Assembly (NCBI GenBank): GCA_013115125.1
Contig: JABANN010000012.1
Coordinates: 62,001-126,000 of the forward strand
Source of the DNA: Perkinsus olseni
Taxonomy: Eukaryota
Length of the DNA stretch: 64,000 nt
Direction of reading: 5' to 3'
Shown here: piece after piece, positions 1-64,000 of the stretch
How the letters are laid out: each line of letters opens with the position of its first letter
How positions within the stretch are numbered: the stretch's first letter is position 1
Notes under the pieces: generated by a model
The model's input: only the letters and a program-made list of their open reading frames with translations
The model's database searches: none
What the model was told of the DNA's origin: nothing
Position numbers and translations under genes: made by a program

Positions 1-393
1 CCACGTCACAATCGGCCACGACGACGGCCCAGACTCGACCTCGACCAGTCATAGAGAAAGTGAACGATGTATCGTCCGTCAGCAGCCCTCACACGACAGC
101 GATCCGGCCGAGCCCTGGCATTGATGCTCGTGATAGACCAGCAGAAGTTTCCCCGTCAGCAGCAGAGCTTGCGAACCTTGTGGATCAGCGACTCCAAAGT
201 CTGGAGCAATCTCTGGCCCATCAGCTCAGCGAGCACATTGAGCGGGTAGAGCGCCGATTAACAGCCATCGAGGGAACTTTGGCGAAGCTACCGGAACGTG
301 ACCCGGGTAGGGAGTGCGCTTCGATATTATCACTGTGACGCCGTGGCTGTTCTCTCAGATGCTCAAGTCCAACCCCAAGTGTATCGCATTGTA
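1..393 (+). CDS. Probable 3' exons of a gene entering from the left edge (Ser-rich segment plus coiled coil); function unknown
   Basis: ORF 60..338 reads ELANLVDQRLQSLEQSLAHQLSEHIERVERRLTAIEGTLAKL (heptad-like). It is followed by a typical short intron (gtaggg...ctctcag, ~307-358). Confidence 0.4.
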
Positions 394-525
394 GACATCT
401 GGCGACATCCGCATCATGTTACTCCTGCCACATGATTACCCGGGCTTCTCGCTCACCCGGCCGCCGAGTTGCCTTCATAGTGAAGCTCCCCGTCACTCTA
501 GAGCGCTCGTCAGCTTCGGTTATAA

Positions 526-3519
526 ATGCCTCCTTCGTTTCACCGACGAGCCTCCAGACCTGTGGTGAAGTCCGGTGCAGCCGCGGGGAGTCGACGAGAG
601 TCTCTTCGACAGGACTTTCCTCGTCTCTTGTCGAAGCGTGAGCAGGATTTCTTGCATAGGGACATGGAGCGAGAGCTAATGGAAGCGCCATCTCTACCTA
701 CTATAAGCCATCGGCCTCCTCCCCCTCTATTGAATCCCTCCACGACATCCATCCAGGCGAAGTTTGACTTGTGCCTTGATCAAGCAGTCAAGTGCACCGA
801 TGAAGACCTCGAAAGGGCCGTCAAGAACGTCTTTGATGTGGTCGAGTCGCTCCCGTCTCGAGGGGGCCTCACCACTCCCGACCCCCGTATGCAGGCTTTA
901 CTGGCTCGAGTCACCGCAAGGACTGACCTATCCTCTGTTGACACGCTGTTCTACACAGCAATGCTTGGCCTAAGCGTCGGCGGCACGAACTGCGACCGTC
1001 TGTTCGAGGAGATCTTGTCGGTCGGTCGAGTCTACGAGGTTGCACCAACGAACCTTGTTCGACTGTTTCGCGCCAGGTCCTTGAGAACCTCCCTTGGTGA
1101 TCTCGAGTGGCAAATACTGGCTTCGATGGTTACCAACGATATCAGACTGGTGGCTCTGGTCCCTTTATTGGAGCTTCTCGCCCTTGCTAAGGTCGAAGAG
1201 GCCACTTCTTGGGAGCTAGCTCTTGGGTCGCTCTCCTGGCTCACCTTGTCCGTCCCGGAGTTCCTCAGCTGCCTCTCTGCCTTGAAGGCCTGTCCCGATG
1301 TCGAGCTTGCTGCCAAGCATTGTGCCAGAGCAGTGCATGCCCTGGACGATGGCCTTGTCTACGAGCTGCTCTCATTGGCTGACCGAGACTCTCTTCTCTT
1401 CACACTTGCCATCCTCAAGCACCGCTTCGAATCGCGGGTTCTCTGCCCTCACCCGTTACAGGTGGAGGTAGCAGACGGACCTGCACGACTGCTGGCTCGG
1501 AGGCTAGCCTCAGATATGAACCTCGATCAAGCGGGGTTTCCGAGGATGTGCCGAGTTTCGATGGCACTCGTGCAGCTCGGTCGTCTACCAGACTGGACTG
1601 TGAAGGCCATAGAGAAGCGCCTGGCGTCGCCGAGGCTGGTGCTCCTCCCATCGGCCGGGGTTCAACCCACCGATCTGCTTAGTTTGATGTGGGCGTTACA
1701 TCGATGGCCAAACTCATGGCGCCGGCGATCCGAGTGGGGTGCCCCCGACGGGCTCGGTGCCCAGCTCCACATGGCCCTCAGGGCACATTTAACCTCGGGT
1801 ACCATGTCTGCTCGGATGCTACTAACGGCTGTCGAGTGCCTGGCGTCAATCACCACGAGGAAGACCAAACCGGTACTTCTTGATGCGATGCGAGAGGCGG
1901 CAAGACTGGCGCTGGAGGGTAAGGAGGACCTCACACTGAACGAGATCTGTATGGCAGCCACGACCTACACTGTTCGACTGCAGTTCGCCTCGATTGAGCC
2001 ACAGACAACAGTCGCCTTCCTGCAGCTTCTGCATCAACGTGGACTGAGCAAACTCACCACTCCTCAACTTGCAGATCTTTGTGAAGTCCATTCTTACGCC
2101 CGCATAGTGATGGGCTTACCGGAGACTTTGGACGCGCTGACCACGAGGCTCGCCGATACGGGCGGATTGATTGCTCCAGCCGTGGCTGCTAGGGTTTTGG
2201 TATCAGGGGCGAAGATGCAGGCAGGGGCACCTGAAGGTTTGATGCTTGCTCTGGCGAAGGCTGTCAACGCGGCTGACAACCTGCATCCCCGAGTAGCGGC
2301 AAGGAGCTTATGGGGTATCACAGCTTGGCTGGCCGGACGGCAAGGGGAGCCTGGATTGACAGTTGAGCTGGAAAAGCTTGTCATGGCTGTTGCCAGTAGA
2401 GAGTCGATGGAGACTGTGCTCGAGCACAGGGCCGTGTCCGGCATGCTATGGCAAGCTCTGAGTATCCCGCACGGTGACATGGGGATACGCGAGACTCTAG
2501 GGGGATACAGAGCGCACTTGCTGGCCCTGGACCACAGCGATGAGTACAATACGCTCCCATCGGGGCCTATTCCGGATATCGACGGCCTTCTAGAGCAGGC
2601 TGGCCTCGGCCGTACTCCCGCTCTCGAAAAGCACAAGGCAGCGGGCGGAAGTCCGCCTCTACTAGCTGACTCGAGAGAGGTCGAGGATGAAGTAGGGTCG
2701 ATCGAGCCATCCGACGAATTTAAGCTGAACCTAGCTTTGGCCGAGCCAGTTTTGGGGGATGCTGAGGGGATGGGAGGCTTTGGTGGCGCGGGTGAGGGGA
2801 GGGAAAGTCTCCCGGAATTGGACGCTGACATGCGTCAGATCTTGGGGGGCCATGCGTGGAGGCAGTTGATCTGCGACAGTACCGAACGAGAGCGGGCTTC
2901 GACACAATCCGACGAGAAGCGGACTACCGCAAATGGATTGGATTCTAGGGAAGATGATGAGGACCTCGACTCCCCGAAGGATGCGTCCTACCTAGCGGGG
3001 CTCAGAGCAGCTGCGTTGAAACGAAGCCCTCGAGCAACATTCCCGAAACTACAGGGCTTGCTGGCTGACATTCTCAGTGCTCTGAAAGTGTGTCAGAGGC
3101 TACCTCGAGTAGGCAACGAGCTAGAGCATGAGTGGCATAGAGACAGTGGAGGTTTCGAGTATTTACCGCGACTCCACGAGCAGTTCGACCTCGACTGGCT
3201 GCATAAGGGTGCCAAGATCGGTATTATGGTCTTGGGTCCACGCAGCTATGCTGTCGACGATCAGCGGCATCTCCTCTGCGACGCAAGAATGTCCAAACTC
3301 CAGTTTGAGGCGCTGGGACTAAACGTGGTGGTCCTGCATTCAGACCTCTTGAATGCAGCATACGACGTGGGAGAAGCCGAGTTGAAGAGGAGAGTTAAAC
3401 GTGCTAACCGTCTACCTGAATTAAACGATGATTTGGCAATGCTAAGAAGAAGCATTGATGTCGTTCTTGGCGTCGATGAAGGACGAGATGAGATCACTGT
3501 ATGTGCCCATGGAGTGTAG
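526..3519 (+). CDS. RAP-domain-containing helical-repeat protein (probable organellar RNA-binding protein), intronless
   Basis: 997-aa ORF with a Leu/Ala-rich helical body. The C-terminal FDLDWLHKGAKIGIMVLGPRSYAVDDQRHLLCDARMSKLQFEALGLNVVVL resembles the RAP-domain pattern (DI...iaiEvdGpxHf...kxrxLxxxGwxvv). Confidence 0.7.
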   Translation: MPPSFHRRASRPVVKSGAAAGSRRESLRQDFPRLLSKREQDFLHRDMERELMEAPSLPTISHRPPPPLLNPSTTSIQAKFDLCLDQAVKCTDEDLERAVKNVFDVVESLPSRGGLTTPDPRMQALLARVTARTDLSSVDTLFYTAMLGLSVGGTNCDRLFEEILSVGRVYEVAPTNLVRLFRARSLRTSLGDLEWQILASMVTNDIRLVALVPLLELLALAKVEEATSWELALGSLSWLTLSVPEFLSCLSALKACPDVELAAKHCARAVHALDDGLVYELLSLADRDSLLFTLAILKHRFESRVLCPHPLQVEVADGPARLLARRLASDMNLDQAGFPRMCRVSMALVQLGRLPDWTVKAIEKRLASPRLVLLPSAGVQPTDLLSLMWALHRWPNSWRRRSEWGAPDGLGAQLHMALRAHLTSGTMSARMLLTAVECLASITTRKTKPVLLDAMREAARLALEGKEDLTLNEICMAATTYTVRLQFASIEPQTTVAFLQLLHQRGLSKLTTPQLADLCEVHSYARIVMGLPETLDALTTRLADTGGLIAPAVAARVLVSGAKMQAGAPEGLMLALAKAVNAADNLHPRVAARSLWGITAWLAGRQGEPGLTVELEKLVMAVASRESMETVLEHRAVSGMLWQALSIPHGDMGIRETLGGYRAHLLALDHSDEYNTLPSGPIPDIDGLLEQAGLGRTPALEKHKAAGGSPPLLADSREVEDEVGSIEPSDEFKLNLALAEPVLGDAEGMGGFGGAGEGRESLPELDADMRQILGGHAWRQLICDSTERERASTQSDEKRTTANGLDSREDDEDLDSPKDASYLAGLRAAALKRSPRATFPKLQGLLADILSALKVCQRLPRVGNELEHEWHRDSGGFEYLPRLHEQFDLDWLHKGAKIGIMVLGPRSYAVDDQRHLLCDARMSKLQFEALGLNVVVLHSDLLNAAYDVGEAELKRRVKRANRLPELNDDLAMLRRSIDVVLGVDEGRDEITVCAHGV

Positions 3520-3640
3520 TTTCTGTAACCCAGTTTCTGTTCGGTTGATAAAAAAGCTACATACTGGGTTATAGGAGGCATTTTCGTTGTGGCAGCCGCT
3601 CGTACTTTGAGCGCTTGTGCACGGTACCGATAAGCTAACA

Positions 3641-3712
3641 GGGCTGTGCCGAGAATTGAACTTGGGACCTCTCGCACCCTAAGCGAGAATCATACCACTA
3701 GACCACACAGCC
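3641..3712 (-). tRNA. tRNA-Pro (anticodon AGG), copy 1, with one T-stem mismatch
   Basis: Reverse complement GGCTGTGTGGTCTAGTGGTATGATTCTCGCTTAGGGTGCGAGAGGTCCCAAGTTCAATTCTCGGCACAGCCC folds as a 72-nt cloverleaf with anticodon loop TTAGGGT. Confidence 0.93.
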
Positions 3713-3849
3713 GATGTGTTTTTGCATTCTCCTACAGTAGCTGTACAAGGATTGATTGTGATGCTAGTTACATCGTCCGACTGTCGTGGTTCCACCTCTC
3801 TACACCACACGAGCCGCTCAACGGGTAGCGCTGCGAGTGCAGAGAGCTG

Positions 3850-4640
3850 CAGAGACTGTGTGACTCGAGTAATGCGATCGATTGTCTCTGGGGATGTTGT
3901 TTGACGCAACAATTCCTGTAAAAGTCGGGACGGACCTTATGTGTGTATGGTGACGTGGATGTCGATTTTCCTGGCGCGTCGATCAATTGTTGCTCAGCCA
4001 CCAGCCGGTGCGATGATACGGGTCACACTGCGGCTGATACGAGGTTGCTTCATGGCTCAGGCGCATCAGCATATCATTCACGAAGTCTTCCTGCTACATA
4101 TCGTCTCGAGCCTCGAGACTCGAGGTGATGTTTTGGATGATACTGATCGCAAGTCGGAAGAACTGCCTCTGAAGGAGACAGCGCATTGTTGTCGGAGCCG
4201 TTGATTGGAGGTGAGAACACTTCTACAGGTCCACGGCATCTTCATTTACTATCTCCGTGTTCCGTGGCAGCGCATGCCGCTGGGGCCCACAGTCGATCTA
4301 CCCATACGCACGAGCAAGAGCTGAGAGGATAGCCCTGACGCTGGACAGTTCGCAGGAGACGCCGCGCGAACACGCGAGCGACGAGCATCATTTCCGCGCA
4401 TGTGAACGCCTCCTCGACAAAACGGTGAGAGTTCCGAAAGTTGAGAACCGATGTTACAAAGTACGAAGGAAAGTATTTCCTTGAGGCCAAGTGTCGTCTA
4501 CAAGCTGTATCGTGGCCAGGCGGGCTGAGGCAAAAGAATCCGATTTACGCTAGAATAATCAGTGCGATGTTTTGCACCCACGCGAAAATTGCAATGAACT
4601 CGATGTAGAGGGATTCGGCTCAGCCGAATCTGCTGCGACC
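3850..4640 (-). pseudogene. Decayed duplicate of the 3' half of the neighbouring TMEM184/OST-alpha gene
   Basis: Colinear similarity with the intact gene: 3901-3925 to 5111-5135, 4041-4100 to 5263-5330, 4281-4310 to 5519-5550, 4561-4610 to 5792-5845. Translation retains QEDFVND (intact gene QEDFLND) next to a TAG stop and a frameshift. Confidence 0.75.
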
Positions 4641-4846
4641 GGCTTGGGGACTCCCCGTCTTTCGAGGAGCTCTCGGGTCGCATGGTCTTCCTGCCGGCAC
4701 GCGCGATTCAGTAGAGAGTCTCCATCAGGTTCGTCATCAGCAGAGGTTTCTAGCGACGATGCCTAGGAGACTGCGGCTGCCCCCGCTGTTCGGGAGCACG
4801 AGACGACGTTCTCAGGATATAACCGCAGGGAATATGGAATATGACT

Positions 4847-4918
4847 GGGCTGTGCCGAGAATTGAACTCGGGACCTCTCGCACCCTAAGCGAGAATCATA
4901 CCACTAGACCACACAGCC
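4847..4918 (-). tRNA. tRNA-Pro (anticodon AGG), copy 2
   Basis: Identical to copy 1 except for G in the T-stem, which gives a fully paired CCGAG/CTCGG stem. Confidence 0.96.
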
Positions 4919-5050
4919 GATGAAACCAATAGTGATGTCCAGCCCTCTGCGATTGATTCCGAAGCGCAGTAGACAAATTTCCACCTTGTTACGCAACACA
5001 TGAGGTGCGCGGGACAACGCCGATGCAGACAGCTCTGAGCACACTCTATG

Positions 5051-6792
5051 CTAAGGAGTGCTATCAATCGTGACTGCCGATGATACTGAGCACGAAGCGA
5101 TCTTCTGACTTTGACTAGACAATCCCTGTAAGACGCGAAGGGACTGTAGACGTGGCGATTGCAGTGGGCGCCTACTTCCCGAATACCGTCCTCCGGCGTG
5201 CCAGCTGACCTCTGCTGAGCTATCCAGCTGTGCGACTCCATAAGTCGCATTGCAGCCGACTCGAGGTCGCTGCGTGGCTTAAGCGTATCAATGATATCAT
5301 TTAGGAAGTCTTCTTGCTGAATGATATCCTGAAGTGGATGCAAGACGATAAGCGCTGCAAGTCGGGTGGGAGTCACGCCGTCACCGAGTCACCGAGTAAT
5401 ATTATCTACGAGAATAGTGCTATGGTGTTGTCGAGCCATTATTTGCAGATGCGACCTACCTTTACTGGAGCATGCCACCTCCTCCTCCCGACTTCGACAT
5501 CCGCGCCAGCAGATGCTATGGGCGCCCACAGTCGATCAACCTATGCATCAGCATGGCGGGGCCGAAATTGCTACACTCGACGGAGGCTTACTGGAAACGC
5601 TGCCACGAAGACGCAAGCAACGAGTGTCATCTCAACGCAGGTAAGCGTCTCCTCGAGGATCACGAGAGAGTTACGAACGTTGGATGACGACTGAAGAAAT
5701 AGGGAAAGAATGTCTCTCTTGAGCCGGAAGGGGTTCCCATAAGAATCCTACCGAGGTGAATCGAATGATGCCAACTTCCACTAGGATCATCAGTACGATG
5801 TTTTGCGCCCACGGGAAAAAGACTATGAACTTGATCAAGAGGAACTTGGGCAGCGGTCTGAAAGGGTCGAGTAGATCCCGAGTAGCCCGGTAGAACATCC
5901 CCAGAGAATAACTGAAATAGAACAAGGGATGAGGCCGCTGCATTCAGTACGGGGTAAGCTCACATGGCCAATGACACTGAGGTGTTCACGATAGCTGTCA
6001 ACGTGAGGAAAGCGACTCTACTATCTAGAGTGTCCTCCGTGTACACTCCAAAGGCGTGACAGAGCAGCACCGCTGCTGATGATAGCGGCTTGAGTATCTG
6101 CATCGCAGGGAGCTCAAACGACTGCATGCCTCAGCACCAGTGATAGGCTAGTCTCAGATACCCGCAGCAGAACGCCAACTCACCACAAACTGTATACAGC
6201 CAGTTCGAAGGATCCACAGAAGCCTCTCATCAATGGGAAGGGGCTTGGGCATAAACCAAGACAATGGCCATAGCCAACTCACACGATGGCCGTGATCGAA
6301 GTGGAGTAGCAGACGACGTGAGCCACCTGACAAACAGACATACCTCCCGAGCGACGCCTCGTCGATGAAGCTGCGGCCCGCAGTAGAGCTCACCCAGGTA
6401 GTTGACGTTAAGAACCATGAACATGTATAGGGCGTACGCCTCGTATGCATCCCTTACGAGTGCTAGGGCATACCTGAGGATCGCGCTCATACACCCAGAC
6501 GACTATAAGATTAACTTACCTCTTCTCTGGGTGCAGCACACTGGCCCAGGCGCAGAGGCAGTAGATCGGGACCAACAGTATTATCCGGGCTATATAAACC
6601 TGATGAAGAACCCTTCGGAAAACCCCAAGCCGAGCCGCTAACCTGGAACTCCGGTGCCACCCATCTTTTAGCGTGCTGGTACAGATGTGATAGCGCTATC
6701 GCCATACAGGCACCAGTGCTTAACGAAGCGACGGTTATGGCGCTGATGGAAGGCAGGTGGGGAATCAGCGATGCTATATACGGGTGGTGCAT
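5051..6792 (-). CDS. TMEM184 / organic solute transporter alpha family membrane protein (multi-exon)
   Basis: Exon peptides ALSHLYQHAKRWVAPEFQ, VYIARIILLVPIY, VRDAYEAYALYMF and DLLDPFRPLPKFLLIKFIVFFPWAQ are the hallmark motifs of the Solute_trans_a family. Confidence 0.88.
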
Positions 6793-6955
6793 GGTCAGGG
6801 AGTGCCACGGAGTAGAGGGAGCATTCAGTAAGTAAAGGGGCCTTAGAAGGACACGTCCATGGAGTTGCTAAGTCGCTCAGGATCCACGCTAATACCCGGG
6901 GGAACGGAACACGGAATTGTTGCTGAGATACTAGACAAATCAAAACGGGGCGGCG

Positions 6956-9900
6956 TCACCACAGCCTGCCGGAGTCATCGTCAAGCTCGGCCATGAATCG
7001 TGAGAAATCCTCTTCCCCGAGTGCACTTCGAAGTGCGTCCCGCCGGCAAGACTCATTGGTGGCGGGGCGAAAGCTGTACCCATCTTCTTTCGGCGTACGG
7101 CGCGACCCTCGTCTGCTGCTGCTGAACTGGAAGGGTTGTGGCACTGTCAGAGTCGGAACCCAGTCTTTCGGCTGCGAAACAGTCCGCATCGTTGAGGCCT
7201 CTCGCTTCTGTCTGTCCTTACAACGGGCTCTGAGAATGCATCACCATCGCCAGCAGGGCCTCCACACCATCAACTCACTCTTCTGCCATCCTACGATTCT
7301 CCATGAAACGATCGTAGCCGCTAATTAGAACCGGTCCTGCGGGGATGGCAGAGCACGAGCTCATTGTTGAGGTGCCTGGAATCATTTTCGTCGAGTGATG
7401 TCAGCCTCGTGCATGTCTGACTCTGCAAGTCGCTCCTCCGCAGGCTAGGCCCACCACTTGCCGCCGCTGTTCTCGGAGTGAAAGTGCACTCCTTGAGCTC
7501 ATCGTACTGCCTTTGCTGTCGCTGCTCTTCAACTCTTTGCCTCCGCCGCTGCTGCTCCCTCGTTATATCAGCTGAACCGACGAGAGCATCTTCATCGATT
7601 CCCTTCGGATCAACTATCGTACCCATCAATTGCGATGGCTTGGAGAAGTTGTAGTGACTCTTCACGTGACTATAGGTGTCGCCTTGCCGCTCCGACGTAG
7701 AGCAGTCCTCTCTGAGACGGCTCTCCACCGTCATTACAGAGGCCTTCGTCCGCTGATATCGGCTCACTGTTCAGCCTCTGTACTCCGATCACTCCGTTCG
7801 CTCCTCATTTTGGCGGCGTCCTCGTACAATCGCTCATAAACCCGCCGATTCTCGGTATTACCCTTGGCGGCGTTGAGCTCTCGAGACTTGGGGTTAAGCT
7901 CAGGCCGAAACGTACAGTCAGGAGGGCCTCTCGACTGCAACCACTCCTGCTTCTTCCTACATGGGAGGGCGACTGGCTGGCGCCTCGTCAGAGCCTCTGA
8001 AGCTTACTGTCGCCGTCTAGCATCACTGCATTCGATCCTATGGGCCCGACTCCGCGGCGATTCACCTAACCAGGCTTGAGAAACCCTCGAAGACGTGACG
8101 ACTGTACATGCCTGAAGTTAAAGCTTCTGACACTGGATTCACCGAAGGCCTGAACGTGCACTCAGCATCGGGTGGGGCTTGCTCCTTCATCTCTGCGCGA
8201 GTTAGCCTGGCGTTTGCGAACTGTTCTGAGGAACCTTTTGTCCAGCGCGGCACGAAACGACATACAAGTCGAGTTCATAGGAGAGTCGAACCTTGCCGCG
8301 CCATGAAGCGTCGGATCCTCCTGTGCCTCTCATCCCTCGTCAATGGTACTGCGTCGTCCTCCATCCGAAGAGCCACGCCTCTCGCGGAAACCTCCTGTGC
8401 TCGTAGTAGTCTATCCTCTACCGGCAGGTTGGAGACGGTGTCTAAAATACAGAGCAGCAAATCACCGTGGTCTTTCGCCAGCCAACAGCACCCACCATGC
8501 ACCCTCCGTCTCTCGAGGATCTTCAGACTCTGGGGGTTAAGACTTGGTGTGAATGTGGCTTCCTTTCTCGCCTCAGCCTCGGCCTCTTTTCGCCTCAGCA
8601 GTAGGCGTTCCTGCCGTAGCTGCTGCACGGACTTGTACCTGAGGCCTAGTAGTCTATGGTGAACTCTAGCGCTCCACGTCGACTGGAATCGCCCCCAGTT
8701 CTTCAGCATGAAGTCCATTGAAGATCTAGTGCATCAATGACATCTTGGCAAGCCCCTCGCTTGCCTCTTTTCTATCGGCACTCGTTCGCCGAGCTGAGAA
8801 TCTGCCCTCGATGGACGCACCTCAGGCCTGCTCGAACAACGTGATACCGGTCCATGCCGACCTCAGAAGGGAAGGATCCACGAGCTAACCTGAAGGTATA
8901 GCCTTCGAGCTCCGTTGATTTCTTTATTTCTAAAGCCCTCTCTCGTGCAGCGCCACGGCGTTGGGCCTCGGAATGCAGCCGATCAGCGAGTTGTCCGGGG
9001 GTTGCTGAGGGATGCCGATCAAAAATTCTTAAGCGGGGCATGCTGTGGTGTACTGGGTCTCGTGCCCTCCACCATCTTCCGGCTGCGCACGCTGATCTTC
9101 GGCGTGAAGCTACATTTTTGAGCGGCACGTTCACGTTCTTCCTTCTCGGCCCGTCGACGCTGTTGTTCCTGATAGCCACATCATCGAAAAAATGTGGCGC
9201 GCAGAATCGAGGGCTCTGCAGCCGGGCAGAAATCCTCCCAAGGAAAGCTGCGGCCTCCGTACTCTAGCATACGTTCGCAGCCACAGGTCGACTTTTCCGC
9301 TGAACTCGGTGGGATTCACAGCCCTCTTCGCCCGGGCGTTGCCTCCGATCAAGATCCTGTGCAGCCCAAGCGCCGATGTCGCAAAGCCGGGTAGGAAGCA
9401 ACGCGGTCCTCGCCGCCTACTGATTTCTCTCTGATGAGCTCCGCTGAGGCCTTGGCGATATCTCGTGACGTGTTGGGCTGTGAACTATCCTACGAGAGGC
9501 TTCCGGACGATCGTTTACCTGCACCCTGGTATCGAACACCCAATACGTAGCGATCATCGGTTGTGCTGTCACTCAGAGTCCGGGAGGGCACTAGCATCAC
9601 ATCAATAGCTTCTGGCCTCGAGGCTCTCTGATCCCTCTCGTCTATCAGTTGCTGCATGGCCCTGTTGTGCACTCCGAGGGCATAAACTCGCTCATTGGGA
9701 TGTCTAGAGGGCCATCGGGTATCGCGCTCGGCCAGAAGCTGTTGCAAAGCCTGAGCAAAGGTTTTGCAGCGTGAGATTCAATTGAACGTAGCCACTGCGT
9801 GGCAGTGTATGAGTGGGGTTCGAGAAGAGACCCTCGGAAAGAAGAGCGCGACGGTTTTCTCGAACTAAAGTGGTAAGCATGCTTTTGTATGCTTAAGCAC

Positions 9901-10221
9901 ACGGCGCATAAGAGTTGCTCACGCTGCAGCCACCCGAGTTCCGTTCATCGGTCAAACTTCTGCCTACCGGGGAGACGTCAAGACTGTCTACGCGAACCTG
10001 GAATAAGATCGCTACAGGGTTGTGAGGCATCACCCGCAGGAGAACTCGCAGCCCTGGTGCGATCCACTGTCCATACTGCTGATGAAGGATCAAGTATGGT
10101 TCCAGACAGAAAAAACGATGTCTCTTACTGTGCCTTCACCGGACAGCCTCGACTCTCGATCCTGCAAGTATCGCTCACTGTCCGCGATCGATGCCTCCAC
10201 TGCATCAAGAGTGGAAGACAT
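6956..10221 (-). CDS. Uncharacterised multi-exon protein with repeated (C/A/Y)TFxP motifs and charged coiled-coil spacers
   Basis: Exons carry EGYTFR, EATFTPSLNPQS, ECTFRPSVNPVS, DCTFRPELNPKS, ECTFTPRT, TVPQPFQF and GYSFRPATN. The probable start is MSSTLDAVEASIADSERY at 10221. Confidence 0.7.
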
Positions 10222-10549
10222 AGGCAAATGAATGAATTTTAGAAGCAGCTGATCTGCTGCCGCGATATGAAACCGGAGTTAAGAACCTGGGTAGGTATGG
10301 TCTTCTTCGACCGTCTATCTGTGGAAGCGCGCCATTACCCTACAGCACTTTTTCGGAATACTTTCTGCGCGTTGTATTTCTTATTGGATGATGTATTGCC
10401 TCGCCCCCCCCCTCAGTTATGAAGAAACTAAGCCGCGATTGTCAACCCCGTACTGAGGTTGTGGCAGAGTTCACACATTCAGTACATACAGTACTGTTGA
10501 GAGGATCGAAGACACCAGGCGTGGGCCGATCGTGTCCACAAACTCCACA

Positions 10550-10623
10550 GCTGGAATGGTCTAGTTGGTTATGACGATCGCCTCACACGCGATAGGTCCC
10601 GAGTTCGACTCTCGGTTCCAGTA
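10550..10623 (+). tRNA. tRNA-Val (anticodon CAC)
   Basis: GCTGGAA TG GTC TAGTTGGTTAT GAC G ATCGC CTCACAC GCGAT AGGTC CCGAG TTCGACT CTCGG TTCCAGT A; all four stems pair. Confidence 0.95.
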
Positions 10624-11363
10624 TTTGTGTAAATCTTCCCCTAGATTCTTGCGCAATCTGTGCTCGTGGGTCACGAGTCGTGGCGGAGATCGCCTAGAAG
10701 AATCTATCAGCCAATTCCACGTTGCGAAGGACTTTTCTCTTCTCACAGTGATATGTATGCAGCAGCCTCTCTAGCCTCCCGAGAGTGTGTGACCTGGCGA
10801 CTCATCCGAACAATTTCTGGTTCCTTACATGCACTCGTTCAGGCTCCAAGGAACTCAGAAAATATTCTATCCATGAAACTTGTTTGGGATAATTCATATT
10901 CGCAGACTTCGTCCTGGGTGAGTCAACTGAGATGTACACCCGGTTCCTTCCCTCTAGCATTTATTAGTGAAGTAAGAAAAGTGTTATATGTCTGCTTCCC
11001 TGTCACGGCCCCAACGGCAGCCGGGTTGACCCGCTCGGTGTGAACCTGAAGTCTTGGATCTGCTGCTAATACCTGCCCGGAGTCCAGCTCGCTGGCCACT
11101 GGCTTCTGAGCGAATAGCTGCGACTCGGCACCCACCTTGAAAGCGCAGCCCAACTCATTATCGAAAGGGCCGTCGACATCGATGGCAACAATATGGCGAT
11201 CAATCAACGATGAGTTAGCCACCAGTCGAGCCCGCACTCGAGAAAATCCGAGGGACGGAGCAGCGATCTGAAGTGTCAGAAAAGTTTTTTGGACCTTTCG
11301 AGTCGAAAGTTTCGACCGCACTTTTTCACTCGGTTCAAGGGGCCGAGTGATCGAAATTACTAA

Positions 11364-11436
11364 GCGGCTTTGGCGCAGTAGGTAGCGCGTAGGTCTCATA
11401 ATCCTAAGGTCGCGAGTTCGATCCTCGCAGGCCGCA
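11364..11436 (+). tRNA. Elongator tRNA-Met (anticodon CAT)
   Basis: GCGGCTT TG GCGC AGTAGGTA GCGC G TAGGT CTCATAA TCCTA AGGTC GCGAG TTCGATC CTCGC AGGCCGC A. G1:C72, the TTC T-loop and the U31:U39 apposition are elongator rather than initiator features. Confidence 0.95.
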
Positions 11437-11699
11437 CTTATTCGTCCGGTTCACACGGTTCGCTCGTCAGCCATTACCTACCGCAGCGCATGCCATGGTA
11501 TTCACGTTGTTGGGTGCTAGCGGGCACAACGGCCGAACGTCGCCCTCGTAAATTACTACGTCCTCGCTTGGATCTGAGTAGCGGGTTTTCAGGTTACAGC
11601 GATTCAAACTTCAGTATCAGCAGGCGCCGAGAGAGAGTTGATCCTCACTTTGACGTCCATCCATTAGCGACGCCATCTTATTCATCAACGATCCAGTCA

Positions 11700-12480
11700 G
11701 CTTGAGGCTCTCCGGGTGTTTTTTCATCGTCACCGTGAGCCCCCTCAGCTTACCTTACATCGAGGTATCGCCGAGCATCCAAGAAGACGATGAGCTCGCG
11801 ACACCTCCATGGCTGGTGTCATACCTTGGGCATCCATTCTACGTATATCCTCCGCACCCCAGAGGGCCCCCACTGAGATGTAGACCGAGCGACCTTGGCA
11901 CAGAGAAGGGCTGCCACATTGCAGCCAGCACACTAGAGCCATTAGGTCCCCGCCCTTGAAATAATACTACCCTTCTCGACCGTGGTAGTGCGTACTGCCT
12001 GCTCGAAAACCTCGTCTGCGAAAGCGGTGGGTGAGCCGATATACCTGACGTACGATTCTACTGGGGAGCCTAGGCACGGTGGAGCCCTGGTTACACATCC
12101 GCAGATGAGAGAAAGGTGCAGCACCACTCTCTTGCGACGTCTGGGTGGCAAACCTAAATCACCGTAACCGTGGCGATGAAACAACAAGAGCATCTGCTAC
12201 TAGTGTCCTACTTCCGCAATCAAGTCCGGCTGTGTGTCCGCAAAGTATCCGAGGTCTCTCAGCGCGCACTCGGCCGGGACTCGCCCGTCACGTATAGCAG
12301 CTTCGACCTGTGATTACGAACCGCGCCATCCCCTCCAGTCCCTCGACCATTTTAGAGTCACTATATGTAGTCATCGTCGACGGAGGAGACCATACCTTCT
12401 CGTATGATCTGTTCCACACAAAGGCCAATTCCAGTTCCGAGCTCCGCCTGATCTCCTCAACCAAGAACCTGCACTCCGCC
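11700..12480 (-). mobile_element. Possible highly decayed LTR-retrotransposon integrase remnant
   Basis: The minus strand reads GMARFVITGRSCYT*, resembling the integrase zinc-binding tail gMxxxVxxxvrsCxxC. It continues ERPRILCGHTAGLD and YIGSPTAFAD, with frames broken by stops. Confidence 0.35.
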
Positions 12481-12689
12481 CATGGCTGCTGGACAGCTGT
12501 CTGTCGTTACTCTCCCAGATGGCCGTATCCGACTATACCAATACGCCGGGGCCTACTCATAAACCACAAACACAATCAAGTCCGCTACGCAGAACACTGG
12601 GATTAACAAACGCAACAGAACGACATTGGAACAACCTCGGGTATGATCCATGCTAATCTGTGTCAAGTTGGCGCAGAAGCGCTTCGAAT

Positions 12690-14205
12690 GCACTAGGCCC
12701 CTCCTCGTACAACCAAAGTGCCGATCCTCGCCGGACGCTCTGACATTGTGCGTCGGATGGTCACCTGCGTCGTCGCAGTACTACCTCTGAATCCGTCGTC
12801 ACCCTACTACTGGCCGGAGTAGTGGCGTACTTCATACCAGCTGTGGCTGCCAGGGTCGAGTACCTTGAAACCGAGTGACGCTTGCCGCGTATAGGAGACC
12901 TTACACTCGCCCAGGTCGAGCTGTCGGCCGCGCAAAGCTGCGGTCATTCCCATTGCGCTTCCTCGCCGCTGGTCGTCGTCGTTTTGAATTAGGCCGCCGA
13001 GTTGCCTCCTCCTGCAGCTCGCGAGTCTTGATGTCCTCCGCTAAACGCCGCTCCTCTTGACGTTTGGCCCGGGCGACCGAGTCGCTGTAACTGCGCAGGC
13101 TGTTAGCAAAGGGGCGGGTCGGAGCAACTGCAGATTGCCTTACAGCCTATTGAACGTCTTCGCAAGGTCCTTTGATGAGAGCTGACGTCCTGCATGAACA
13201 GAGCACGCCTTGGTGTTGAATTGCTCCCAACACTCGTCCCTGGCTAAAGTCTTGGATACTCGAGATGGCGGAGCGAAGCGTGGATGATATCTAAACACGC
13301 CAGGGAGATTGAGCACACGCCGATCATATGGAGAAGAAGTTGGGAACGCCTAAATTTATCGTCCCAGAATTCCTACAGTCGTTCGTGGGCAGCTTCTGCT
13401 CCCTCCTGCAGAGCCAGTGGCTTCCCATTGGTTCCTCCACAAGTGGCTCGGATGTCCGCTGCTAGCTCCAACAGCTGTTTTCTGACACCACTACCCGTAT
13501 ACAGCCGTCACATCCCTGCCGGACGCCCGTACCTTTCCATTCTATCTTTCTGTCGCTCCCTCCGATCAAGAGCATCCTTATACAGGCTAGCTACTCGTGC
13601 TTGCACCTCTGCCTCCCCTAGCGGGCTCCGATCGTTCTCTTCATGATGGGCATCGTCAGCCGCGGTAACAGGGCAATGCTCATCTCCCTTAGTTAATTTA
13701 AAACATCGCGGTGTTGACAGTCGCATGCCCTTCGGCACCGTCACGATGGTCCGATATACCATCCGTCGGTCCTCCTCTTCCGCAGCCTTGATCCGCAGCC
13801 TACGACGTTCTGAGAGCTTCTCTTGCTCCCGGTACCTGAGCCCGCATCAACGCTCAGCCGTTGACCCCTATCATTCATTACAGCTTCTCCCATACGCTAG
13901 GTGTGGAAGACCTCGGCCTGGGGGAGCTCCTAAAATGATGAGGGAAGTAGTGGACCACCTAGAGAGCACGGCTGATGGTCACCCTCGTGCCATCCTGTCA
14001 ATCTCCCTCTGCCGAGCCATGAAGGCCTCTCGCCTGGCCCGCTGCCTTCCTCTGTAATCTCTGCAGCAACAAAGACGTCATGACGACACGAAGCGCGTGG
14101 CTTACTCGTAAAGGCGATTGATATGTTCAATATCGGGCCTCCTCCCACTGCCTCCGGGCTGCGCCATTTCGATGAATTCCCTGGCCTGTTCTTCTCGCTG
14201 CTCAT
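12690..14205 (-). CDS. Uncharacterised multi-exon charged/coiled-coil protein
   Basis: Short GT-AG introns separate exons such as QEKLSERRRLRIKAAEEEDRRM, VQARVASLYKDALDRRERQKDRME and KTFNRLYSDSVARAKRQEERRL. The 3' end is approximate. Confidence 0.6.
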
Positions 14206-14847
14206 CTATGTGCCTTTGCCGCGCGGCGTATCTTTCGATGCCGTCATTCGCACAAGTCAACCTTAAGATACCCTACCCGTTATAGAGCCGTTCGAATAGC
14301 TTGTCACTCTGTTTCCTTTCCATCTTGCCAGCCCACTGCTTCGACTGCCGCATACTCTCTTCCTCGGCCCGTGACCGCTCCGCAAGGTGCTTCTCGTGTT
14401 CGACTCTCCTTCGTTCTCGATGTTCCTGAATGGTCCCCGCTCCAACCTAAGATTCTCTCAGTACCCCGCATAAAGACTTACAGCTGCTCCCGCATAAAGA
14501 CGATCGAAGACCTTCCGACTCGTCATGAAGCATGCGAGAGCTTAGAAAGGTGTGGGTCACGGATTGTTCGAACTTGCACAGATTTGGGCGCGCGAGATAT
14601 CTTCGACCATCCCGAAAAATAGACAAATAGTGGCCGGCGAAACTTCGCAGTCGTGACATGCTTCGCTCCGCCGTCCCACACTTCGCAGCATGAGGCTTCC
14701 TTCTCAAGGCGTGAGTGCACTAGCTCTCATTTCACTACTCTAGCATACTCATTGCTAGACTTCTATCGGATACCACTACCCTCCGTCCCGTGTATGCCCC
14801 TAGCTTGCGACTGGAATGCTCGAGCCATTCTCAGGTGTACAATAATA

Positions 14848-17790
14848 ATGTCCTCCTCTTCTTCAACGCCCTCACCAGCAGCAGATGTGGAGGATTCCCG
14901 GCCAGCTTTAGTCGTCCCTAAAGTCAAAGCCCCACCGATATTTCCAATCTTCGAGCGATGGGCGGTTCTGGTGAGCACAAAAAGCTAGCACCTCACCGAA
15001 ATCGCAAGCTTCCCTCCTCAGGTCTTTTCTCTTGCTCTTTGCATATTCTCAGCGTGTTCTCTCTTCACACTGAATCTTTCCTGGGCGTACCAACCTAACG
15101 AGAAAGGTACCGCGGTTGCTCATCCCCCCTTAATGGCTCCGATGGCGGTCGTTTCTTCTCAGGTTACGAAGTTCCTCTAGCCAACTGCCCAGCCTTCTCA
15201 GAATCTTTCTCTATCAACCACGCCACGGCACCATCCGGTCCAACGTGCAAGTTGGAGATTATTGAGAACGGCTGGAACGAGATGGTCATGTACAACTCCA
15301 GTATCTACCCTCTTCCTAACAACACTCCCATAGACCAGTCGCTCAACAACTGCAGGATGCCTCAGAACGGGGAGCAGAACTACGAGTGCTTCCCTCAGTA
15401 CGAGTGCCATCAAGCTTGCCGTAGAGTGGACGACTCCGAAAAGTACTACCTAGGGGAGTGCCCAGATCCGGCCGTGTTACCCGAGATTGGCAACGACGTG
15501 ATGAGGCCCGGTATACCGAAATGCCAAGTCAAGTTGTCGCCTAACTCTCCTTGGGAGACGCTCTTCTGCAAAGATGTAATAATGGGAGATGGTGCGATGC
15601 TGTTTTGCAGTGAAGGCTATTGCTCAGGTCCACACCTTGTCCTACTGCTCTAGCAAGTACGACGTGACGCCCTCCAACATACTCGGTATGAGAGGCATCA
15701 TTCTTGCTGGAATGCTCATAGCCGTTATATGGTTCTTTGCGGAGTGGGTGTTGTGGTATGTCGACCTCAACCTGCGCAAGGAGAAGGCCGAGGGCATGGC
15801 CAGGATGGCTAGGGAGCTGCCTCAGAAGAGGATGTATCTGCGTCAACAAGTGGAGGGTCACTGGAAGGACGAGTACAACAACGCAGTTGCTAGCCCAGAG
15901 GACTCGGCTAGCGGCTCATCAGTGTGTGTGGTGCCAGCTATGGATGAGGAGGAGTATGAGGGTATGTCCGAGAGTGACATGAATAACTACATGTCTAGGG
16001 ACCCCGCGATGAGGTTTGAGTCCGAGACTTGGAAGCGACGACTTAGTCAGTGGAAGGCCTGCAAGGCTGCAGCAAAGCGGAGACACAGGATCCGCCAGCT
16101 CTTCTACGTGGCTGGTCTCAACATATTCTTCCTCCTCCTACTCGTCGCCACCCTTTACATTGTCCTCTATTATTCACCCCAGAACATCCTAGCCAGTAAC
16201 AGGTCTGTTGCCGATGATCTTTATGGTGAGGTTTCTATCTGGAATGCTCATTCATGGCTCGACGTGCTCATCTTCATTGATGTTCTCCTGGACACCTTTC
16301 TCTTCCTCATCGCCTGTGTCTTTGTCAAGTGGCCTCGTGCTCCCGTCTATACACGACACGTGCAAGATGTGGTAGCTAAGAAGAAGCAACATGAGGGCCG
16401 CGATGGTTCGGATCGGACCTCGGACGGCGATGTGAAGCCTCAAATGCTTTACATTGGTGAAGACGGTATTCCCTCTCCCCTCAGCGACGACTTCCTCTCC
16501 GACGGCGCTTCCAGCTCTGAGTCCGCGTCTGAGGAGACTGTGATGAAACAGACCTTGGCCTATGACTGTTGCTTGATGATTGCATGCCATCTCTCTGCGA
16601 TGACTGAGGAGCGTTACGAGACTTTCACCAGTACCTTGCGGGCTGCGCTCATGGTCTTCCCCCCTAGTCATATCTTCGTCTGTGATAACGGCGGCACCTC
16701 ACACCCTGAAGATGAGACTGAGTGGGCGACCCAGCAGGTGCATCCTGACATCAACTATGTTTATATCCCAGAAGGCAACAAGACTTTCGCCTTCTACTGG
16801 GTCAACAAGTACTGGATACCGTACCTTGCCCAGAACGGCCGAATACCCGACTTCAAGTATTCGGTCATGATTGATGATGATGTACCGCTGCCTGCGGATC
16901 TCTACATACCCCACGAACAGCTTCGAGCCAATCCCAACATAAAGGCGGTACACTTCCCCATCACAGCCACTACTCCTGACGGCAAGCCTGGTATGCTTGT
17001 GAAGATGCAGGATGTCGAGTACAAAATGGCCGCAGTACACAAGCTGTTCCAAGCGAAGATGGCTCGATCTTTGTCATGTCATGGTGCTGTGTCGCTGTGG
17101 GACCGTGAGGCCCTCGACGAGGTGCTCTACGAACATGACACAGTATTTAACGGTGAGGACATGTATATGGGTTTGACACTCTTGAGGAAGCGTGATGAGT
17201 CTACGATTATCTCCTGTGCACAGACGATCGTTCCCACTTATGCTCCTGATACTTGGCCCGTACTCTTCCGTCAGAGAGTGAAGTCCTGGGATCTTACTTC
17301 ACACAAGAAGACATTCACGTATCTCTGGGAGGTCATCAACCCCCGATCGTTCTGCCATGGGGCCTCTTTGGTTTTGAAACCGTACTTCCTCCAGGAACTA
17401 CTCTGCATTTTATTGGACTGGTTGCGCGCTTTCTTGCTCTGCGGCTTGCTATTCCGTGACTGGCTCGGTCTCATTCTAATGACTCTCGTCTTTACTGCTC
17501 TACTTTACGTGCAGGTGTTCATCTTCGAGGTCTTCGTTCTACGTGATCGACACGATCTCAGGTCAGGCGTGATTGACTTTATTCTGTTCCCTTGGTACCG
17601 GCTCCAGTCGCTGTTATTCAGAATATGCGCTTTGTGCCAGAACTTGTTGGTTTACAGCCACCAAAGAAAGAATGTTAAGATTGGTGTCCGCGAGCGCAAA
17701 ATTCATGATATCCCACCAACCCCACCACATCCTGATGTTGATTGGTTTACCGTGTGGGAAAACGACGAGCAGGATACTCGTGCGCAATAG
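14848..17790 (+). CDS. Processive family-2 glycosyltransferase (chitin/hyaluronan/cellulose synthase-like), multi-pass membrane
   Basis: The D,D,D,QxxRW-type signature appears as VCDNG, EGNK, IDDD, GED and FRQRVKSW, with flanking TM helices. There are three short 5' introns (last 15576-15627), then a 2.16-kb final exon. Confidence 0.85.
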
Positions 17791-18579
17791 TAGAGTTCGT
17801 GAATACTTGAGTCATTATTAAGTGCCAGTCAGTTGCTGGCCACAGGATGTCCTTTATGCGGAAGTTCATTGTTAGTAGATTTCATACTTTATTCGGTGAC
17901 AGCGGAGTCACGTTGTGCTTCAGCCGTTGAGGTGGTGATCGTTCCTTATGTCGTGTATCAATTTACAGTTCCCGCTTGTGATGTTACACAAGTCTCAGAG
18001 AATCTCTGCTGTTGTGTTACAAAGTTGGCCAGGATATCACGACGCGTGATCACGCTATTCGCGCGGCAAAAAATTCTACGTAGAATTGCCAAATTATCCT
18101 CAACAGTTACCAAAGAGATCTTGCAGGGGCAGCAGCTATGCTACATCCTGTAGCCTACAGGCAACCTCAGCATTCACTCGAACGCCAGTTGGCAGCTGGA
18201 CAGAGAGCGGCCAGTGGGTTTTGTCCATAGAGGGGATTGTCCCCGAGCTGCCGGATCCCTTGATGATCGAAGTTCATTGGTCCCTGCCGGGCCCAGAGCT
18301 CGCCAGTGTAGAGTCTGTAGTTTATTGACCTGACCGAGGTAGGCCAACTAAACAAGTATACTTATATCAAACGTTGAATTGCAGCGGAATCACACACTGT
18401 CGCACTTCAAAAGCAACCAAGCAGTGTAATTCAAGGCAGACGAGCAATCTTACAAATGTTAGAAGAATAGCGTCGCAGACAACTTGATCTCCTCGCGACA
18501 GAGGAGACCTCAGAAACATCCAAAATCAATCATAGTGGCACGTAACCGCGTGGATCAACCAATCGTGAAGAGTGGGTAG

Positions 18580-21500
18580 CTATTCCATCGCCCGGTCGGC
18601 AGGCAGCTGGGTGGTACCACTAGCACACGTGGGAGCAGACACCTCCGTAACCGAACCGCTGGTTGGATTGATGGCGAGGACAGACTCTGCGGACGATCGC
18701 CCTCCGCTGCCTTCACTAACCACGCCAGTGGGCACTCTATGGTCCTGTGGGCCTACCTTAGACCCTTCAAGCCCCACTGCGCTGGTAGGACTGCTCTCCA
18801 CTGCAGGTTCGGGAGTCTCTGTGCCATCGCCGGATCCTCGGCTAGCAGGTGCGCCTTCCGACTGTGAAGGCTGTACGGGTGGAGGACGATTGTCCAGAGG
18901 GCCAAGTTGATCAGGATAGGGTGGTTGATCATTCCTGTAGGCACCATATCCTGTCAGATCGGCTCCACCAATGGCAATGAGAGTCTCTGGCGATCGCAGT
19001 ATCTTCACCAGGCAGTTGTACATAACAAACTCTCGGCGCATGTCGCCGTAAACTTGCGCGATCGCGACACCACTGATGAGATCGAGCAGCTCTTGAGGGT
19101 TGGGGATTTCCGAATAAATGACTTTTTGCGAGGCGTCTTGAAACATAACACGGATGAACTGACCGATGGCATAGATAATAGTCACGTAGAAGCCCAAGAT
19201 TCCAAGAGATAAGAAGCCGCCAACCTCGTTACCGCCAAACACCTTGTCTAGAATCAGAGTGAAGCTGACACCATTGACTCCAGTGGAGACACCATTGGAG
19301 CACACCACCCCACCTTGACCGGGACAGGAATCTTCTTCAGAACTGCCCATGAGAGCGAACTGACTCCCCTGTGAACCCGTGATGGAGGAGACGAGCGAGT
19401 ACCACATAGTTGGGTCTTTGACGTAGTCGTTCCAGCTGGCCTTGTTAGTAGTTGCGATATGGATGACACTGGGCCCAAAGTTAGGGAACAGCACACTTGC
19501 CGAAGGATTCTGGATCAGAGTACTGACACTCTTTCGGAAGTCATCAAACTGGAGTGGATACTTACCCAGGGAGCAGTCCTTGCACAGGTCACCGGTAGTC
19601 CGCACCACACTAGCATCACATCCGCACAGGCTCATATCGTAGTCCCCAGAGGAGGTATAGCCAACACTATTAGAACGAGACCATGACACTGCCAGCTTGA
19701 GCTCGAGTCGCAAGTTCTCATCCAAAACATCAGGCCCAATCAGATCAGTGATAGAGCGGATTCTATTGGGACTAGCTTGAATAACCGTCGAACTGCCGAG
19801 CGGAAAAGTGATGTTCTGCACGGCCGCATCGGTACTAACACCAGGCTGCGTTTGCAGGAACTTCGTTGCGGCAGAGCCGGTGATCTGCACTGAGTGAAGG
19901 ATCGGCGACGAGTAGAGATCTTGGAATATGTAGTAGGGCGACTCACAGTCGCTGCCACAAGACTGGATATTCAAAGATACTTTCATAGACGCCTCGGTGA
20001 CATAGGCGTTCTTCGAGAAGGGTGAGAAAGTTGAGAATATCAGAATGGGCAGGACGATGATGATGACCAGGATGACTGTGAGGCAGCAGCCTGACATGCA
20101 CTTCTCCCACCAGAACTTCTTGCGCTCCGCGGGCCAGTTCTCCCGACGGTCGTCCATCTCCTGTGACACGTCCCAGAAGTTGTTATGGGCATCTTCTAGA
20201 AGAAAATACTGGGATAGGTCCAGTGAGGTCGGAGTCACTGCCCAGTCGACAGTTGTGCGGACCTCCTGGAGGAAGGGAATTACCTTGTAGGCAGAAAAGG
20301 CGTATCCAGCAAAGGTGTTCCGCACTGCATTCCACGACTTGGCTGGCCGCAGTGAGTCACGCCATACACGAGGAACACCGTCTCGCAGCTGCTTAAGTGA
20401 CACCACCAAGTACAGTACGAAGACCATGTAATAGATGGACATGGCCCAGTTCTGAATGACTGGGGTGAACGCGGAAGCGTCTCCGTGGGGGACCAGATTG
20501 ACCAGGATGGTTATGTGCAGAGCAAGCACTATAGCCAATAGCAATATGACACGGAAGATGAACCACCCCATGGCAACTCTCGTCGTTTTCCTTCTCACGG
20601 ACATTCGACAAGATTCGACGGTCGCCGTTCCACTCGCAGCGTCATCCGCTGTGAACGGAGTATCGGCCTGTGACAGATCGACATCAATGGTGCCTGTGTC
20701 GTTCATACAGCTGGCACGGTAGTAAGCCCGATCCAACACGATCAACACCAGATGGCTTATCATCAGCACAGCTAGGGATGCTGAGAATTTATTCGACTTG
20801 AGAACCCCGAGGACATCCTCGCCGCTGTCTCCAGACATCTGATGATAGGTAAGGATACACCAAATCCAAAGGAAGAGAGCCAACAGGAAAAGAGTGATGT
20901 AATAGTCGTGGCCAACCTTGTGGGCGGCAAAGGGATCCAAGTAGTAGTAAATTCTACCCAACCAGTCGGTGGAAGCACTCCCTAGTGAGTGACCCTCCTC
21001 AGTATGAGGGAACCTCAGGGTCTCATTGTTAGCGTATACCCTCTGGGAGAGCCACCGCATTCTGCGGTATCCATCGAGGAGCCTGCTGACACTGGCAAGG
21101 TCTTCTGACCAAGCAGGGACACAGCGGCCCTGTACATCCTCGTTGCACATGTATCGTGATGTAGCATAGCGAGAGAGTTCAGCATACCCGACTGAGATTA
21201 AGGGCATACCGTAAATGTCGACGAAGGACGCTATCGTTGTCGATACAGCGCTCGCGTAGTCAGAGTCGCTGGCGCTGGATGAACTGATGCTCTGATAGAC
21301 CGTATTCCCTCTGACTAGCATAGTATTCGCTATAGAGTCAGATTGGCCACCGGTTTCCGAGCTGTGTTCTGATAGCGGATCCCTCTCGGTTTCGACATCA
21401 TCCAATGAGTCCGAGCTCAGAAGTCCCAAACCCTCACGCGGCACCAGGATCGCCGCCTGCTCGTCACGAGGGTCGGCAACCTGGACGAACTCCCAGAGGC

Positions 21501-24500
21501 CGCAGAGCTGAAGAGACCACTTGTGGAAGTACAGTGCGAGGAGCAAGAGCGCATCGGCCCAAACATAGCCGATCAGCCCGGTACTGCGTTGTTTCGGCAA
21601 AGCAGACTCGCCTGTAACCTTGGCGATGCCAATCCAAACGTCCCACCCCACATCCACGTATTTCGGGCAAGAGGAAACTGTGGACATGCGGGGATTACCG
21701 TAGCCACCTTCGAAGTAGACCGGTGACGCGGCACCGCTGCCGAACCTCCAAAAGATACCGAAGTTACTATCGGTCGAGGCAGCAGCGCAAAACAAAGGTG
21801 TCTGGTAGGCCATACGAAGAACGAACCATATTGCAGTTGCTACGATGAGGACCTCCCACACCCAGCGAGGCTGCAGTGGCCATCGTGGAACGAACCATAG
21901 TGCAAATATGACCCGGACCGCGTCAAAGATGGACGTAGCCACGAGGAAGTCGAGCACGATGAACAGGTAGACAGGGAAGGCAGTGGAGGAAGCCAGATAC
22001 TTCGCAGCAACTGCCGCCAGTCCGCCGGCTCTGGTGTGCAACGTCTGCGGATCTGCTGCTCTGTAGTCTTCAAGGAACCTCACACTATTGGTACCATTCT
22101 CGAGTCTCTGGATTACCCACTGCCATACGCTAGCAAGGAGACCGGGAGGTTCCTCCTCAAAGGCCTCCTTCTGCCGCTCTGAGTAGTTCATCAGGACCTG
22201 CGATTCCTGCATTTTCCCGAGACCAAAGCGACGGGCATCGCTCAGCAGAGCCTGAGCCTCGTGCGGGTGGTTATGGCAGATCTCCAAGGCTCGTCGTGAC
22301 TCGAAATCGCTGAAGCCGTCGATTCGCAACTGCTCAGTTTCCATGGTCTCAACCTCTTGGAAGCCGGCCTTGCTGCCTCCTTGCTCCAACAGGTCAAGGC
22401 GATTACGACCGATAGACAGGCGGTTCTCAGCGGCCAGCCTGGTCGTGACGGTAACATCGAATCCTTTCTGGTTGATGTCGACGAACGTATCAACCTTCTC
22501 ACGAACTCTGCGGAGCTTAGCTGCTATCCCGCCGATGGTGCAAGTGGCTTGCCGACTCAATATGAACAGGTTGGCGTTGAACTCGTTGACGAACCGTCTG
22601 GCTTTGCCTTTCCGCGACCGAATCTCGTGAATGTACTCACTCTCGATAACATCGTAGCCGGGATTATCGTAAATCCTCAGCTGTATCACGCCAGCACACA
22701 AGGCCAGCAGCGCTGGGCCAAAACCAAAAGGGAATGGTAGAGTGATGCCACCATGAGACTTGCCGAAGCCTATCACTTGGAAGAATATTTGCAACCAGGT
22801 GAAAACATCATGCTCAACAAGGGCGCCACAACGGTCTCTGTTGTCCTGGTAAACATCTTGGAGATGGACGCACGTAGCACAGCTGATATACGATACACGA
22901 GCCGTGCCATCAACCACAGCATGAGGGTTGCAGGCATCCTGCCACACCCTGCAGGGAATGAAGGGAATTTGGTAGAACAGCTGCAGACCGAAGATGGTAG
23001 CGGCAGCGCACATGGTGATAACAACCATATGCCGGCGAGCAGCCTTCAGGTCGAAGTGGAAGCGCAGGAGGCCAATGAACATACACAGCATCACATCGGT
23101 CATGACATTGGTCTCCATAGTGTACGCAAAGGAGCTCAGGAATGTGAGCAACCACAGAACATAGATCCACAACCGCATGCCGAGAAGAGGCCATTTCCCT
23201 GAAGATCTGCTCCCAGACTTTGCAGTTCTACCGAGGGTCAAAGCTGCGTTCTGGCGAGTCAACATCGAGCTCGACCCTCTCGGTGGACCACGGTTCAAGC
23301 CGATGCGAATATTCCGGATTAACATGACGATGATCCAAAGGCACGAGAGCTCCCAGATGAGAGCTGCGCCTGGGATGGGGCCCATGACGGTGATGCTGCT
23401 CGGAACCTCCCTATAAAAGTTGAGCGCTGTATATCCGTGGAGACTTCCGGGCGCCACAAAGAACCTCTGCCAGTCATCCTCGCAAGATGCTGTGTACGCT
23501 CCGTCAGCAGCGATCAACGGCGATCCACAAAGCCAGCCGCCATCGTAACGAGGGGGGCAGTCGCTGCACCAAGGAGGGTACCACAGCCGCAGAAGCAGTT
23601 GTACGATGACACAGAGTACCAGGACAAGGCTAGTGATCACCAGCCTGGGTAATCTCGGACTGGAACCGTGCTTCATTGCTGACATCAGAGACGCTGCCAT
23701 GGCGTAGTAGATGTAGCTGTACACGTTGCTACGGGCCGCGGCTGTTATCATGAGAGCACAGGCGGCTATCGCAGGAGTGTAAAATGCCAAGGAGCTCGAC
23801 GAGATCTCCAAGGGTTTGCGACCCCATGGGGACAGACCATAGCGTGCCGTGTAGTCAATGTTCCTTTGGACAACACAGAGGATGAGGATGCCGATATTTC
23901 GACCAACACTGGCACCAGTCCAGGAGAAGCCCAACCACTGTTCCGTGTCCGCAAGGATGGAGTTCTCTGCGAATGAGAACCGAAATGCGTACTGTAAGAT
24001 GAAGAACACCGAGACCGCCAAGGACACCACCACATTGAGAGTGCCCCACCCTCGGCCAACGCACAGGATTACAGCAGCCGCAATCATGAGCACTACGCTC
24101 GCCAAAGACGTTTCAAAGGCCGAGAAAAGGAAGATGCAGTACATGACTACAGAAGGGAGGATTCTTGCTGCGTAGATCACGATAGATTCGAAAACTCGCA
24201 TCCCAAGAGACCGCGGATCTCTAGATAGGTCGACGTCCGACTCGTCTGCCTGGTCCAAGTCGTCCAGCATGAGCAACGATGACGCGAAGCGAACCATCCT
24301 CATGCAGACCACCGCAGAGAAGGCGGTCAAGGTCGTTTTCCAGATCCCCGCTGCGGTCTTGTCGATACCGAGCTCCGAAGACAGTGGATATGCTACGCTA
24401 GTGGTGAGTTCCTCGTAGATGCTGGGATATAGGGCGACGCATCGCCATCCAACCACCGCAATGCAAAAATAAGCCAGGGCGTAGTTGACAACGATGATAC

Positions 24501-27473
24501 CAAGATACCGCTCGGAGTTCTTGAAAAGCAGCTGATAAATCGCAACCTGCACTACGAAGATTGCTAACATCACGATGGAGAAGACGTCCACTGGTTTAGT
24601 GAGAGCAACCCAGAGTGTCCAGAAGAGGGCGATGTATACAGCCACACGGGAGATAGCGGTCCAATGCTCCCTCAGGAAGGCGCCGATAGGCGTTGAGGCT
24701 CTGTGAAGGTCATGGGCTGGAGGGAGCCGATTGGGGAGGATAGCCACGAGGAATATACATAAGTGGGCGATAGCCGGGACGAAAACGGTGGGGAAGGGGT
24801 CCAGAGAGAACGTGCTGTAGTTCCAGATGGCATACTCCATAGATACCGCACAGCATACCACAGAGGATAAGATGAGTGCCTGTGTGACAAGCTGCTTGAT
24901 GATGCCCTCGGGCTGCACTATCAGCACTAGAGCGAAGAACAGATAAATGAGAATAAAAACGTTACTCTCCCTGCTGACGGCCAACACGATCATCACGATG
25001 ATCAGGATGCACACGACAGCAAAGTCCGCGTGAGTGAGGACACGGCGAACAGTCTTCCATACGTACTGGGCAGTAGGGCCCTTCATCCACTTAGGAAAGA
25101 TGGGCTCCTCTTCATGGTGAGAATACTCGTCTCTAGCTCTCTTGGCCGAGCTGAAATGCCACTGCCAAATGGCCGCAAGAATACAAGTAAGCAAGAACTG
25201 CAAACTGATAGCCAGGAATCTCCAGCCAACCTGAGAGCCATCTCCGAAGTCGTAAAAGTGAAAGCCGACGCTCTTGAGGAAGAACGTGTGTCTACTAGTG
25301 GAGACCTCCTGGGCGAACGTCCACGGTATGCTGCACACTATGTTCAGTACCGTAAGAAAAGCTGCATAGCAGACAATGACACCAAAAACAACTTTTGTCC
25401 CCACTAGGTTCGGGAGGATAAGCAGACCGCACCCGGCAATCTGCAAAGGGGTTGCCAGAGTGCTAGGAATGACGACGGCCCAGCAAATCAATATCAGCGG
25501 CGCGCCGACACTGAGTGCTATGGTATCAAGGAAGGCGGTCCATGCACGCACCACCCAGGGGCGCTTTTTCTTCTCCATGCCACCACAAGAGGCGTGGCCA
25601 TTCTCTGCTGCTGACAGAACATCTTCGTCATCATGGTCGGCAGCAGAAGCCTTGCGAACTCGGTGGGTGAGGATGGAAGGCGACCTCTCCGAAGAAGTCG
25701 ATGTGCTAGGGGTGGGAAATGATCTACCTTCCCTAGACGGCCGAGGGGTCGACATCTCGACCGAGGTGTGACGTAAGGTCGGTAGCAAAAACCACTGCTT
25801 TGTCAAGGGCTCGTAGGGCTGGATGAACCACGGCAGCAAAGTGGCCTGCAGGACCAGCCCAGCCACGGAGAACAGCATGACGGAGAAGTTCATTTGAAAG
25901 CCGGGAGGGTTCACCGACTTGTACTCTTTGACCATCGGGGACCCGATCATTTGAGGTACCCACAACGTGGTGTTCATAGTGGATGCAACAGCGGCCGGCA
26001 GACTGAGCACGTACCTGATAAATGATTGAATGAGAGCCCTACTTAGCACAGCAGCGCATAGCGTGAGTTTGGGACGGGGTATGATCATCACACATCGCGC
26101 ATGACGCTTTAAGACTTACATCGTGAACCCCTGGCACCATGCATACGCGAGAATAGTGATCATCAGGTTCCTCTTGGATGCTTTGTGCACAGAGCTAGCT
26201 CGGGACTGAAGACAGCACGAAGGATGACCCGCCCAGTCTCTCAGGCCCATGGAGAAATTTCTCTCTCATGCCGAGCCCATCCATCTGTAGCAACCTATGC
26301 GTGAGGATGTGTGTGTTAATATCACGGCCTACAAACATCCCGCTGGTAATCGGTGCCTTTCATACTCTCAGTAACGGGCTAAATGATATCTCCGAGTTTC
26401 TAATGACTATTTCCGACAACGTAGCCCGGAAATCACTGAACGAGAAACAACAGAAGTTCCCAGGGCTTAACATTATCAAGAGACAATTCTTCCGTGAACG
26501 TCCTAGATACACGATCCCACCACCGCCAACATACCTTGGGCATGGCCCAAACATGAAGGCCGAGGAACAGAAGTGGTATATACGGCAGTGTTAGAAGGCA
26601 GGGCGACAATAAGATCTGCCAGGTCATGAGGAGGAACGTGATGATTGTTCGCGCCTGGGGGAACAGGAATGGCGCCCCAGCAGCGACAAGGCGTACAGCG
26701 CCGACGGAACATCATTCACTCGGAACAGCGGAAGCTTATGCTAGTCTAGCTCTCCACGACTGTTCACGTTGGTGAGAGGAAGAGCTTACCAGTGGTGGCA
26801 CACTAGACAGGGGTAATGAGAGCTTTTGGAGGGCCAATGGGTATAAATCGAAGCAATCCGGCAGCAGCAGGGCGAGGATGAGACCACCAACAACATACCT
26901 GAAAATGCGTAACTTCAGATCGAGAATTACGGAAGCTCTGTCTGTGCCGCGCTGAGGTAGATTGCTCCATAGTGATATCGTCTATAGCAGCCACACGAAT
27001 ACCCACTCTCGAGACATCCAACTTAGCTCACATCACCATCATGTGAAGGGAAGTCATAACAAGGAGGATGCTGCACTTACCATCCGATCTTCGACGATCC
27101 GAAGTAGATACTGGCGTACGTCGTCGAGTAGAGTCCCCCCTGCAGGGCCAGCATTACCTGAGGAACAGAGCAATGGAGCATCTAGGAACGGTTGACGAGC
27201 GGCATCCCGAAGGAACTTACAATGACAATGAATGCGAGAATCGAAATTATTGGTATGGGCCCAATCGATAGACGAGGCCAGGCTCTGTAGGCCAGCAGGC
27301 TAAGTGATATAAATAGGTACCTATACCCACAGCACGACTAATGATAACACTACAGCTTGGGCGTCGTACCCTATGCCAGGTACAGTGGAATCCTCTGTAC
27401 ACGATACGGCAATGACCATAGCAAAGACGGCCAACCCCAGTAGCGGCGGGATGGGTGACCGTAATGGGAGCAT
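18580..27473 (-). CDS. PIEZO: Piezo-type mechanosensitive ion channel
   Basis: 2503-aa multi-TM ORF with the Piezo PFEW-type motif IPFLQEVRTTVDW, the inner helix LGILGFYVTIIYAIGQFIR and the CTD YSEIPNP...LVKILRSPETLI. Extra small 5' exons run to a probable start MLPLRSPIPPLLGLAVF at 27473 (approximate). Confidence 0.92.
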
Positions 27474-27599
27474 ACGTCAGCAATCAGGTACCAAAAACAA
27501 TCCTACGGCAGCACTCGAATGAGAGCCCCTCATCAAGTGACGCAGCCGACGGGCCTCACTAGGCTGCGTTTGACCACGGCGTCCTAACCTAGTTCACTG

Positions 27600-30500
27600 C
27601 TTGCTCTCATTCTCGCTGTTCCCAAAAGAGCTTCGGGCGACTTCCTAGCCCACTATCACTCGAAAGCCTCGCTGTACGGTATCCCTCAAGCGGCTTTGAG
27701 CACCAGGGACCCAAATACTTGCCTCCCGCCCTCCCCGTCATGCAGCGCCCCTAGAAAGGACTTCAACTCAATCCCCAGTGACTCTGGAAACGTTTTGAAG
27801 AAAGGAACACAGTGGTATCATTCAGTGTTTCTAATATACGTAGTGCGTAGCCTTTGGAAGATCTATACACCGTCGAGCTGCCTGACTATATCCCCGGCAA
27901 CCCGGACCACCAGGTTAGCGTCGTCCAGCGCCAAGTCGGCTGCCTCTCTTAGGAAGCTCTGACCTGTGGAGAGACCACTTCAACCGTTCGGATCAGTCGC
28001 TAGCCCCTCATCAAACTCACATTGGTCACGCCAAACCCGCAACAAGGACTGCGATTCTCTATCGGACAGGTCGGCTTGCTCGATACTGGAGAGCTCGGAC
28101 TCGCCTGGAAGAAGACAAGCCAGCTGCCACGCTTGGAGATGCTTCGATCCCAGCTTACCAGTGAGAGCCTGTATCCCCTCAGTCTTGGCCAGGACAATCA
28201 TGAAGTCCGTGTCGCACCAGACGTCGACTCTGGAGGAGAGGGGGAAGCTTCGACCACACAGTGCCAACATCAAGGAGGATTCCAGTGGGGTTGGGATACC
28301 TGCGAGGTGGCACCGGAATGATAGACCACACCATCTCGAGCCCACAGAGGACCGACTTCTGTGATTGAGTGTCCAAAACGGACGATAAAGATCAAAGCTA
28401 CCATGCTATAGAGAGTTTTCTGTGGATTGAGAATCTGTAATCATCTCTGCTATACTGTGCATTTCTATCCTAGCACCGCTTTTCTCGAAAAGCCATCCAT
28501 CCTCCGAGCCAACTCGGCAACAGGGGAGAGCTTCGGTACCATTCTCGATCCTCTTCCTGAGATCAACTCTGGCCGACTCATGCCACTTCATCATGCCACC
28601 GTCCGCCATGGCACATCCAGAAGGATATGTCAACAAATTCATGCCGACTTGCCAAGCTTCTGACGACTCGGTGAAATCTCCTACGCGCTCGAGGACCTGT
28701 CACAAGCATCGTCCATGCACCCCGAGAGTCGCCACGCAGCCATCCCAACTGGGCGGCAGGTGAGGACGAGTCTGGCAACGGAACGTACGGACTCGATCGT
28801 AGGCTCAATACTGACTAGCGCCACTGGAAGCTCTCACTTTCCGTTGCCAACCACAACGCACCACGAGAGAGCCGCCATGCTTACCGCCATAGCCATGTCG
28901 CCCCATTGAAGAAGCGGCTGCGTCACTTCTCGATTCACCCTCTCCAACTCCGTGACTGTCTCAATAGACGCTTTCTGTAAAACGCTCATCGGAGTGCTGT
29001 TGTCCCAGGGGCCCTCCACCCCAACGCCATGCCACAGCGTTCCCAAAGCATCGGGGAATGTATCTGCTCAGGGCCATGGCGGCAGAGGGGCCATGGGATG
29101 TCTCCTCTTACCTTCTCCTGCAGCCCTCAGGCCTCTCGCAGCAGCCTCCTTATCCGACCGATATCGACATAGCGTGGCCCACACTTCCGAGGATACCCCC
29201 TCGGAATGTGAGACCAGTACAGAGAGCTCATCGACAGCCGGTTCTGAGCACCAGCAGATTCGTCGAACGCCAGTCACGCGACACCTGTACCCACCATCCA
29301 GGTCCAACAGGAAGAGTGCACGGCCGATATTGTTGAGGTCCCCCTTCGCCAGCAGCCAGTGGGAGACCGAGGGCTCCTTAGCAAGGCGACACACGGGAGC
29401 ATGGTCCTCGAAGGTCGTCGTCAGGAGCTCCAAGAGCTCAACCTGAACGAAGATACCCGTAGCGGAGGCTCATTTCAGTACACATACAGAAGCAGCTGTG
29501 ACGGCGTCATCGTTGGCAGCCTTATCCTCGACCTTCTGGACCGCAGAGTCGAGACAGTCCTCTAAAGATCGCTTGAAGGACTCCCGACTGAAGCGAGGTG
29601 ACACAGTGTAAACAATCGCTCTGACCAATACACGAGATCCCCGTCTGCAATGCCGGTAGATGCGTTGCCGGGAAACAAGACAAGCAGCATGAATTAGCGG
29701 CTTACCGTACCTTAGTCTTGTAAATACATATCATATGTTACCTTACTATTTATTATACATTACTAATATATACTATAATTTAAAATTATATTCGACCATA
29801 TCCTCATCAATATCGCCCTTTAAAGAACCAGAACTACATAATATTAATAGTGGGGAATTCACAGCATCACCAGGCCTTTAAAAATCGATTCCGTTGGGCG
29901 CACACCACTATAGAGGCCATCTCCATACCGTAAACGTGCGAGTGACAATAAGTAGACGCCACCGAGCATGGCAAGGTACCTGCTTACTTGTCGGACCTCC
30001 ACAATGCTTCTACCACCTTAAGAGCATGTAGGACTACCTCATCATCACCAGCACGCAGACACATATACCGAGAGAAGACCGGCAAGTACCTAAGCAGAGA
30101 GAGGTCTCTCATAGAAGGAACTCCCCTGCTCATGCTTTGTCACGAGGAGGACCAGGGTAGCCACGATGAAAGCCCGACTTACGATCGTATCTCCTCAGCA
30201 TCCATCGTGCCATCAGTGACACCCTTGGACCACCGATCGAGGCCAGCGCAGCACCAGTCGAGGTCGCTTTGCTTTGGCCTTTCGAGCCCTCCTAGTACTC
30301 TCATCGACCCAATCTAACACCGAGAGCTGTCGTATCAGCCAACACGGAGGCGCCACCCTACTTGTGATGCCCGGTAGTAGTCGTCTACGTTGGGTAGAAG
30401 CAGGGTGCACGTTGCAACCTGAAGAGAGGCGCAGCCCAGTGACTCCGAACGGTGACGGTGCCTCGGTTCAGAACAAGTACGAAGGTCAACGAAGAATAAG

Positions 30501-33058
30501 ACTATCTTCCAATTGAAGCATTTTTGAAGTATTCCACGAATACTTCAGCAGCGGCGGCACTGAGTACCACTTCAATCACATTCTCAAGGCGCCTAATTTC
30601 GTCGTTTAATGACGATCCTTCACCAGTATTACCCTGTAGGAATCAGCAGCAAAGTTGATGATGTCCGAGCATATGTCCTGAAGCTTTGGAGCCAATGGTA
30701 ATAGTAGTGATAAGATATGCGCCAAGGACACCACTGAAGGGGACTCCTTTTGTTCATCGACACGGAACTGACGATTCGACCCCGTCCGAAGTGTGTGCAG
30801 CTATCCTCCCGTACCATCTCCTGCTTGGCGATGTTCTCAAGGGAGATGAGGAACTCGGGTATATCAGCAAGGTCATTCGTGAACCTCGGGAACCGTACTA
30901 GCAGCTGTACTAGGGCGGCGAGCGCGGCGTGCCGTACCTGAAACCAGACTGCGGAATACCGGTCTCCCCAGTCGCGAGGAGCAATAGACAAACACTGTGA
31001 TGGTGACGAAACCAGCGAGAAGGTCAGAGTGGAAATGATGTCATTCGAAAACTCGCATGAAGAATCCCTCCTCCCGCTACTATGCAGGAAGCGAGATAGC
31101 ATTATTACATTGATATTAGCGTGCGAGACGGAGACAGCAAATCTGACGTGGACCTGCCGATGACGTATCCAGAGTTGGCTGACGTCCGAATCGTTCGCTA
31201 TGATATTTCCGAGCGTACCTGAACCGTCGTAAAGAGGTCAAGGTGCCTCACACTACGGTCCACTGTAGATTCCTAGCGCTAGCATCAGGGAATCCAATTC
31301 TCCCGAACAAGCGCTCTCTTCCCGTAACATACGTAAGGCGAGCTGCCGCTGTCCACCATTATTAGAGTCCGATAGCACCAGCAACTCCTGTACTGTATAC
31401 CCTGGTCTCCCAGGCTCCTCACCGTGATGGTACAGAATCTGTCGCCAACAGTGATAACCTCGGCTCAGTCCGGCTCACGAATGCTACAGGATCGTATCTT
31501 CCCTCGACGCCAGCGCTCCCTCGTTTGAGTTCATTGCCTTCGAAGTCGAATCTTCGTCCCTCAAAACTCTCATCCTCCGGTCGTGCCAAATCTTCCTCCT
31601 CCCCCACAGGCTCCATCCACTTCTGCTTGTCAATCTCCAGCTCATCCAATTCCAGACGGTTGCCAAACCTACTCGTAGACATGGCGCCTCGATCATCTTC
31701 AGCTCGCCCTACTACCCTAGATCCACTTCCCCTTCATACACGTCATCGCTCTCGACCCCCGCCGCTGCCTCCTGCCCCTGTCCAGAGATATCCGACTCCA
31801 GCTTCTTGCGCCCGCGCTCTTTCAAGAACTCAATATTTGAGGCACTGAACAAGCGTTGCACCTGAGATCCATCGCCACCAATTATTCATCAGATCTGGCT
31901 GGCTGCCGTACCTCCGCCATAGTCTCTTCCCGCTCTTCCCTAGTCATCCCCAGCACAGCCGCACTCGTGTCACCATCGACCGTAGCCTTAGGTTGTGGTG
32001 CTGGGGACGGCCGTGTTTCTTTTCTCTGTGCAAGAGGCACTCTCGAGGCTGCCAGCTTCTTCGAACGCCATGCTCTCAGCTTTGGTTTCGGGAAGCCCTT
32101 GCTGGTGCTGGCAGGGTCCGCTTGAGGCGGCGCGACGGGTGCTGTCAACTAACAAAGTGACGCCCATCAACACAGCGACAACAGACCGACATCGATTACA
32201 TCGGGATGTCGTTCCACAACACGATCATTCATAACACGGCTGAGTGGCACGTCTACTGACGACAGCTCCGCCTGCTGCTCGGCCTCGTGGGCCTTTGCGG
32301 GAGCATCATCTGCAACAAGACCGCCTTATCAACCGCCACAACTACTGCACGTGCCACTTGCGTAATGCGGTGAGGATATCAGTATACAGGATATCAGTAT
32401 CAGGATACACTGGGGGTTCTATGCAACAGGATGAAAGGCGACCGGTGAGCCAATATGCAGCTGGTTGCAGCGGAGAAAATACCACGTACCAATAATGATG
32501 CCAGGATGCCACATGCAAAAATGAGGCCACTATGCCACATGACCGCAGGAGCTGGGGCTGGTATTTGAGTCAGCAGCAACCAGTAATTACTCATCATCAC
32601 TGCTACAATTGTTCGATCGCTCTCGTGCCGCCGCGTGGCATAGTGGCTTCACTTTCGCATGACGCATTTTTTCGTCTAGTTCTGGATTGACGTAACACTG
32701 CAAGTACTGCTCCACAACTGGAGCGGCTACTTCGCTTCGCTATCACCTATTCACAACTTCCGCCTTCTACTGACCGAAATCTACCGCGGCAGCTCTACCA
32801 ACAACTAAAATCAATATGCCCACACCGAACCACGTGATAACAGGGTCCAGCTAGGTGTCACCATAGATGGATGATGCTGTCGAAACCTCACTAAGCCCTA
32901 TTACTACCCTCCTTGGTTCCCTCAGCAAAGGCCACAGCCTTCTTATTCTCCTGGCCGCCTACCCTCACGACAGTGGCTGCAGGCTTGTCACCGTTTATGA
33001 ACTCAGCCTGCTCTTTCAGTAGGTCCTCTTCTGACAGCCATGCTGGCTTCCGGGGCAT
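27600..33058 (-). CDS. RPAP1: RNA polymerase II-associated protein 1 (RPAP1/Rba50), multi-exon
   Basis: N-terminus MPRKPAWLSEEDLLKEQAEF, then VVER, GFPK, MTREEREETMAE, IDKQKWMEPV, RFDFEG and EPGRPGYTVQELLVL...QRQLALRML (RPAP1_N and RPAP1_C motifs). The 3' end is approximate. Confidence 0.85.
32506..32653. repeat. Dispersed ~145-bp repeat, copy inside the large first intron of RPAP1
   Basis: Aligns by eye with 61334-61470 (atgccacatgc..atgaggccact..agctggggctggtatt..agcagcaa.cagta..catcactgct..gttcg..gccgccgc..gtggc.tcact). Confidence 0.8.
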
Positions 33059-33241
33059 TCCAGTTCAATACTCAAACCAAGCTACGCTGCAGCGCCCTCA
33101 GCCCACTCCTTACTGTTGAACACAATCCAGTTAGTCATGTGAATCGATAACGATGGCTACGTTATGTGTTAGCGATGGAGTGGTATTAGTAATGAACAAC
33201 AACAGGTGGTGCTGGATGGTAATCCTAGAGTAAAGAAGCCG

Positions 33242-34954
33242 CTATTTGCCTCGATGGTAAATCTTTGATGTTAATCCTTCAATAATTCTCCGCAGTCCAG
33301 GGTTGGATATGCCTTGTGATAGACGGTCGATCTTGGCCTTCTCCTCCTCTTCAAACCTGAGACCATTAAGGAGCACTAAGAGTTCCATGCCCATGATTCA
33401 ATAATTTTACCTCTCGAAAGCCTGCTTAACGCCAGACTTAGTGAAAATAGACTTGACCTCGGCCACCTCTTCCTCTGCGGAAACAAGCGTGAACGACGAG
33501 CCTCTCAGGCGCATACTCACCAGTCTTGCTTCTCTTCTGATATAATTCATTTAATCGACTGAGCAAGGCTTTACTCTGACCTAAACACAGTACGATAAAC
33601 TTGACCTCTGCCCTGCTGCAACCCCACATGAGCCCTCCGTCTCCAACAACTCTCTAGCCTTGAGGAAAACGTACGAGCACTTGCTCTCGCTGATATCAGT
33701 GCCAACCTGATGGTGGTCGTGACACTCTCTGCCTAGGACCTCCATGACTACCTTCCCGATGACCTTCGGGTCAGCAAAAACATCCAGTATGTCGTCTTGT
33801 GCTTGAAAGTAGTTGCCAAGGGTGATGCAGGCCTGACAGCTGACGGGTTGCGAGAGGACCATGTCGCCACAAGGTGGACCTCTTTAGTCCGCTGATAATC
33901 TGGGTCATCCTTAGGGAACCGTGCCATGGCCATTCCCAACGCAACTGGTAGCCAGAAGGAGTAGTAGGCCGTCTTGTAAGCTGTTATGGCCCAGTATCTA
34001 AGCTCGATCATGAGCACCCACGGCCTGCAGCCCTCTAAGACCTCTCCATAGTGTACCGCGACAAGTCCACAGTGACATCCTCCGGACGAACTGAGTTGAG
34101 GTCAAGATGCTGACCAACGATCGTCCGAAGTGTTATATCGTGACAAAGTCGCATAACCTGAGAAGGGGGGCCGTCCAAGGCGTCGCAGTCCCGCCAACCT
34201 ACCGAGAGTTTGATCTCGGGATCGAAAGTAGTAGCTTCAATTAGGAGGGTATAAACGGCATTTTCTATGAACACAACGTCATTGAGTGAGTTGGGCATGG
34301 AGACCTCCGGCAACTTGTACCAGCAAGTACTGAAGGAGAGGCAACACTCATCGCGTGATGATGAAGCATCGTCCCGTACCTCCCCCGACGGGTCTCAGAC
34401 TGATCCATGACGTCGTCGAACATGAGGAAACTGGCTTGCAAAAATTCAACACCCCAGCCGATGGTGATGGCATCCTTAACATGGTCACAAAACTCTCCGC
34501 AAAGAGCCACGTATCTTTTACACCGAGAGTTGCCAGGATCGAGCTAAGATTCGCCTTACGTTGCCACCACAGTCATGCCTCTGGTCATCTTGCCTCCCAA
34601 ACAGTTGTAATTTATGCACTTCTCAAAATAATTACAAACCTGTCAAAAAATTATCAGGGCTTGGCTCGACGTAATACCACAACATGACCGCAAAATCGGG
34701 ACACCTACACCAACATGAACGTCATCATCAGCGCCAAGGCCACCCTCCGTCAAATAAGAGCCGATGCCCCGTAAAACGGTATCCCGAACCTGGTCAGAGG
34801 AAATCAGAGGACTCCCATTCTGGCCACGTAGTACTCCAGGATAAGCATCTAAAAACATCTGCCGCGTCGAGTCAGCATGCACAGGGGAAAACAGTGCCGC
34901 CGCTGCCGTTGCTGTTACCATAATCAAGCTGCTGATACCAGCTTGCATGCTCAT
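33242..34954 (-). CDS. FPPS: Farnesyl/geranylgeranyl diphosphate synthase (multi-exon)
   Basis: GWGVEFLQASFLMFDDVMDQSETRRG (FARM), GQHLDL, YKTAYYSF, LGNYFQAQDDILD (SARM), GKVGTDI and C-terminal KIYHRGK*. Confidence 0.93.
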
Positions 34955-35152
34955 CGCTGGTACCAACTCTAACCCGAATCCCCGTTCGATGGCCCCGCGA
35001 CACTTCCCTTCATGAGAACTCAACACTACAGCTTGCTAGAGGGTGGCTGCTCAGTCTGGCGCTGAGATCAGCAGGGGTGATAATAGTGAAGGGAGTAGTG
35101 TTACATAGTATGATAACAGCAGCAAAGAGAGACGTCAGCTGTCATTAACCAC

Positions 35153-37630
35153 TCAAGAACGTCGACGGGACTTTCGCTCATCCTCACGGTCGTCTGAGAA
35201 GACAACGATAGACAACAACAGTAGCCATCTGAGTTCATTAGCACCTCCACGAGATCTCTTGCTTGACTGTGACTTCTGCTGCTGCTGGGGTTCATCATCG
35301 TCATCCAAGAGGCCCGACAGTCCGAATTGGTCCTGGACTCCAGCCGCTTCGAACTGCACCGGTGCTTGTCGTTGGTACACCTGAAGATCCCCTGTGACCC
35401 ACGAGCAGCAGCCGTAGACCCGCCTTACCGCTGCAGCACTGTTGCTGCTGCCACCAGCCTTCTCCTCGGCCCGGTCGTACTCCTCACGGGCCTGTTCTAG
35501 ACGCTTAGCGTCATATTGATAGATCTTGTTAGCCGAGGATCGATCTGATCGCACGCCCGGACAGCGATGAACAACCACACACCGGCGTCACACTGGCGCG
35601 TCACATCAGCAGCAGCGCCGTCCCCCCGCCTACCCGCGAAGAGCCTGGTATCATACACGTTATTGGCACCATCATCATAGAACCCAGAATCCAGACCCCC
35701 ACTCTGGTTAAAGAGCCGGGCATCGTACTGCCCTTCACCCTTCGAGCTCGGTTGGACCTGATCACAGCACCGATCGCCACCCACCAGCGATAACGAGAAG
35801 CATTGCCTGTTTGCCCAGGGCGATGAGCTCGGAGATGTCCCGTTCCTCGTCCCTGTCTCGGCCCTGTTTGTTGCGTCCAGCCTTCTCCATACGGTGCTCC
35901 CGCAGAGTCTCTCGCATGACCTCAGCACGAGCCTCGTCCTGCTTCCGGTAGTCTACCACAACACACTCGTCACACACCGCTGCAGTGGTGACCCTACCCT
36001 CAACTTCCTCCCGGCCACTTCTGCCACCAGCAAAGGCGTTGGTGCGGGACCTCCGTGCCTTGGCTGCCAAGTCACGAAGCTTCTGCTCCTCACTCTCCTG
36101 AAGGGTTCCGAGATCTCCATCGGTATTCCAACCAGGGTTGCGGGTACTTGTTCGCGTGTTGCCTTCTGCTTGGCCAGCTCATTCCGGATCCTGATCTCCT
36201 GTCTAGCCTTAGTCTCTGCGATATAGAGATCCTCAGCGAACTGTGCATGCCTCTCGGAGACCGTCACATCCTAATAACACATCAGCAACGATTTGGAGAC
36301 TCCAAACGAACTCTCCCAAAGTCGGCGCGCTCCTAATGGCAGCTTACAGTACCGGATAACCCACTCATGGGGGAGAGTCAGCTACGAGATAGAGAGTGGG
36401 CGTTAGTTTAGGTAGAGGGACAAAGAACATACCCTTGACCTCAGCTGTCCCAACGCCTACCACAGTTGGAAGCCTCCCGTGTCCCAACTACTACCTGCAA
36501 ACCTCTGCCATCCGCAGCAATACGCTTATCCAAAGGGATGACATAACCCTTAGCGTTCTTCCAGTTACTCACGCACGGTGGAATCTTCCACATCTGATCG
36601 ACGCAAGAGGATTAACGCTGCCTAACGATGATCGTGGTGTGGGTCCTACGGCCTGGTCCTCCTTCGTCAACTTTTTTGGAGGAGATCGTAGCACGGGCGG
36701 CGGGGGCTCGCTAGGGGCTGAAGGGGAGCAGAAGGCAATCAGCAGCACTGCTGATTCAGTCCGGTATCGACGAAGTCAGTCCAGACGTTCTATTAAGAGC
36801 GCCAGTGATCCCTATTACGGGCAGGAACTTTGTGATGGCGGAACTTCGGTGGCTCCATGGGGTCCTTCTGGACCTCGACCACCTTGATGACCCTCTGCTT
36901 GATGTTAGGGTTACGACCAGGAGCGTCCTTACTCGGAGTGTACCTGACAGGACCACCACCCCATACACATATCCGAAAATCCGTTGCCTCGCTATAAAAA
37001 CGCCTGCATCGTGGCTACTGCTGTGAACTGGTTTGTAGGCGACGCTTGCTAGGGAACGCTAGGTTCGCCAGAGAACGCACTCGCAAGGATACCCTCATTC
37101 CTTCTGTCAGTATTACCGTAGATACTGAGCATTGGCCAGTTTCCTCTGAGCATCGTTGGCTCCCGATAGATGCTGTCTGGTCGTATCAGCCTGTCCGATG
37201 CGTTGGGCCAGGACAGCTGAGAGACGGCCATTCCCTCACAGCCCACGACCGCCCTCCTCCCTTATCACCTTCCAGAGCACTGCGAGTATCATCCGTATTT
37301 TTCTTCAGCTCTAGAGCATCGGGCCTGTCCAGACTGGTCTCAGGAGTCCATCGCTCCTTGAGGTCGCCTAAGGGTGAAGATACCCTCATACGGGAGGTCA
37401 GGGCTATTACCAGGTTTATGCTGGTGTCGTGCCAAGGCCTGCTTGATGGAGTTGTCAGACGCTCTTACTATAGACATAGTGGAACAGAATGACGCCGCGT
37501 TGCTGGTTGGAGGGAAGAGGCAAGGTTCGTCGATTACAATGGCGTGCGCGATTGATCAGCGCAGTTTGCGCACGACGTGCAGGTGCCAAAATCCTGTCGA
37601 GTCGATCATCACACTAGAGGTCTCATAGGC
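35153..37630 (-). CDS. SNW1: SNW-domain splicing factor SKIP/Prp45 (multi-exon)
   Basis: [81 protein letters not shown] and PVQFE. The start is approximate. Confidence 0.92.
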
Positions 37631-37998
37631 TGCGCTACGTAGTCATAGCCCTCTTGCTCTCCTTGCCAAGTATCGCTTCTCGTGGCGTTGACGGCTGGGC
37701 TGTATTCCTGGCTATCAAACGAGGGAGGTGCCAGTCCGAACAACCACGCGCTGATGGTTTCCGTGACCCCGGGTGAGTGAACAGCAGAAGTAGTCTCTAC
37801 GTATCAGGCATAACTCACAGGATAGGTTATGGATGGAGAAGAGCATACGGAAAAGATGCTCTTGTACGCATTCTTCGCTGTGCGCTGGGAACGGAGACAC
37901 CCTCAAGCCGCGCGGCCGTGCTGGCGTCCAAATCTGCACTACCGTACTGCAGGGATTTTGTATCATTCCCTTCCAGAGCTGTGGAAAGCAGCGTTCTA

Positions 37999-40900
37999 AT
38001 GAGTGTCGTCCCTGGCGGCCAGAACGAGGAGGGGGAGGACCACCATCCACCACCACCACCTCATCATCATCGGGCTTCGATTGCCGACTCTTTAACAAGC
38101 TCGCGGAGAGGATCTTATGCCATGCAAAAAGTCCACTACCACTTCGAGCTCCTCGGACAGACAGTATCGTGCGAGAAGACTATTGACCCGTACGGAATCT
38201 ACCATCAAGTACTGGTGGAGACTGGAGGGAAGCGGAAACGCCTTTGCGAGAACAGCTGCCTAATCTTCCCCATTCATAACAAGTTCAGACTGTTCACGAT
38301 ATGGTTGGTAGAATGGAAGTGGTTTCAGAGGTAGTAACTAAGGGTAATCAAGGATACCATGGCGATGCACACGATAATTACGGAAACGACAGTAGTGGCA
38401 GCCCACGGTGAGTTTAGGTTCATTCTGTCCCTCATCGTGCTGAACTCCATACTAATCGCCATAGAGGATAAGAGGGACCCTGACAACCGTCGGAATGAGG
38501 TCATTAGACTCCACGCTCTCTAAGCCTTTACTAATCATGATCAGATCGGTGCGACTGCCGACTCCTTCCTGTTGGCACTCTTCACGGCCGAGTGCCTGCT
38601 GAAGATAGTAGCCTGGGGCCTTATCCGAGAGAAGTCCACATACTTGACAGACGGATGGAACTGGCTAGACTTTATAGTGGTCGTCACTGGCCTCCTCTCT
38701 GTCGTTGATCTCGGCGGCGACACTGACCTCAGCGTTTTGAGGGTCTTCAGAGTCCTCAGGCCATTGAGGAGTTTGACTGTGCTCAAGGAGATGAGAGTAA
38801 TATCATCAGGGGAATGAACGCGTGGATTTCACACGGCTGATTGGTTGCGGTCGTTCTCTCGTATCGTGTCAAGTGCGAAGCGAAACACTACAGTAGGGGT
38901 TCTACAAGTTCCACTCTGCAAAAGCGACTATACCGATCGAAGCGTCGCGCACGATGTTCGTCCCTCTTCCGAGCTTTCGTGAGCTGGTGGTTCTCATCAG
39001 TTACTAGTTAACACGGTCTTGCTCTCCATACCACGCCTGGCTAATGTGGCTGGCACGGCTGTGTTCATCCTGTTGGTGTTCGGTATACTGGGGACTAACT
39101 TCTGGGGTGGAGTGCTGGAGCGAAGGTAGTAGTGTTGGGGAAGGAGTGGTATTGGTGGTAATGACCTGACTCCAGATGCCGATTGACCCCTCATCCTCTG
39201 CTGGTGAATGTAGCGACAGGAGCGGTGCAGGACACCCTGCCGGCCTCTGGGTCCTCTCTAGAGTACTGCTGGCAATGGGAGGTTGATCCAACACAGAGCA
39301 GGTAGGCTTGGGTGTGGTCCATGAGTTGAGCCGCCGTGATCACTCAGGCTGTGCGGAGGCCGCTACTCTTGCTACCCCGGTACCTATTGTGGCTCCAACT
39401 ACGTGGAAGACCAGACTGAGTCCCTTCGTCCGGTGTTCACGATTAACGGCACTGCCCTTGCAGAAGGGAGGATGGGATACCCGTGGTAAGCTTCCTAAAC
39501 TCTGCTGCGGCCTGCCAAGCTGTGGGCGAGTGTGGCCTCGGGAAGGGGTTTCCGTAGGTGTGAGAGTACCGTGGACCCGACTGACTCAGCAGACTTCAAC
39601 TTCCGCATCACGCGTTTCGACAACCTCCTAGGAGCTGCTCTCACCGTCTTCCAATCGATCACTCTGGAAGGATGGACGGATGTTATGTAAGGCATTGGGG
39701 ATGATGGCTGCGGACTCACTGCACTTCGACACGAAAGGGTTATTCCGAAACCAGTACCGCGTGGTGTGGGGACCAGGATTCGAACCCACTACCTCACGGT
39801 GGGGTAGTGCTCTCTTCAACTGAGGCTCTATGTGTGTGTTTCGCGACTGCCGCTAAGTGATCAAGTGATCGCTGTGGAGGGTGGTTTGCCGCGATGGCTC
39901 GGTTGGGTTTGTGTAGGTACCTGCTGCAGGACAGCCACTCGGACTGGTTCGCCTCCGCCTACTTCGTCATGCTGATCATAGTGGGCTCCTTCTTCCTCCT
40001 CAACGTGGCCCTCGCTGTTGTATGGGATGCTTTCATGTCGACTGATGAAGAGAACAGACTGGCTGAGAAGAAGAGGCTGAAGCAGGAGGCCAAGAAGGCT
40101 TCCAGGAGGGTGACATCTCATTAGACCGATCGAAGCGCTCCGCGGACTGTTGTGCGCAACGTGTGTCAGGCTTCTCGGGTGAGCGATGTCGATCGGGCTC
40201 TACTCGATAAGACTGTTGCGGAAAAGAAACGGACCTTCTATACGAAGAAACCGGACGGTGCAGCAGGATCGGCAATGACTGTGATGAGGATGATAGAGGC
40301 GGAGGATACTTCCCATCCCTTCATTGCTAAGGTGGTTGCGCTTGGTGTGGTACGGCAGCTTGATCTAACGCACGTGACCAGATACGATATTTGGTGATTT
40401 CGGAATGGTTTGTGAACATCATCATGTTCTTCATCACAGCCAACGTGGTGGTGATGATGTTTGACTCTTACCCTCCTCCCCCATACAGACTCACTAAGAT
40501 AGTCACAGTCCTCAACCAAGTAGGGAAGAGGGCTCAAGCACCTACCCGAACACCCCTGTGTCTTCTCAGGTTTTTACAGTAGTTTTCCTGGTGGAGTTTG
40601 TGCTGCTCCACATCGCGCTGGGTAAGGCCTGCAAGCCTCAGCGTCGGCAGGAGCGAGATGATCTCAGGTCCTCGACAGTACTGGAGCAAACTCGCCACAG
40701 CATTCGATGGCTTTATCGTTATCACGTCCATCTTGGAGCTTCTACTTGCCAACGGTTCGTCTGTGATGATGGCCCTCAGGGGCTTCCGCCTCCTAAGGAT
40801 CTTCAAACTTGCGAAGAAGTGAGATGGCTCCCTTGCAGGAGGGGATGTCGCCGGCACTCGTTTGTCAGGTGGACTTCGTTTCGGGTTCTCTTGAAGTCCA

Positions 40901-43900
40901 TCGTCCATACGGTGAACTCTATGGGCAACTTCTGTATACTACTCGGTCTGATGATGTTCGTCTTCACGCTGATGGGCATGAGCCTCTTCGCAACGAAGCT
41001 CAGGATGGATGATGAGGGGAGGAAGATACCTGACGATCTGCTGGCACCCTGGCCGAAGAATCAGTGTCCTGGTAAGGACATCAGCGCTGTGTTGGTGATG
41101 GAACTCTATTACCGAATCAGGAGGCGGCTACGACTGCGTCCCTCGATCGCACTTCGACACTCTGCTGTGGTCCTTCATTACGGTCTTCCAGATCCTCACA
41201 GGTGGGACTACCTTTCTTCTCTTCCCTTCCTGCTTCTAGGGTACCTCCCCTTTGTCAGGCGAGAACTGGAACACTGTGATGTACGACGCAGTGCTGGCTG
41301 TGGGCTGGGGCGCGGTATTATTCTTCATCGCTCTCGTTATTTTCGGCCAGAGTGTTATACTCAATCTCTTCCTAGCTATCCTGATGAGCAAGTTCGAGGA
41401 GAGCTCCGCGGCCATCAGGTGAGGAGCATGCCGTCAGGCGGCAGGAGAGCTCTCCCTTAGGGAACAGGAGGTGGCGAGAGCTAGATCTCGGTCCCAGCTA
41501 TCAGCGCTACTGCGGGAGAGGAAGAAGATGGCTGGTGGGCTCCGTTTTGATGAGGTCCTCAGCCCGGACTCTCCACAGGATAGCCCGTCGCCGAGGTGAG
41601 CGTGCCTAAGACGTCTGTAGAAAAGATAACGACGACTGGCCTTCAGGACAGTGGCAGTCCGCAGCTTTGTAGGGAAGCATGCTGAGGGTAGTCCGACCTA
41701 CAAGGAAGTCTTGGAGGCCTCGAAGGCTGACGATCCCGATGGTGGTGGTGGTGGTGGTGGTGGTGGTGGTGGTGCTGAACCCCGCGCAGTGGAAGAGCCA
41801 GTACAACCAGGCATGATCCGCCATGGCAACAGCGTAGTTGTATCGGATGCTCCGACGGTCCTTAGAACAACCGAGGAATCCGCGGACAGCTTACGTTCGT
41901 CCGAGGAGCAGTCTAGTAGCGGTCCACAGCAGCTGCGTACCCGGGAGCCCTGGCCGAGGGACCACTCCATGCTGCTGTTCAGTCGTGAGAGCCCAGTGCG
42001 GCAGGTGTGCAGTAGGATCGCCGAGGACCCCCTCTTCGACAACTTCATCATAGCCTGTATTGCGATATCCTCAGCCTTCATGGCCTTGGACAGCCCTCTG
42101 CTGGACCCCGGCTCAGGCTTGGCCCAGTTCCTTGATATTATGAATACCCTATTCTCTCTTATCTTTCTGGTAGAGATGCTCATCAAGTGGGTTGCCTTCG
42201 GCGTGGTCTTCAACAAAGGGGCCTACTGGCGCAATTCCTGGAACGTCCTCGATGGTATCGTGGTCATCGTCTCCATGGTGGACCTCCTACCTATGCTGCC
42301 TGACATATCGGTACTCAAGACCCTGAGGATGCTCCGAGCCTTGAGGCCCCTCAGGGTCATCTCCCGGAACCCCAACCTTCGTTTGGTCGTCAACACGCTA
42401 TTCAGGCTCCTACCGGAGCTGTGCAACTTGCTTATCGTCGGAGGCCTTTTCTTCCTTATCTTCGGTCTCTTTGGGCTCTCCTACTTCAAGGGGAAGTTCT
42501 ACACCTGCCAGGTGAGCTGCCTTCGAGTTTACCAGTCATTCTATTCTGTCCCAGTTGAGACGCCTCCGTCATCAGGTTGGCGACCCGAGTACGATGGAGG
42601 TTATTGAGTGGCAGTATGAAGATCGCCAGAGTGTTCTGACCACTCCGATGTGCCTCAACCAGGCCACTGGGAACCTCCTGCTCCCCAGCGTAGGTCCACC
42701 ACTGCCGCGACCCTCCGAGGCTGTGCACTTCAGGGGTCGTTGGGCTCCTCCGCAGACAGTACTGCATCATCATCGCTCTGCCCGGACGGCATGCCTTGGT
42801 CCAGAACCACCCCCGATACGCCAGTCTGTGTGGCCTCTTGTGCTTCGGGAGCCGACAGGTGAAGCCTCACGAGCGCAGCTGATCGGATAGGTTGACGTAT
42901 CAGGTCGGATGCCTGCCCGCCTCCTCTGTCCCTCGACACTTACCCCGACATCTGCAGCCTCCATCCTGACTCCGTTCGTCCACCGAGGTAGCGTCTCTGA
43001 CACGGTACCCTTGTGATACACCACGCCTCCTGCTTTAGCCCTTCCTTCGACGGGCCCAGTCAGCTACGGACCGCTGCGAACATCGGAGGGCCTGAGTGGC
43101 ATGCTTCGATGGACAAGAGTGTGATGCCGTGTGACAGATGCAGCGCCCGGTTCTGCACGGGCTCGCTCCAGCCCAGCGAGGAAAGAGTAGGGTTCCTTGC
43201 ATGTTGCCGTATCTTGATATCGTGTGTGGTGCCAGAGTGAGGCCTGCCGGTACGAGTGTGAGAATCATCCCTATTACTGCGCGGATGTCTGCACTGGGGA
43301 CGCCTTGGGAGGTAAGGCCCTGGGCTATCACGAGCCAGCGACCCCCGTTGAGGTTCTACTCCCGCGTCTCGTGAGAATCAATACGGTGGTCCCTCAGGTG
43401 GCGACTGTTCGGCGTGTCTGGAGGCCTGTGTATCGGCGTGTGAATGCCCACACTTCTGCAAACCACTCATAAAAGATGCCGCTAACTGTGTGGAACAGGG
43501 TGGACAGTGGTAAGGCGCACCGTCGTGCTTCGCTCCGCTTCTTCCTATTTGCCATTTTTATAAGCGCGGGAATTTATGAGGAGGCCTGATGTATCCACTT
43601 CTGTTTCAGGTTGAATCTACATCAACATTTCGATAACATCGCGGTCTCCATGATGACGCTGTTCGAGATCTCGACCACCGAAGGTACCCAGCCTCCCTGT
43701 CTCTTCTAAGGGGGCAACAGTCCCGGTCTTTCCTTCCGTTGTTGCAGGTTGGGTTGATGTGATGTATGCCGGTACTGATGCCACCGAAGTCTATGGGCAG
43801 CCGCAGAGGGACCATGCTGAGCTCTGGGGGCTCTTCTTCGTTTTGTTCATGCTGGTGAGCAGCTCGCTGGCCTCTACATCACTACGGCGATGGTCCTTCA

Positions 43901-46635
43901 GATCGGCTCCTTCTTCATCCTGAATCTTTGCGTGGGCGTTATTGTCGATAACTTCAATAAGATCAAGGCACAAGGGCAGTCGCTATTCCTTACACAAACG
44001 CAGCAGAAGTGGATCGAGCTTCAGAAGCAGCTGTACACTAAAAAGATATTCTTGGAGTTCGCGCATGTCAAGGTGCGCCTCATCAACACTTTCATCACCA
44101 TCGTCATTATCACCATCGTCATTATCACTCTCATCATTATCATTATTCACTCGACGACAGCCCTCCTCATTGTCGTCATTCACTACGACAGTATCATCTC
44201 ATCACTCCCATCGCCATCCTAAAGTCCGATTTCACCTCAGGACCTACCGATAAGCCGAAGGAAGATGTACTTCTTCTGCTCCAGCTCCAGGTTTGAAACT
44301 TTCATCATGGTCTGCATTCTTCTGAACACAGCGGTGACTGGCATGAAGGTGATGAGCCCAAGAGAAATAGCTTGCTCTGTGGATGATTCGACGATCATAG
44401 ATATTCCCACCCCCTTCGGATGCCTACAAGGCTACACTCACAGTCCTCAACTACATCTTTGCCTTCATCTTCACGGTGGAGGCCGCGCTGAAGCTGTACG
44501 CCACACGACGGTGGTACTTCTATGTAAGGCTGGGAGTGAGGATGCCTGTCCGATGATAATGGTGCTCGTTCAGGATGCCTGGAACTGCTTCGATTTCGTC
44601 TGTGTTGTCGCCACGGCCGCTGGGATTTTGGTAGATCTCTTGTCTACGGTCACGATCGGCACGCTGATGAGCGCCATTAGGATATTCCGCATAGCAAGGT
44701 CGGTCCCAGTATCAAACAAGTTCCCAAGACGGCTTCCTGTTTGCAGGCTCTTCCGCCTAGTGCGGTTTGCCAAAGGTCTTAACCAGCTGTTTATAGCCTT
44801 CGTTCTCTCAATACCGAAGCTCTTCAACGTCGCCATACTCCTCCTGCTGCTTCTTTTCCTCTTCACAGTAGTACCCATCTGTAGTGCTGCTCTCGACCAT
44901 TTATGAATATACTAATACAAGCCGTGATGGTTGCTGATTTAGGTACTTGGTGTTCGACTCTTCGGAGCCACCCAGTTTTCCGGTAGTCACGACGACCATG
45001 CAAATTTCCGCAACTTCTATCGGGGCTTCATGACCCTCGTGCGTTGCATGACAGGCGAGGTAGTGCGCGGCTGCTATCTTGATAGCGGACTGAGCCTCAG
45101 GGTTGGAACGAGATCATGCACAGTCTGGCCAAGGACTCCGAGTTCTTTGGTCTGGTCCTGCATCGACCCTGTGTTGACAGCTTCGATATCACAGTAGAAA
45201 ACTACCCAGAGGTGGGTCGGCACGCTCGAGAGTCTAACTGCGAGCGTCCAATTCCTGTTAGTTGCAACAGAAGTGCCTGATAGATCACCCAGTGCAGTGT
45301 GGGTCGCCAGTGTCCTTTATGTTCTTCATCGCATACACCTGCATCATCACTTTTGTCGTGCTTAATTTGGTGATAGCAGTCATTCTGGAAGGCTTCGAAG
45401 ATTCTACCAAGTCGGCTGAGAAGGTCCGAGGTTCAATTCCTTCCAGGGTCATTTTGAGTATTTTCCTCAGGACGTGGTTAACAAGTGCATAGACGTATGG
45501 AAGCAGTTCGATCCTCACTACGATATGGAGATCCCGATCGACTCAGCGGTCAGTCCCATCAGCTCCCTCCAGCCGATCACCTTCTGCGTGCTCAGATCGT
45601 GTTCATGGAGACTGTGAACTCTGAAGTGATGCGAGACAACCCAGAGCTTCGGAAGAGGATGATGAAGTACCGCCTCGAGCGGGGAGGGGGTACCCTTTAC
45701 CGCTCCATCCCGTTGAAGCAAGCCACCTTCTTACGGATGGAGATCAACTCCAATAAGAAGGTGCACGTCATGCCGCATCATCGCCGTTGTTGTGAACCTC
45801 CAGCTGGCCAGGTCCACTTCCTCAATGCTGTGTCATCGGCACTTCGCATGATGATGGTGCGGGACAACGCCTCCTTGATGGAAGAAGTAGGCTACCATGG
45901 GACTCTTCAGCATCTGTCGGGGAGGCGGTGTTTGTGTGCAATGAGAGTAATGCCGTCGGCTCAGATCGTGTCAATAGAGACGGGGCAGCATGCTTCGAGA
46001 GAGACACAGCAAATAGCGAAGGTTCGCGAGATGGTCATGACGCAGGCTAACGTGGTAGGGAGGAGGACGTTCATTGCCGTCGCGCCCACTGCCTTTACGA
46101 GCTGTCATGGGCAAGATCATTGCAGTAGGGATTTCGTTTATCAGACGGAGAAACGAGGCTCCTTCGTAGTGGAGGGCGCCCTGCCACCAAAAAAGAGTGT
46201 ATTTGCGAGCATCTTCCGCTTGAGACGTGAGGGTGCTCCGCTCGAACCCATGCTCCTGAGCGGGGGACTCTTTTCCTTCAGAGCCGCCTGCTCCAGCAGG
46301 GTCTGTGGATGAGGTCTCGGACGAGCCTTCAGAGCCCACCGGTGAGTCACCACAGTTCTTGTAGAGACACACGAGCGTTCGTCCCGGGGTTCAGGACCGA
46401 GGGCTGGCGAAGTTGACGGAGAGATTTCTGGTACGCAACTTGTGCAGCATGTAGCGGCAGCGAGGATACAGCATGCAATGAGAGAGTGAGATGAAGCTCT
46501 TTGACCAGCAAGAATTATACTGATCATTCCAGGTGCATGAGGTCCAGGCGAAGGCAAAGTGGACACAGTTGCCAAGCAGGAGGCTGCCCTATACAGCAGG
46601 ACGAGAGGATGCCCGCAGCGGGGTGATCACGCTAG
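37999..46635 (+). CDS. Four-domain voltage-gated Ca2+ channel alpha-1 subunit (EEEE filter), more than 25 exons
   Basis: S4 segments [45 protein letters not shown] and [14 protein letters not shown]. Pore loops ITLEGW, LTGENW, STTEGW and MTGEGW. The 3' end is approximate (46312-46635). Confidence 0.92.
39765..39835 (-). pseudogene. Degenerate tRNA-derived element in a Ca-channel intron
   Basis: The minus strand has A-box-like AGCCTCAGTTGAAGAGAGC and B-box GGGTTCGAATCC at tRNA-like spacing, but the acceptor and T stems do not pair well. Confidence 0.55.
41741..41773 (+). repeat. (GGT)11 coding microsatellite, poly-Gly in the channel II-III linker
   Basis: Direct reading of ggtggtggt..., translated as a Gly run in ORF 41651..42607. 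Confidence 0.95.
44084..44150 (+). repeat. Imperfect (ATC/ATT/ACC)n low-complexity tract in an enlarged intron
   Basis: catcaccatcgtcattatcaccatcgtcattatcactctcatcattatcattattcac lies between the donor at ~44072 and the acceptor at ~44240. Confidence 0.8.
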
Positions 46636-47250
46636 TGTATATTGTCCCGTAATGTAAAGTCATGAGTGTATGCTGCTGTAAGATTTACTCAAGAATCTGC
46701 ATCTAATATGTTGAGTACAGTTGGTGTCTCGAGGAGAGGCAGAAGACTGTGTGCATGTCATGGACTCCGATAAGGCAGGGATGCTTGCAGTGCACTCTAC
46801 CGCGACGAAAGGTCTTGCTGCAGTGGTCGTCGTGTTTCTGAGACGACGCTTGCACTATAACTCAGTACAATGTGGCTCTTGGAGACGGTGCTCAAAGAGT
46901 GATGACATCGGACTCGCGAGGAGCTCGGGGATGATGCTTGCTCAATGGCGTGACGAGAAATTCGGAAACCGATGCCCGGGACAATTGGGCCAACGAAGAG
47001 CAAACGCGCACAAACAGCAAATGTGGATAGAGAGTTGCTACTATCGATCGAGGGATTCGCGGTACGCAGCAGGAGTTAGTTGCCACTATAGTCCAAGCTA
47101 ATATTCGTGACGCCACAGCTTGTGCATGCGTGCGTGTCTTGGCCACTTCCGAGTGACTTCGATACGGGCACTATGAGGACCCGGCAGTCTGAGTACGCAC
47201 TTGTGGAGCCTTGGCCGACTGTGAGGGTATCAGTTGTATTTTTACGTACA

Positions 47251-49521
47251 ATGAGAGCCTTGCCTCTGACAACACTCTTCACGATCCCGTGCATCGTGCT
47301 GTTGCTCAGCTTAGCAGGCTGTAGCAGCAATGGAGGTGCAACTACTACGGCCCCAGCGACGAGCACTGCACCAACCACCGCTCCAGTAGTGACCACTACA
47401 CCCATCCCTCAGGGGGCCGTGGCGTAAGAGAACACTGCCTGGTCGAGTTGGAGCCGCCGTCCTTAGGTACGTCACCTCCGAGAGTGGTGGAAATATGACG
47501 CGCCGTTCTGTTACTGTTGATAATGGACCGGCAACTACCTACCACGTTAGATTGAACTCTGGTAAGCCTACAGGGAATCGTCCTGTGGGAGAGGGCGCTG
47601 GGAGCGCCAAACACGGCCCGTGTGGCGATCATTCAATGATGTTGTGAAGTTGGGGTCTGCTTGGGTGGATTTCTATCTGCCTAATTCTCAGCGTCGTTGA
47701 ACCATCGGCCAGTTGAAGGGTTCGGAGGTGCCTTCACAGCGGCATCTGCTGTCAATTACAAGAAGTTGAGTGATGAAGATAAACGCAGATTCATTGAGTT
47801 GTGAGTATCTGGTTACTTCGGTCATTCTAAGCATCCTTTGAGTAGATACTTCGGTCAGAGCGGCCTACGCTACACTATGGGTAGAATACCAATCAACTCG
47901 TGTGATTTTAGTCCGTACACTTACAACTTCGACAACGTCTCTGATGATTTCACTTTGGAACACTTCGATGATTCTTTGAAGGGAGATGAAGACACCGGGA
48001 TGATTCAACTCCTTCACGACGCCTTGGCGGAGACACCACTGAAATTATTCGGTAATCCATCCCATGCTTGGTGGAGAATCGGTACGTCTCACGTGTGTAG
48101 GAAGCCCGTGGTCCCCACCGTACTGGATGAAGGCTGGTAATCACCCGATGGTCGGCAGCCCCAATCCCTGCCTCAAGCAGGATAAGAAATATAAACAAGT
48201 CTGGGCCGACTACTTCGTCAAATGGGTATGCGCTGTTACGTTTCCGTTCCCGCACTTTCCCTTCTCCCCATCAGATTCAGTCATACGAGAAGAAGAACAT
48301 TTCCATTTGGGGCGTCACACAGCAGAATGAGCCAATGTAAGTCATCGCTCTCCTATACCATGAGGGCCTCATGGTGAGGCAGCTCTTAGGGGTGTACACT
48401 CATTCACTCAGGTTTTATTCGAACGCGCGATGGGAGGCTTGCTCATACGACCCCGCCAATCAGACCGAGTTCATCAGGGACTACTTAGGACCTACCCTGA
48501 ACAAAACTTTCGGCGATAGAGTTAAACTCATGTACATGGACTTCGTCAGAAATCTTCTCATGGAGGTCTCTGACGTCCTCCTACAGGACAGCAAGGCTGC
48601 ACAGTGAGTCTTTCCTCGTCAGGGCTGGATAAAGATGGGCATTGGCCATCATCGCAGGCACGTCTACGGTGCCGGGGTGCATTGGTACGGTTTGAATAGC
48701 ATCGATACTCTCGAGGCGTTCAAGACCAAATACGGCAGTAAATATGCTGTTTGGGGGACTGAAGCAAGTAGGCAGGGTTTTCAGCTGGCAATTTCACAAT
48801 GAAGATACATGACCTACTCAGGCACCTGCTACCCGGAGGACCGTTTTTTCAATACACCATGGAAGAGAGCTGCCCGTTATGTTCACGGTGTGATTGTAGA
48901 CTTCGTACACGGTGGAGGAACTGGCTGGGTGGACTGGAATCTTCTTCTCGACGAGATAGCAGCGCAAGACGTACGTCCGCTCATCCTTATGACTGACTTC
49001 CTATAGCGATCGCCACACTTTTGGTTAATCATTGTCAGAATCGCGGGGGTCCGAATCACGCTGACAACTATTGCTTTGCACACATTCACATCAACAACGC
49101 GAGTCAGCTTGTGGTACAGAAGATGTCCGTACCGGTCTCTCCGGTATCGTTGTATCAGATACACCCGTCTTACTACACCTTTGGGCACATCACCAAGTTT
49201 GTCGCTCCTGGCGCTAGAATGGTTACGTCTCTGAATGTGTCTAAGTCTGAACCAAGCTCAATCTTCACTATCGATACCCTAGAGGCCATGGCCTTCGTGA
49301 ATGAAGCCAAAACAGAGTTGGAAGTTATCGTAAGCCAATTGAACGAGTGCCCCTCCATCTGCGGTTCCCAATCCCAGGTGCTCAGCAGTCAGGAGGACGA
49401 CATATCCGATCTGATCACCGAGGTCCAACTGCCAGGCGGGCAGTATCAGACCATTCACGTTGGTAAAGTCTCCGGCTACAGTGTTACCACCGTTCTACTC
49501 CCCGGAACTTTCTCGGGCTGA
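47251..49521 (+). CDS. Glycoside hydrolase family 30 (glucosylceramidase-like), copy 1, with signal peptide
   Basis: VEGFGGAFT, MGRIPINSCDFS, SPWSPPYWMK, WGVTQQNEP (acid/base Glu), GVHWYG, GTEA (nucleophile Glu), GWVDWNLLLD, GGPNH and YYTFGHITKF. Confidence 0.92.
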
Positions 49522-51022
49522 GATTTTTTCTCCACCACTACCCCTGTTCGCTTCATGCAGGGGAGTACTGAACTTTTGCTTTCATTGCTCCCGATACACC
49601 ATATTGAGTGTTTCGAGCCTTTGTCGACCGAAGATGGTCAATTTCTATCACACATCATACCAAAGAATCGTGTTTCGTTGCACAGTATACCTTAACCATG
49701 GGCATTGCCTGCCCCTTCAGTATATCTCATGCGATGTCTGGTGGCGTGAATGATTTTAACTGGATAATGCTCGCTCGGCTATCTGCAAATGACTCGAAGG
49801 GAAATTCTCAGACTGAGAATCTCAGTCATGAGTAACACCTTTCAAGTAGCCAATGCCAAAAATTACAAAGGCGACCTTAGCAATTTCTGGCGTTCGTTCC
49901 TCACAACAAAAAGGGATACGCTTATTGATGCAGAGAAACCTACTCTGATTCTGATTATCGACCCGAGTTCCACGTGTCAAAACTCCGAACTGCGAAGTGC
50001 TGGCGTGATGATGGTGGTCGAGGGAGTGAGGCGCTTCGCAACAGTTTAGGAAGCGCATTGCCAATATAGGTGCCTCACCTCGAGGTCTCAAGTGAAACTG
50101 AGCTCCTGTTTCTGAGGACGCAGGTGACATCCTCAGTGGCTCGACGCCGACAGTTGGCCGGCAGCACAGCTATGCAGTGTTTAATGCACCCTGTAGGAAC
50201 AACCGACCCCAGATCGAGCAATCGCCTACCCCTCTCCAAGGCGGGTTAGCTGTGCGGTATAGCCTGTAGCCGAGTAGATCTGGATGCCACATGAAGTTTT
50301 GAAGGCCACGAAGCGGAAGCGAAGTGCTAGGAGGTGCAAATCCGCCCGATTTCTTCATCTGTCTCCGTTGCTGTCGGCTCATCGCAGCTCCCTTCGATTG
50401 CTGCTGCCCGTTATCCTTCTTGCCACCTTCAGGACTTGAAGTTCTGGTCCTTCGGTGGGCTTTACTGGTTCAGTTGACGCATATCAACTTCTTTCGTGTC
50501 TCAGCCCAGGACTTGCCGCCATACTCGGGAATGTCGCAGCATAAGCTCTCTCGTAGGTACCCTCAGTGGTCGTACGGCTGAGCTGAAGAAGAAGAAAAAC
50601 GTTAAAGTGAAATTGAATCGGATACATGAGTTCGGTGAGACTGCGCAGAGATCTGCTTCACTGAAGATGCGCTATTATACCTTCATTCATCGGACGAAGC
50701 AGGTATAGAGCTGAAATTCGAGCAGGAGTTACGGGGCTTGTTCCCCTCAACTGGGACTGCGCCACGAAATTACACGCCTACGCATGAGCCGACCCTGAGG
50801 TCCAGGTTTGGAAAGTATTCCGAACCATCCCCGGTAGTGGGTATGCGGAGGAATTGGTCATCCTGAGTGCTTCTGGCGTGATGCGCGGCGTCTGTCTACG
50901 GTAAAAACGAGGATCGTAGGTGGCCAGACGGTGCGAATTCTGAGCTGTCCGGGTCCGTAGACATCATTAACAAAATCATTCCCGATGAAAATCTGAGTGG
51001 TATGAAAATACCGTCGCCACTA

Positions 51023-51095
51023 GCGACTCGCCAGGAATCGAACTCGGGTCCCTTACCATCCACGGTATCCTTGGAATGGACTGGTCACCAGTCAC
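51023..51095 (-). other. tRNA-like 3' half (B-box) in TE-like DNA; second copy at ~54889-54961
   Basis: The minus strand reads GGGACCCGAGTTCGATTCCTGGCGAGTCGC; the 5' half is scrambled by palindromes. Confidence 0.45.
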
Positions 51096-51264
51096 TGGTG
51101 CGCTGCGTGTAGGATCCAAATCGCCGCCAATCCTAACGGCAACAAGTGCCAGGCTTATGAATTATATCAAGGACTCCCCTGAGCAACCACTAGGTCCCGT
51201 TAAGAAGTTGTGGTGGAGATGGTCGCTTCTTCTAAGAAGCGATTTCTATCTTCCCAATCCTCAG

Positions 51265-53080
51265 GCTCGTTGAACCATCGACCAGTTGAGGGGTTCGGAG
51301 GGGCCTTCACAGCGGCATCTGCTGTGAATTACAAGAAGTTGGGTGATGAAGATAAACGCAAGTTCATCGAGTTGTGAGTATCTGGTTACTTTGGTCATTC
51401 TGGGCATCCTTTGAGTAGATACTTCGGTCGAAGTGGCCTACTCTACACTATGGGTAGAATACCAATCAACTCCTGTGACTTTAGTCCGTACACTTACAAC
51501 TTCGACAACGTCTCTGATGATTTCACTTTGGAACACTTCGATGATTCTTTGAAGGGAGATGAAGACACCGGGATGATCCAACTTATCCACGACGCCTTGG
51601 CGGAGACAAAACTGAAATTATTTGGTAATCCATCCCATGGTCCGTGGAGAATCGGTACGTCTCACTTGTGTAGGAACCCCGTGGTCCCCCCCGTACTGGA
51701 TGAAGGCTGGTAATCACCCGATGGTCGGCAGTCCTAATCCATGCCTCAAGCAGGATAAGAAATATAAACAAGCCTGGGCCGACTACTTCGTCAAGTGGGT
51801 ATGCGCTGTTACGTTTCCGTTCCCGCATTTTCCATTCTCCCCATCAGATTCAGTCATACGAGAAGAAGAATATCTCCATTTGGGGCGTCACACAGCAGAA
51901 TGAGCCCATGTAAGTCATCGCTCGTCTATACCATTGGGCAGCTCCCAGGGGTGTACACTCATTCACTCAGGTTTTATTCGAACACGCGATGGGAGGCTTG
52001 CTCATACGACCCCGCCAATCAGACCGAGTTCATCAGGGACTACTTAGGACCTACCCTGAAAAAAGCTTTCGGCGATAGAGTTAAACTTATGTACATGGAC
52101 TATATCAGAAATCTTCTCATGGAGGTCTCCGACGTCCTCCTACAGGACAGCAAGGCCGCACAGTGAGTTCCTCTGGTCAGGGTTGGATAAGGATGGGGCA
52201 TTGGCCATCATCGCAGGTACGTCTACGGTGCCGGGGTGCATTGGTACGGTTTGAATAGCATCGATACTCTTGAGGCGTTCAAGACCAAATACGGCAGTCA
52301 ATATGCTGTTTGGGGGACCGAAGCAAGTAGGCAGGGTTTTCAGCTGGCCATTTCACAATGAAGATACATGACCTACTCAGGCACCTGCTACCCGGAGGAC
52401 CGTTTTTTCAATACACCATGGAAGAGAGCTGCCCGTTATGTTCACGGTGTGATTGTAGACTTCGTACACGGTGGAGGAACTGGCTGGGTGGACTGGAATC
52501 TTCTTCTCGACGAGATAGCAGCGCAAGACGTACGTCCGCTCATCCTTATGACTGACTTCCTATAGCGATCGCCTCACTTCTGGTTAATCATTGTCAGAAT
52601 CGCGGGGGTCCGAATCACGCTGACAACTATTGCTTTGCACACATCCACATTGACAACGCGAGTCAGCTTGTGGTACAGAAGATGTCCGTACCGGTCTCTC
52701 CGGTATTGTGGTATCAGGTACACCCGTCTTACTACACCTTTGGGCACATCACCAAGTTTGTCGCTCCCGGTGCTAGAATGGTTACGTCTATGAATGTGTC
52801 TAAGTCTGAACCAAGCTCAATCTTCACTATCGATACCCTAGAGGCCATGGCCTTCGTGAATGAAGCCAAAACAGAGTTGGAAGTTATCGTAAGCCAATTG
52901 AACGAGTGCCCCTCCCTCTACGGTTGCCAATCCCAGGTGCTCAGCAGTCAGGAGGACGACATAACCGATCTGATCATCGAGGTCCAACTGCCAGGCGGGC
53001 AGTATCAGACCATTCACGTTGGTAAAGTCCCCGGCTACAGTGTTACCACCGTTCTACTCCCCGGAACTTTCTCGGGCTGA
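51265..53080 (+). pseudogene. GH30 copy 2, 5'-truncated (lacks exons 1-2 and the signal peptide); remaining exons look intact
   Basis: Similarity to copies 1 and 3 begins about 30 nt before the intron-2 acceptor (51232-51264). Upstream sequence belongs to the duplicated TE-like flank. Confidence 0.75.
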
Positions 53081-55399
53081 GATTCTTCCTCCACCACTAC
53101 TCCTGTTCGCTTCATGCGGGGGAGTACTGAACTTTTGCTTTCATTGCTCCCGATACACCATATTGAGTGTTTCGAGCCTTTGTCGACCGAAGATGGTCAA
53201 TTTCTATCACACATCATACCAAAGAATCGTGTTTCGTTGCACAGTATACCTTAACCATGGGTATTGCCTCCCCCTTCAGTATATCTCATGCGATGTCTGG
53301 TGGCGTGAATGATTTTAACTGGATAATGCTCGCTCGGCTATCTGCAAATGACTCGAAGGGAGATTCTCAGACTGAGAATCTCAGTCATGAGTAACACCTT
53401 TCAAGTAGCCAATGCCAAAAATTACAAAGGCGACCTTAGCATTTCTGGCGTTCGTTCCTCACAACAAAAAGGGATACGCTTATTGATGCGGAGAAACCTA
53501 CTCTGATTCCGATTATCGACCCGAGTTCCACGTTTCAAAACTCCGAACTGCGAAGTGATGATGGTGGTCGAGGGAGTGAGGCGCTTCGCAACAGTTTAGG
53601 AAGCGCATTGCCAATATAGGTGCCTCACCTCGAGGTCTCAAGTGAAACTGAGCCCCTGTTTCTGAGGACGCAGGTGACATCCTCAGTGACTCGACGCCGA
53701 CAGTTGGCCGGCAGCACAGCTACGCAGTGTTTAATGCACCCTGTAGGAACAACCGACCCCAGATCGAGCAATCGCCTACCCCTCTCCAAGGCGGGTTAGC
53801 TGTGCGGTATAGCCTGTAGCCGAGTAGATCTCGATGCCACATGAAGTTTTGGAGGGCACGAAGCGGAAGCGAAGTGCTAGGAGGTGCAAATCCGCCCGAT
53901 TTCTTCATCTGTCTCCGTTGCTGTCGGCTCATCGCAGCTCCCTTCGATTGCTGCTGCCCGTTATTCTTCTTGCCACCTTCAGGACCTGAAGTTCAGGTCC
54001 TTCGGTGGGCTTTACTGGTTCAGCTGATGCGTATCAACTTCGTTCGTGTCTCAGCCCAGGACTTGCCGCCATACTCGGGAATGTAGCAGCATAAGCTCTC
54101 TCGTAGGTACCCTCAGTGGTCGTACGGCTGAGCTGAAGAAGAAGAAAAACGTTAAAGTGAAATTGAATCGGATACATGAGTTCGGTGAGACTGCGCAGAG
54201 ATCTGCTTCACTGAAGATGCGCTATTATACCTTCATTCATCGGGCGAAGCAGGTATAGAGCTGAAATTCGAGCAGGAGTTACGGGGCTTGTTCCCCTCAA
54301 CTGGGACTGCGCCACGAAATTACACGCCTACGCATGAGCCGACCCTGAGGTCCACGTTTGGAAAGTATTCCGAACCATCCCCGGTAGTGGGTATGCGGAG
54401 GAATTGGTCATCCTGAGTGAGGAGAGAGCGCGTTTGCTCACCCCGTGGAACGTAGCGGAGGGGGAGTAGGAGGAGGAGGGAAGATTGGAAATCTGTCACT
54501 GTACGGAAACGCTCGCGGCAGAGACAGCCGCGGCAGTGCTTTGTGAAATTGTACAAGCTCAGGGAGGAGGCATGCTGGCTTTTTCTACCAGTCCAACGTC
54601 GAGAACTTCCTTTGAGGCATGTTGATGCGCATGAGGCGCTCTGCAGCCCTGCAGTGACAGTCACTGCGGTGACTGAGTCACTGAGTGACTGCAGGGCAGT
54701 CGTTGCCTTTCGTGTTACGGTAGCATTGTTACCTGCTTCTGGTGAGATGAGCGGCGTCTGTCTACGGTAAAAACGAGGATCGTAGGTTGCCAGACGGTGC
54801 GAATTCCGAGCTGTCCGGGTCCGTAGACATCATTAACAAAATCATTCCCGATGAAAATCTGAGTGGTATGAAAATACCGTCGCCACTGGCGACTCGCCAG
54901 GAATCGAACTCGGGTCCCTTACCATTCACGGTATCCTTGAAATGGACTGGTCACCAGTCACTGGTGCGCTGCGTGTAGGATCCAAATCGCCGCCAATCCT
55001 AAGTTAGGATTCCTAACGGCAACAAGTGCCAGGCGTATGAATTATATCAAGGACTCCCCTGACTCAGGGGCCGTGAGCAACCACTTGGTCCGGTTAAGAA
55101 GTTGTGGTGGAGATGAGAGTTTCAAACCACTCGGGAAAAGCCCCCTGTCCAGTGGGTGGTGGTGGAGTAACAGTATCAGATCGAGCTTCCATCTAAAATC
55201 CCCACAGATCCTGCATACCGACAAGCGTCGGGATACGCAGTCTTCACCGGATGACGAATGAGCGAGTCGGTGGCTGCGATCTATCAGAACTTTTCATAGA
55301 AGTTCTCATAGATCTCTTGCCCGCGGGGGGAAGCTCCTCACCGTGAGGAGTTTCAACCGTATCATTTGCCCGCTGCTGCGATTTACAGCCCAGCAACGG

Positions 55400-56830
55400 C
55401 ATTATCATAGCAACAGGAGGGAGCTGGCAGCCTGTTGTGAAGCGATTCAAGCCGCAGCCGACGTCATCAGTCACCTTGCCAGCTAAGTCGCGGGCTCCTT
55501 ACCACCGATTGAGATACCAGTTGTGTCGGATAACCGGCCGACAGTGGCCTGGTTAGCAGGAAGTGGCGTGTTTTCCAAGTCAGCTCTCGAGAGGCGAGCG
55601 GCATTGAGGACCCTGAACGCTTTGAAAGACGAAGTGGACTACCTCAGAAGCATTGGTATGGTATCGATATCGCACATAAGCGGGAGCGACAATTCGGAGG
55701 TGGACGAACTCAGCCGACTTTTCGAATAAGGCTAGAGTCTGGCTCCCGAATGACTTTGGGCCAAAGTCTTCGGCTGACGCTCTCTTGGGAGGCACCGACG
55801 AGAAACAGGATCTGTCGAGCTTTCCCGATGTGTTCGATTCAGGAGCGGTCCAAGGACCCGGACCGGGTCACCCGGTCTATCATGGATATTTGAAGAAGAC
55901 AGTACCATCACGCAAGATACCTTGGACGTCTTCTGGGGACTACCGGAGATACCCCGTTAACGCGAATATTTTGAAGAAAATGCTCAAGTCTTCGCCGCTG
56001 CCAATCGCTTCGAGGATCGTCTCTGCATAATCGAAACGCTTTGTGGAAATGCATACGATGCCTGCACGGTTTTGGTGGATTTCCAATTCTTAAGGAAGGT
56101 TTTCCGAGCAATGCACCCTCAACGCAGGGAGCAAGAACTACTCCCAAGTTAGGGAGGGGCGGAGAGACAAGCCCAAGAAAATTGGACCTGTTTTCATCGT
56201 GCATTACAGAGCGATTCGGCTGTGACAGTGTGGCCCGCGGGACCTTATTGTACCGGCTCGGATGGGATAATATGTTTCCGGAATGGCCAAGCCGACGGCA
56301 CCATCGACCTTTTGCCAGTTGTCCCGAAAAGACCGGGATCGTGCGCGGCCTATAGGAAGAAGGTTCTCAGGGACGCCCACCGGGCGACGGTGGCGCATGT
56401 ATACAATCAATACTATATGCTTGAGATACGCGTCGAGGCGAAAAGGCTGGTGAAGTATTGTTATTGCCGCCAGACCTTGCGCGCCCGCAGACAGTGGTCC
56501 CAGTTATCTGGAGTTCCGGACAAGTCCAGCGCGGTCCGAGCCGAGCCCCACACCGAAGTTTCTTGACGTTGGGTGAGTTGAGAGGATCTGGAGGACCGAT
56601 GAAAATCCTCACCGTCTACTGCCTTGGCACTTCTCATTCTACTTGGGTTCTCTGCTCTGAGCGCATCGCCGACGTGCTGCACGCTCTCGTGAGGGTGCAG
56701 CAACAAGAAGGAGGACTCCGAGTGATAAGAACCGACCGTGCAGCTTATTTTAGAAGTAATCTATTCGCTCAAGAGGCAGCCCGCCTCCTGCACGCCACCG
56801 TAATACGGGTGGCCCAGCGGGGAAGAATGT
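55400..56830 (+). mobile_element. Decayed LTR-retrotransposon pol (RNase H plus integrase)
   Basis: RNase H-like SDNRPTVAWL...ISHISGSDNSEVDELSR, integrase zinc-finger-like VLRDAH...AKRLVKYCYCRQTLRA, and catalytic-core-like ILTVYCLGT...GGLRVIRTDRAAYF. Multiple stops and frameshifts. Confidence 0.75.
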
Positions 56831-57938
56831 TATTCTTTCCCAGCCGAGACTGAGTGTCCTTCCGAAGCCCGAAAGTGGCATCGCGCCTATAAAAGCTCAG
56901 CTTACACTTTCTCAAAAACGGGAAGTAGCCTACTTCAAGTAGCGGCTGCCGCGCGCTTCCAGTATTTATGTGGATTCCGAGCTCGAGCCGCTCGAGCTGA
57001 TGATTGTGAGATAAGTTTGAGATGTATGATGATGACACGGGTGTGGAAACTGTTGTACCGCATTGTTCTCGTCCGTAGGCCGCACATCTGCGATTATTTT
57101 TTCTCATCTAGGAGTGTGGGTGCAGTTCGATCGGTGGATAGTGCCGAGTAGACTCGGCTGGCCCGATGAGAACTGCCCCGTCGTAGAGCGGTTACTCTTT
57201 GCCCAAGAGAGGGATTGTCGCGTTGAGACAATAGGGTGGGAACAACAGCAGCACGAGAAGGTTTTCATGTGAAAGCCACGATCTCAGTACACGGGAAGCA
57301 GAGTCTTAGCAGATCATCTGCACATCTGCCGCAGATGTAGAAGCACAGGATGACAAATGTCAGCCCCACTGGGGCTGGCAGAACAAGAGGGGATCCACCA
57401 TGGCGCAAACATGACGAACCTATCCACTACGCGATTAGTCAGTCCTTCCACCAGGAGGATGAGGGGCCGGCGGCTACGATGACAGCAGCACGCGACGCAT
57501 GACAGCCCATCTCTGCCACACCTGTCTCCACCGCACAGACCATCAAATCCCCGGCTCGTCACTAAAACGTGGCGCAAGACGTGCCCTATGAGTGCCTCCA
57601 ATACAACCGAGACTCTTAAGGATGGCCAGCGATCGATCATCACTAGCGTAATAACAAGAGACGCGCACATACTGCACGCGTGCATCAGCACAGCTCATTG
57701 GTCATGGGGAGATCTCGTGCCTTCGTCAATTGCTTTCACGCATGAGTCAATTGCCCTTGGAGATGCGACCTTGAACGGTATATACCTCTAGAGTCTAGAC
57801 GACTCAGCTAGTGCGGAGTTCGCGTGTCTACGGTTGTGCATTCAGTCTGCCTTGACGGTCTTCCCCTCAGCGACTTGAACATACGGGGTTGTATATCAGG
57901 GAAAAGTCCCACATAGTATTAGTTTATCTGTTGCTATC

Positions 57939-60236
57939 ATGCGCATCATGATACCGGGCGTAATGCTGCTGCTAACTGCGGTGAACTGTCGCAAACTGGG
58001 GGGTGCTAAAGGCGCCATCGGTGGAGCTCCAGATGTGAGCACTCCAACCACCCCCGAGGAGGCCGCAGCGTAAGAAAGTGCCGCTTCCTGCAGTTCTCAA
58101 AGTTATCACATTCAGATACGTCACCTCCGAGAATGGTGGTAATATGATACGCCGCAAGGTTACGGTTAAAGATGGACCGGCTACTGCCTACCACGTTAAA
58201 TTGGACTCCGGTGAGCATCCCTGGATACTGACTTCTGTTCAGCACGTAGGATCGCTAAAGGCCTCTGAGGGCACTTGATGTACCAACGCAAGCCGTCACT
58301 CGCAATCGGAGTGGACAGCCTCAGTGTTATGAATATCTTTCAGTGAAAGACGGTCTGTTCTAAGACGCGATTTCTATCTTCCCAATCCTCAGGCTCGTTG
58401 AGCCATCGACCAGTTGAAGGGTTCGGAGGTGCCTTCACAGCGGCATCTGCTGTGAATTACAAGAAGTTGAGTGCTGAAGATAAACGCAAGTTCATTGAGT
58501 TGTGAGTATCTGGTTACTTCGGTCATTCTGAGCATCCTTTGAGTAGATACTTCGGTCAGAGCGGCCTACGCTACACTATGGGTAGAATACCAATCAACTC
58601 CTGTGACTTTAGTCCGTACACTTACAACTTCGACAATGTCTCTGATGATTTCACTTTGGAACACTTCGATGATTCTTTGAAGGGAGATGAAGACACCGGG
58701 ATGATTCAACTCCTTCACGACGCCTTGGCGGTGGCAAAACTGAAATTATTCGGTAATCCATCCCATGCCTTGTTGAGAATCGGTGCGTGTCACGTGTGTA
58801 GGAAGCCCGTGGTCCCCACCGTACTGGATGAAGAATGGTAATCACCCAATGGTCGGCAGCCCATATCCCTGCCTCAAGCAGGATAAGAAATATAAACAAG
58901 CCTGGGCCGACTACTTCGTTAGATGGGTAGGCGCTGAGGTGACGCCAGACCTCGAGCGCCTCCCTCTCAGATTCAAGCCTATGAAAAAAAGAATATTCCC
59001 ATTTGGGGTGTTACGCAGCAGAATGAGCCTCTGTAAGTTTGGAGGACCTCTCTTGTTCTATTCTAGCATTGGTGAGCTATCAGGTTCTACATCAACTTCT
59101 GGTGGGAGGCTTGTTCATTCAGCCCCTCTCAGCAAACAGACTTTATAAGGGACTATCTAGGACCCACACTGAACAGAACGTTCGGTGATAGAGTTAAGCT
59201 CATGTTCATGGACTTCGTGAAAGAATTCCTCATGGATGTCTCTGATGTCCTTCTACAGGACAGCAAGGCTGCACAGTGAGTTTTCGAAGCCCACAGGGCG
59301 GGACTAGTCTTTTCCCCTAGTGTTTGAATCCTGGACCAGGCATGTTGCACGAGGTTGTGTGGTTTGGTACTGGTTAGACTTGCAGGTTTATTTATGGTGC
59401 CGGAGTGCACTGGTACGGATTCGACCAAGTTTATAATCTGGAGCGGTTCAAGACCAAATACGGTGGTAAATACGCTCTCCTCGGAACTGAAGCAAGTAGC
59501 AAGCGCTGTTAGCCGCGGAAAACAGTGAGGAACCTCGGCCAGCTCAGGCACCTGCAATTGGGACACCTTTTTCTTCAATACACCATGGAAGAGAGCTGCC
59601 CGTTATGTCCACGGTGTGATTGTAGACTTCGTACACGGTGGAGGAACTGGCTGGGTGGACTGGAACCTTCTTCTCGACCAGCTTGCAGCACACGATGTAC
59701 GCTCGTTAACTTCTCGATCGCTAGTCCACCACGACGAGTCTCTGTTCTCAGAATCGCGGGGGCCCGAATCACGCTGGGAACAATTGCTTTGCACACATTC
59801 ACATTGACAACGCGAGTCAGCTCGTGGTATGAAGGATGCCCGTTACTCGGCCTTCCAGGCATTGTTGTATCAGATACACCCGTCTTACTACGCCTTCGGG
59901 CACATCACCAAGTTTGTCGCCCCTGGCGCTAGAATGGTTACGTCCCTGAGTGTGTCAGAGTCCAGGCTAAGCTCAATCTTCACTATCGATACCCTCGAGG
60001 CCATGGCCTTCGTGAATGAAGCCAAAACAGAGTTGGAAGTTATCGTAAGCCAATTGAACGAGTGCCCCTCCATCTACGGTTCCCAATCCCAGGTGCTCAG
60101 CAGTCAGGAGGACGACATATCCGATCTGATCATCGAGGCCCAACTGCCAGGCGGGCAGTATCAGACCATTCACGTTGGTAAAGTCCCCGGCTACAGTGTT
60201 ACCACCGTTCTACTCCCGGGGACTTTCTCGGCTTGA
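57939..60236 (+). CDS. GH30 glucosylceramidase-like, copy 3, with a different signal peptide
   Basis: Start MRIMIPGVMLLLTAVNC. Same exon structure and catalytic motifs as copy 1 (TQQNEP, LLGTEA, GWVDWNLLLD). Confidence 0.9.
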
Positions 60237-61333
60237 GAATATTCATGTCCACCCCCGGCTCGACATGGGGCTGCCTCAAACTCTCGCTTTTGTTGCTTCC
60301 TTGACGTCACAGAGAGTGCTCCTTTTTTCAAACAAACGAGATCAATTCCCATTTGCTCTTCTTTCTACTCATTTCCCATTTCTCATTTCAATACATCATG
60401 TTGGTTTGATCAATGACCCGAGTCGATGCCCCGGCCGACCGCTGCATGCTCGCATGGGAAACCTACGGGTGGCCGCCATGCGGCGAATGGGAGTGTGAAC
60501 AGCGGGGTTTCGTCGCTCATGTTGTGTGAAACGCTAGCGTTGAACGCGTATAGTAACACATAACGCGGCGCGAAACGGATGATTTTAGAGGCCAAAATGC
60601 GGGAAACGTTCACATGTTAAACATACCGCTATCCGTAGCGCGTTGATATAACGCGCGACATGCGAAACGCATTTCACTGCACAGCTGAGAATGTAACTGC
60701 CATACCCATATAGACAGTGAGCCGCAGGCCCGATATCAGTCTACTGATGATGAAGGGAATCGGAAAGCGTCAGAATTCTACAAGCACAAACCAACCTTGG
60801 CGCCCTAAAGTTGAAGGTCCACCTCTGCGGCCGTGCACTTTTTTCATGGTATTGATTCCTACTCTGATGAGTGATTCTCGGATAGTGGTGCGTTGAACGC
60901 GCTTAACACTTAGGGCAACGCGGTAAACACGTCACGATGGGTTATCTCGTTAGCGTTTCACGCGTGCGCTATGACGCGAAGTGTTATTGCAACACCAAAT
61001 ACCGCGTTTCTTGCGAAGACACACCGCGACAAGCTGTTCTGCGGGTAAAACGGGTGACACTCCAGTGTATGACGCTGCTCTGATCTGCTCAAACTGTGGT
61101 AGAATCTTGACAGTCAGACCTGGGAACCAGGCGGCAGCCAATTGTTACTCAGTTGTGAACTCGTAGTTGGTGGCTACACAAGCAGAACTCGAGAGAGCTG
61201 CCCGATCCAGTGCCTTCAGCAGCACGCAAGGACGAAGGCAGTTGCCACCGAGTGCGCAGGGCGATTCCGTCAGACAATATGTAGAGGATAGAGCAGTGAT
61301 GCAGAGGAGTGATATAGTGTCTATAACGATATA

Positions 61334-61470
61334 ATGCCACATGCAGGAATGAGGCCACTTCGTCAAGTAGCAGGAACAGCTGGGGCTGGTATTCATTGAA
61401 GCAGCAATCAGTACTCCACCATCACTGCTGCAAGTGTTCGGTCGAGCCGCCGCCTCGCATTGTGGCCTCA
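61334..61470. repeat. Second copy of the dispersed repeat at 32506-32653
   Basis: Colinear, same-orientation similarity with the RPAP1 intronic copy. Confidence 0.8.
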
Positions 61471-61839
61471 CTATTGTATGTTGTATTTTCTTCGTCACAG
61501 AGTTTATTCAAGACCGATCATAGGAGGGCCTCGGCGGACAGTCTCCACGAACGAACAAACAACGAAGGTTGTCAGAAACAGCACTATTGACCTGTCTTGG
61601 CCGCTAACACGACCGAAATGCAAACACCCGACTCTGTCAAGAGGTCTTCGACATCAAGGCCCTCAGGGATATCTGCGTGTTGTCATGAAGAAAATCGTCG
61701 GAAAATTTGTCACATCGGAAAATTTGTTAAAGAAAATCGTAACATCGAGAGAGTAACATCTTCGGCCTCGTCTCCTCACAACACCGAGAGATGTTCCTCG
61801 CCCATCAGGCGACGTTGAAAGACCAGAGGATTTTGACGA

Positions 61840-64000
61840 TCACACAGGGGAAGCGAGGTTACAAGCGGCAGGGCGGCGAGAGGTAGCGACCCTACCATCT
61901 CCAACCGGATGGTGATTCCTAGGATCCACATGCACCTTGGTGAAGTCTGCTCGACATATGAGCTCACCCGAATTGGAGCCTATGGAAATGTGATCCGGAA
62001 AACAACAATGGGCGAGCAACGGGGGCGTTACATGTCTGAGATGCAATGGCGATAGCATTAGCCATGACCGCAGAACTGCGAGCTCCCAACCCTGCACGAC
62101 AGCAATCAACAAGATACTCCACCTCGCGTGTTCATTAATACCCGTGATTTTGAGGTTCTTATCACTCCTGATAAGCCGTACTATCCTGTCAGCGAGGTCC
62201 TCAGCATTCATCTCGGGGATCACCAGAATATCCGACCACCCTCTGTGATCGGCAGGGTGGCCTCGGGTGCTGATCTTCGCCCCTATCCATATCTCATTGC
62301 CCGCCTCCATCCCGGCCCGTCGTTCAAACTCCTCCCTCTGCTCCGGAGTCGGCCACTCCGTAGGAGGCCCTCGAAAGGTTAAGTCTATCTGTTTACTAGC
62401 ACGATAAGCTGATGCTGTGACGGCCTTCAGCGACATGAGTATCGAGTTGGGATGCCGCTGAAAGAGGCATCCCTAGCAGCAGCCACGTTCGCCACCTACT
62501 CCTCGTAGAACGACGGTGCCGTGCTGATTCCTCAAGGTATGCGCAAGAAGGACCACCACTTCGTTAAGCTCTGAGACGGGGAGGTGCGAGACGTCGACGT
62601 GAATCGAAGAGCTCACCAGCCTCCTTTTTGATTCTGAATTGGAAGTCCGACTCGGCCATGTCCCGCTCAGCTGGCTTCAGAATCATCGATCGACGGTCTC
62701 CAACACTGGTTGAGAAAAACGAAAAGCGGAGGGCGCTGTTCATCCGATGGAGGCCCCTTCGGATGAGCAGCCTAGAGAGGAGCAGCATTGTCGACAGAAT
62801 TCACACCTACGAGGGACAACACTGATCTGGGACAGCGTAAGCGCTAAGATCACTCAACAACGGGTGCAGCACAGAAACGACACTCGCATGGCGTCAATGC
62901 GTAGCCTTCAACTCTATTTTACGGCGATGTTTCCATTCAGTGAAGAGAGGGTTGTAAGTATCGGGCTGCGGCGCCAGACGAAGGAGAAAATCCACGCCGG
63001 GGTTGGTGATGGTACCAGCCTTCTCACGCTTGTCCTTCATGTCACTCAAGGCTAAAAGAAGAGCATCTCGAGGAGCTGCCGGTAGGGCAGTGACTGCAAG
63101 AGCTAACAGCAATCGTTTTGCCGAGAGCCCCACCTCCCCTCCTCTTGAACTGGATAGACGTGGGCTTGATACGAGCCAGCAACTCGTGATTTTCGTACCC
63201 CTCAGCATCGTTGCCTGACACTGTAACGGTGATGACAGTGACTCCTCACACATCCTACACAGTCGCCCCGTCCGAGCCAGCAGCTCCGCGATGAGGGCCA
63301 GGCGGACATTAGTCGTGGTTGTGACCACACCTACAGAGGCGGGCAGATCAGTCCAACGGTCAGCAGTAGCGTCAGAAGCTCACTGAGTATGATACGAAGA
63401 TTCACTTGCTTCTTCTCCTTCGTCAATATGTCCGCCATCTTCCCTGCCTCTGCCTCCATCTCCCAACCCTTCTCCAGTTTGATCTCCACTGGCTCGATTG
63501 CCTGTATGTTCGATCGGCCCCCCTTGGGTTGGATACGGCCATGTATCCAGAGCTCAGGTTGGCTAGCCTCCCCTGCGGAGGAGCTGCGCCATGACAATCC
63601 CCTGGAGGACCCCCACCCTCTTCCTCCTCCCCTGGCTGTCCCCCAGACGGTCTCTGAGGCGGCGGTCCACTGCTGATGACTTCGATCGATCCACCATTGC
63701 GGACTTTCGGGCACATGTCGATGAAGGTCTTGAGGGCCTTGCCAGCTCTCACTGGAACACCCTGGCAGCACCAGCATCACCACGTCGGTTACTAGACGCC
63801 ACTTCCTCACCACAGCCCGCATTGTCGCTAAGTCACCAGCCTTCCTGAATCGCTTAGGAAGGATCTCACAGACGTTAACAGGATCTGAAGGGAGGTGATC
63901 AACCCATAATGGCTGAGACCCTTACGGCAGAAGTTGGTGTACTCGAAGTTCACGGGGCTCCACATCGCGAAGGGTGGGCACCGCGCTAGCTGTCCGGGTG
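61840..64000 (-). other. Unidentified, probably interrupted coding sequence running off the right edge
   Basis: Several protein-like minus-strand ORFs (61840..62436, 62564..62788, 62894..63328, 63423..63752) with splice-like signals and stops; no family recognised. Confidence 0.3.

Follow-up and report, generated by a model that had tools for sequence, protein, structure and literature searches.

Excision of hAT transposons proceeds by an established chemistry, in which the transposase nicks the element ends and the flanks are closed by hairpins; the nick is reportedly offset by one nucleotide, an observation said to go back to Zhou et al. 2004. In RAG and Transib the nick falls precisely on the border, which gives palindromes with an even centre, and the target duplications of Transib are 5 bp long. 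Flank hairpins are made by hAT, Transib and MULE transposases and opened by host enzymes (PMC5499845). The complement-centred consequence of the hAT nick offset is documented for Ac/Ds: as proposed for the scars described here, Ac/Ds footprints in plants, S. cerevisiae and Candida albicans contain inserted palindromes with the complement of the element-adjoining base at their centre, keep the 8-bp target duplication on both sides and involve microhomology joining, and in budding yeast their arms reach 20 nt (PMC5873905). Hermes, for its part, makes 8-bp duplications and prefers the target nTnnnnAn (PMC10368747). In V(D)J recombination (P nucleotides) and Transib, again as proposed here, the flank (coding) hairpin is opened off-centre by a host nuclease, resulting in a palindromic addition (PMC5499845). 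Two DNA transposons with duplication lengths near 8 bp, Dada and Merlin, are known from the sister species Perkinsus marinus, and the consulted sections of the two reports describe excision footprints for neither (PMC3706591, PMC8101967). The Merlin copies of P. marinus are described as having no recognisable ends (PMC8101967).

We analysed a window of 64,000 nucleotides of Perkinsus olseni DNA, in which a preliminary description had listed inverted repeats with a 1-nt spacer. All of these are present, the one at 39787-39809 with one mismatch, as had been stated. Base-centred palindromes (perfect inverted repeats with spacer 1 and arms of at least 7 nt) number 35 in the window, compared to a mean of 4.6 and a maximum of 11 in 200 shuffles that preserved dinucleotides; the preliminary description had correctly put the chance number at about 4 per window. 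With arms of at least 6 nt there are 50 (shuffle mean 17.2, maximum 27), and with arms of at least 8 nt there are 17 (mean 1.3, maximum 5). Inverted repeats at spacers 0, 2, 4 and 6 occur at chance level, with three spacer-0 palindromes with arms of at least 7 nt against 4.0 expected. An apparent enrichment at odd spacers 3-13 was rejected as a nesting artefact, because a spacer-1 repeat with arm n also scores as a spacer-3 repeat with arm n-1. When the spacer was barred from extending inward, spacer 1 gave 35 repeats and each other spacer between 0 and 15 gave 1-8. The palindrome signature of the window is real. Eleven chained pairs (both arms at least 6 nt) have their centres exactly 7 nt apart, a chain that was found in 0 of the 200 shuffles. 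No pair has its centres 1-6 or 9-14 nt apart, and one pair each was found at 8, 15, 16 and 17. The palindrome arms are mostly exactly 7 nt long, and the early observation that they have no common sequence was borne out. Most of the seemingly single palindromes are chains broken by one substitution.

What is the unit that these chains repeat? It is 22 nt long and consists of T[1-7], the reverse complement of T and T[2-8], T being a site of 8 bp. Each such footprint was scored by its broken pairs among 14 pair constraints. The window contains 10 perfect copies (0.0002 expected), 16 loci with at most one broken pair (0.01 expected; mean 0.02 in a control of 100 shuffles) and 19 loci with at most two (0.2 expected). 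Versions of the model with a 7-bp or 9-bp site found no match in the window at up to one mismatch, and the 7-bp version no perfect one; even-centred versions had no matches in the window, with 0 perfect matches for the even-centred 5-bp model. The 6-bp model had no perfect match, and three at up to one mismatch against 1.9 expected, while the excess of an odd 5-bp zigzag was not significant (4 perfect; shuffles averaged 1.1 and reached 5 at most). After merging paralogous copies, about 15 independent chain events are left in the window, 9 of the 15 within 48-56 kb. The 15 inferred sites T are unrelated in sequence. Compared to the Hermes-like preference nTnnnnAn, which is not universal in the hAT superfamily, a T is present at position 2 in seven of them, an A at position 7 in four and both in three.

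Perfect footprints, with none of the 14 constraints broken, are located at 4104-4125 (T = TCTCGAGG) between two tRNA-Pro genes, at 11295-11316 (CTTTCGAC) upstream of tRNA-Met, and at 49805-49826 (TTCTCAGT), 53977-53998 (CTTCAGGT), 54879-54900 (GTCGCCAG), 54945-54966 (GACTGGTG), 54996-55017 (ATCCTAAC) and 55855-55876 (GACCCGGT). One mismatch each is found in those at 4614-4635 (TTCGGCTG), 18140-18161 (GCTACAGG; just outside the Piezo ORF), 48359-48380 (CATGAGGC; only in copy A of the GH30 gene, in an intron with the borders GTAAGT...CAG), 55056-55077 (CCCCTGAG), 55753-55774 (ACTTTGGC) and 56922-56943 (GAAGTAGG). The footprint at 10663-10684 (CTCGTGGC), immediately downstream of tRNA-Val, has two broken pairs, both due to a single substitution in its middle, inverted copy. 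A complex cluster at 54651-54690 consists of three base-centred palindromes with a common GTGAC/GTCAC core, possibly reflecting repeated events at one site. Base-centred palindromes outside any recognisable 22-nt chain are present at 55334-55350 (8-nt arms), 36292-36306, 56980-56998, 57361-57377 and 58336-58350, as well as at 39787-39809, mentioned above, and at 29774-29790, which is AT-rich and may be due to chance. The nine stop-free ORFs of at least 200 aa, covering 27% of the window, contain none of the 35 palindromes and none of the 15 events; the probability of the latter by chance is 0.0085, which lends modest support to the proposal that the palindromes are purged from exons.

The window carries paralogous segments that allow footprints to be compared. 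Those at 49805 and 53364, 50427 and 53977, 51013 and 54879, and 51079 and 54945 represent the same event in each pair and are not independent. The 53364-53385 copy is perfect, and its first palindrome is stretched to 11-nt arms by one flank difference. Paralogous copies carry independent substitutions: there is one at 51013-51034 and there are two at 50427-50448 (three broken pairs), while 51079-51100 is identical to its counterpart. Decay by point mutation is shown by comparing 50427-50448 with the perfect 53977-53998. Four events, that at 49805 among them, are older than the A/B duplication (95.7% identity) and three are younger, indicating that the presumed transposition activity was spread over time. 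The footprints that differ between paralogues within the window do so by exactly +14 nt in three of three cases. In two of these three, pairwise alignment shows the predicted 8-bp T, letter for letter, in the empty paralogue: ATCCTAAC at 51130-51137, opposite the footprint at 54996, and CCCCTGAG at 51176-51183, opposite that at 55056. In the third case, 48359, GH30 copies B (51932-51939) and C are shorter by exactly 14 nt at this point, and the inferred T differs from the empty paralogues at two of eight positions; the intron end in copy C is backed by a piece of run X10 starting at 59084. In each of the three, the two centre bases complement the bases that begin and end the site in the empty paralogue. 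Both the final structure and the growth of the site from 8 to 22 nt are directly observed.

How could such a product arise? Judging from its geometry, the palindromes are most probably excision footprints of a cut-and-paste DNA transposon with 8-bp duplications, hairpin-closed donor flanks and hAT-type chemistry; from this product we infer both the transposon and the repair route. Insertion of the element at an 8-bp site T would produce the arrangement L-T-[element]-T-R. On excision, the transposase would nick each end one nucleotide into the flank, and the 3'-OH of the flank would attack the opposite strand, capping the flank with a hairpin. The hairpin tip would be the complement of the T base adjoining the element, and that base would leave with the element. 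Both hairpins would then be opened away from the tip by host nucleases. Because both flanks carry T, the single-stranded hairpin-derived tails would be complementary over the inverted T, and could anneal in register, with flaps trimmed and the gap sealed. Whatever the opening point, provided that the tails overlap, the predicted product is L-T[1-7]-rc(T)-T[2-8]-R: 22 nt for 8 (+14 nt), made up of two palindromes, each with 7-nt arms around a 1-nt centre, at a distance of 7 nt from one another. The scars would later decay by point substitution, and exons would not tolerate them. Among perfect matches the fully annealed product alone occurs, and products whose hairpin-derived tracts are shorter remain at chance level (1 against 0.98 expected, and 1 against 0.24 expected). 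At 57309-57338, two base-centred palindromes lie 15 nt apart and have arm sequence in common (T about GGCAGATG), as expected if both hairpin-derived tracts had been kept and joined without annealing. A point against the proposed excision scheme is that a uniform scar, as opposed to the heterogeneous classical hAT footprints, needs an assumed repair route. The two differing positions at 48359, the small number of sites with the full Hermes preference, the failure to find an element or an occupied allele and the X8 junction described below also count against it.

No transposon and no transposase were found within the 64-kb window. It contains no exact 8-bp direct repeats flanking inverted termini (at least 12 of 14 matches, 40-6000 bp apart), and Pfam transposase families matched none of 19 proteins scanned singly and none of 122 ORFs of at least 100 aa, leaving unsupported the "TE DNA" that had been proposed at 54.8-57.4 kb. 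The Pfam matches in the window are to Piezo, glycosyltransferase 2, an ion-transport channel, GH30, polyprenyl synthetase, SKIP/SNW, with a few further weak ones. No convincing element emerged from the longest inverted repeats of the window. Inverted repeat I1 (32506-32667), with no obvious 8-bp duplication, was rejected, as was the B-specific 314-nt segment at 54420-54733 as an insertion, which is flanked by a 2-bp TG repeat and not by an 8-bp duplication. Among the matches listed for four runs over 54420-64000, none represents an element-occupied allele at a footprint. A 14-nt absence at 54997 in runs X6 and X10 was rejected as an allele, since copy-1 diagnostic bases at 54926 and 54940 identify it as copy 1 aligned on copy 2. 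Run X10 is RNA-like, with GT..AG joints and most of 55060-57940 not covered. Several footprints lie near tRNA genes, and those at 54.8-55.1 kb are beside T-arm-like motifs. A tRNA in the latter stretch was rejected: ARAGORN detected none there, either in the raw sequence or with the scars collapsed in silico, and Rfam gave no match over 50800-51300. Since the window is without transposon or transposase, we can only infer the superfamily of the element.

Could the palindromes have another origin? Palindromes disturb assemblers, a general caution, and Logan contigs often end at these sites, but we consider the probability of chance, or of an assembly or sequencing artefact, to be negligible. The observed counts are reached by no shuffle, and the same footprints are found in paralogous copies with independent substitutions. 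Furthermore, a Logan contig (3424 nt) of run X1, from another study, covers 54973-58396, and a contig of run X6 covers 55036-58396, each with 0 differences and 0 gaps. With two other runs yielding contigs of exactly this sequence, the palindromes are not the assembly artefact against which the preliminary description had cautioned. Template switching and snap-back synthesis create inverted repeats, and a transposon-independent replication or repair error, namely inter-strand template switching or polymerase-theta-type snap-back synthesis at ordinary breaks or forks, would account for arms without common sequence. Insertions of this kind are, like the scars, inverted copies of adjacent sequence made in a single mutational step. 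Run X8 contains a strain-specific junction (56333 to 56497), with a 163-nt loss and a 12-nt inverted insert, that resembles templated end joining; its base-centred palindrome is centred on the unchanged reference base and not on the complement. The X8 joints 55261/55341 and 61393/61459 and its 8-nt gap at 61750 gave no interpretable footprint. A repair error predicts variable arms, spacers and template distances, while here spacer 1, centre distance 7, the 8-bp unit and +14 nt are fixed; nor does it predict a triplicated site or complemented junction bases. A snap-back hairpin with a 1-nt loop would also be sterically implausible, whereas a transesterification hairpin on duplex DNA would not. 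A transposon-independent repair error is therefore already disfavoured, and we regard it as very unlikely. The preliminary description had invoked a geometry-specific repair process, and what stands of it is hairpin opening in its hAT form, which fits because of the 8-bp site, the 7-nt arms, the complement as 1-nt centre, the distance of 7 and the +14 nt. Template switching falls away because it does not predict a fixed 8-bp unit and the complement rule, and RAG/Transib hairpins because even-centred palindromes are at chance. Since the 22-nt unit apparently derives from a target-site duplication, it points to a transposon footprint and not to a transposon-independent mutational process. The preliminary description had noticed neither this origin nor the 22-nt unit, nor that single palindromes are for the most part chains with a substitution.

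A host hairpin-forming nuclease, for example a domesticated transposase, might act without any mobile element. It would be consistent with 64 kb devoid of an element despite about 15 scars, and with the strong clustering of events (9 of 15 in 48-56 kb), and hairpin-making domesticated hAT transposases exist, such as Kat1 (cited in PMC10368747). However, the product holds the site three times, and T on both flanks would need prior duplication by integration with an 8-bp stagger; one cut of an unduplicated site cannot place T on both flanks, which makes this explanation highly improbable. It is possible, though on balance doubtful, that the same footprint logic belongs to an element outside hAT that duplicates 8 bp, whether Merlin, a Muta1-like MULE, a Dada relative or a family not yet classified. 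This alternative is nested in the excision explanation, with the name of the element changed and the mechanism the same. Merlin-related transposase ORFs are reported from P. marinus, with Merlin duplications of 8-9 bp (PMC8101967), one Dada family there is apparently flanked by 8 bp (PMC3706591), and Muta1 makes 8-9-bp duplications and forms flank hairpins (PMC5499845). Also in favour of a non-hAT element, our literature search found no paper naming hAT in Perkinsus, and several footprints are close to tRNA genes. On the other hand, we know of no documented hairpin chemistry for Merlin. Muta1 excision in yeast is given as more than 90% precise (PMC5499845). For Dada, duplications of 6-7 bp and a strict choice of tRNA or snRNA targets are reported (PMC3706591), while here 7-bp models gave 0 matches and the 15 sites are unrelated. 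A base-centred palindrome around the complement of the neighbouring base, finally, has been documented for Ac/Ds (PMC5873905).

If the excision explanation is true, a puzzling "mutational signature" would become a searchable 22-nt pattern that marks past excisions even with no transposon remaining. For Perkinsus, which parasitises clams and oysters and is of commercial importance, the pattern could be used to count and date transposition, find insertion hot spots, explain 14-bp indels between strains, paralogues and haplotypes, and flag pseudogenisation. The near-uniform product would offer a natural read-out of the repair of hairpin-capped double-strand breaks in a little-studied lineage, bearing on genome-editing outcomes there. 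It is tempting to speculate, as a tentative idea only, that Perkinsus resolves transposase hairpins by one deterministic route, with opening far from the tip and tail annealing, so that every excision writes the same 14-bp insertion; with this density genome-wide, there would be on the order of ten thousand scars or more, which would make them a leading indel class in non-coding DNA and a readable fossil record of transposition. One reason might be that the Artemis/classical end-joining pathway is weak or absent in the Perkinsus lineage.

Our search of article texts turned up neither an account of such palindromes or footprints in Perkinsus nor a paper with the exact T-rc(T)-T product. The excision mechanism is already known; what appears undescribed in the Perkinsus lineage is a scar of such uniformity, at a density of about 15 events per 64 kb. 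Our findings would thus represent an extension and not a new principle, because the chemistry is already known from hAT elements. Among the systems compared, RAG and Transib would lead one to expect even centres and 5-bp duplications, and both are at chance in the window. Template-switch and polymerase-theta insertions have no fixed unit, site triplication or complement rule, whereas the window has all three. Dada is reported to target specific sites in tRNA and snRNA genes and to make 6-7-bp duplications (PMC3706591), whereas the sites found here are diverse and 8 bp long. Two features of hAT footprints are found in the window: the 8-bp target-site duplication is retained, and the palindromes are centred on the complement of the flank base next to the element. 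The Ac/Ds footprints come from experimental revertants, while the scars in the window are natural, fixed and genome-resident. Finally, Ac/Ds footprints are reported as heterogeneous, with 28 types among 128 events in Candida, mostly with hairpin-derived tracts of 0-3 nt (PMC5873905), whereas the recognisable scars of the window are essentially one product, the fully annealed one.

Perfect inverted repeats with a 1-nt spacer, referred to here as base-centred palindromes, occur in the window 50, 35 and 17 times with arms of at least 6, 7 and 8 nt, respectively. The corresponding means in 200 dinucleotide-preserving shuffles of the window were 17.2, 4.6 and 1.3, with maxima of 27, 11 and 5. The palindromes listed in the preliminary description were all found where it had placed them, and the spike at spacer 1 that it had set as a test, relative to other spacers and to shuffled sequence, was borne out by the 35 palindromes with arms of at least 7 nt. 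Even spacers gave counts at chance level. An apparent enrichment of all odd spacers up to 13 turned out to be the same palindromes recounted with shorter arms, and when inward extension of the spacer was disallowed, spacer 1 alone stood out, with 35 cases versus 1-8 elsewhere among spacers 0-15. Sorted by arm length from 6 to 11 nt, the spacer-1 palindromes number 15, 18, 12, 3, 1 and 1, and the excess starts at 7 nt.

Palindromes of this kind are often chained, and in all 11 chained pairs the two centres are exactly 7 nt apart. A single case, at 8 nt, represents all other centre distances below 15 nt, and no chain at the 7-nt distance was present in the 200 shuffles. Two palindromes with 7-nt arms placed 7 nt apart can be written as a 22-nt unit, T[1-7] + rc(T) + T[2-8], built from an 8-nt word T. 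A scan of the window matched this model at 10 loci without a broken pair; allowing one broken pair of the 14 raises the count to 16 and allowing two to 19, where 0.0002, 0.01 and 0.2 loci are expected. In 100 shuffles, the mean number of loci at one broken pair or fewer was 0.02. In the same scan, models based on 7-nt and 9-nt words gave no loci at one mismatch or fewer, and even-centred versions, with spacer 0, gave none. The seemingly single palindromes at 4621, 18154, 48366, 55063, 55760 and 56929 are chains with one substitution, and once paralogous duplicates are removed there are about 15 independent events.

The end product and its derivation from an 8-bp site are directly visible in paralogous sequences. 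The region of a GH30 glycosidase (glucosylceramidase-like) gene is duplicated in tandem, with copy A at 47668-50869 and copy B at 51241-54419 sharing 95.7% identity, and a copy C at 58369-60238 shows 84-90% identity; contigs of the public sequencing run X10 indicate that copy C is transcribed and spliced. The flank pair 50868-51221 (copy 1) and 54734-55115 (copy 2) is 93% identical, and two distinct 14-nt insertions lengthen copy 2. Flank copy 1 carries exactly the predicted 8-nt words, ATCCTAAC at 51130-51137 and CCCCTGAG at 51176-51183, and at both insertions flank copy 2 has the full 22-nt unit instead, altered by one substitution at the CCCCTGAG site. The intronic footprint at 48359-48380 in GH30 copy A is also a 14-nt insertion relative to copies B and C, and its word differs from the empty copies at 2 of 8 positions. 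In 3/3 cases, each centre base is complementary to a terminal base of the site in the empty paralogue, one to the first and the other to the last. Four further footprints are common to both duplicated copies. At 50427/53977 and 51013/54879 the footprint copies differ by one or two point substitutions, indicating that the scars decay through substitution. Since some footprints are shared and others are copy-specific, events both older and younger than the duplication have taken place.

Other differences between the copies were also noted. At about 49997-50004, copy A contains 8 nt (GTGCTGGC) that are missing from copy B; the flanks of this indel are without clear pattern, and it could be another type of target-duplication remnant. 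Copy B holds a 314-nt segment (54420-54733) that is missing at the homologous copy A junction (50868/50869), with a 2-bp TG repeat at its borders and a complex palindrome cluster at 54651-54690.

A word in triplicate, with the middle one inverted and one base lost per junction, is the outcome expected from hAT-element chemistry. Insertion of such an element would duplicate the 8-bp target, and its excision would leave each flank as a covalently closed hairpin, the tip being the complement of the flank base adjoining the element. Zhou et al. are said to have described in 2004 that the first nick is offset by one nucleotide. Opening of the hairpins and end joining would then fall to host enzymes. 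With the same word on both flanks, the single-stranded tails from the two hairpins would be complementary, and annealing of the overlapping tails would give the same 22-nt product irrespective of where each hairpin was opened, which would explain the uniformity of the footprints. A uniform product of this kind would also predict that hairpin opening at the apex and classical end joining are weak or absent. Perfect matches in the window are of the fully annealed product only; those expected from shorter hairpin-derived tracts do not exceed chance. At 57309-57338, two palindromes with the same arms lie 15 nt apart, and here both hairpin-derived tracts may have been retained and joined without annealing. 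The involvement of a transposon, its assignment to a superfamily and the route of repair are inferred from these products.

Among the mechanisms suggested in the preliminary description, hAT-like hairpin repair fits these findings. Template switching, or snap-back synthesis, did not hold up as the source of the palindromes: the fixed 8-nt unit, the fixed 14-nt gain and the complement rule are all unpredicted by it, and it is very unlikely. The RAG/Transib type of hairpin, of which the RAG form was also suggested there, is disfavoured, since even-centred palindromes would be expected from it. A host nuclease at work without a mobile element would be unable to put the word on both flanks, and we regard this as very unlikely. 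Chance, or an assembly or sequencing artefact, has a negligible probability: the shuffles fall short of the observed counts, the paralogous copies bear footprints with independent substitutions, and contigs of the public runs X1 (54973-58396) and X6 (55036-58396) match the window with 0 differences. The palindromes are therefore not an assembly artefact, a concern that had been raised from the outset.

The claimed depletion of palindromes from exons has modest support: nine ORFs with lengths of 200 aa or more make up 27% of the window and contain 0 of the 35 palindromes and 0 of the 15 events (events, P = 0.0085). Nine of the 15 events lie within 48-56 kb, and 54.9-56.9 kb holds seven chain footprints plus several other palindromes. 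This clustering would be compatible with preferential insertion into a hot spot or with an element that hops locally; the earlier label of "TE DNA" for the footprint-dense stretch finds no support in protein domains. Four footprints are interspersed with four tRNA genes in the first 12 kb (Pro, 3641-3712; Pro, 4847-4918; Val, 10550-10623; Met, 11364-11437). T-arm-like motifs (GGATTCGAACC, GGAATCGAACTCGGG; 39775-39790 and 54900-54920) lie next to palindromes at 39.8 and 54.9 kb, and no tRNA was recovered at either.

The analysis is based on the 64-kb window, contigs of four public runs and published papers. Perkinsus is an alveolate, a parasite of molluscs, and the gene style in the window is eukaryotic: ORFs are long and introns very short. 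A Piezo ORF of 2511 aa, supported by Pfam matches, occupies one uninterrupted frame at 18580-26115 on the minus strand, with 100% identity to a Perkinsus olseni protein across the searched region and 83% to P. chesapeaki. A multi-exon gene for an ion-transport (voltage-gated-like) channel lies at 40498-46312 on the plus strand. In 58547-64000, X10 contig joints are of the GT..AG (plus strand) and CT..AC (minus strand) type and skip only 41-82 nt, apart from one of 223 nt, so the introns there are very short; these joints also define a minus-strand gene over about 61644-64000. In all DNA runs, contig depth at 56660-56979 and 60820-61139 is 2- to 10-fold above neighbouring bins, with loose contig ends to either side (56807-56884; 60953-60995), and both are probably short dispersed repeats. 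An imperfect inverted repeat at 32506-32667 has 46-nt arms, 78% complementary, with 70 nt between them. By eye, without alignment, the enclosed stretch resembles 61377-61458, and run X8 lacks 65 nt at 61394-61458 and has GGA instead; the stretch may be a small unit of mobile or intron-like nature.

One contig of the divergent run X8 (depth 21) joins position 56333 to 56497 via 12 other letters that replace 163 nt. Together with the right flank, these letters create a further base-centred palindrome, whose arms are 9 nt long. It is centred on the unchanged reference base and thus departs from the simple complement rule. This suggests that palindrome-forming events vary among strains. No transposon element or transposase was found in the 64-kb window, no occupied allele was seen in the contigs of the four runs over 54420-64000, and the Hermes target preference is satisfied at 3/15 inferred sites. 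Dada (PMC3706591) and Merlin-related (PMC8101967) elements are reported from P. marinus and we found no literature naming hAT in Perkinsus, so the superfamily assignment is tentative.

The 22-nt pattern would serve as a marker by which past transposition can be searched for, and the footprints could show how Perkinsus repairs hairpin ends in nature. In the main texts of the literature on palindromes, transposases and footprints in Perkinsus, and on the exact T[1-7]-rc(T)-T[2-8] product, we found no description of either. The underlying chemistry is already known: transposases of the hAT, Transib and MULE groups are described as making flank hairpins, which host nucleases open (PMC5499845), and 8-bp target duplications are reported for Hermes (PMC10368747). 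What appears to be new is that the Perkinsus lineage carries such a record, that a single product makes up nearly all of it, and how densely the footprints lie.

Follow-up and report, generated by a model that had tools for sequence, protein, structure and literature searches.

The nearest known counterparts of the sequences reported here are the excision footprints of Ac/Ds, a hAT element studied in plants, Saccharomyces, and Candida. These footprints keep the duplicated 8-bp target, have palindromic additions whose center complements the base once next to the element, and are interpreted as hairpinned flanks joined by the host (PMC5873905; PMC1978519). These footprints are heterogeneous: 128 Candida revertants yielded 28 types, in which at most 3 nt were added, and arms of up to 20 nt occur in yeast (PMC5873905). 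Mutator-like elements, including Muta1, also form flank hairpins and generate duplications of 8 to 10 bp (8 to 9 bp for Muta1), and excision of Muta1 in yeast is reported to be >90% precise (PMC5499845). Merlin-related open reading frames (ORFs) are reported in Perkinsus marinus, with no inverted ends or duplications found for those copies (PMC8101967). Dada elements make duplications of 6 to 7 bp (PMC3706591). For Perkinsus, a literature search retrieved no paper on either hAT elements or palindromic scars.

The window, the whole 64,000-base stretch of Perkinsus olseni DNA analyzed here, is eukaryotic nuclear DNA, with tRNA-Pro(AGG) genes, Piezo and ion-channel ORFs, and short GT..AG introns. 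Comparison of the window with itself revealed a tandem duplication, its period ∼3.57 kb, consisting of unit A (47668-51240) and unit B (51241-55115). Each unit carries a plus-strand gene for a family-30 glycoside hydrolase (GH30) of the glucosylceramidase type (∼47800-49540 in A and 51411-53223 in B) together with spacer DNA; in unit B, Pfam PF02055 matches ORFs within 51411-52166, and spliced exons occupy 52031-53223. The gene has five short introns of 45 to 68 bases, four with GT..AG ends, as judged from a spliced contig of run X9. An older third copy of the unit, ∼83% identical, lies at 58358-60253, with a third GH30 gene copy starting at ∼58500. The duplication is now ∼4% diverged: 47668-50869 and 51241-54419 are 95.7% identical over 3,205 columns, and the tails (50868-51221 in A and 54734-55115 in B), which are spacer between the GH30 gene copies, are 89.8% identical over 382 columns, gaps included, with 13 substitutions in ∼354 bases. 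A BLAST search of the tail against the window returned the A/B pair and no further copy.

Five multi-base indels separate the homologous parts of the two units, three of 14 bases, one of 8, and one of ∼314, in addition to three single-base indels. Two of the 14-base indels lie in unit B and one lies in unit A (48361-48374). All three belong to the scars described below, which makes scars one of the main causes of length change in noncoding DNA at this locus. The largest indel is a stretch of 314 bases in unit B (54420-54733), which is absent from A and rich in GTCAC-type palindromes; run X7 contains the bulk of it, the left part being different there. This stretch was considered as a transposon and rejected, as it lacks an 8-bp duplication and has just 2 shared bases at its joint.

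The initial annotation of this DNA described two palindromic inserts in the tail of unit B, and its letters at both sites were confirmed: unit A reads aatcctaa|cggc (51129-51140) and cccctga|gcaacc (51176-51188), and unit B reads AATCCTAA-GTTAGGATTCCTAA-CGGC from 54995 and CCCCTGA-CTCAGGGGCCGTGA-GCAACC from 55056. The alignment of the two tails that it had proposed, performed with MAFFT, places two 14-column gaps in unit A at these sites, the exact placement of each gap being ambiguous by rotation. The two 14-base inserts separating the copies are real, and both long alleles follow one 22-base formula, N1-7 followed by the reverse complement of N1-8 and then by N2-8, a net gain of 14 bases over the 8-mer N1-8. 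Scar 1 (54996-55017), found in unit B only, reads ATCCTAA GTTAGGAT TCCTAAC and is an exact 7+8+7 block on ATCCTAAC, which stands as a single, unscarred 8-mer at 51130-51137 in the tail of unit A. Scar 2 (55056-55077), also restricted to unit B, reads CCCCTGA CTCAGGGG CCGTGAG and is a 7+8+7 block on CCCCTGAG in which one base departs from the formula (G for C at 55073), the unscarred 8-mer being at 51176-51183 in the tail of unit A. The end given for the second insert, 55074, falls short of the scar, which extends to 55077. The 9-base reverse complement at the first site is the 8-base unit extended one base by chance. The proposal that the inserted bases were copied from local sequence stands, each scar being built on its own site's 8-mer.

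Two other origins were considered for this DNA and rejected. The inserts are not a mobile mini-element, each being built from the sequence of its own site. A tRNA or short interspersed element (SINE) origin of the tail, prompted by GGAATCGAAC, was dismissed after ARAGORN found nothing in scar-collapsed tails and Rfam (E values of up to 10) returned just a 9.7-bit chance match to a snoRNA.

The same 7+8+7 block recurs throughout the window. A scan of the 64,000 bases, with 50 order-2 Markov shuffles as the control, found 10 exact 22-base blocks in the window and none in the shuffles. The 10 exact matches represent 8 independent events, since two pairs are copies produced by the duplication. With ≤1 mismatch, the count was 16 (shuffle mean, 0.02), and with ≤2 mismatches it was 19, compared with about 0.1 to 0.3 in shuffles. 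The formula was then generalized to units of 5 to 11 bases and offsets of 0 to 2, with 40 shuffles, and the only enriched design combined a unit of 8 bases with an offset of 1 (10 exact matches; shuffle mean, 0.0). At this offset, units of 6, 7, 9, 10, and 11 bases gave no exact match in the window, and the 5-base unit gave 4 (shuffle mean, 1.2), which we count as shuffle level. No exact match was found at offset 0 for any unit from 5 to 11 or at offset 2 for units of 7 to 11; at offset 2, the 6-base unit gave 1 match (shuffle mean, 1.3) and the 5-base unit gave 16 (shuffle mean, 18.3). Allowing ≤2 mismatches, the 9-base unit gave 1 match (0.03 expected), units of 6, 7, and 10 bases were at chance, and the 10-base unit gave no match at all. 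The single 9-base case, at 54667-54691 (8+9+8, 2 mismatches), may represent a rare event with a 9-bp duplication.

Palindromes with a 1-base center and arms of ≥7 bases numbered 35 in the window, compared with a mean of 4.4 and a maximum of 9 in 30 shuffles. Even-centered palindromes were not enriched (3 versus 4.9 for spacer 0, 7 versus 4.4 for spacer 2, and 4 versus 4.5 for spacer 4), and those with a 3-base center (19 versus 4.4) are the 1-base-center class counted with one pair fewer. Enrichment confined to the 1-base offset bears out the earlier observation that the single central nucleotide complements the base at the break. Arrangements in which both copies of the site are kept and only 1 to 7 palindromic bases are added gave 0 to 3 matches per size, near the shuffle means, and repeated collapsing of scars revealed no nested scars past the first round. 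The geometry therefore does not correspond to a free templated insertion rejoined through short microhomology (cctaa and tga), as initially proposed: what was taken for microhomology is the second copy of the 8-base duplicated site, 7 bases long, and the geometry is rigid. The initial reading was partly right, and a stereotyped transposon-excision scar explains the data better.

Seven scar positions lie within the duplicated units, four of them common to A and B and three present in one copy alone. In addition to scars 1 and 2, the copy-specific class includes a scar found in unit A only (48359-48380; CATGAGG GCCTCATG GTGAGGC, one mismatch). Among the common scars, that at 51079-51100 (B copy, 54945-54966) is exact and predates the duplication, and that at 53364-53385 (A copy, 49805-49826) is also exact. 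The scar at 54879-54900, on GTCGCCAG, is exact in B and has one substitution in its A copy (51013-51034), which the scan scores as 2 mismatches; the scar at 53977-53998 is exact in B and has 3 mismatches in its A copy (50427-50448). The coexistence of common and copy-specific scars indicates that the process was active before the duplication as well as after it, which upholds and extends the earlier claim of later activity. Further scars lie in the downstream spacer between 55753 and 56943, starting at 55753 (1 mismatch), 55855 (exact), and 56922 (1 mismatch), and in noncoding DNA elsewhere between 4104 and 18161, starting at 4104 (exact), 4614 (1 mismatch), 11295 (exact), and 18140 (1 mismatch).

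Several of these scars have conspicuous surroundings. Those at 4104-4125, 4614-4635, and 11295-11316 adjoin tRNA genes, two lying between two tRNA-Pro(AGG) genes and one lying 48 bases upstream of tRNA-Met. The 3.8-kb spacer upstream of the third gene copy (54650-58350) is a local hotspot with ∼15 one-base-centered palindromes or scars, none of them inside long ORFs. A variant order, direct, direct, and inverted, occurs at 57315-57338 (CATCTGC A CATCTGC C GCAGATG T). Solitary 1-base-centered palindromes with no second direct copy, at 36292, 55334, 56980, 57361, and 58336, may be half-scars.

The target sites themselves share a palindromic preference. When both ends of the 14 independent sites were considered (28 half-sites), position 3 was a pyrimidine in 25, and position 2 was C in 12, T in 10, A in 6, and never G (binomial P of ∼3 × 10^−4 for the absence of G). 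The resulting pattern, with pyrimidines at positions 2 and 3 and purines at positions 6 and 7, is symmetric, as would suit a dimeric enzyme choosing its targets.

The scars resemble Ac/Ds footprints in having an 8-bp duplicated target and palindromic additions offset by 1 base. They differ in their uniformity: Ac/Ds footprints are varied, whereas here a single saturated 22-bp form predominates (10 exact cases), intermediates occur at chance level, and no element was found in the window. The near absence of intermediate footprints suggests that the break-repair repertoire operating here differs from those of plants and yeasts. The target consensus of hAT elements is nTnnnnAn; the scar targets resemble it only in part, being symmetric without following that consensus. 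A closed hairpin of flanking DNA that gives a palindrome on unfolding is also a feature of Hermes/hAT hairpin chemistry and of the P nucleotides at V(D)J coding ends. Zhou et al. are said to have found in 2004 that the first nick is made one base into the flank. V(D)J P additions are short and variable, whereas here the whole 8-base duplicated site unfolds every time. End joining by polymerase theta and replication template switching share with the scars the local reverse-complement copying at a repaired break and the need for fill-in, which here amounts to 14 bases. Insertions of these kinds are of varying size and do not depend on an earlier duplication of the target, whereas the size and offset of the present scars are invariant.

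From this block structure, we infer a prior direct duplication of the 8-base site followed by two fold-backs, the center of each complementing the innermost base of a site copy, and the single fixed geometry points to an enzyme-defined event, the insertion and excision of a transposon, rather than to spontaneous template switching. With a probability that we put at roughly 0.7, a hAT-like element came and left at each site, and its excision exchanged the 8 bases of the site for a 22-base scar, the 14-base insert being the difference. A hAT-like cut-and-paste transposon with an 8-bp target duplication would have entered ATCCTAAC and, separately, CCCCTGAG in unit B after the duplication, and each element would later have been excised, leaving each of the two flanks capped as a covalently closed hairpin, in which 7 bases of one strand would be joined to the complement of the 8th, so that the tip would be the complement of the element-adjoining base. 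Where c denotes the complement of N, the left hairpin strand would read N1-7, c8, and c7 to c1, and the right would read c8 to c2, N1, and N2 to N8.

Once melted, these hairpins could anneal to one another through their returning strands, c8 to c1 against N1 to N8 being the one long complementarity between them. Nicks where the hairpin-hairpin pairing ends, extension of each 3′ end by 7 bases, and ligation would give a top strand of N1-7, c8 to c1, and N2-8, that is, 22 bp in place of 8. Annealing of hairpin to hairpin would explain why the scars have one size and add 14 bases, why intermediates are lacking, and why the block is symmetric under reverse complementation. A chance nick 8 bases from a hairpin tip would give the same sequence but leave the uniformity unexplained, and ordinary annealing of 3′ strands would restore the 8-mer without trace, so that scars would be the only visible outcomes. 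We advance only tentatively, as a proposal more likely to be wrong than right, that this constitutes a repair route new to description, in which two transposase-made flank hairpins are joined across the full 8-base site with a 7-base fill-in per strand to give one deterministic 22-bp product; a bolder variant, which we hold no more firmly, would substitute a domesticated hAT-like enzyme without a mobile element. Such hairpin-hairpin joining, if true, would replace the usual nicking near the tip and end joining.

Unscarred alleles with a single 8-mer were observed in unit A at both focal sites, in unit B and the third copy for the scar at 48359 (with 2 substitutions in B), and in a relative from run X7 for the scar at 54879. 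No element with an 8-bp duplication and inverted ends was found in the window at the stricter setting, and there were 11 weak candidates without shared ends; no occupied allele at the scar sites was present among the contigs listed; and the 57 ORF translations scanned from the window gave no match to a transposase family. It might accordingly be asked whether a transposon is needed at all. The inserts are reverse-complement copies of adjacent sequence, as they would be if a stalled or broken 3′ end had copied the complementary strand and rejoined by microhomology, through template switching or polymerase theta snap-back. Copied length, loop size, and return point should then vary, but one geometry is enriched, with 10 exact matches and none at neighboring unit sizes of ≥6. 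The product also contains three copies of the 8-mer (direct, inverted, and direct), which would require a prior direct duplication, and the sites share a symmetric sequence preference. We consider such transposon-independent insertion unlikely. If a transposon was responsible, other superfamilies that make duplications of ∼8 bp have to be weighed, namely, Mutator-like elements (8 to 10 bp, with flank hairpins), Merlin (8 to 9 bp), and P (8 bp). Muta1 resembles the inferred element in its flank hairpins and 8- to 9-bp duplications, and Merlin-related ORFs are reported in P. marinus (PMC5499845; PMC8101967). An 8-base unit fits the lower bound of the Mutator-like range (8 to 10 bp, commonly 9); units of 9 and 10 bases gave no exact match and one case with 2 mismatches. 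Excision of Muta1 is reported to be mostly precise (>90% in yeast), and 9-bp events are essentially absent from the present window; no inverted ends or duplications were found for the P. marinus Merlin copies; and a tip whose center complements the adjacent base is the feature described for Ac/Ds (PMC5499845; PMC8101967; PMC5873905). Attribution to one of these superfamilies thus appears very unlikely, and a hAT-like element remains the preferred source.

The order of events at the focal sites depends on which allele is older. The initial annotation took the short alleles of unit A to be ancestral, and comparison of the copies agrees that they are most likely the older state, although no third copy or outgroup covers the two focal sites. 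At 48359, where the third copy provides an outgroup, the A-only scar is polarized by that copy as an insertion: unit B (51932-51939, CATTGGGC) and the ∼83%-identical third copy both lack the scar and its 14 bases. The third copy supports the unscarred B site CATTGGGC, two neighboring positions of which do not match CATGAGGC, the 8-mer implied by all three parts of the A scar, and the site seems to have been altered before or during the event. For the scar at 54879, run X7 contains an unscarred relative, with a loose end at 54885, and a second such relative is probably present in a contig of 27,712 letters from runs X1 and X4, in which the piece on 54789-54922 includes 14 gap letters. Conversely, both focal scars might predate the duplication and have been lost from unit A by precise 14-base deletion or in a single gene-conversion tract from an unscarred paralogue. 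Direct repeats of 6 to 7 bases lie 14 bases apart in each scar, so that slippage could in principle restore the 8-mer exactly, and paralogous tail pieces exist elsewhere in the genome. This timing would nevertheless require two exact reversions 46 bases apart beside the older scars at 51013 and 51079, which the A tail has kept; divergence of the tail is ordinary (13 substitutions in ∼354 bases), with no sign of a foreign conversion tract; and the only scar with an outgroup is polarized as an insertion. We judge the loss of older scars from unit A to be rather unlikely. The outgroup at 48359, the unscarred relatives of the 54879 scar, and the need for two exact deletions beside retained older scars together favor unit A as ancestral, with insertion into unit B.

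Because the region is a tandem duplication, assembly error also has to be considered. All of the runs compared consisted of contigs rather than raw reads, and the assembly may derive from one of them. A contig of 3,424 letters, obtained identically in runs X1 and X4 from two studies, matches 54973-55600 with 0 differences, spans both focal scars, and enters the unique right flank, and it starts exactly at the first unit-B-specific 31-mer. The long alleles are thereby backed by contigs from two studies, and blocks of this design occur at 14 independent positions; an assembly or sequencing artifact is hardly conceivable. Over 50842-51183 in unit A, contig depth is >0, and no piece or indel row among the matches listed covers the short-allele sites. 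Metagenome contigs gave 0 matches to the flanks of site 1 separated by a gap of 8 to 22 bases. Run X9 (organism B) was tried as an outgroup for the spacer and set aside, because its contig sits on the gene exons only, looks spliced, and is uninformative on the spacer.

Duplication of the spacer has supplied matched before and after alleles of the same sites, a single 8-mer in the unscarred state and 14 additional bases in the scarred state. The 7+8+7 rule permits scars to be counted genome-wide, and such counts could be used to date transposon traffic relative to duplications and could reveal by what route hairpin-capped breaks are repaired in this parasite lineage.

Units A and B meet in a 19-base filler (51222-51240), which has no match in either flank and holds the palindrome GCTTCTT-CT-AAGAAGC, with a 2-base center. 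This palindrome raises the possibility that the tandem duplication may itself have arisen at a hairpin-type break.
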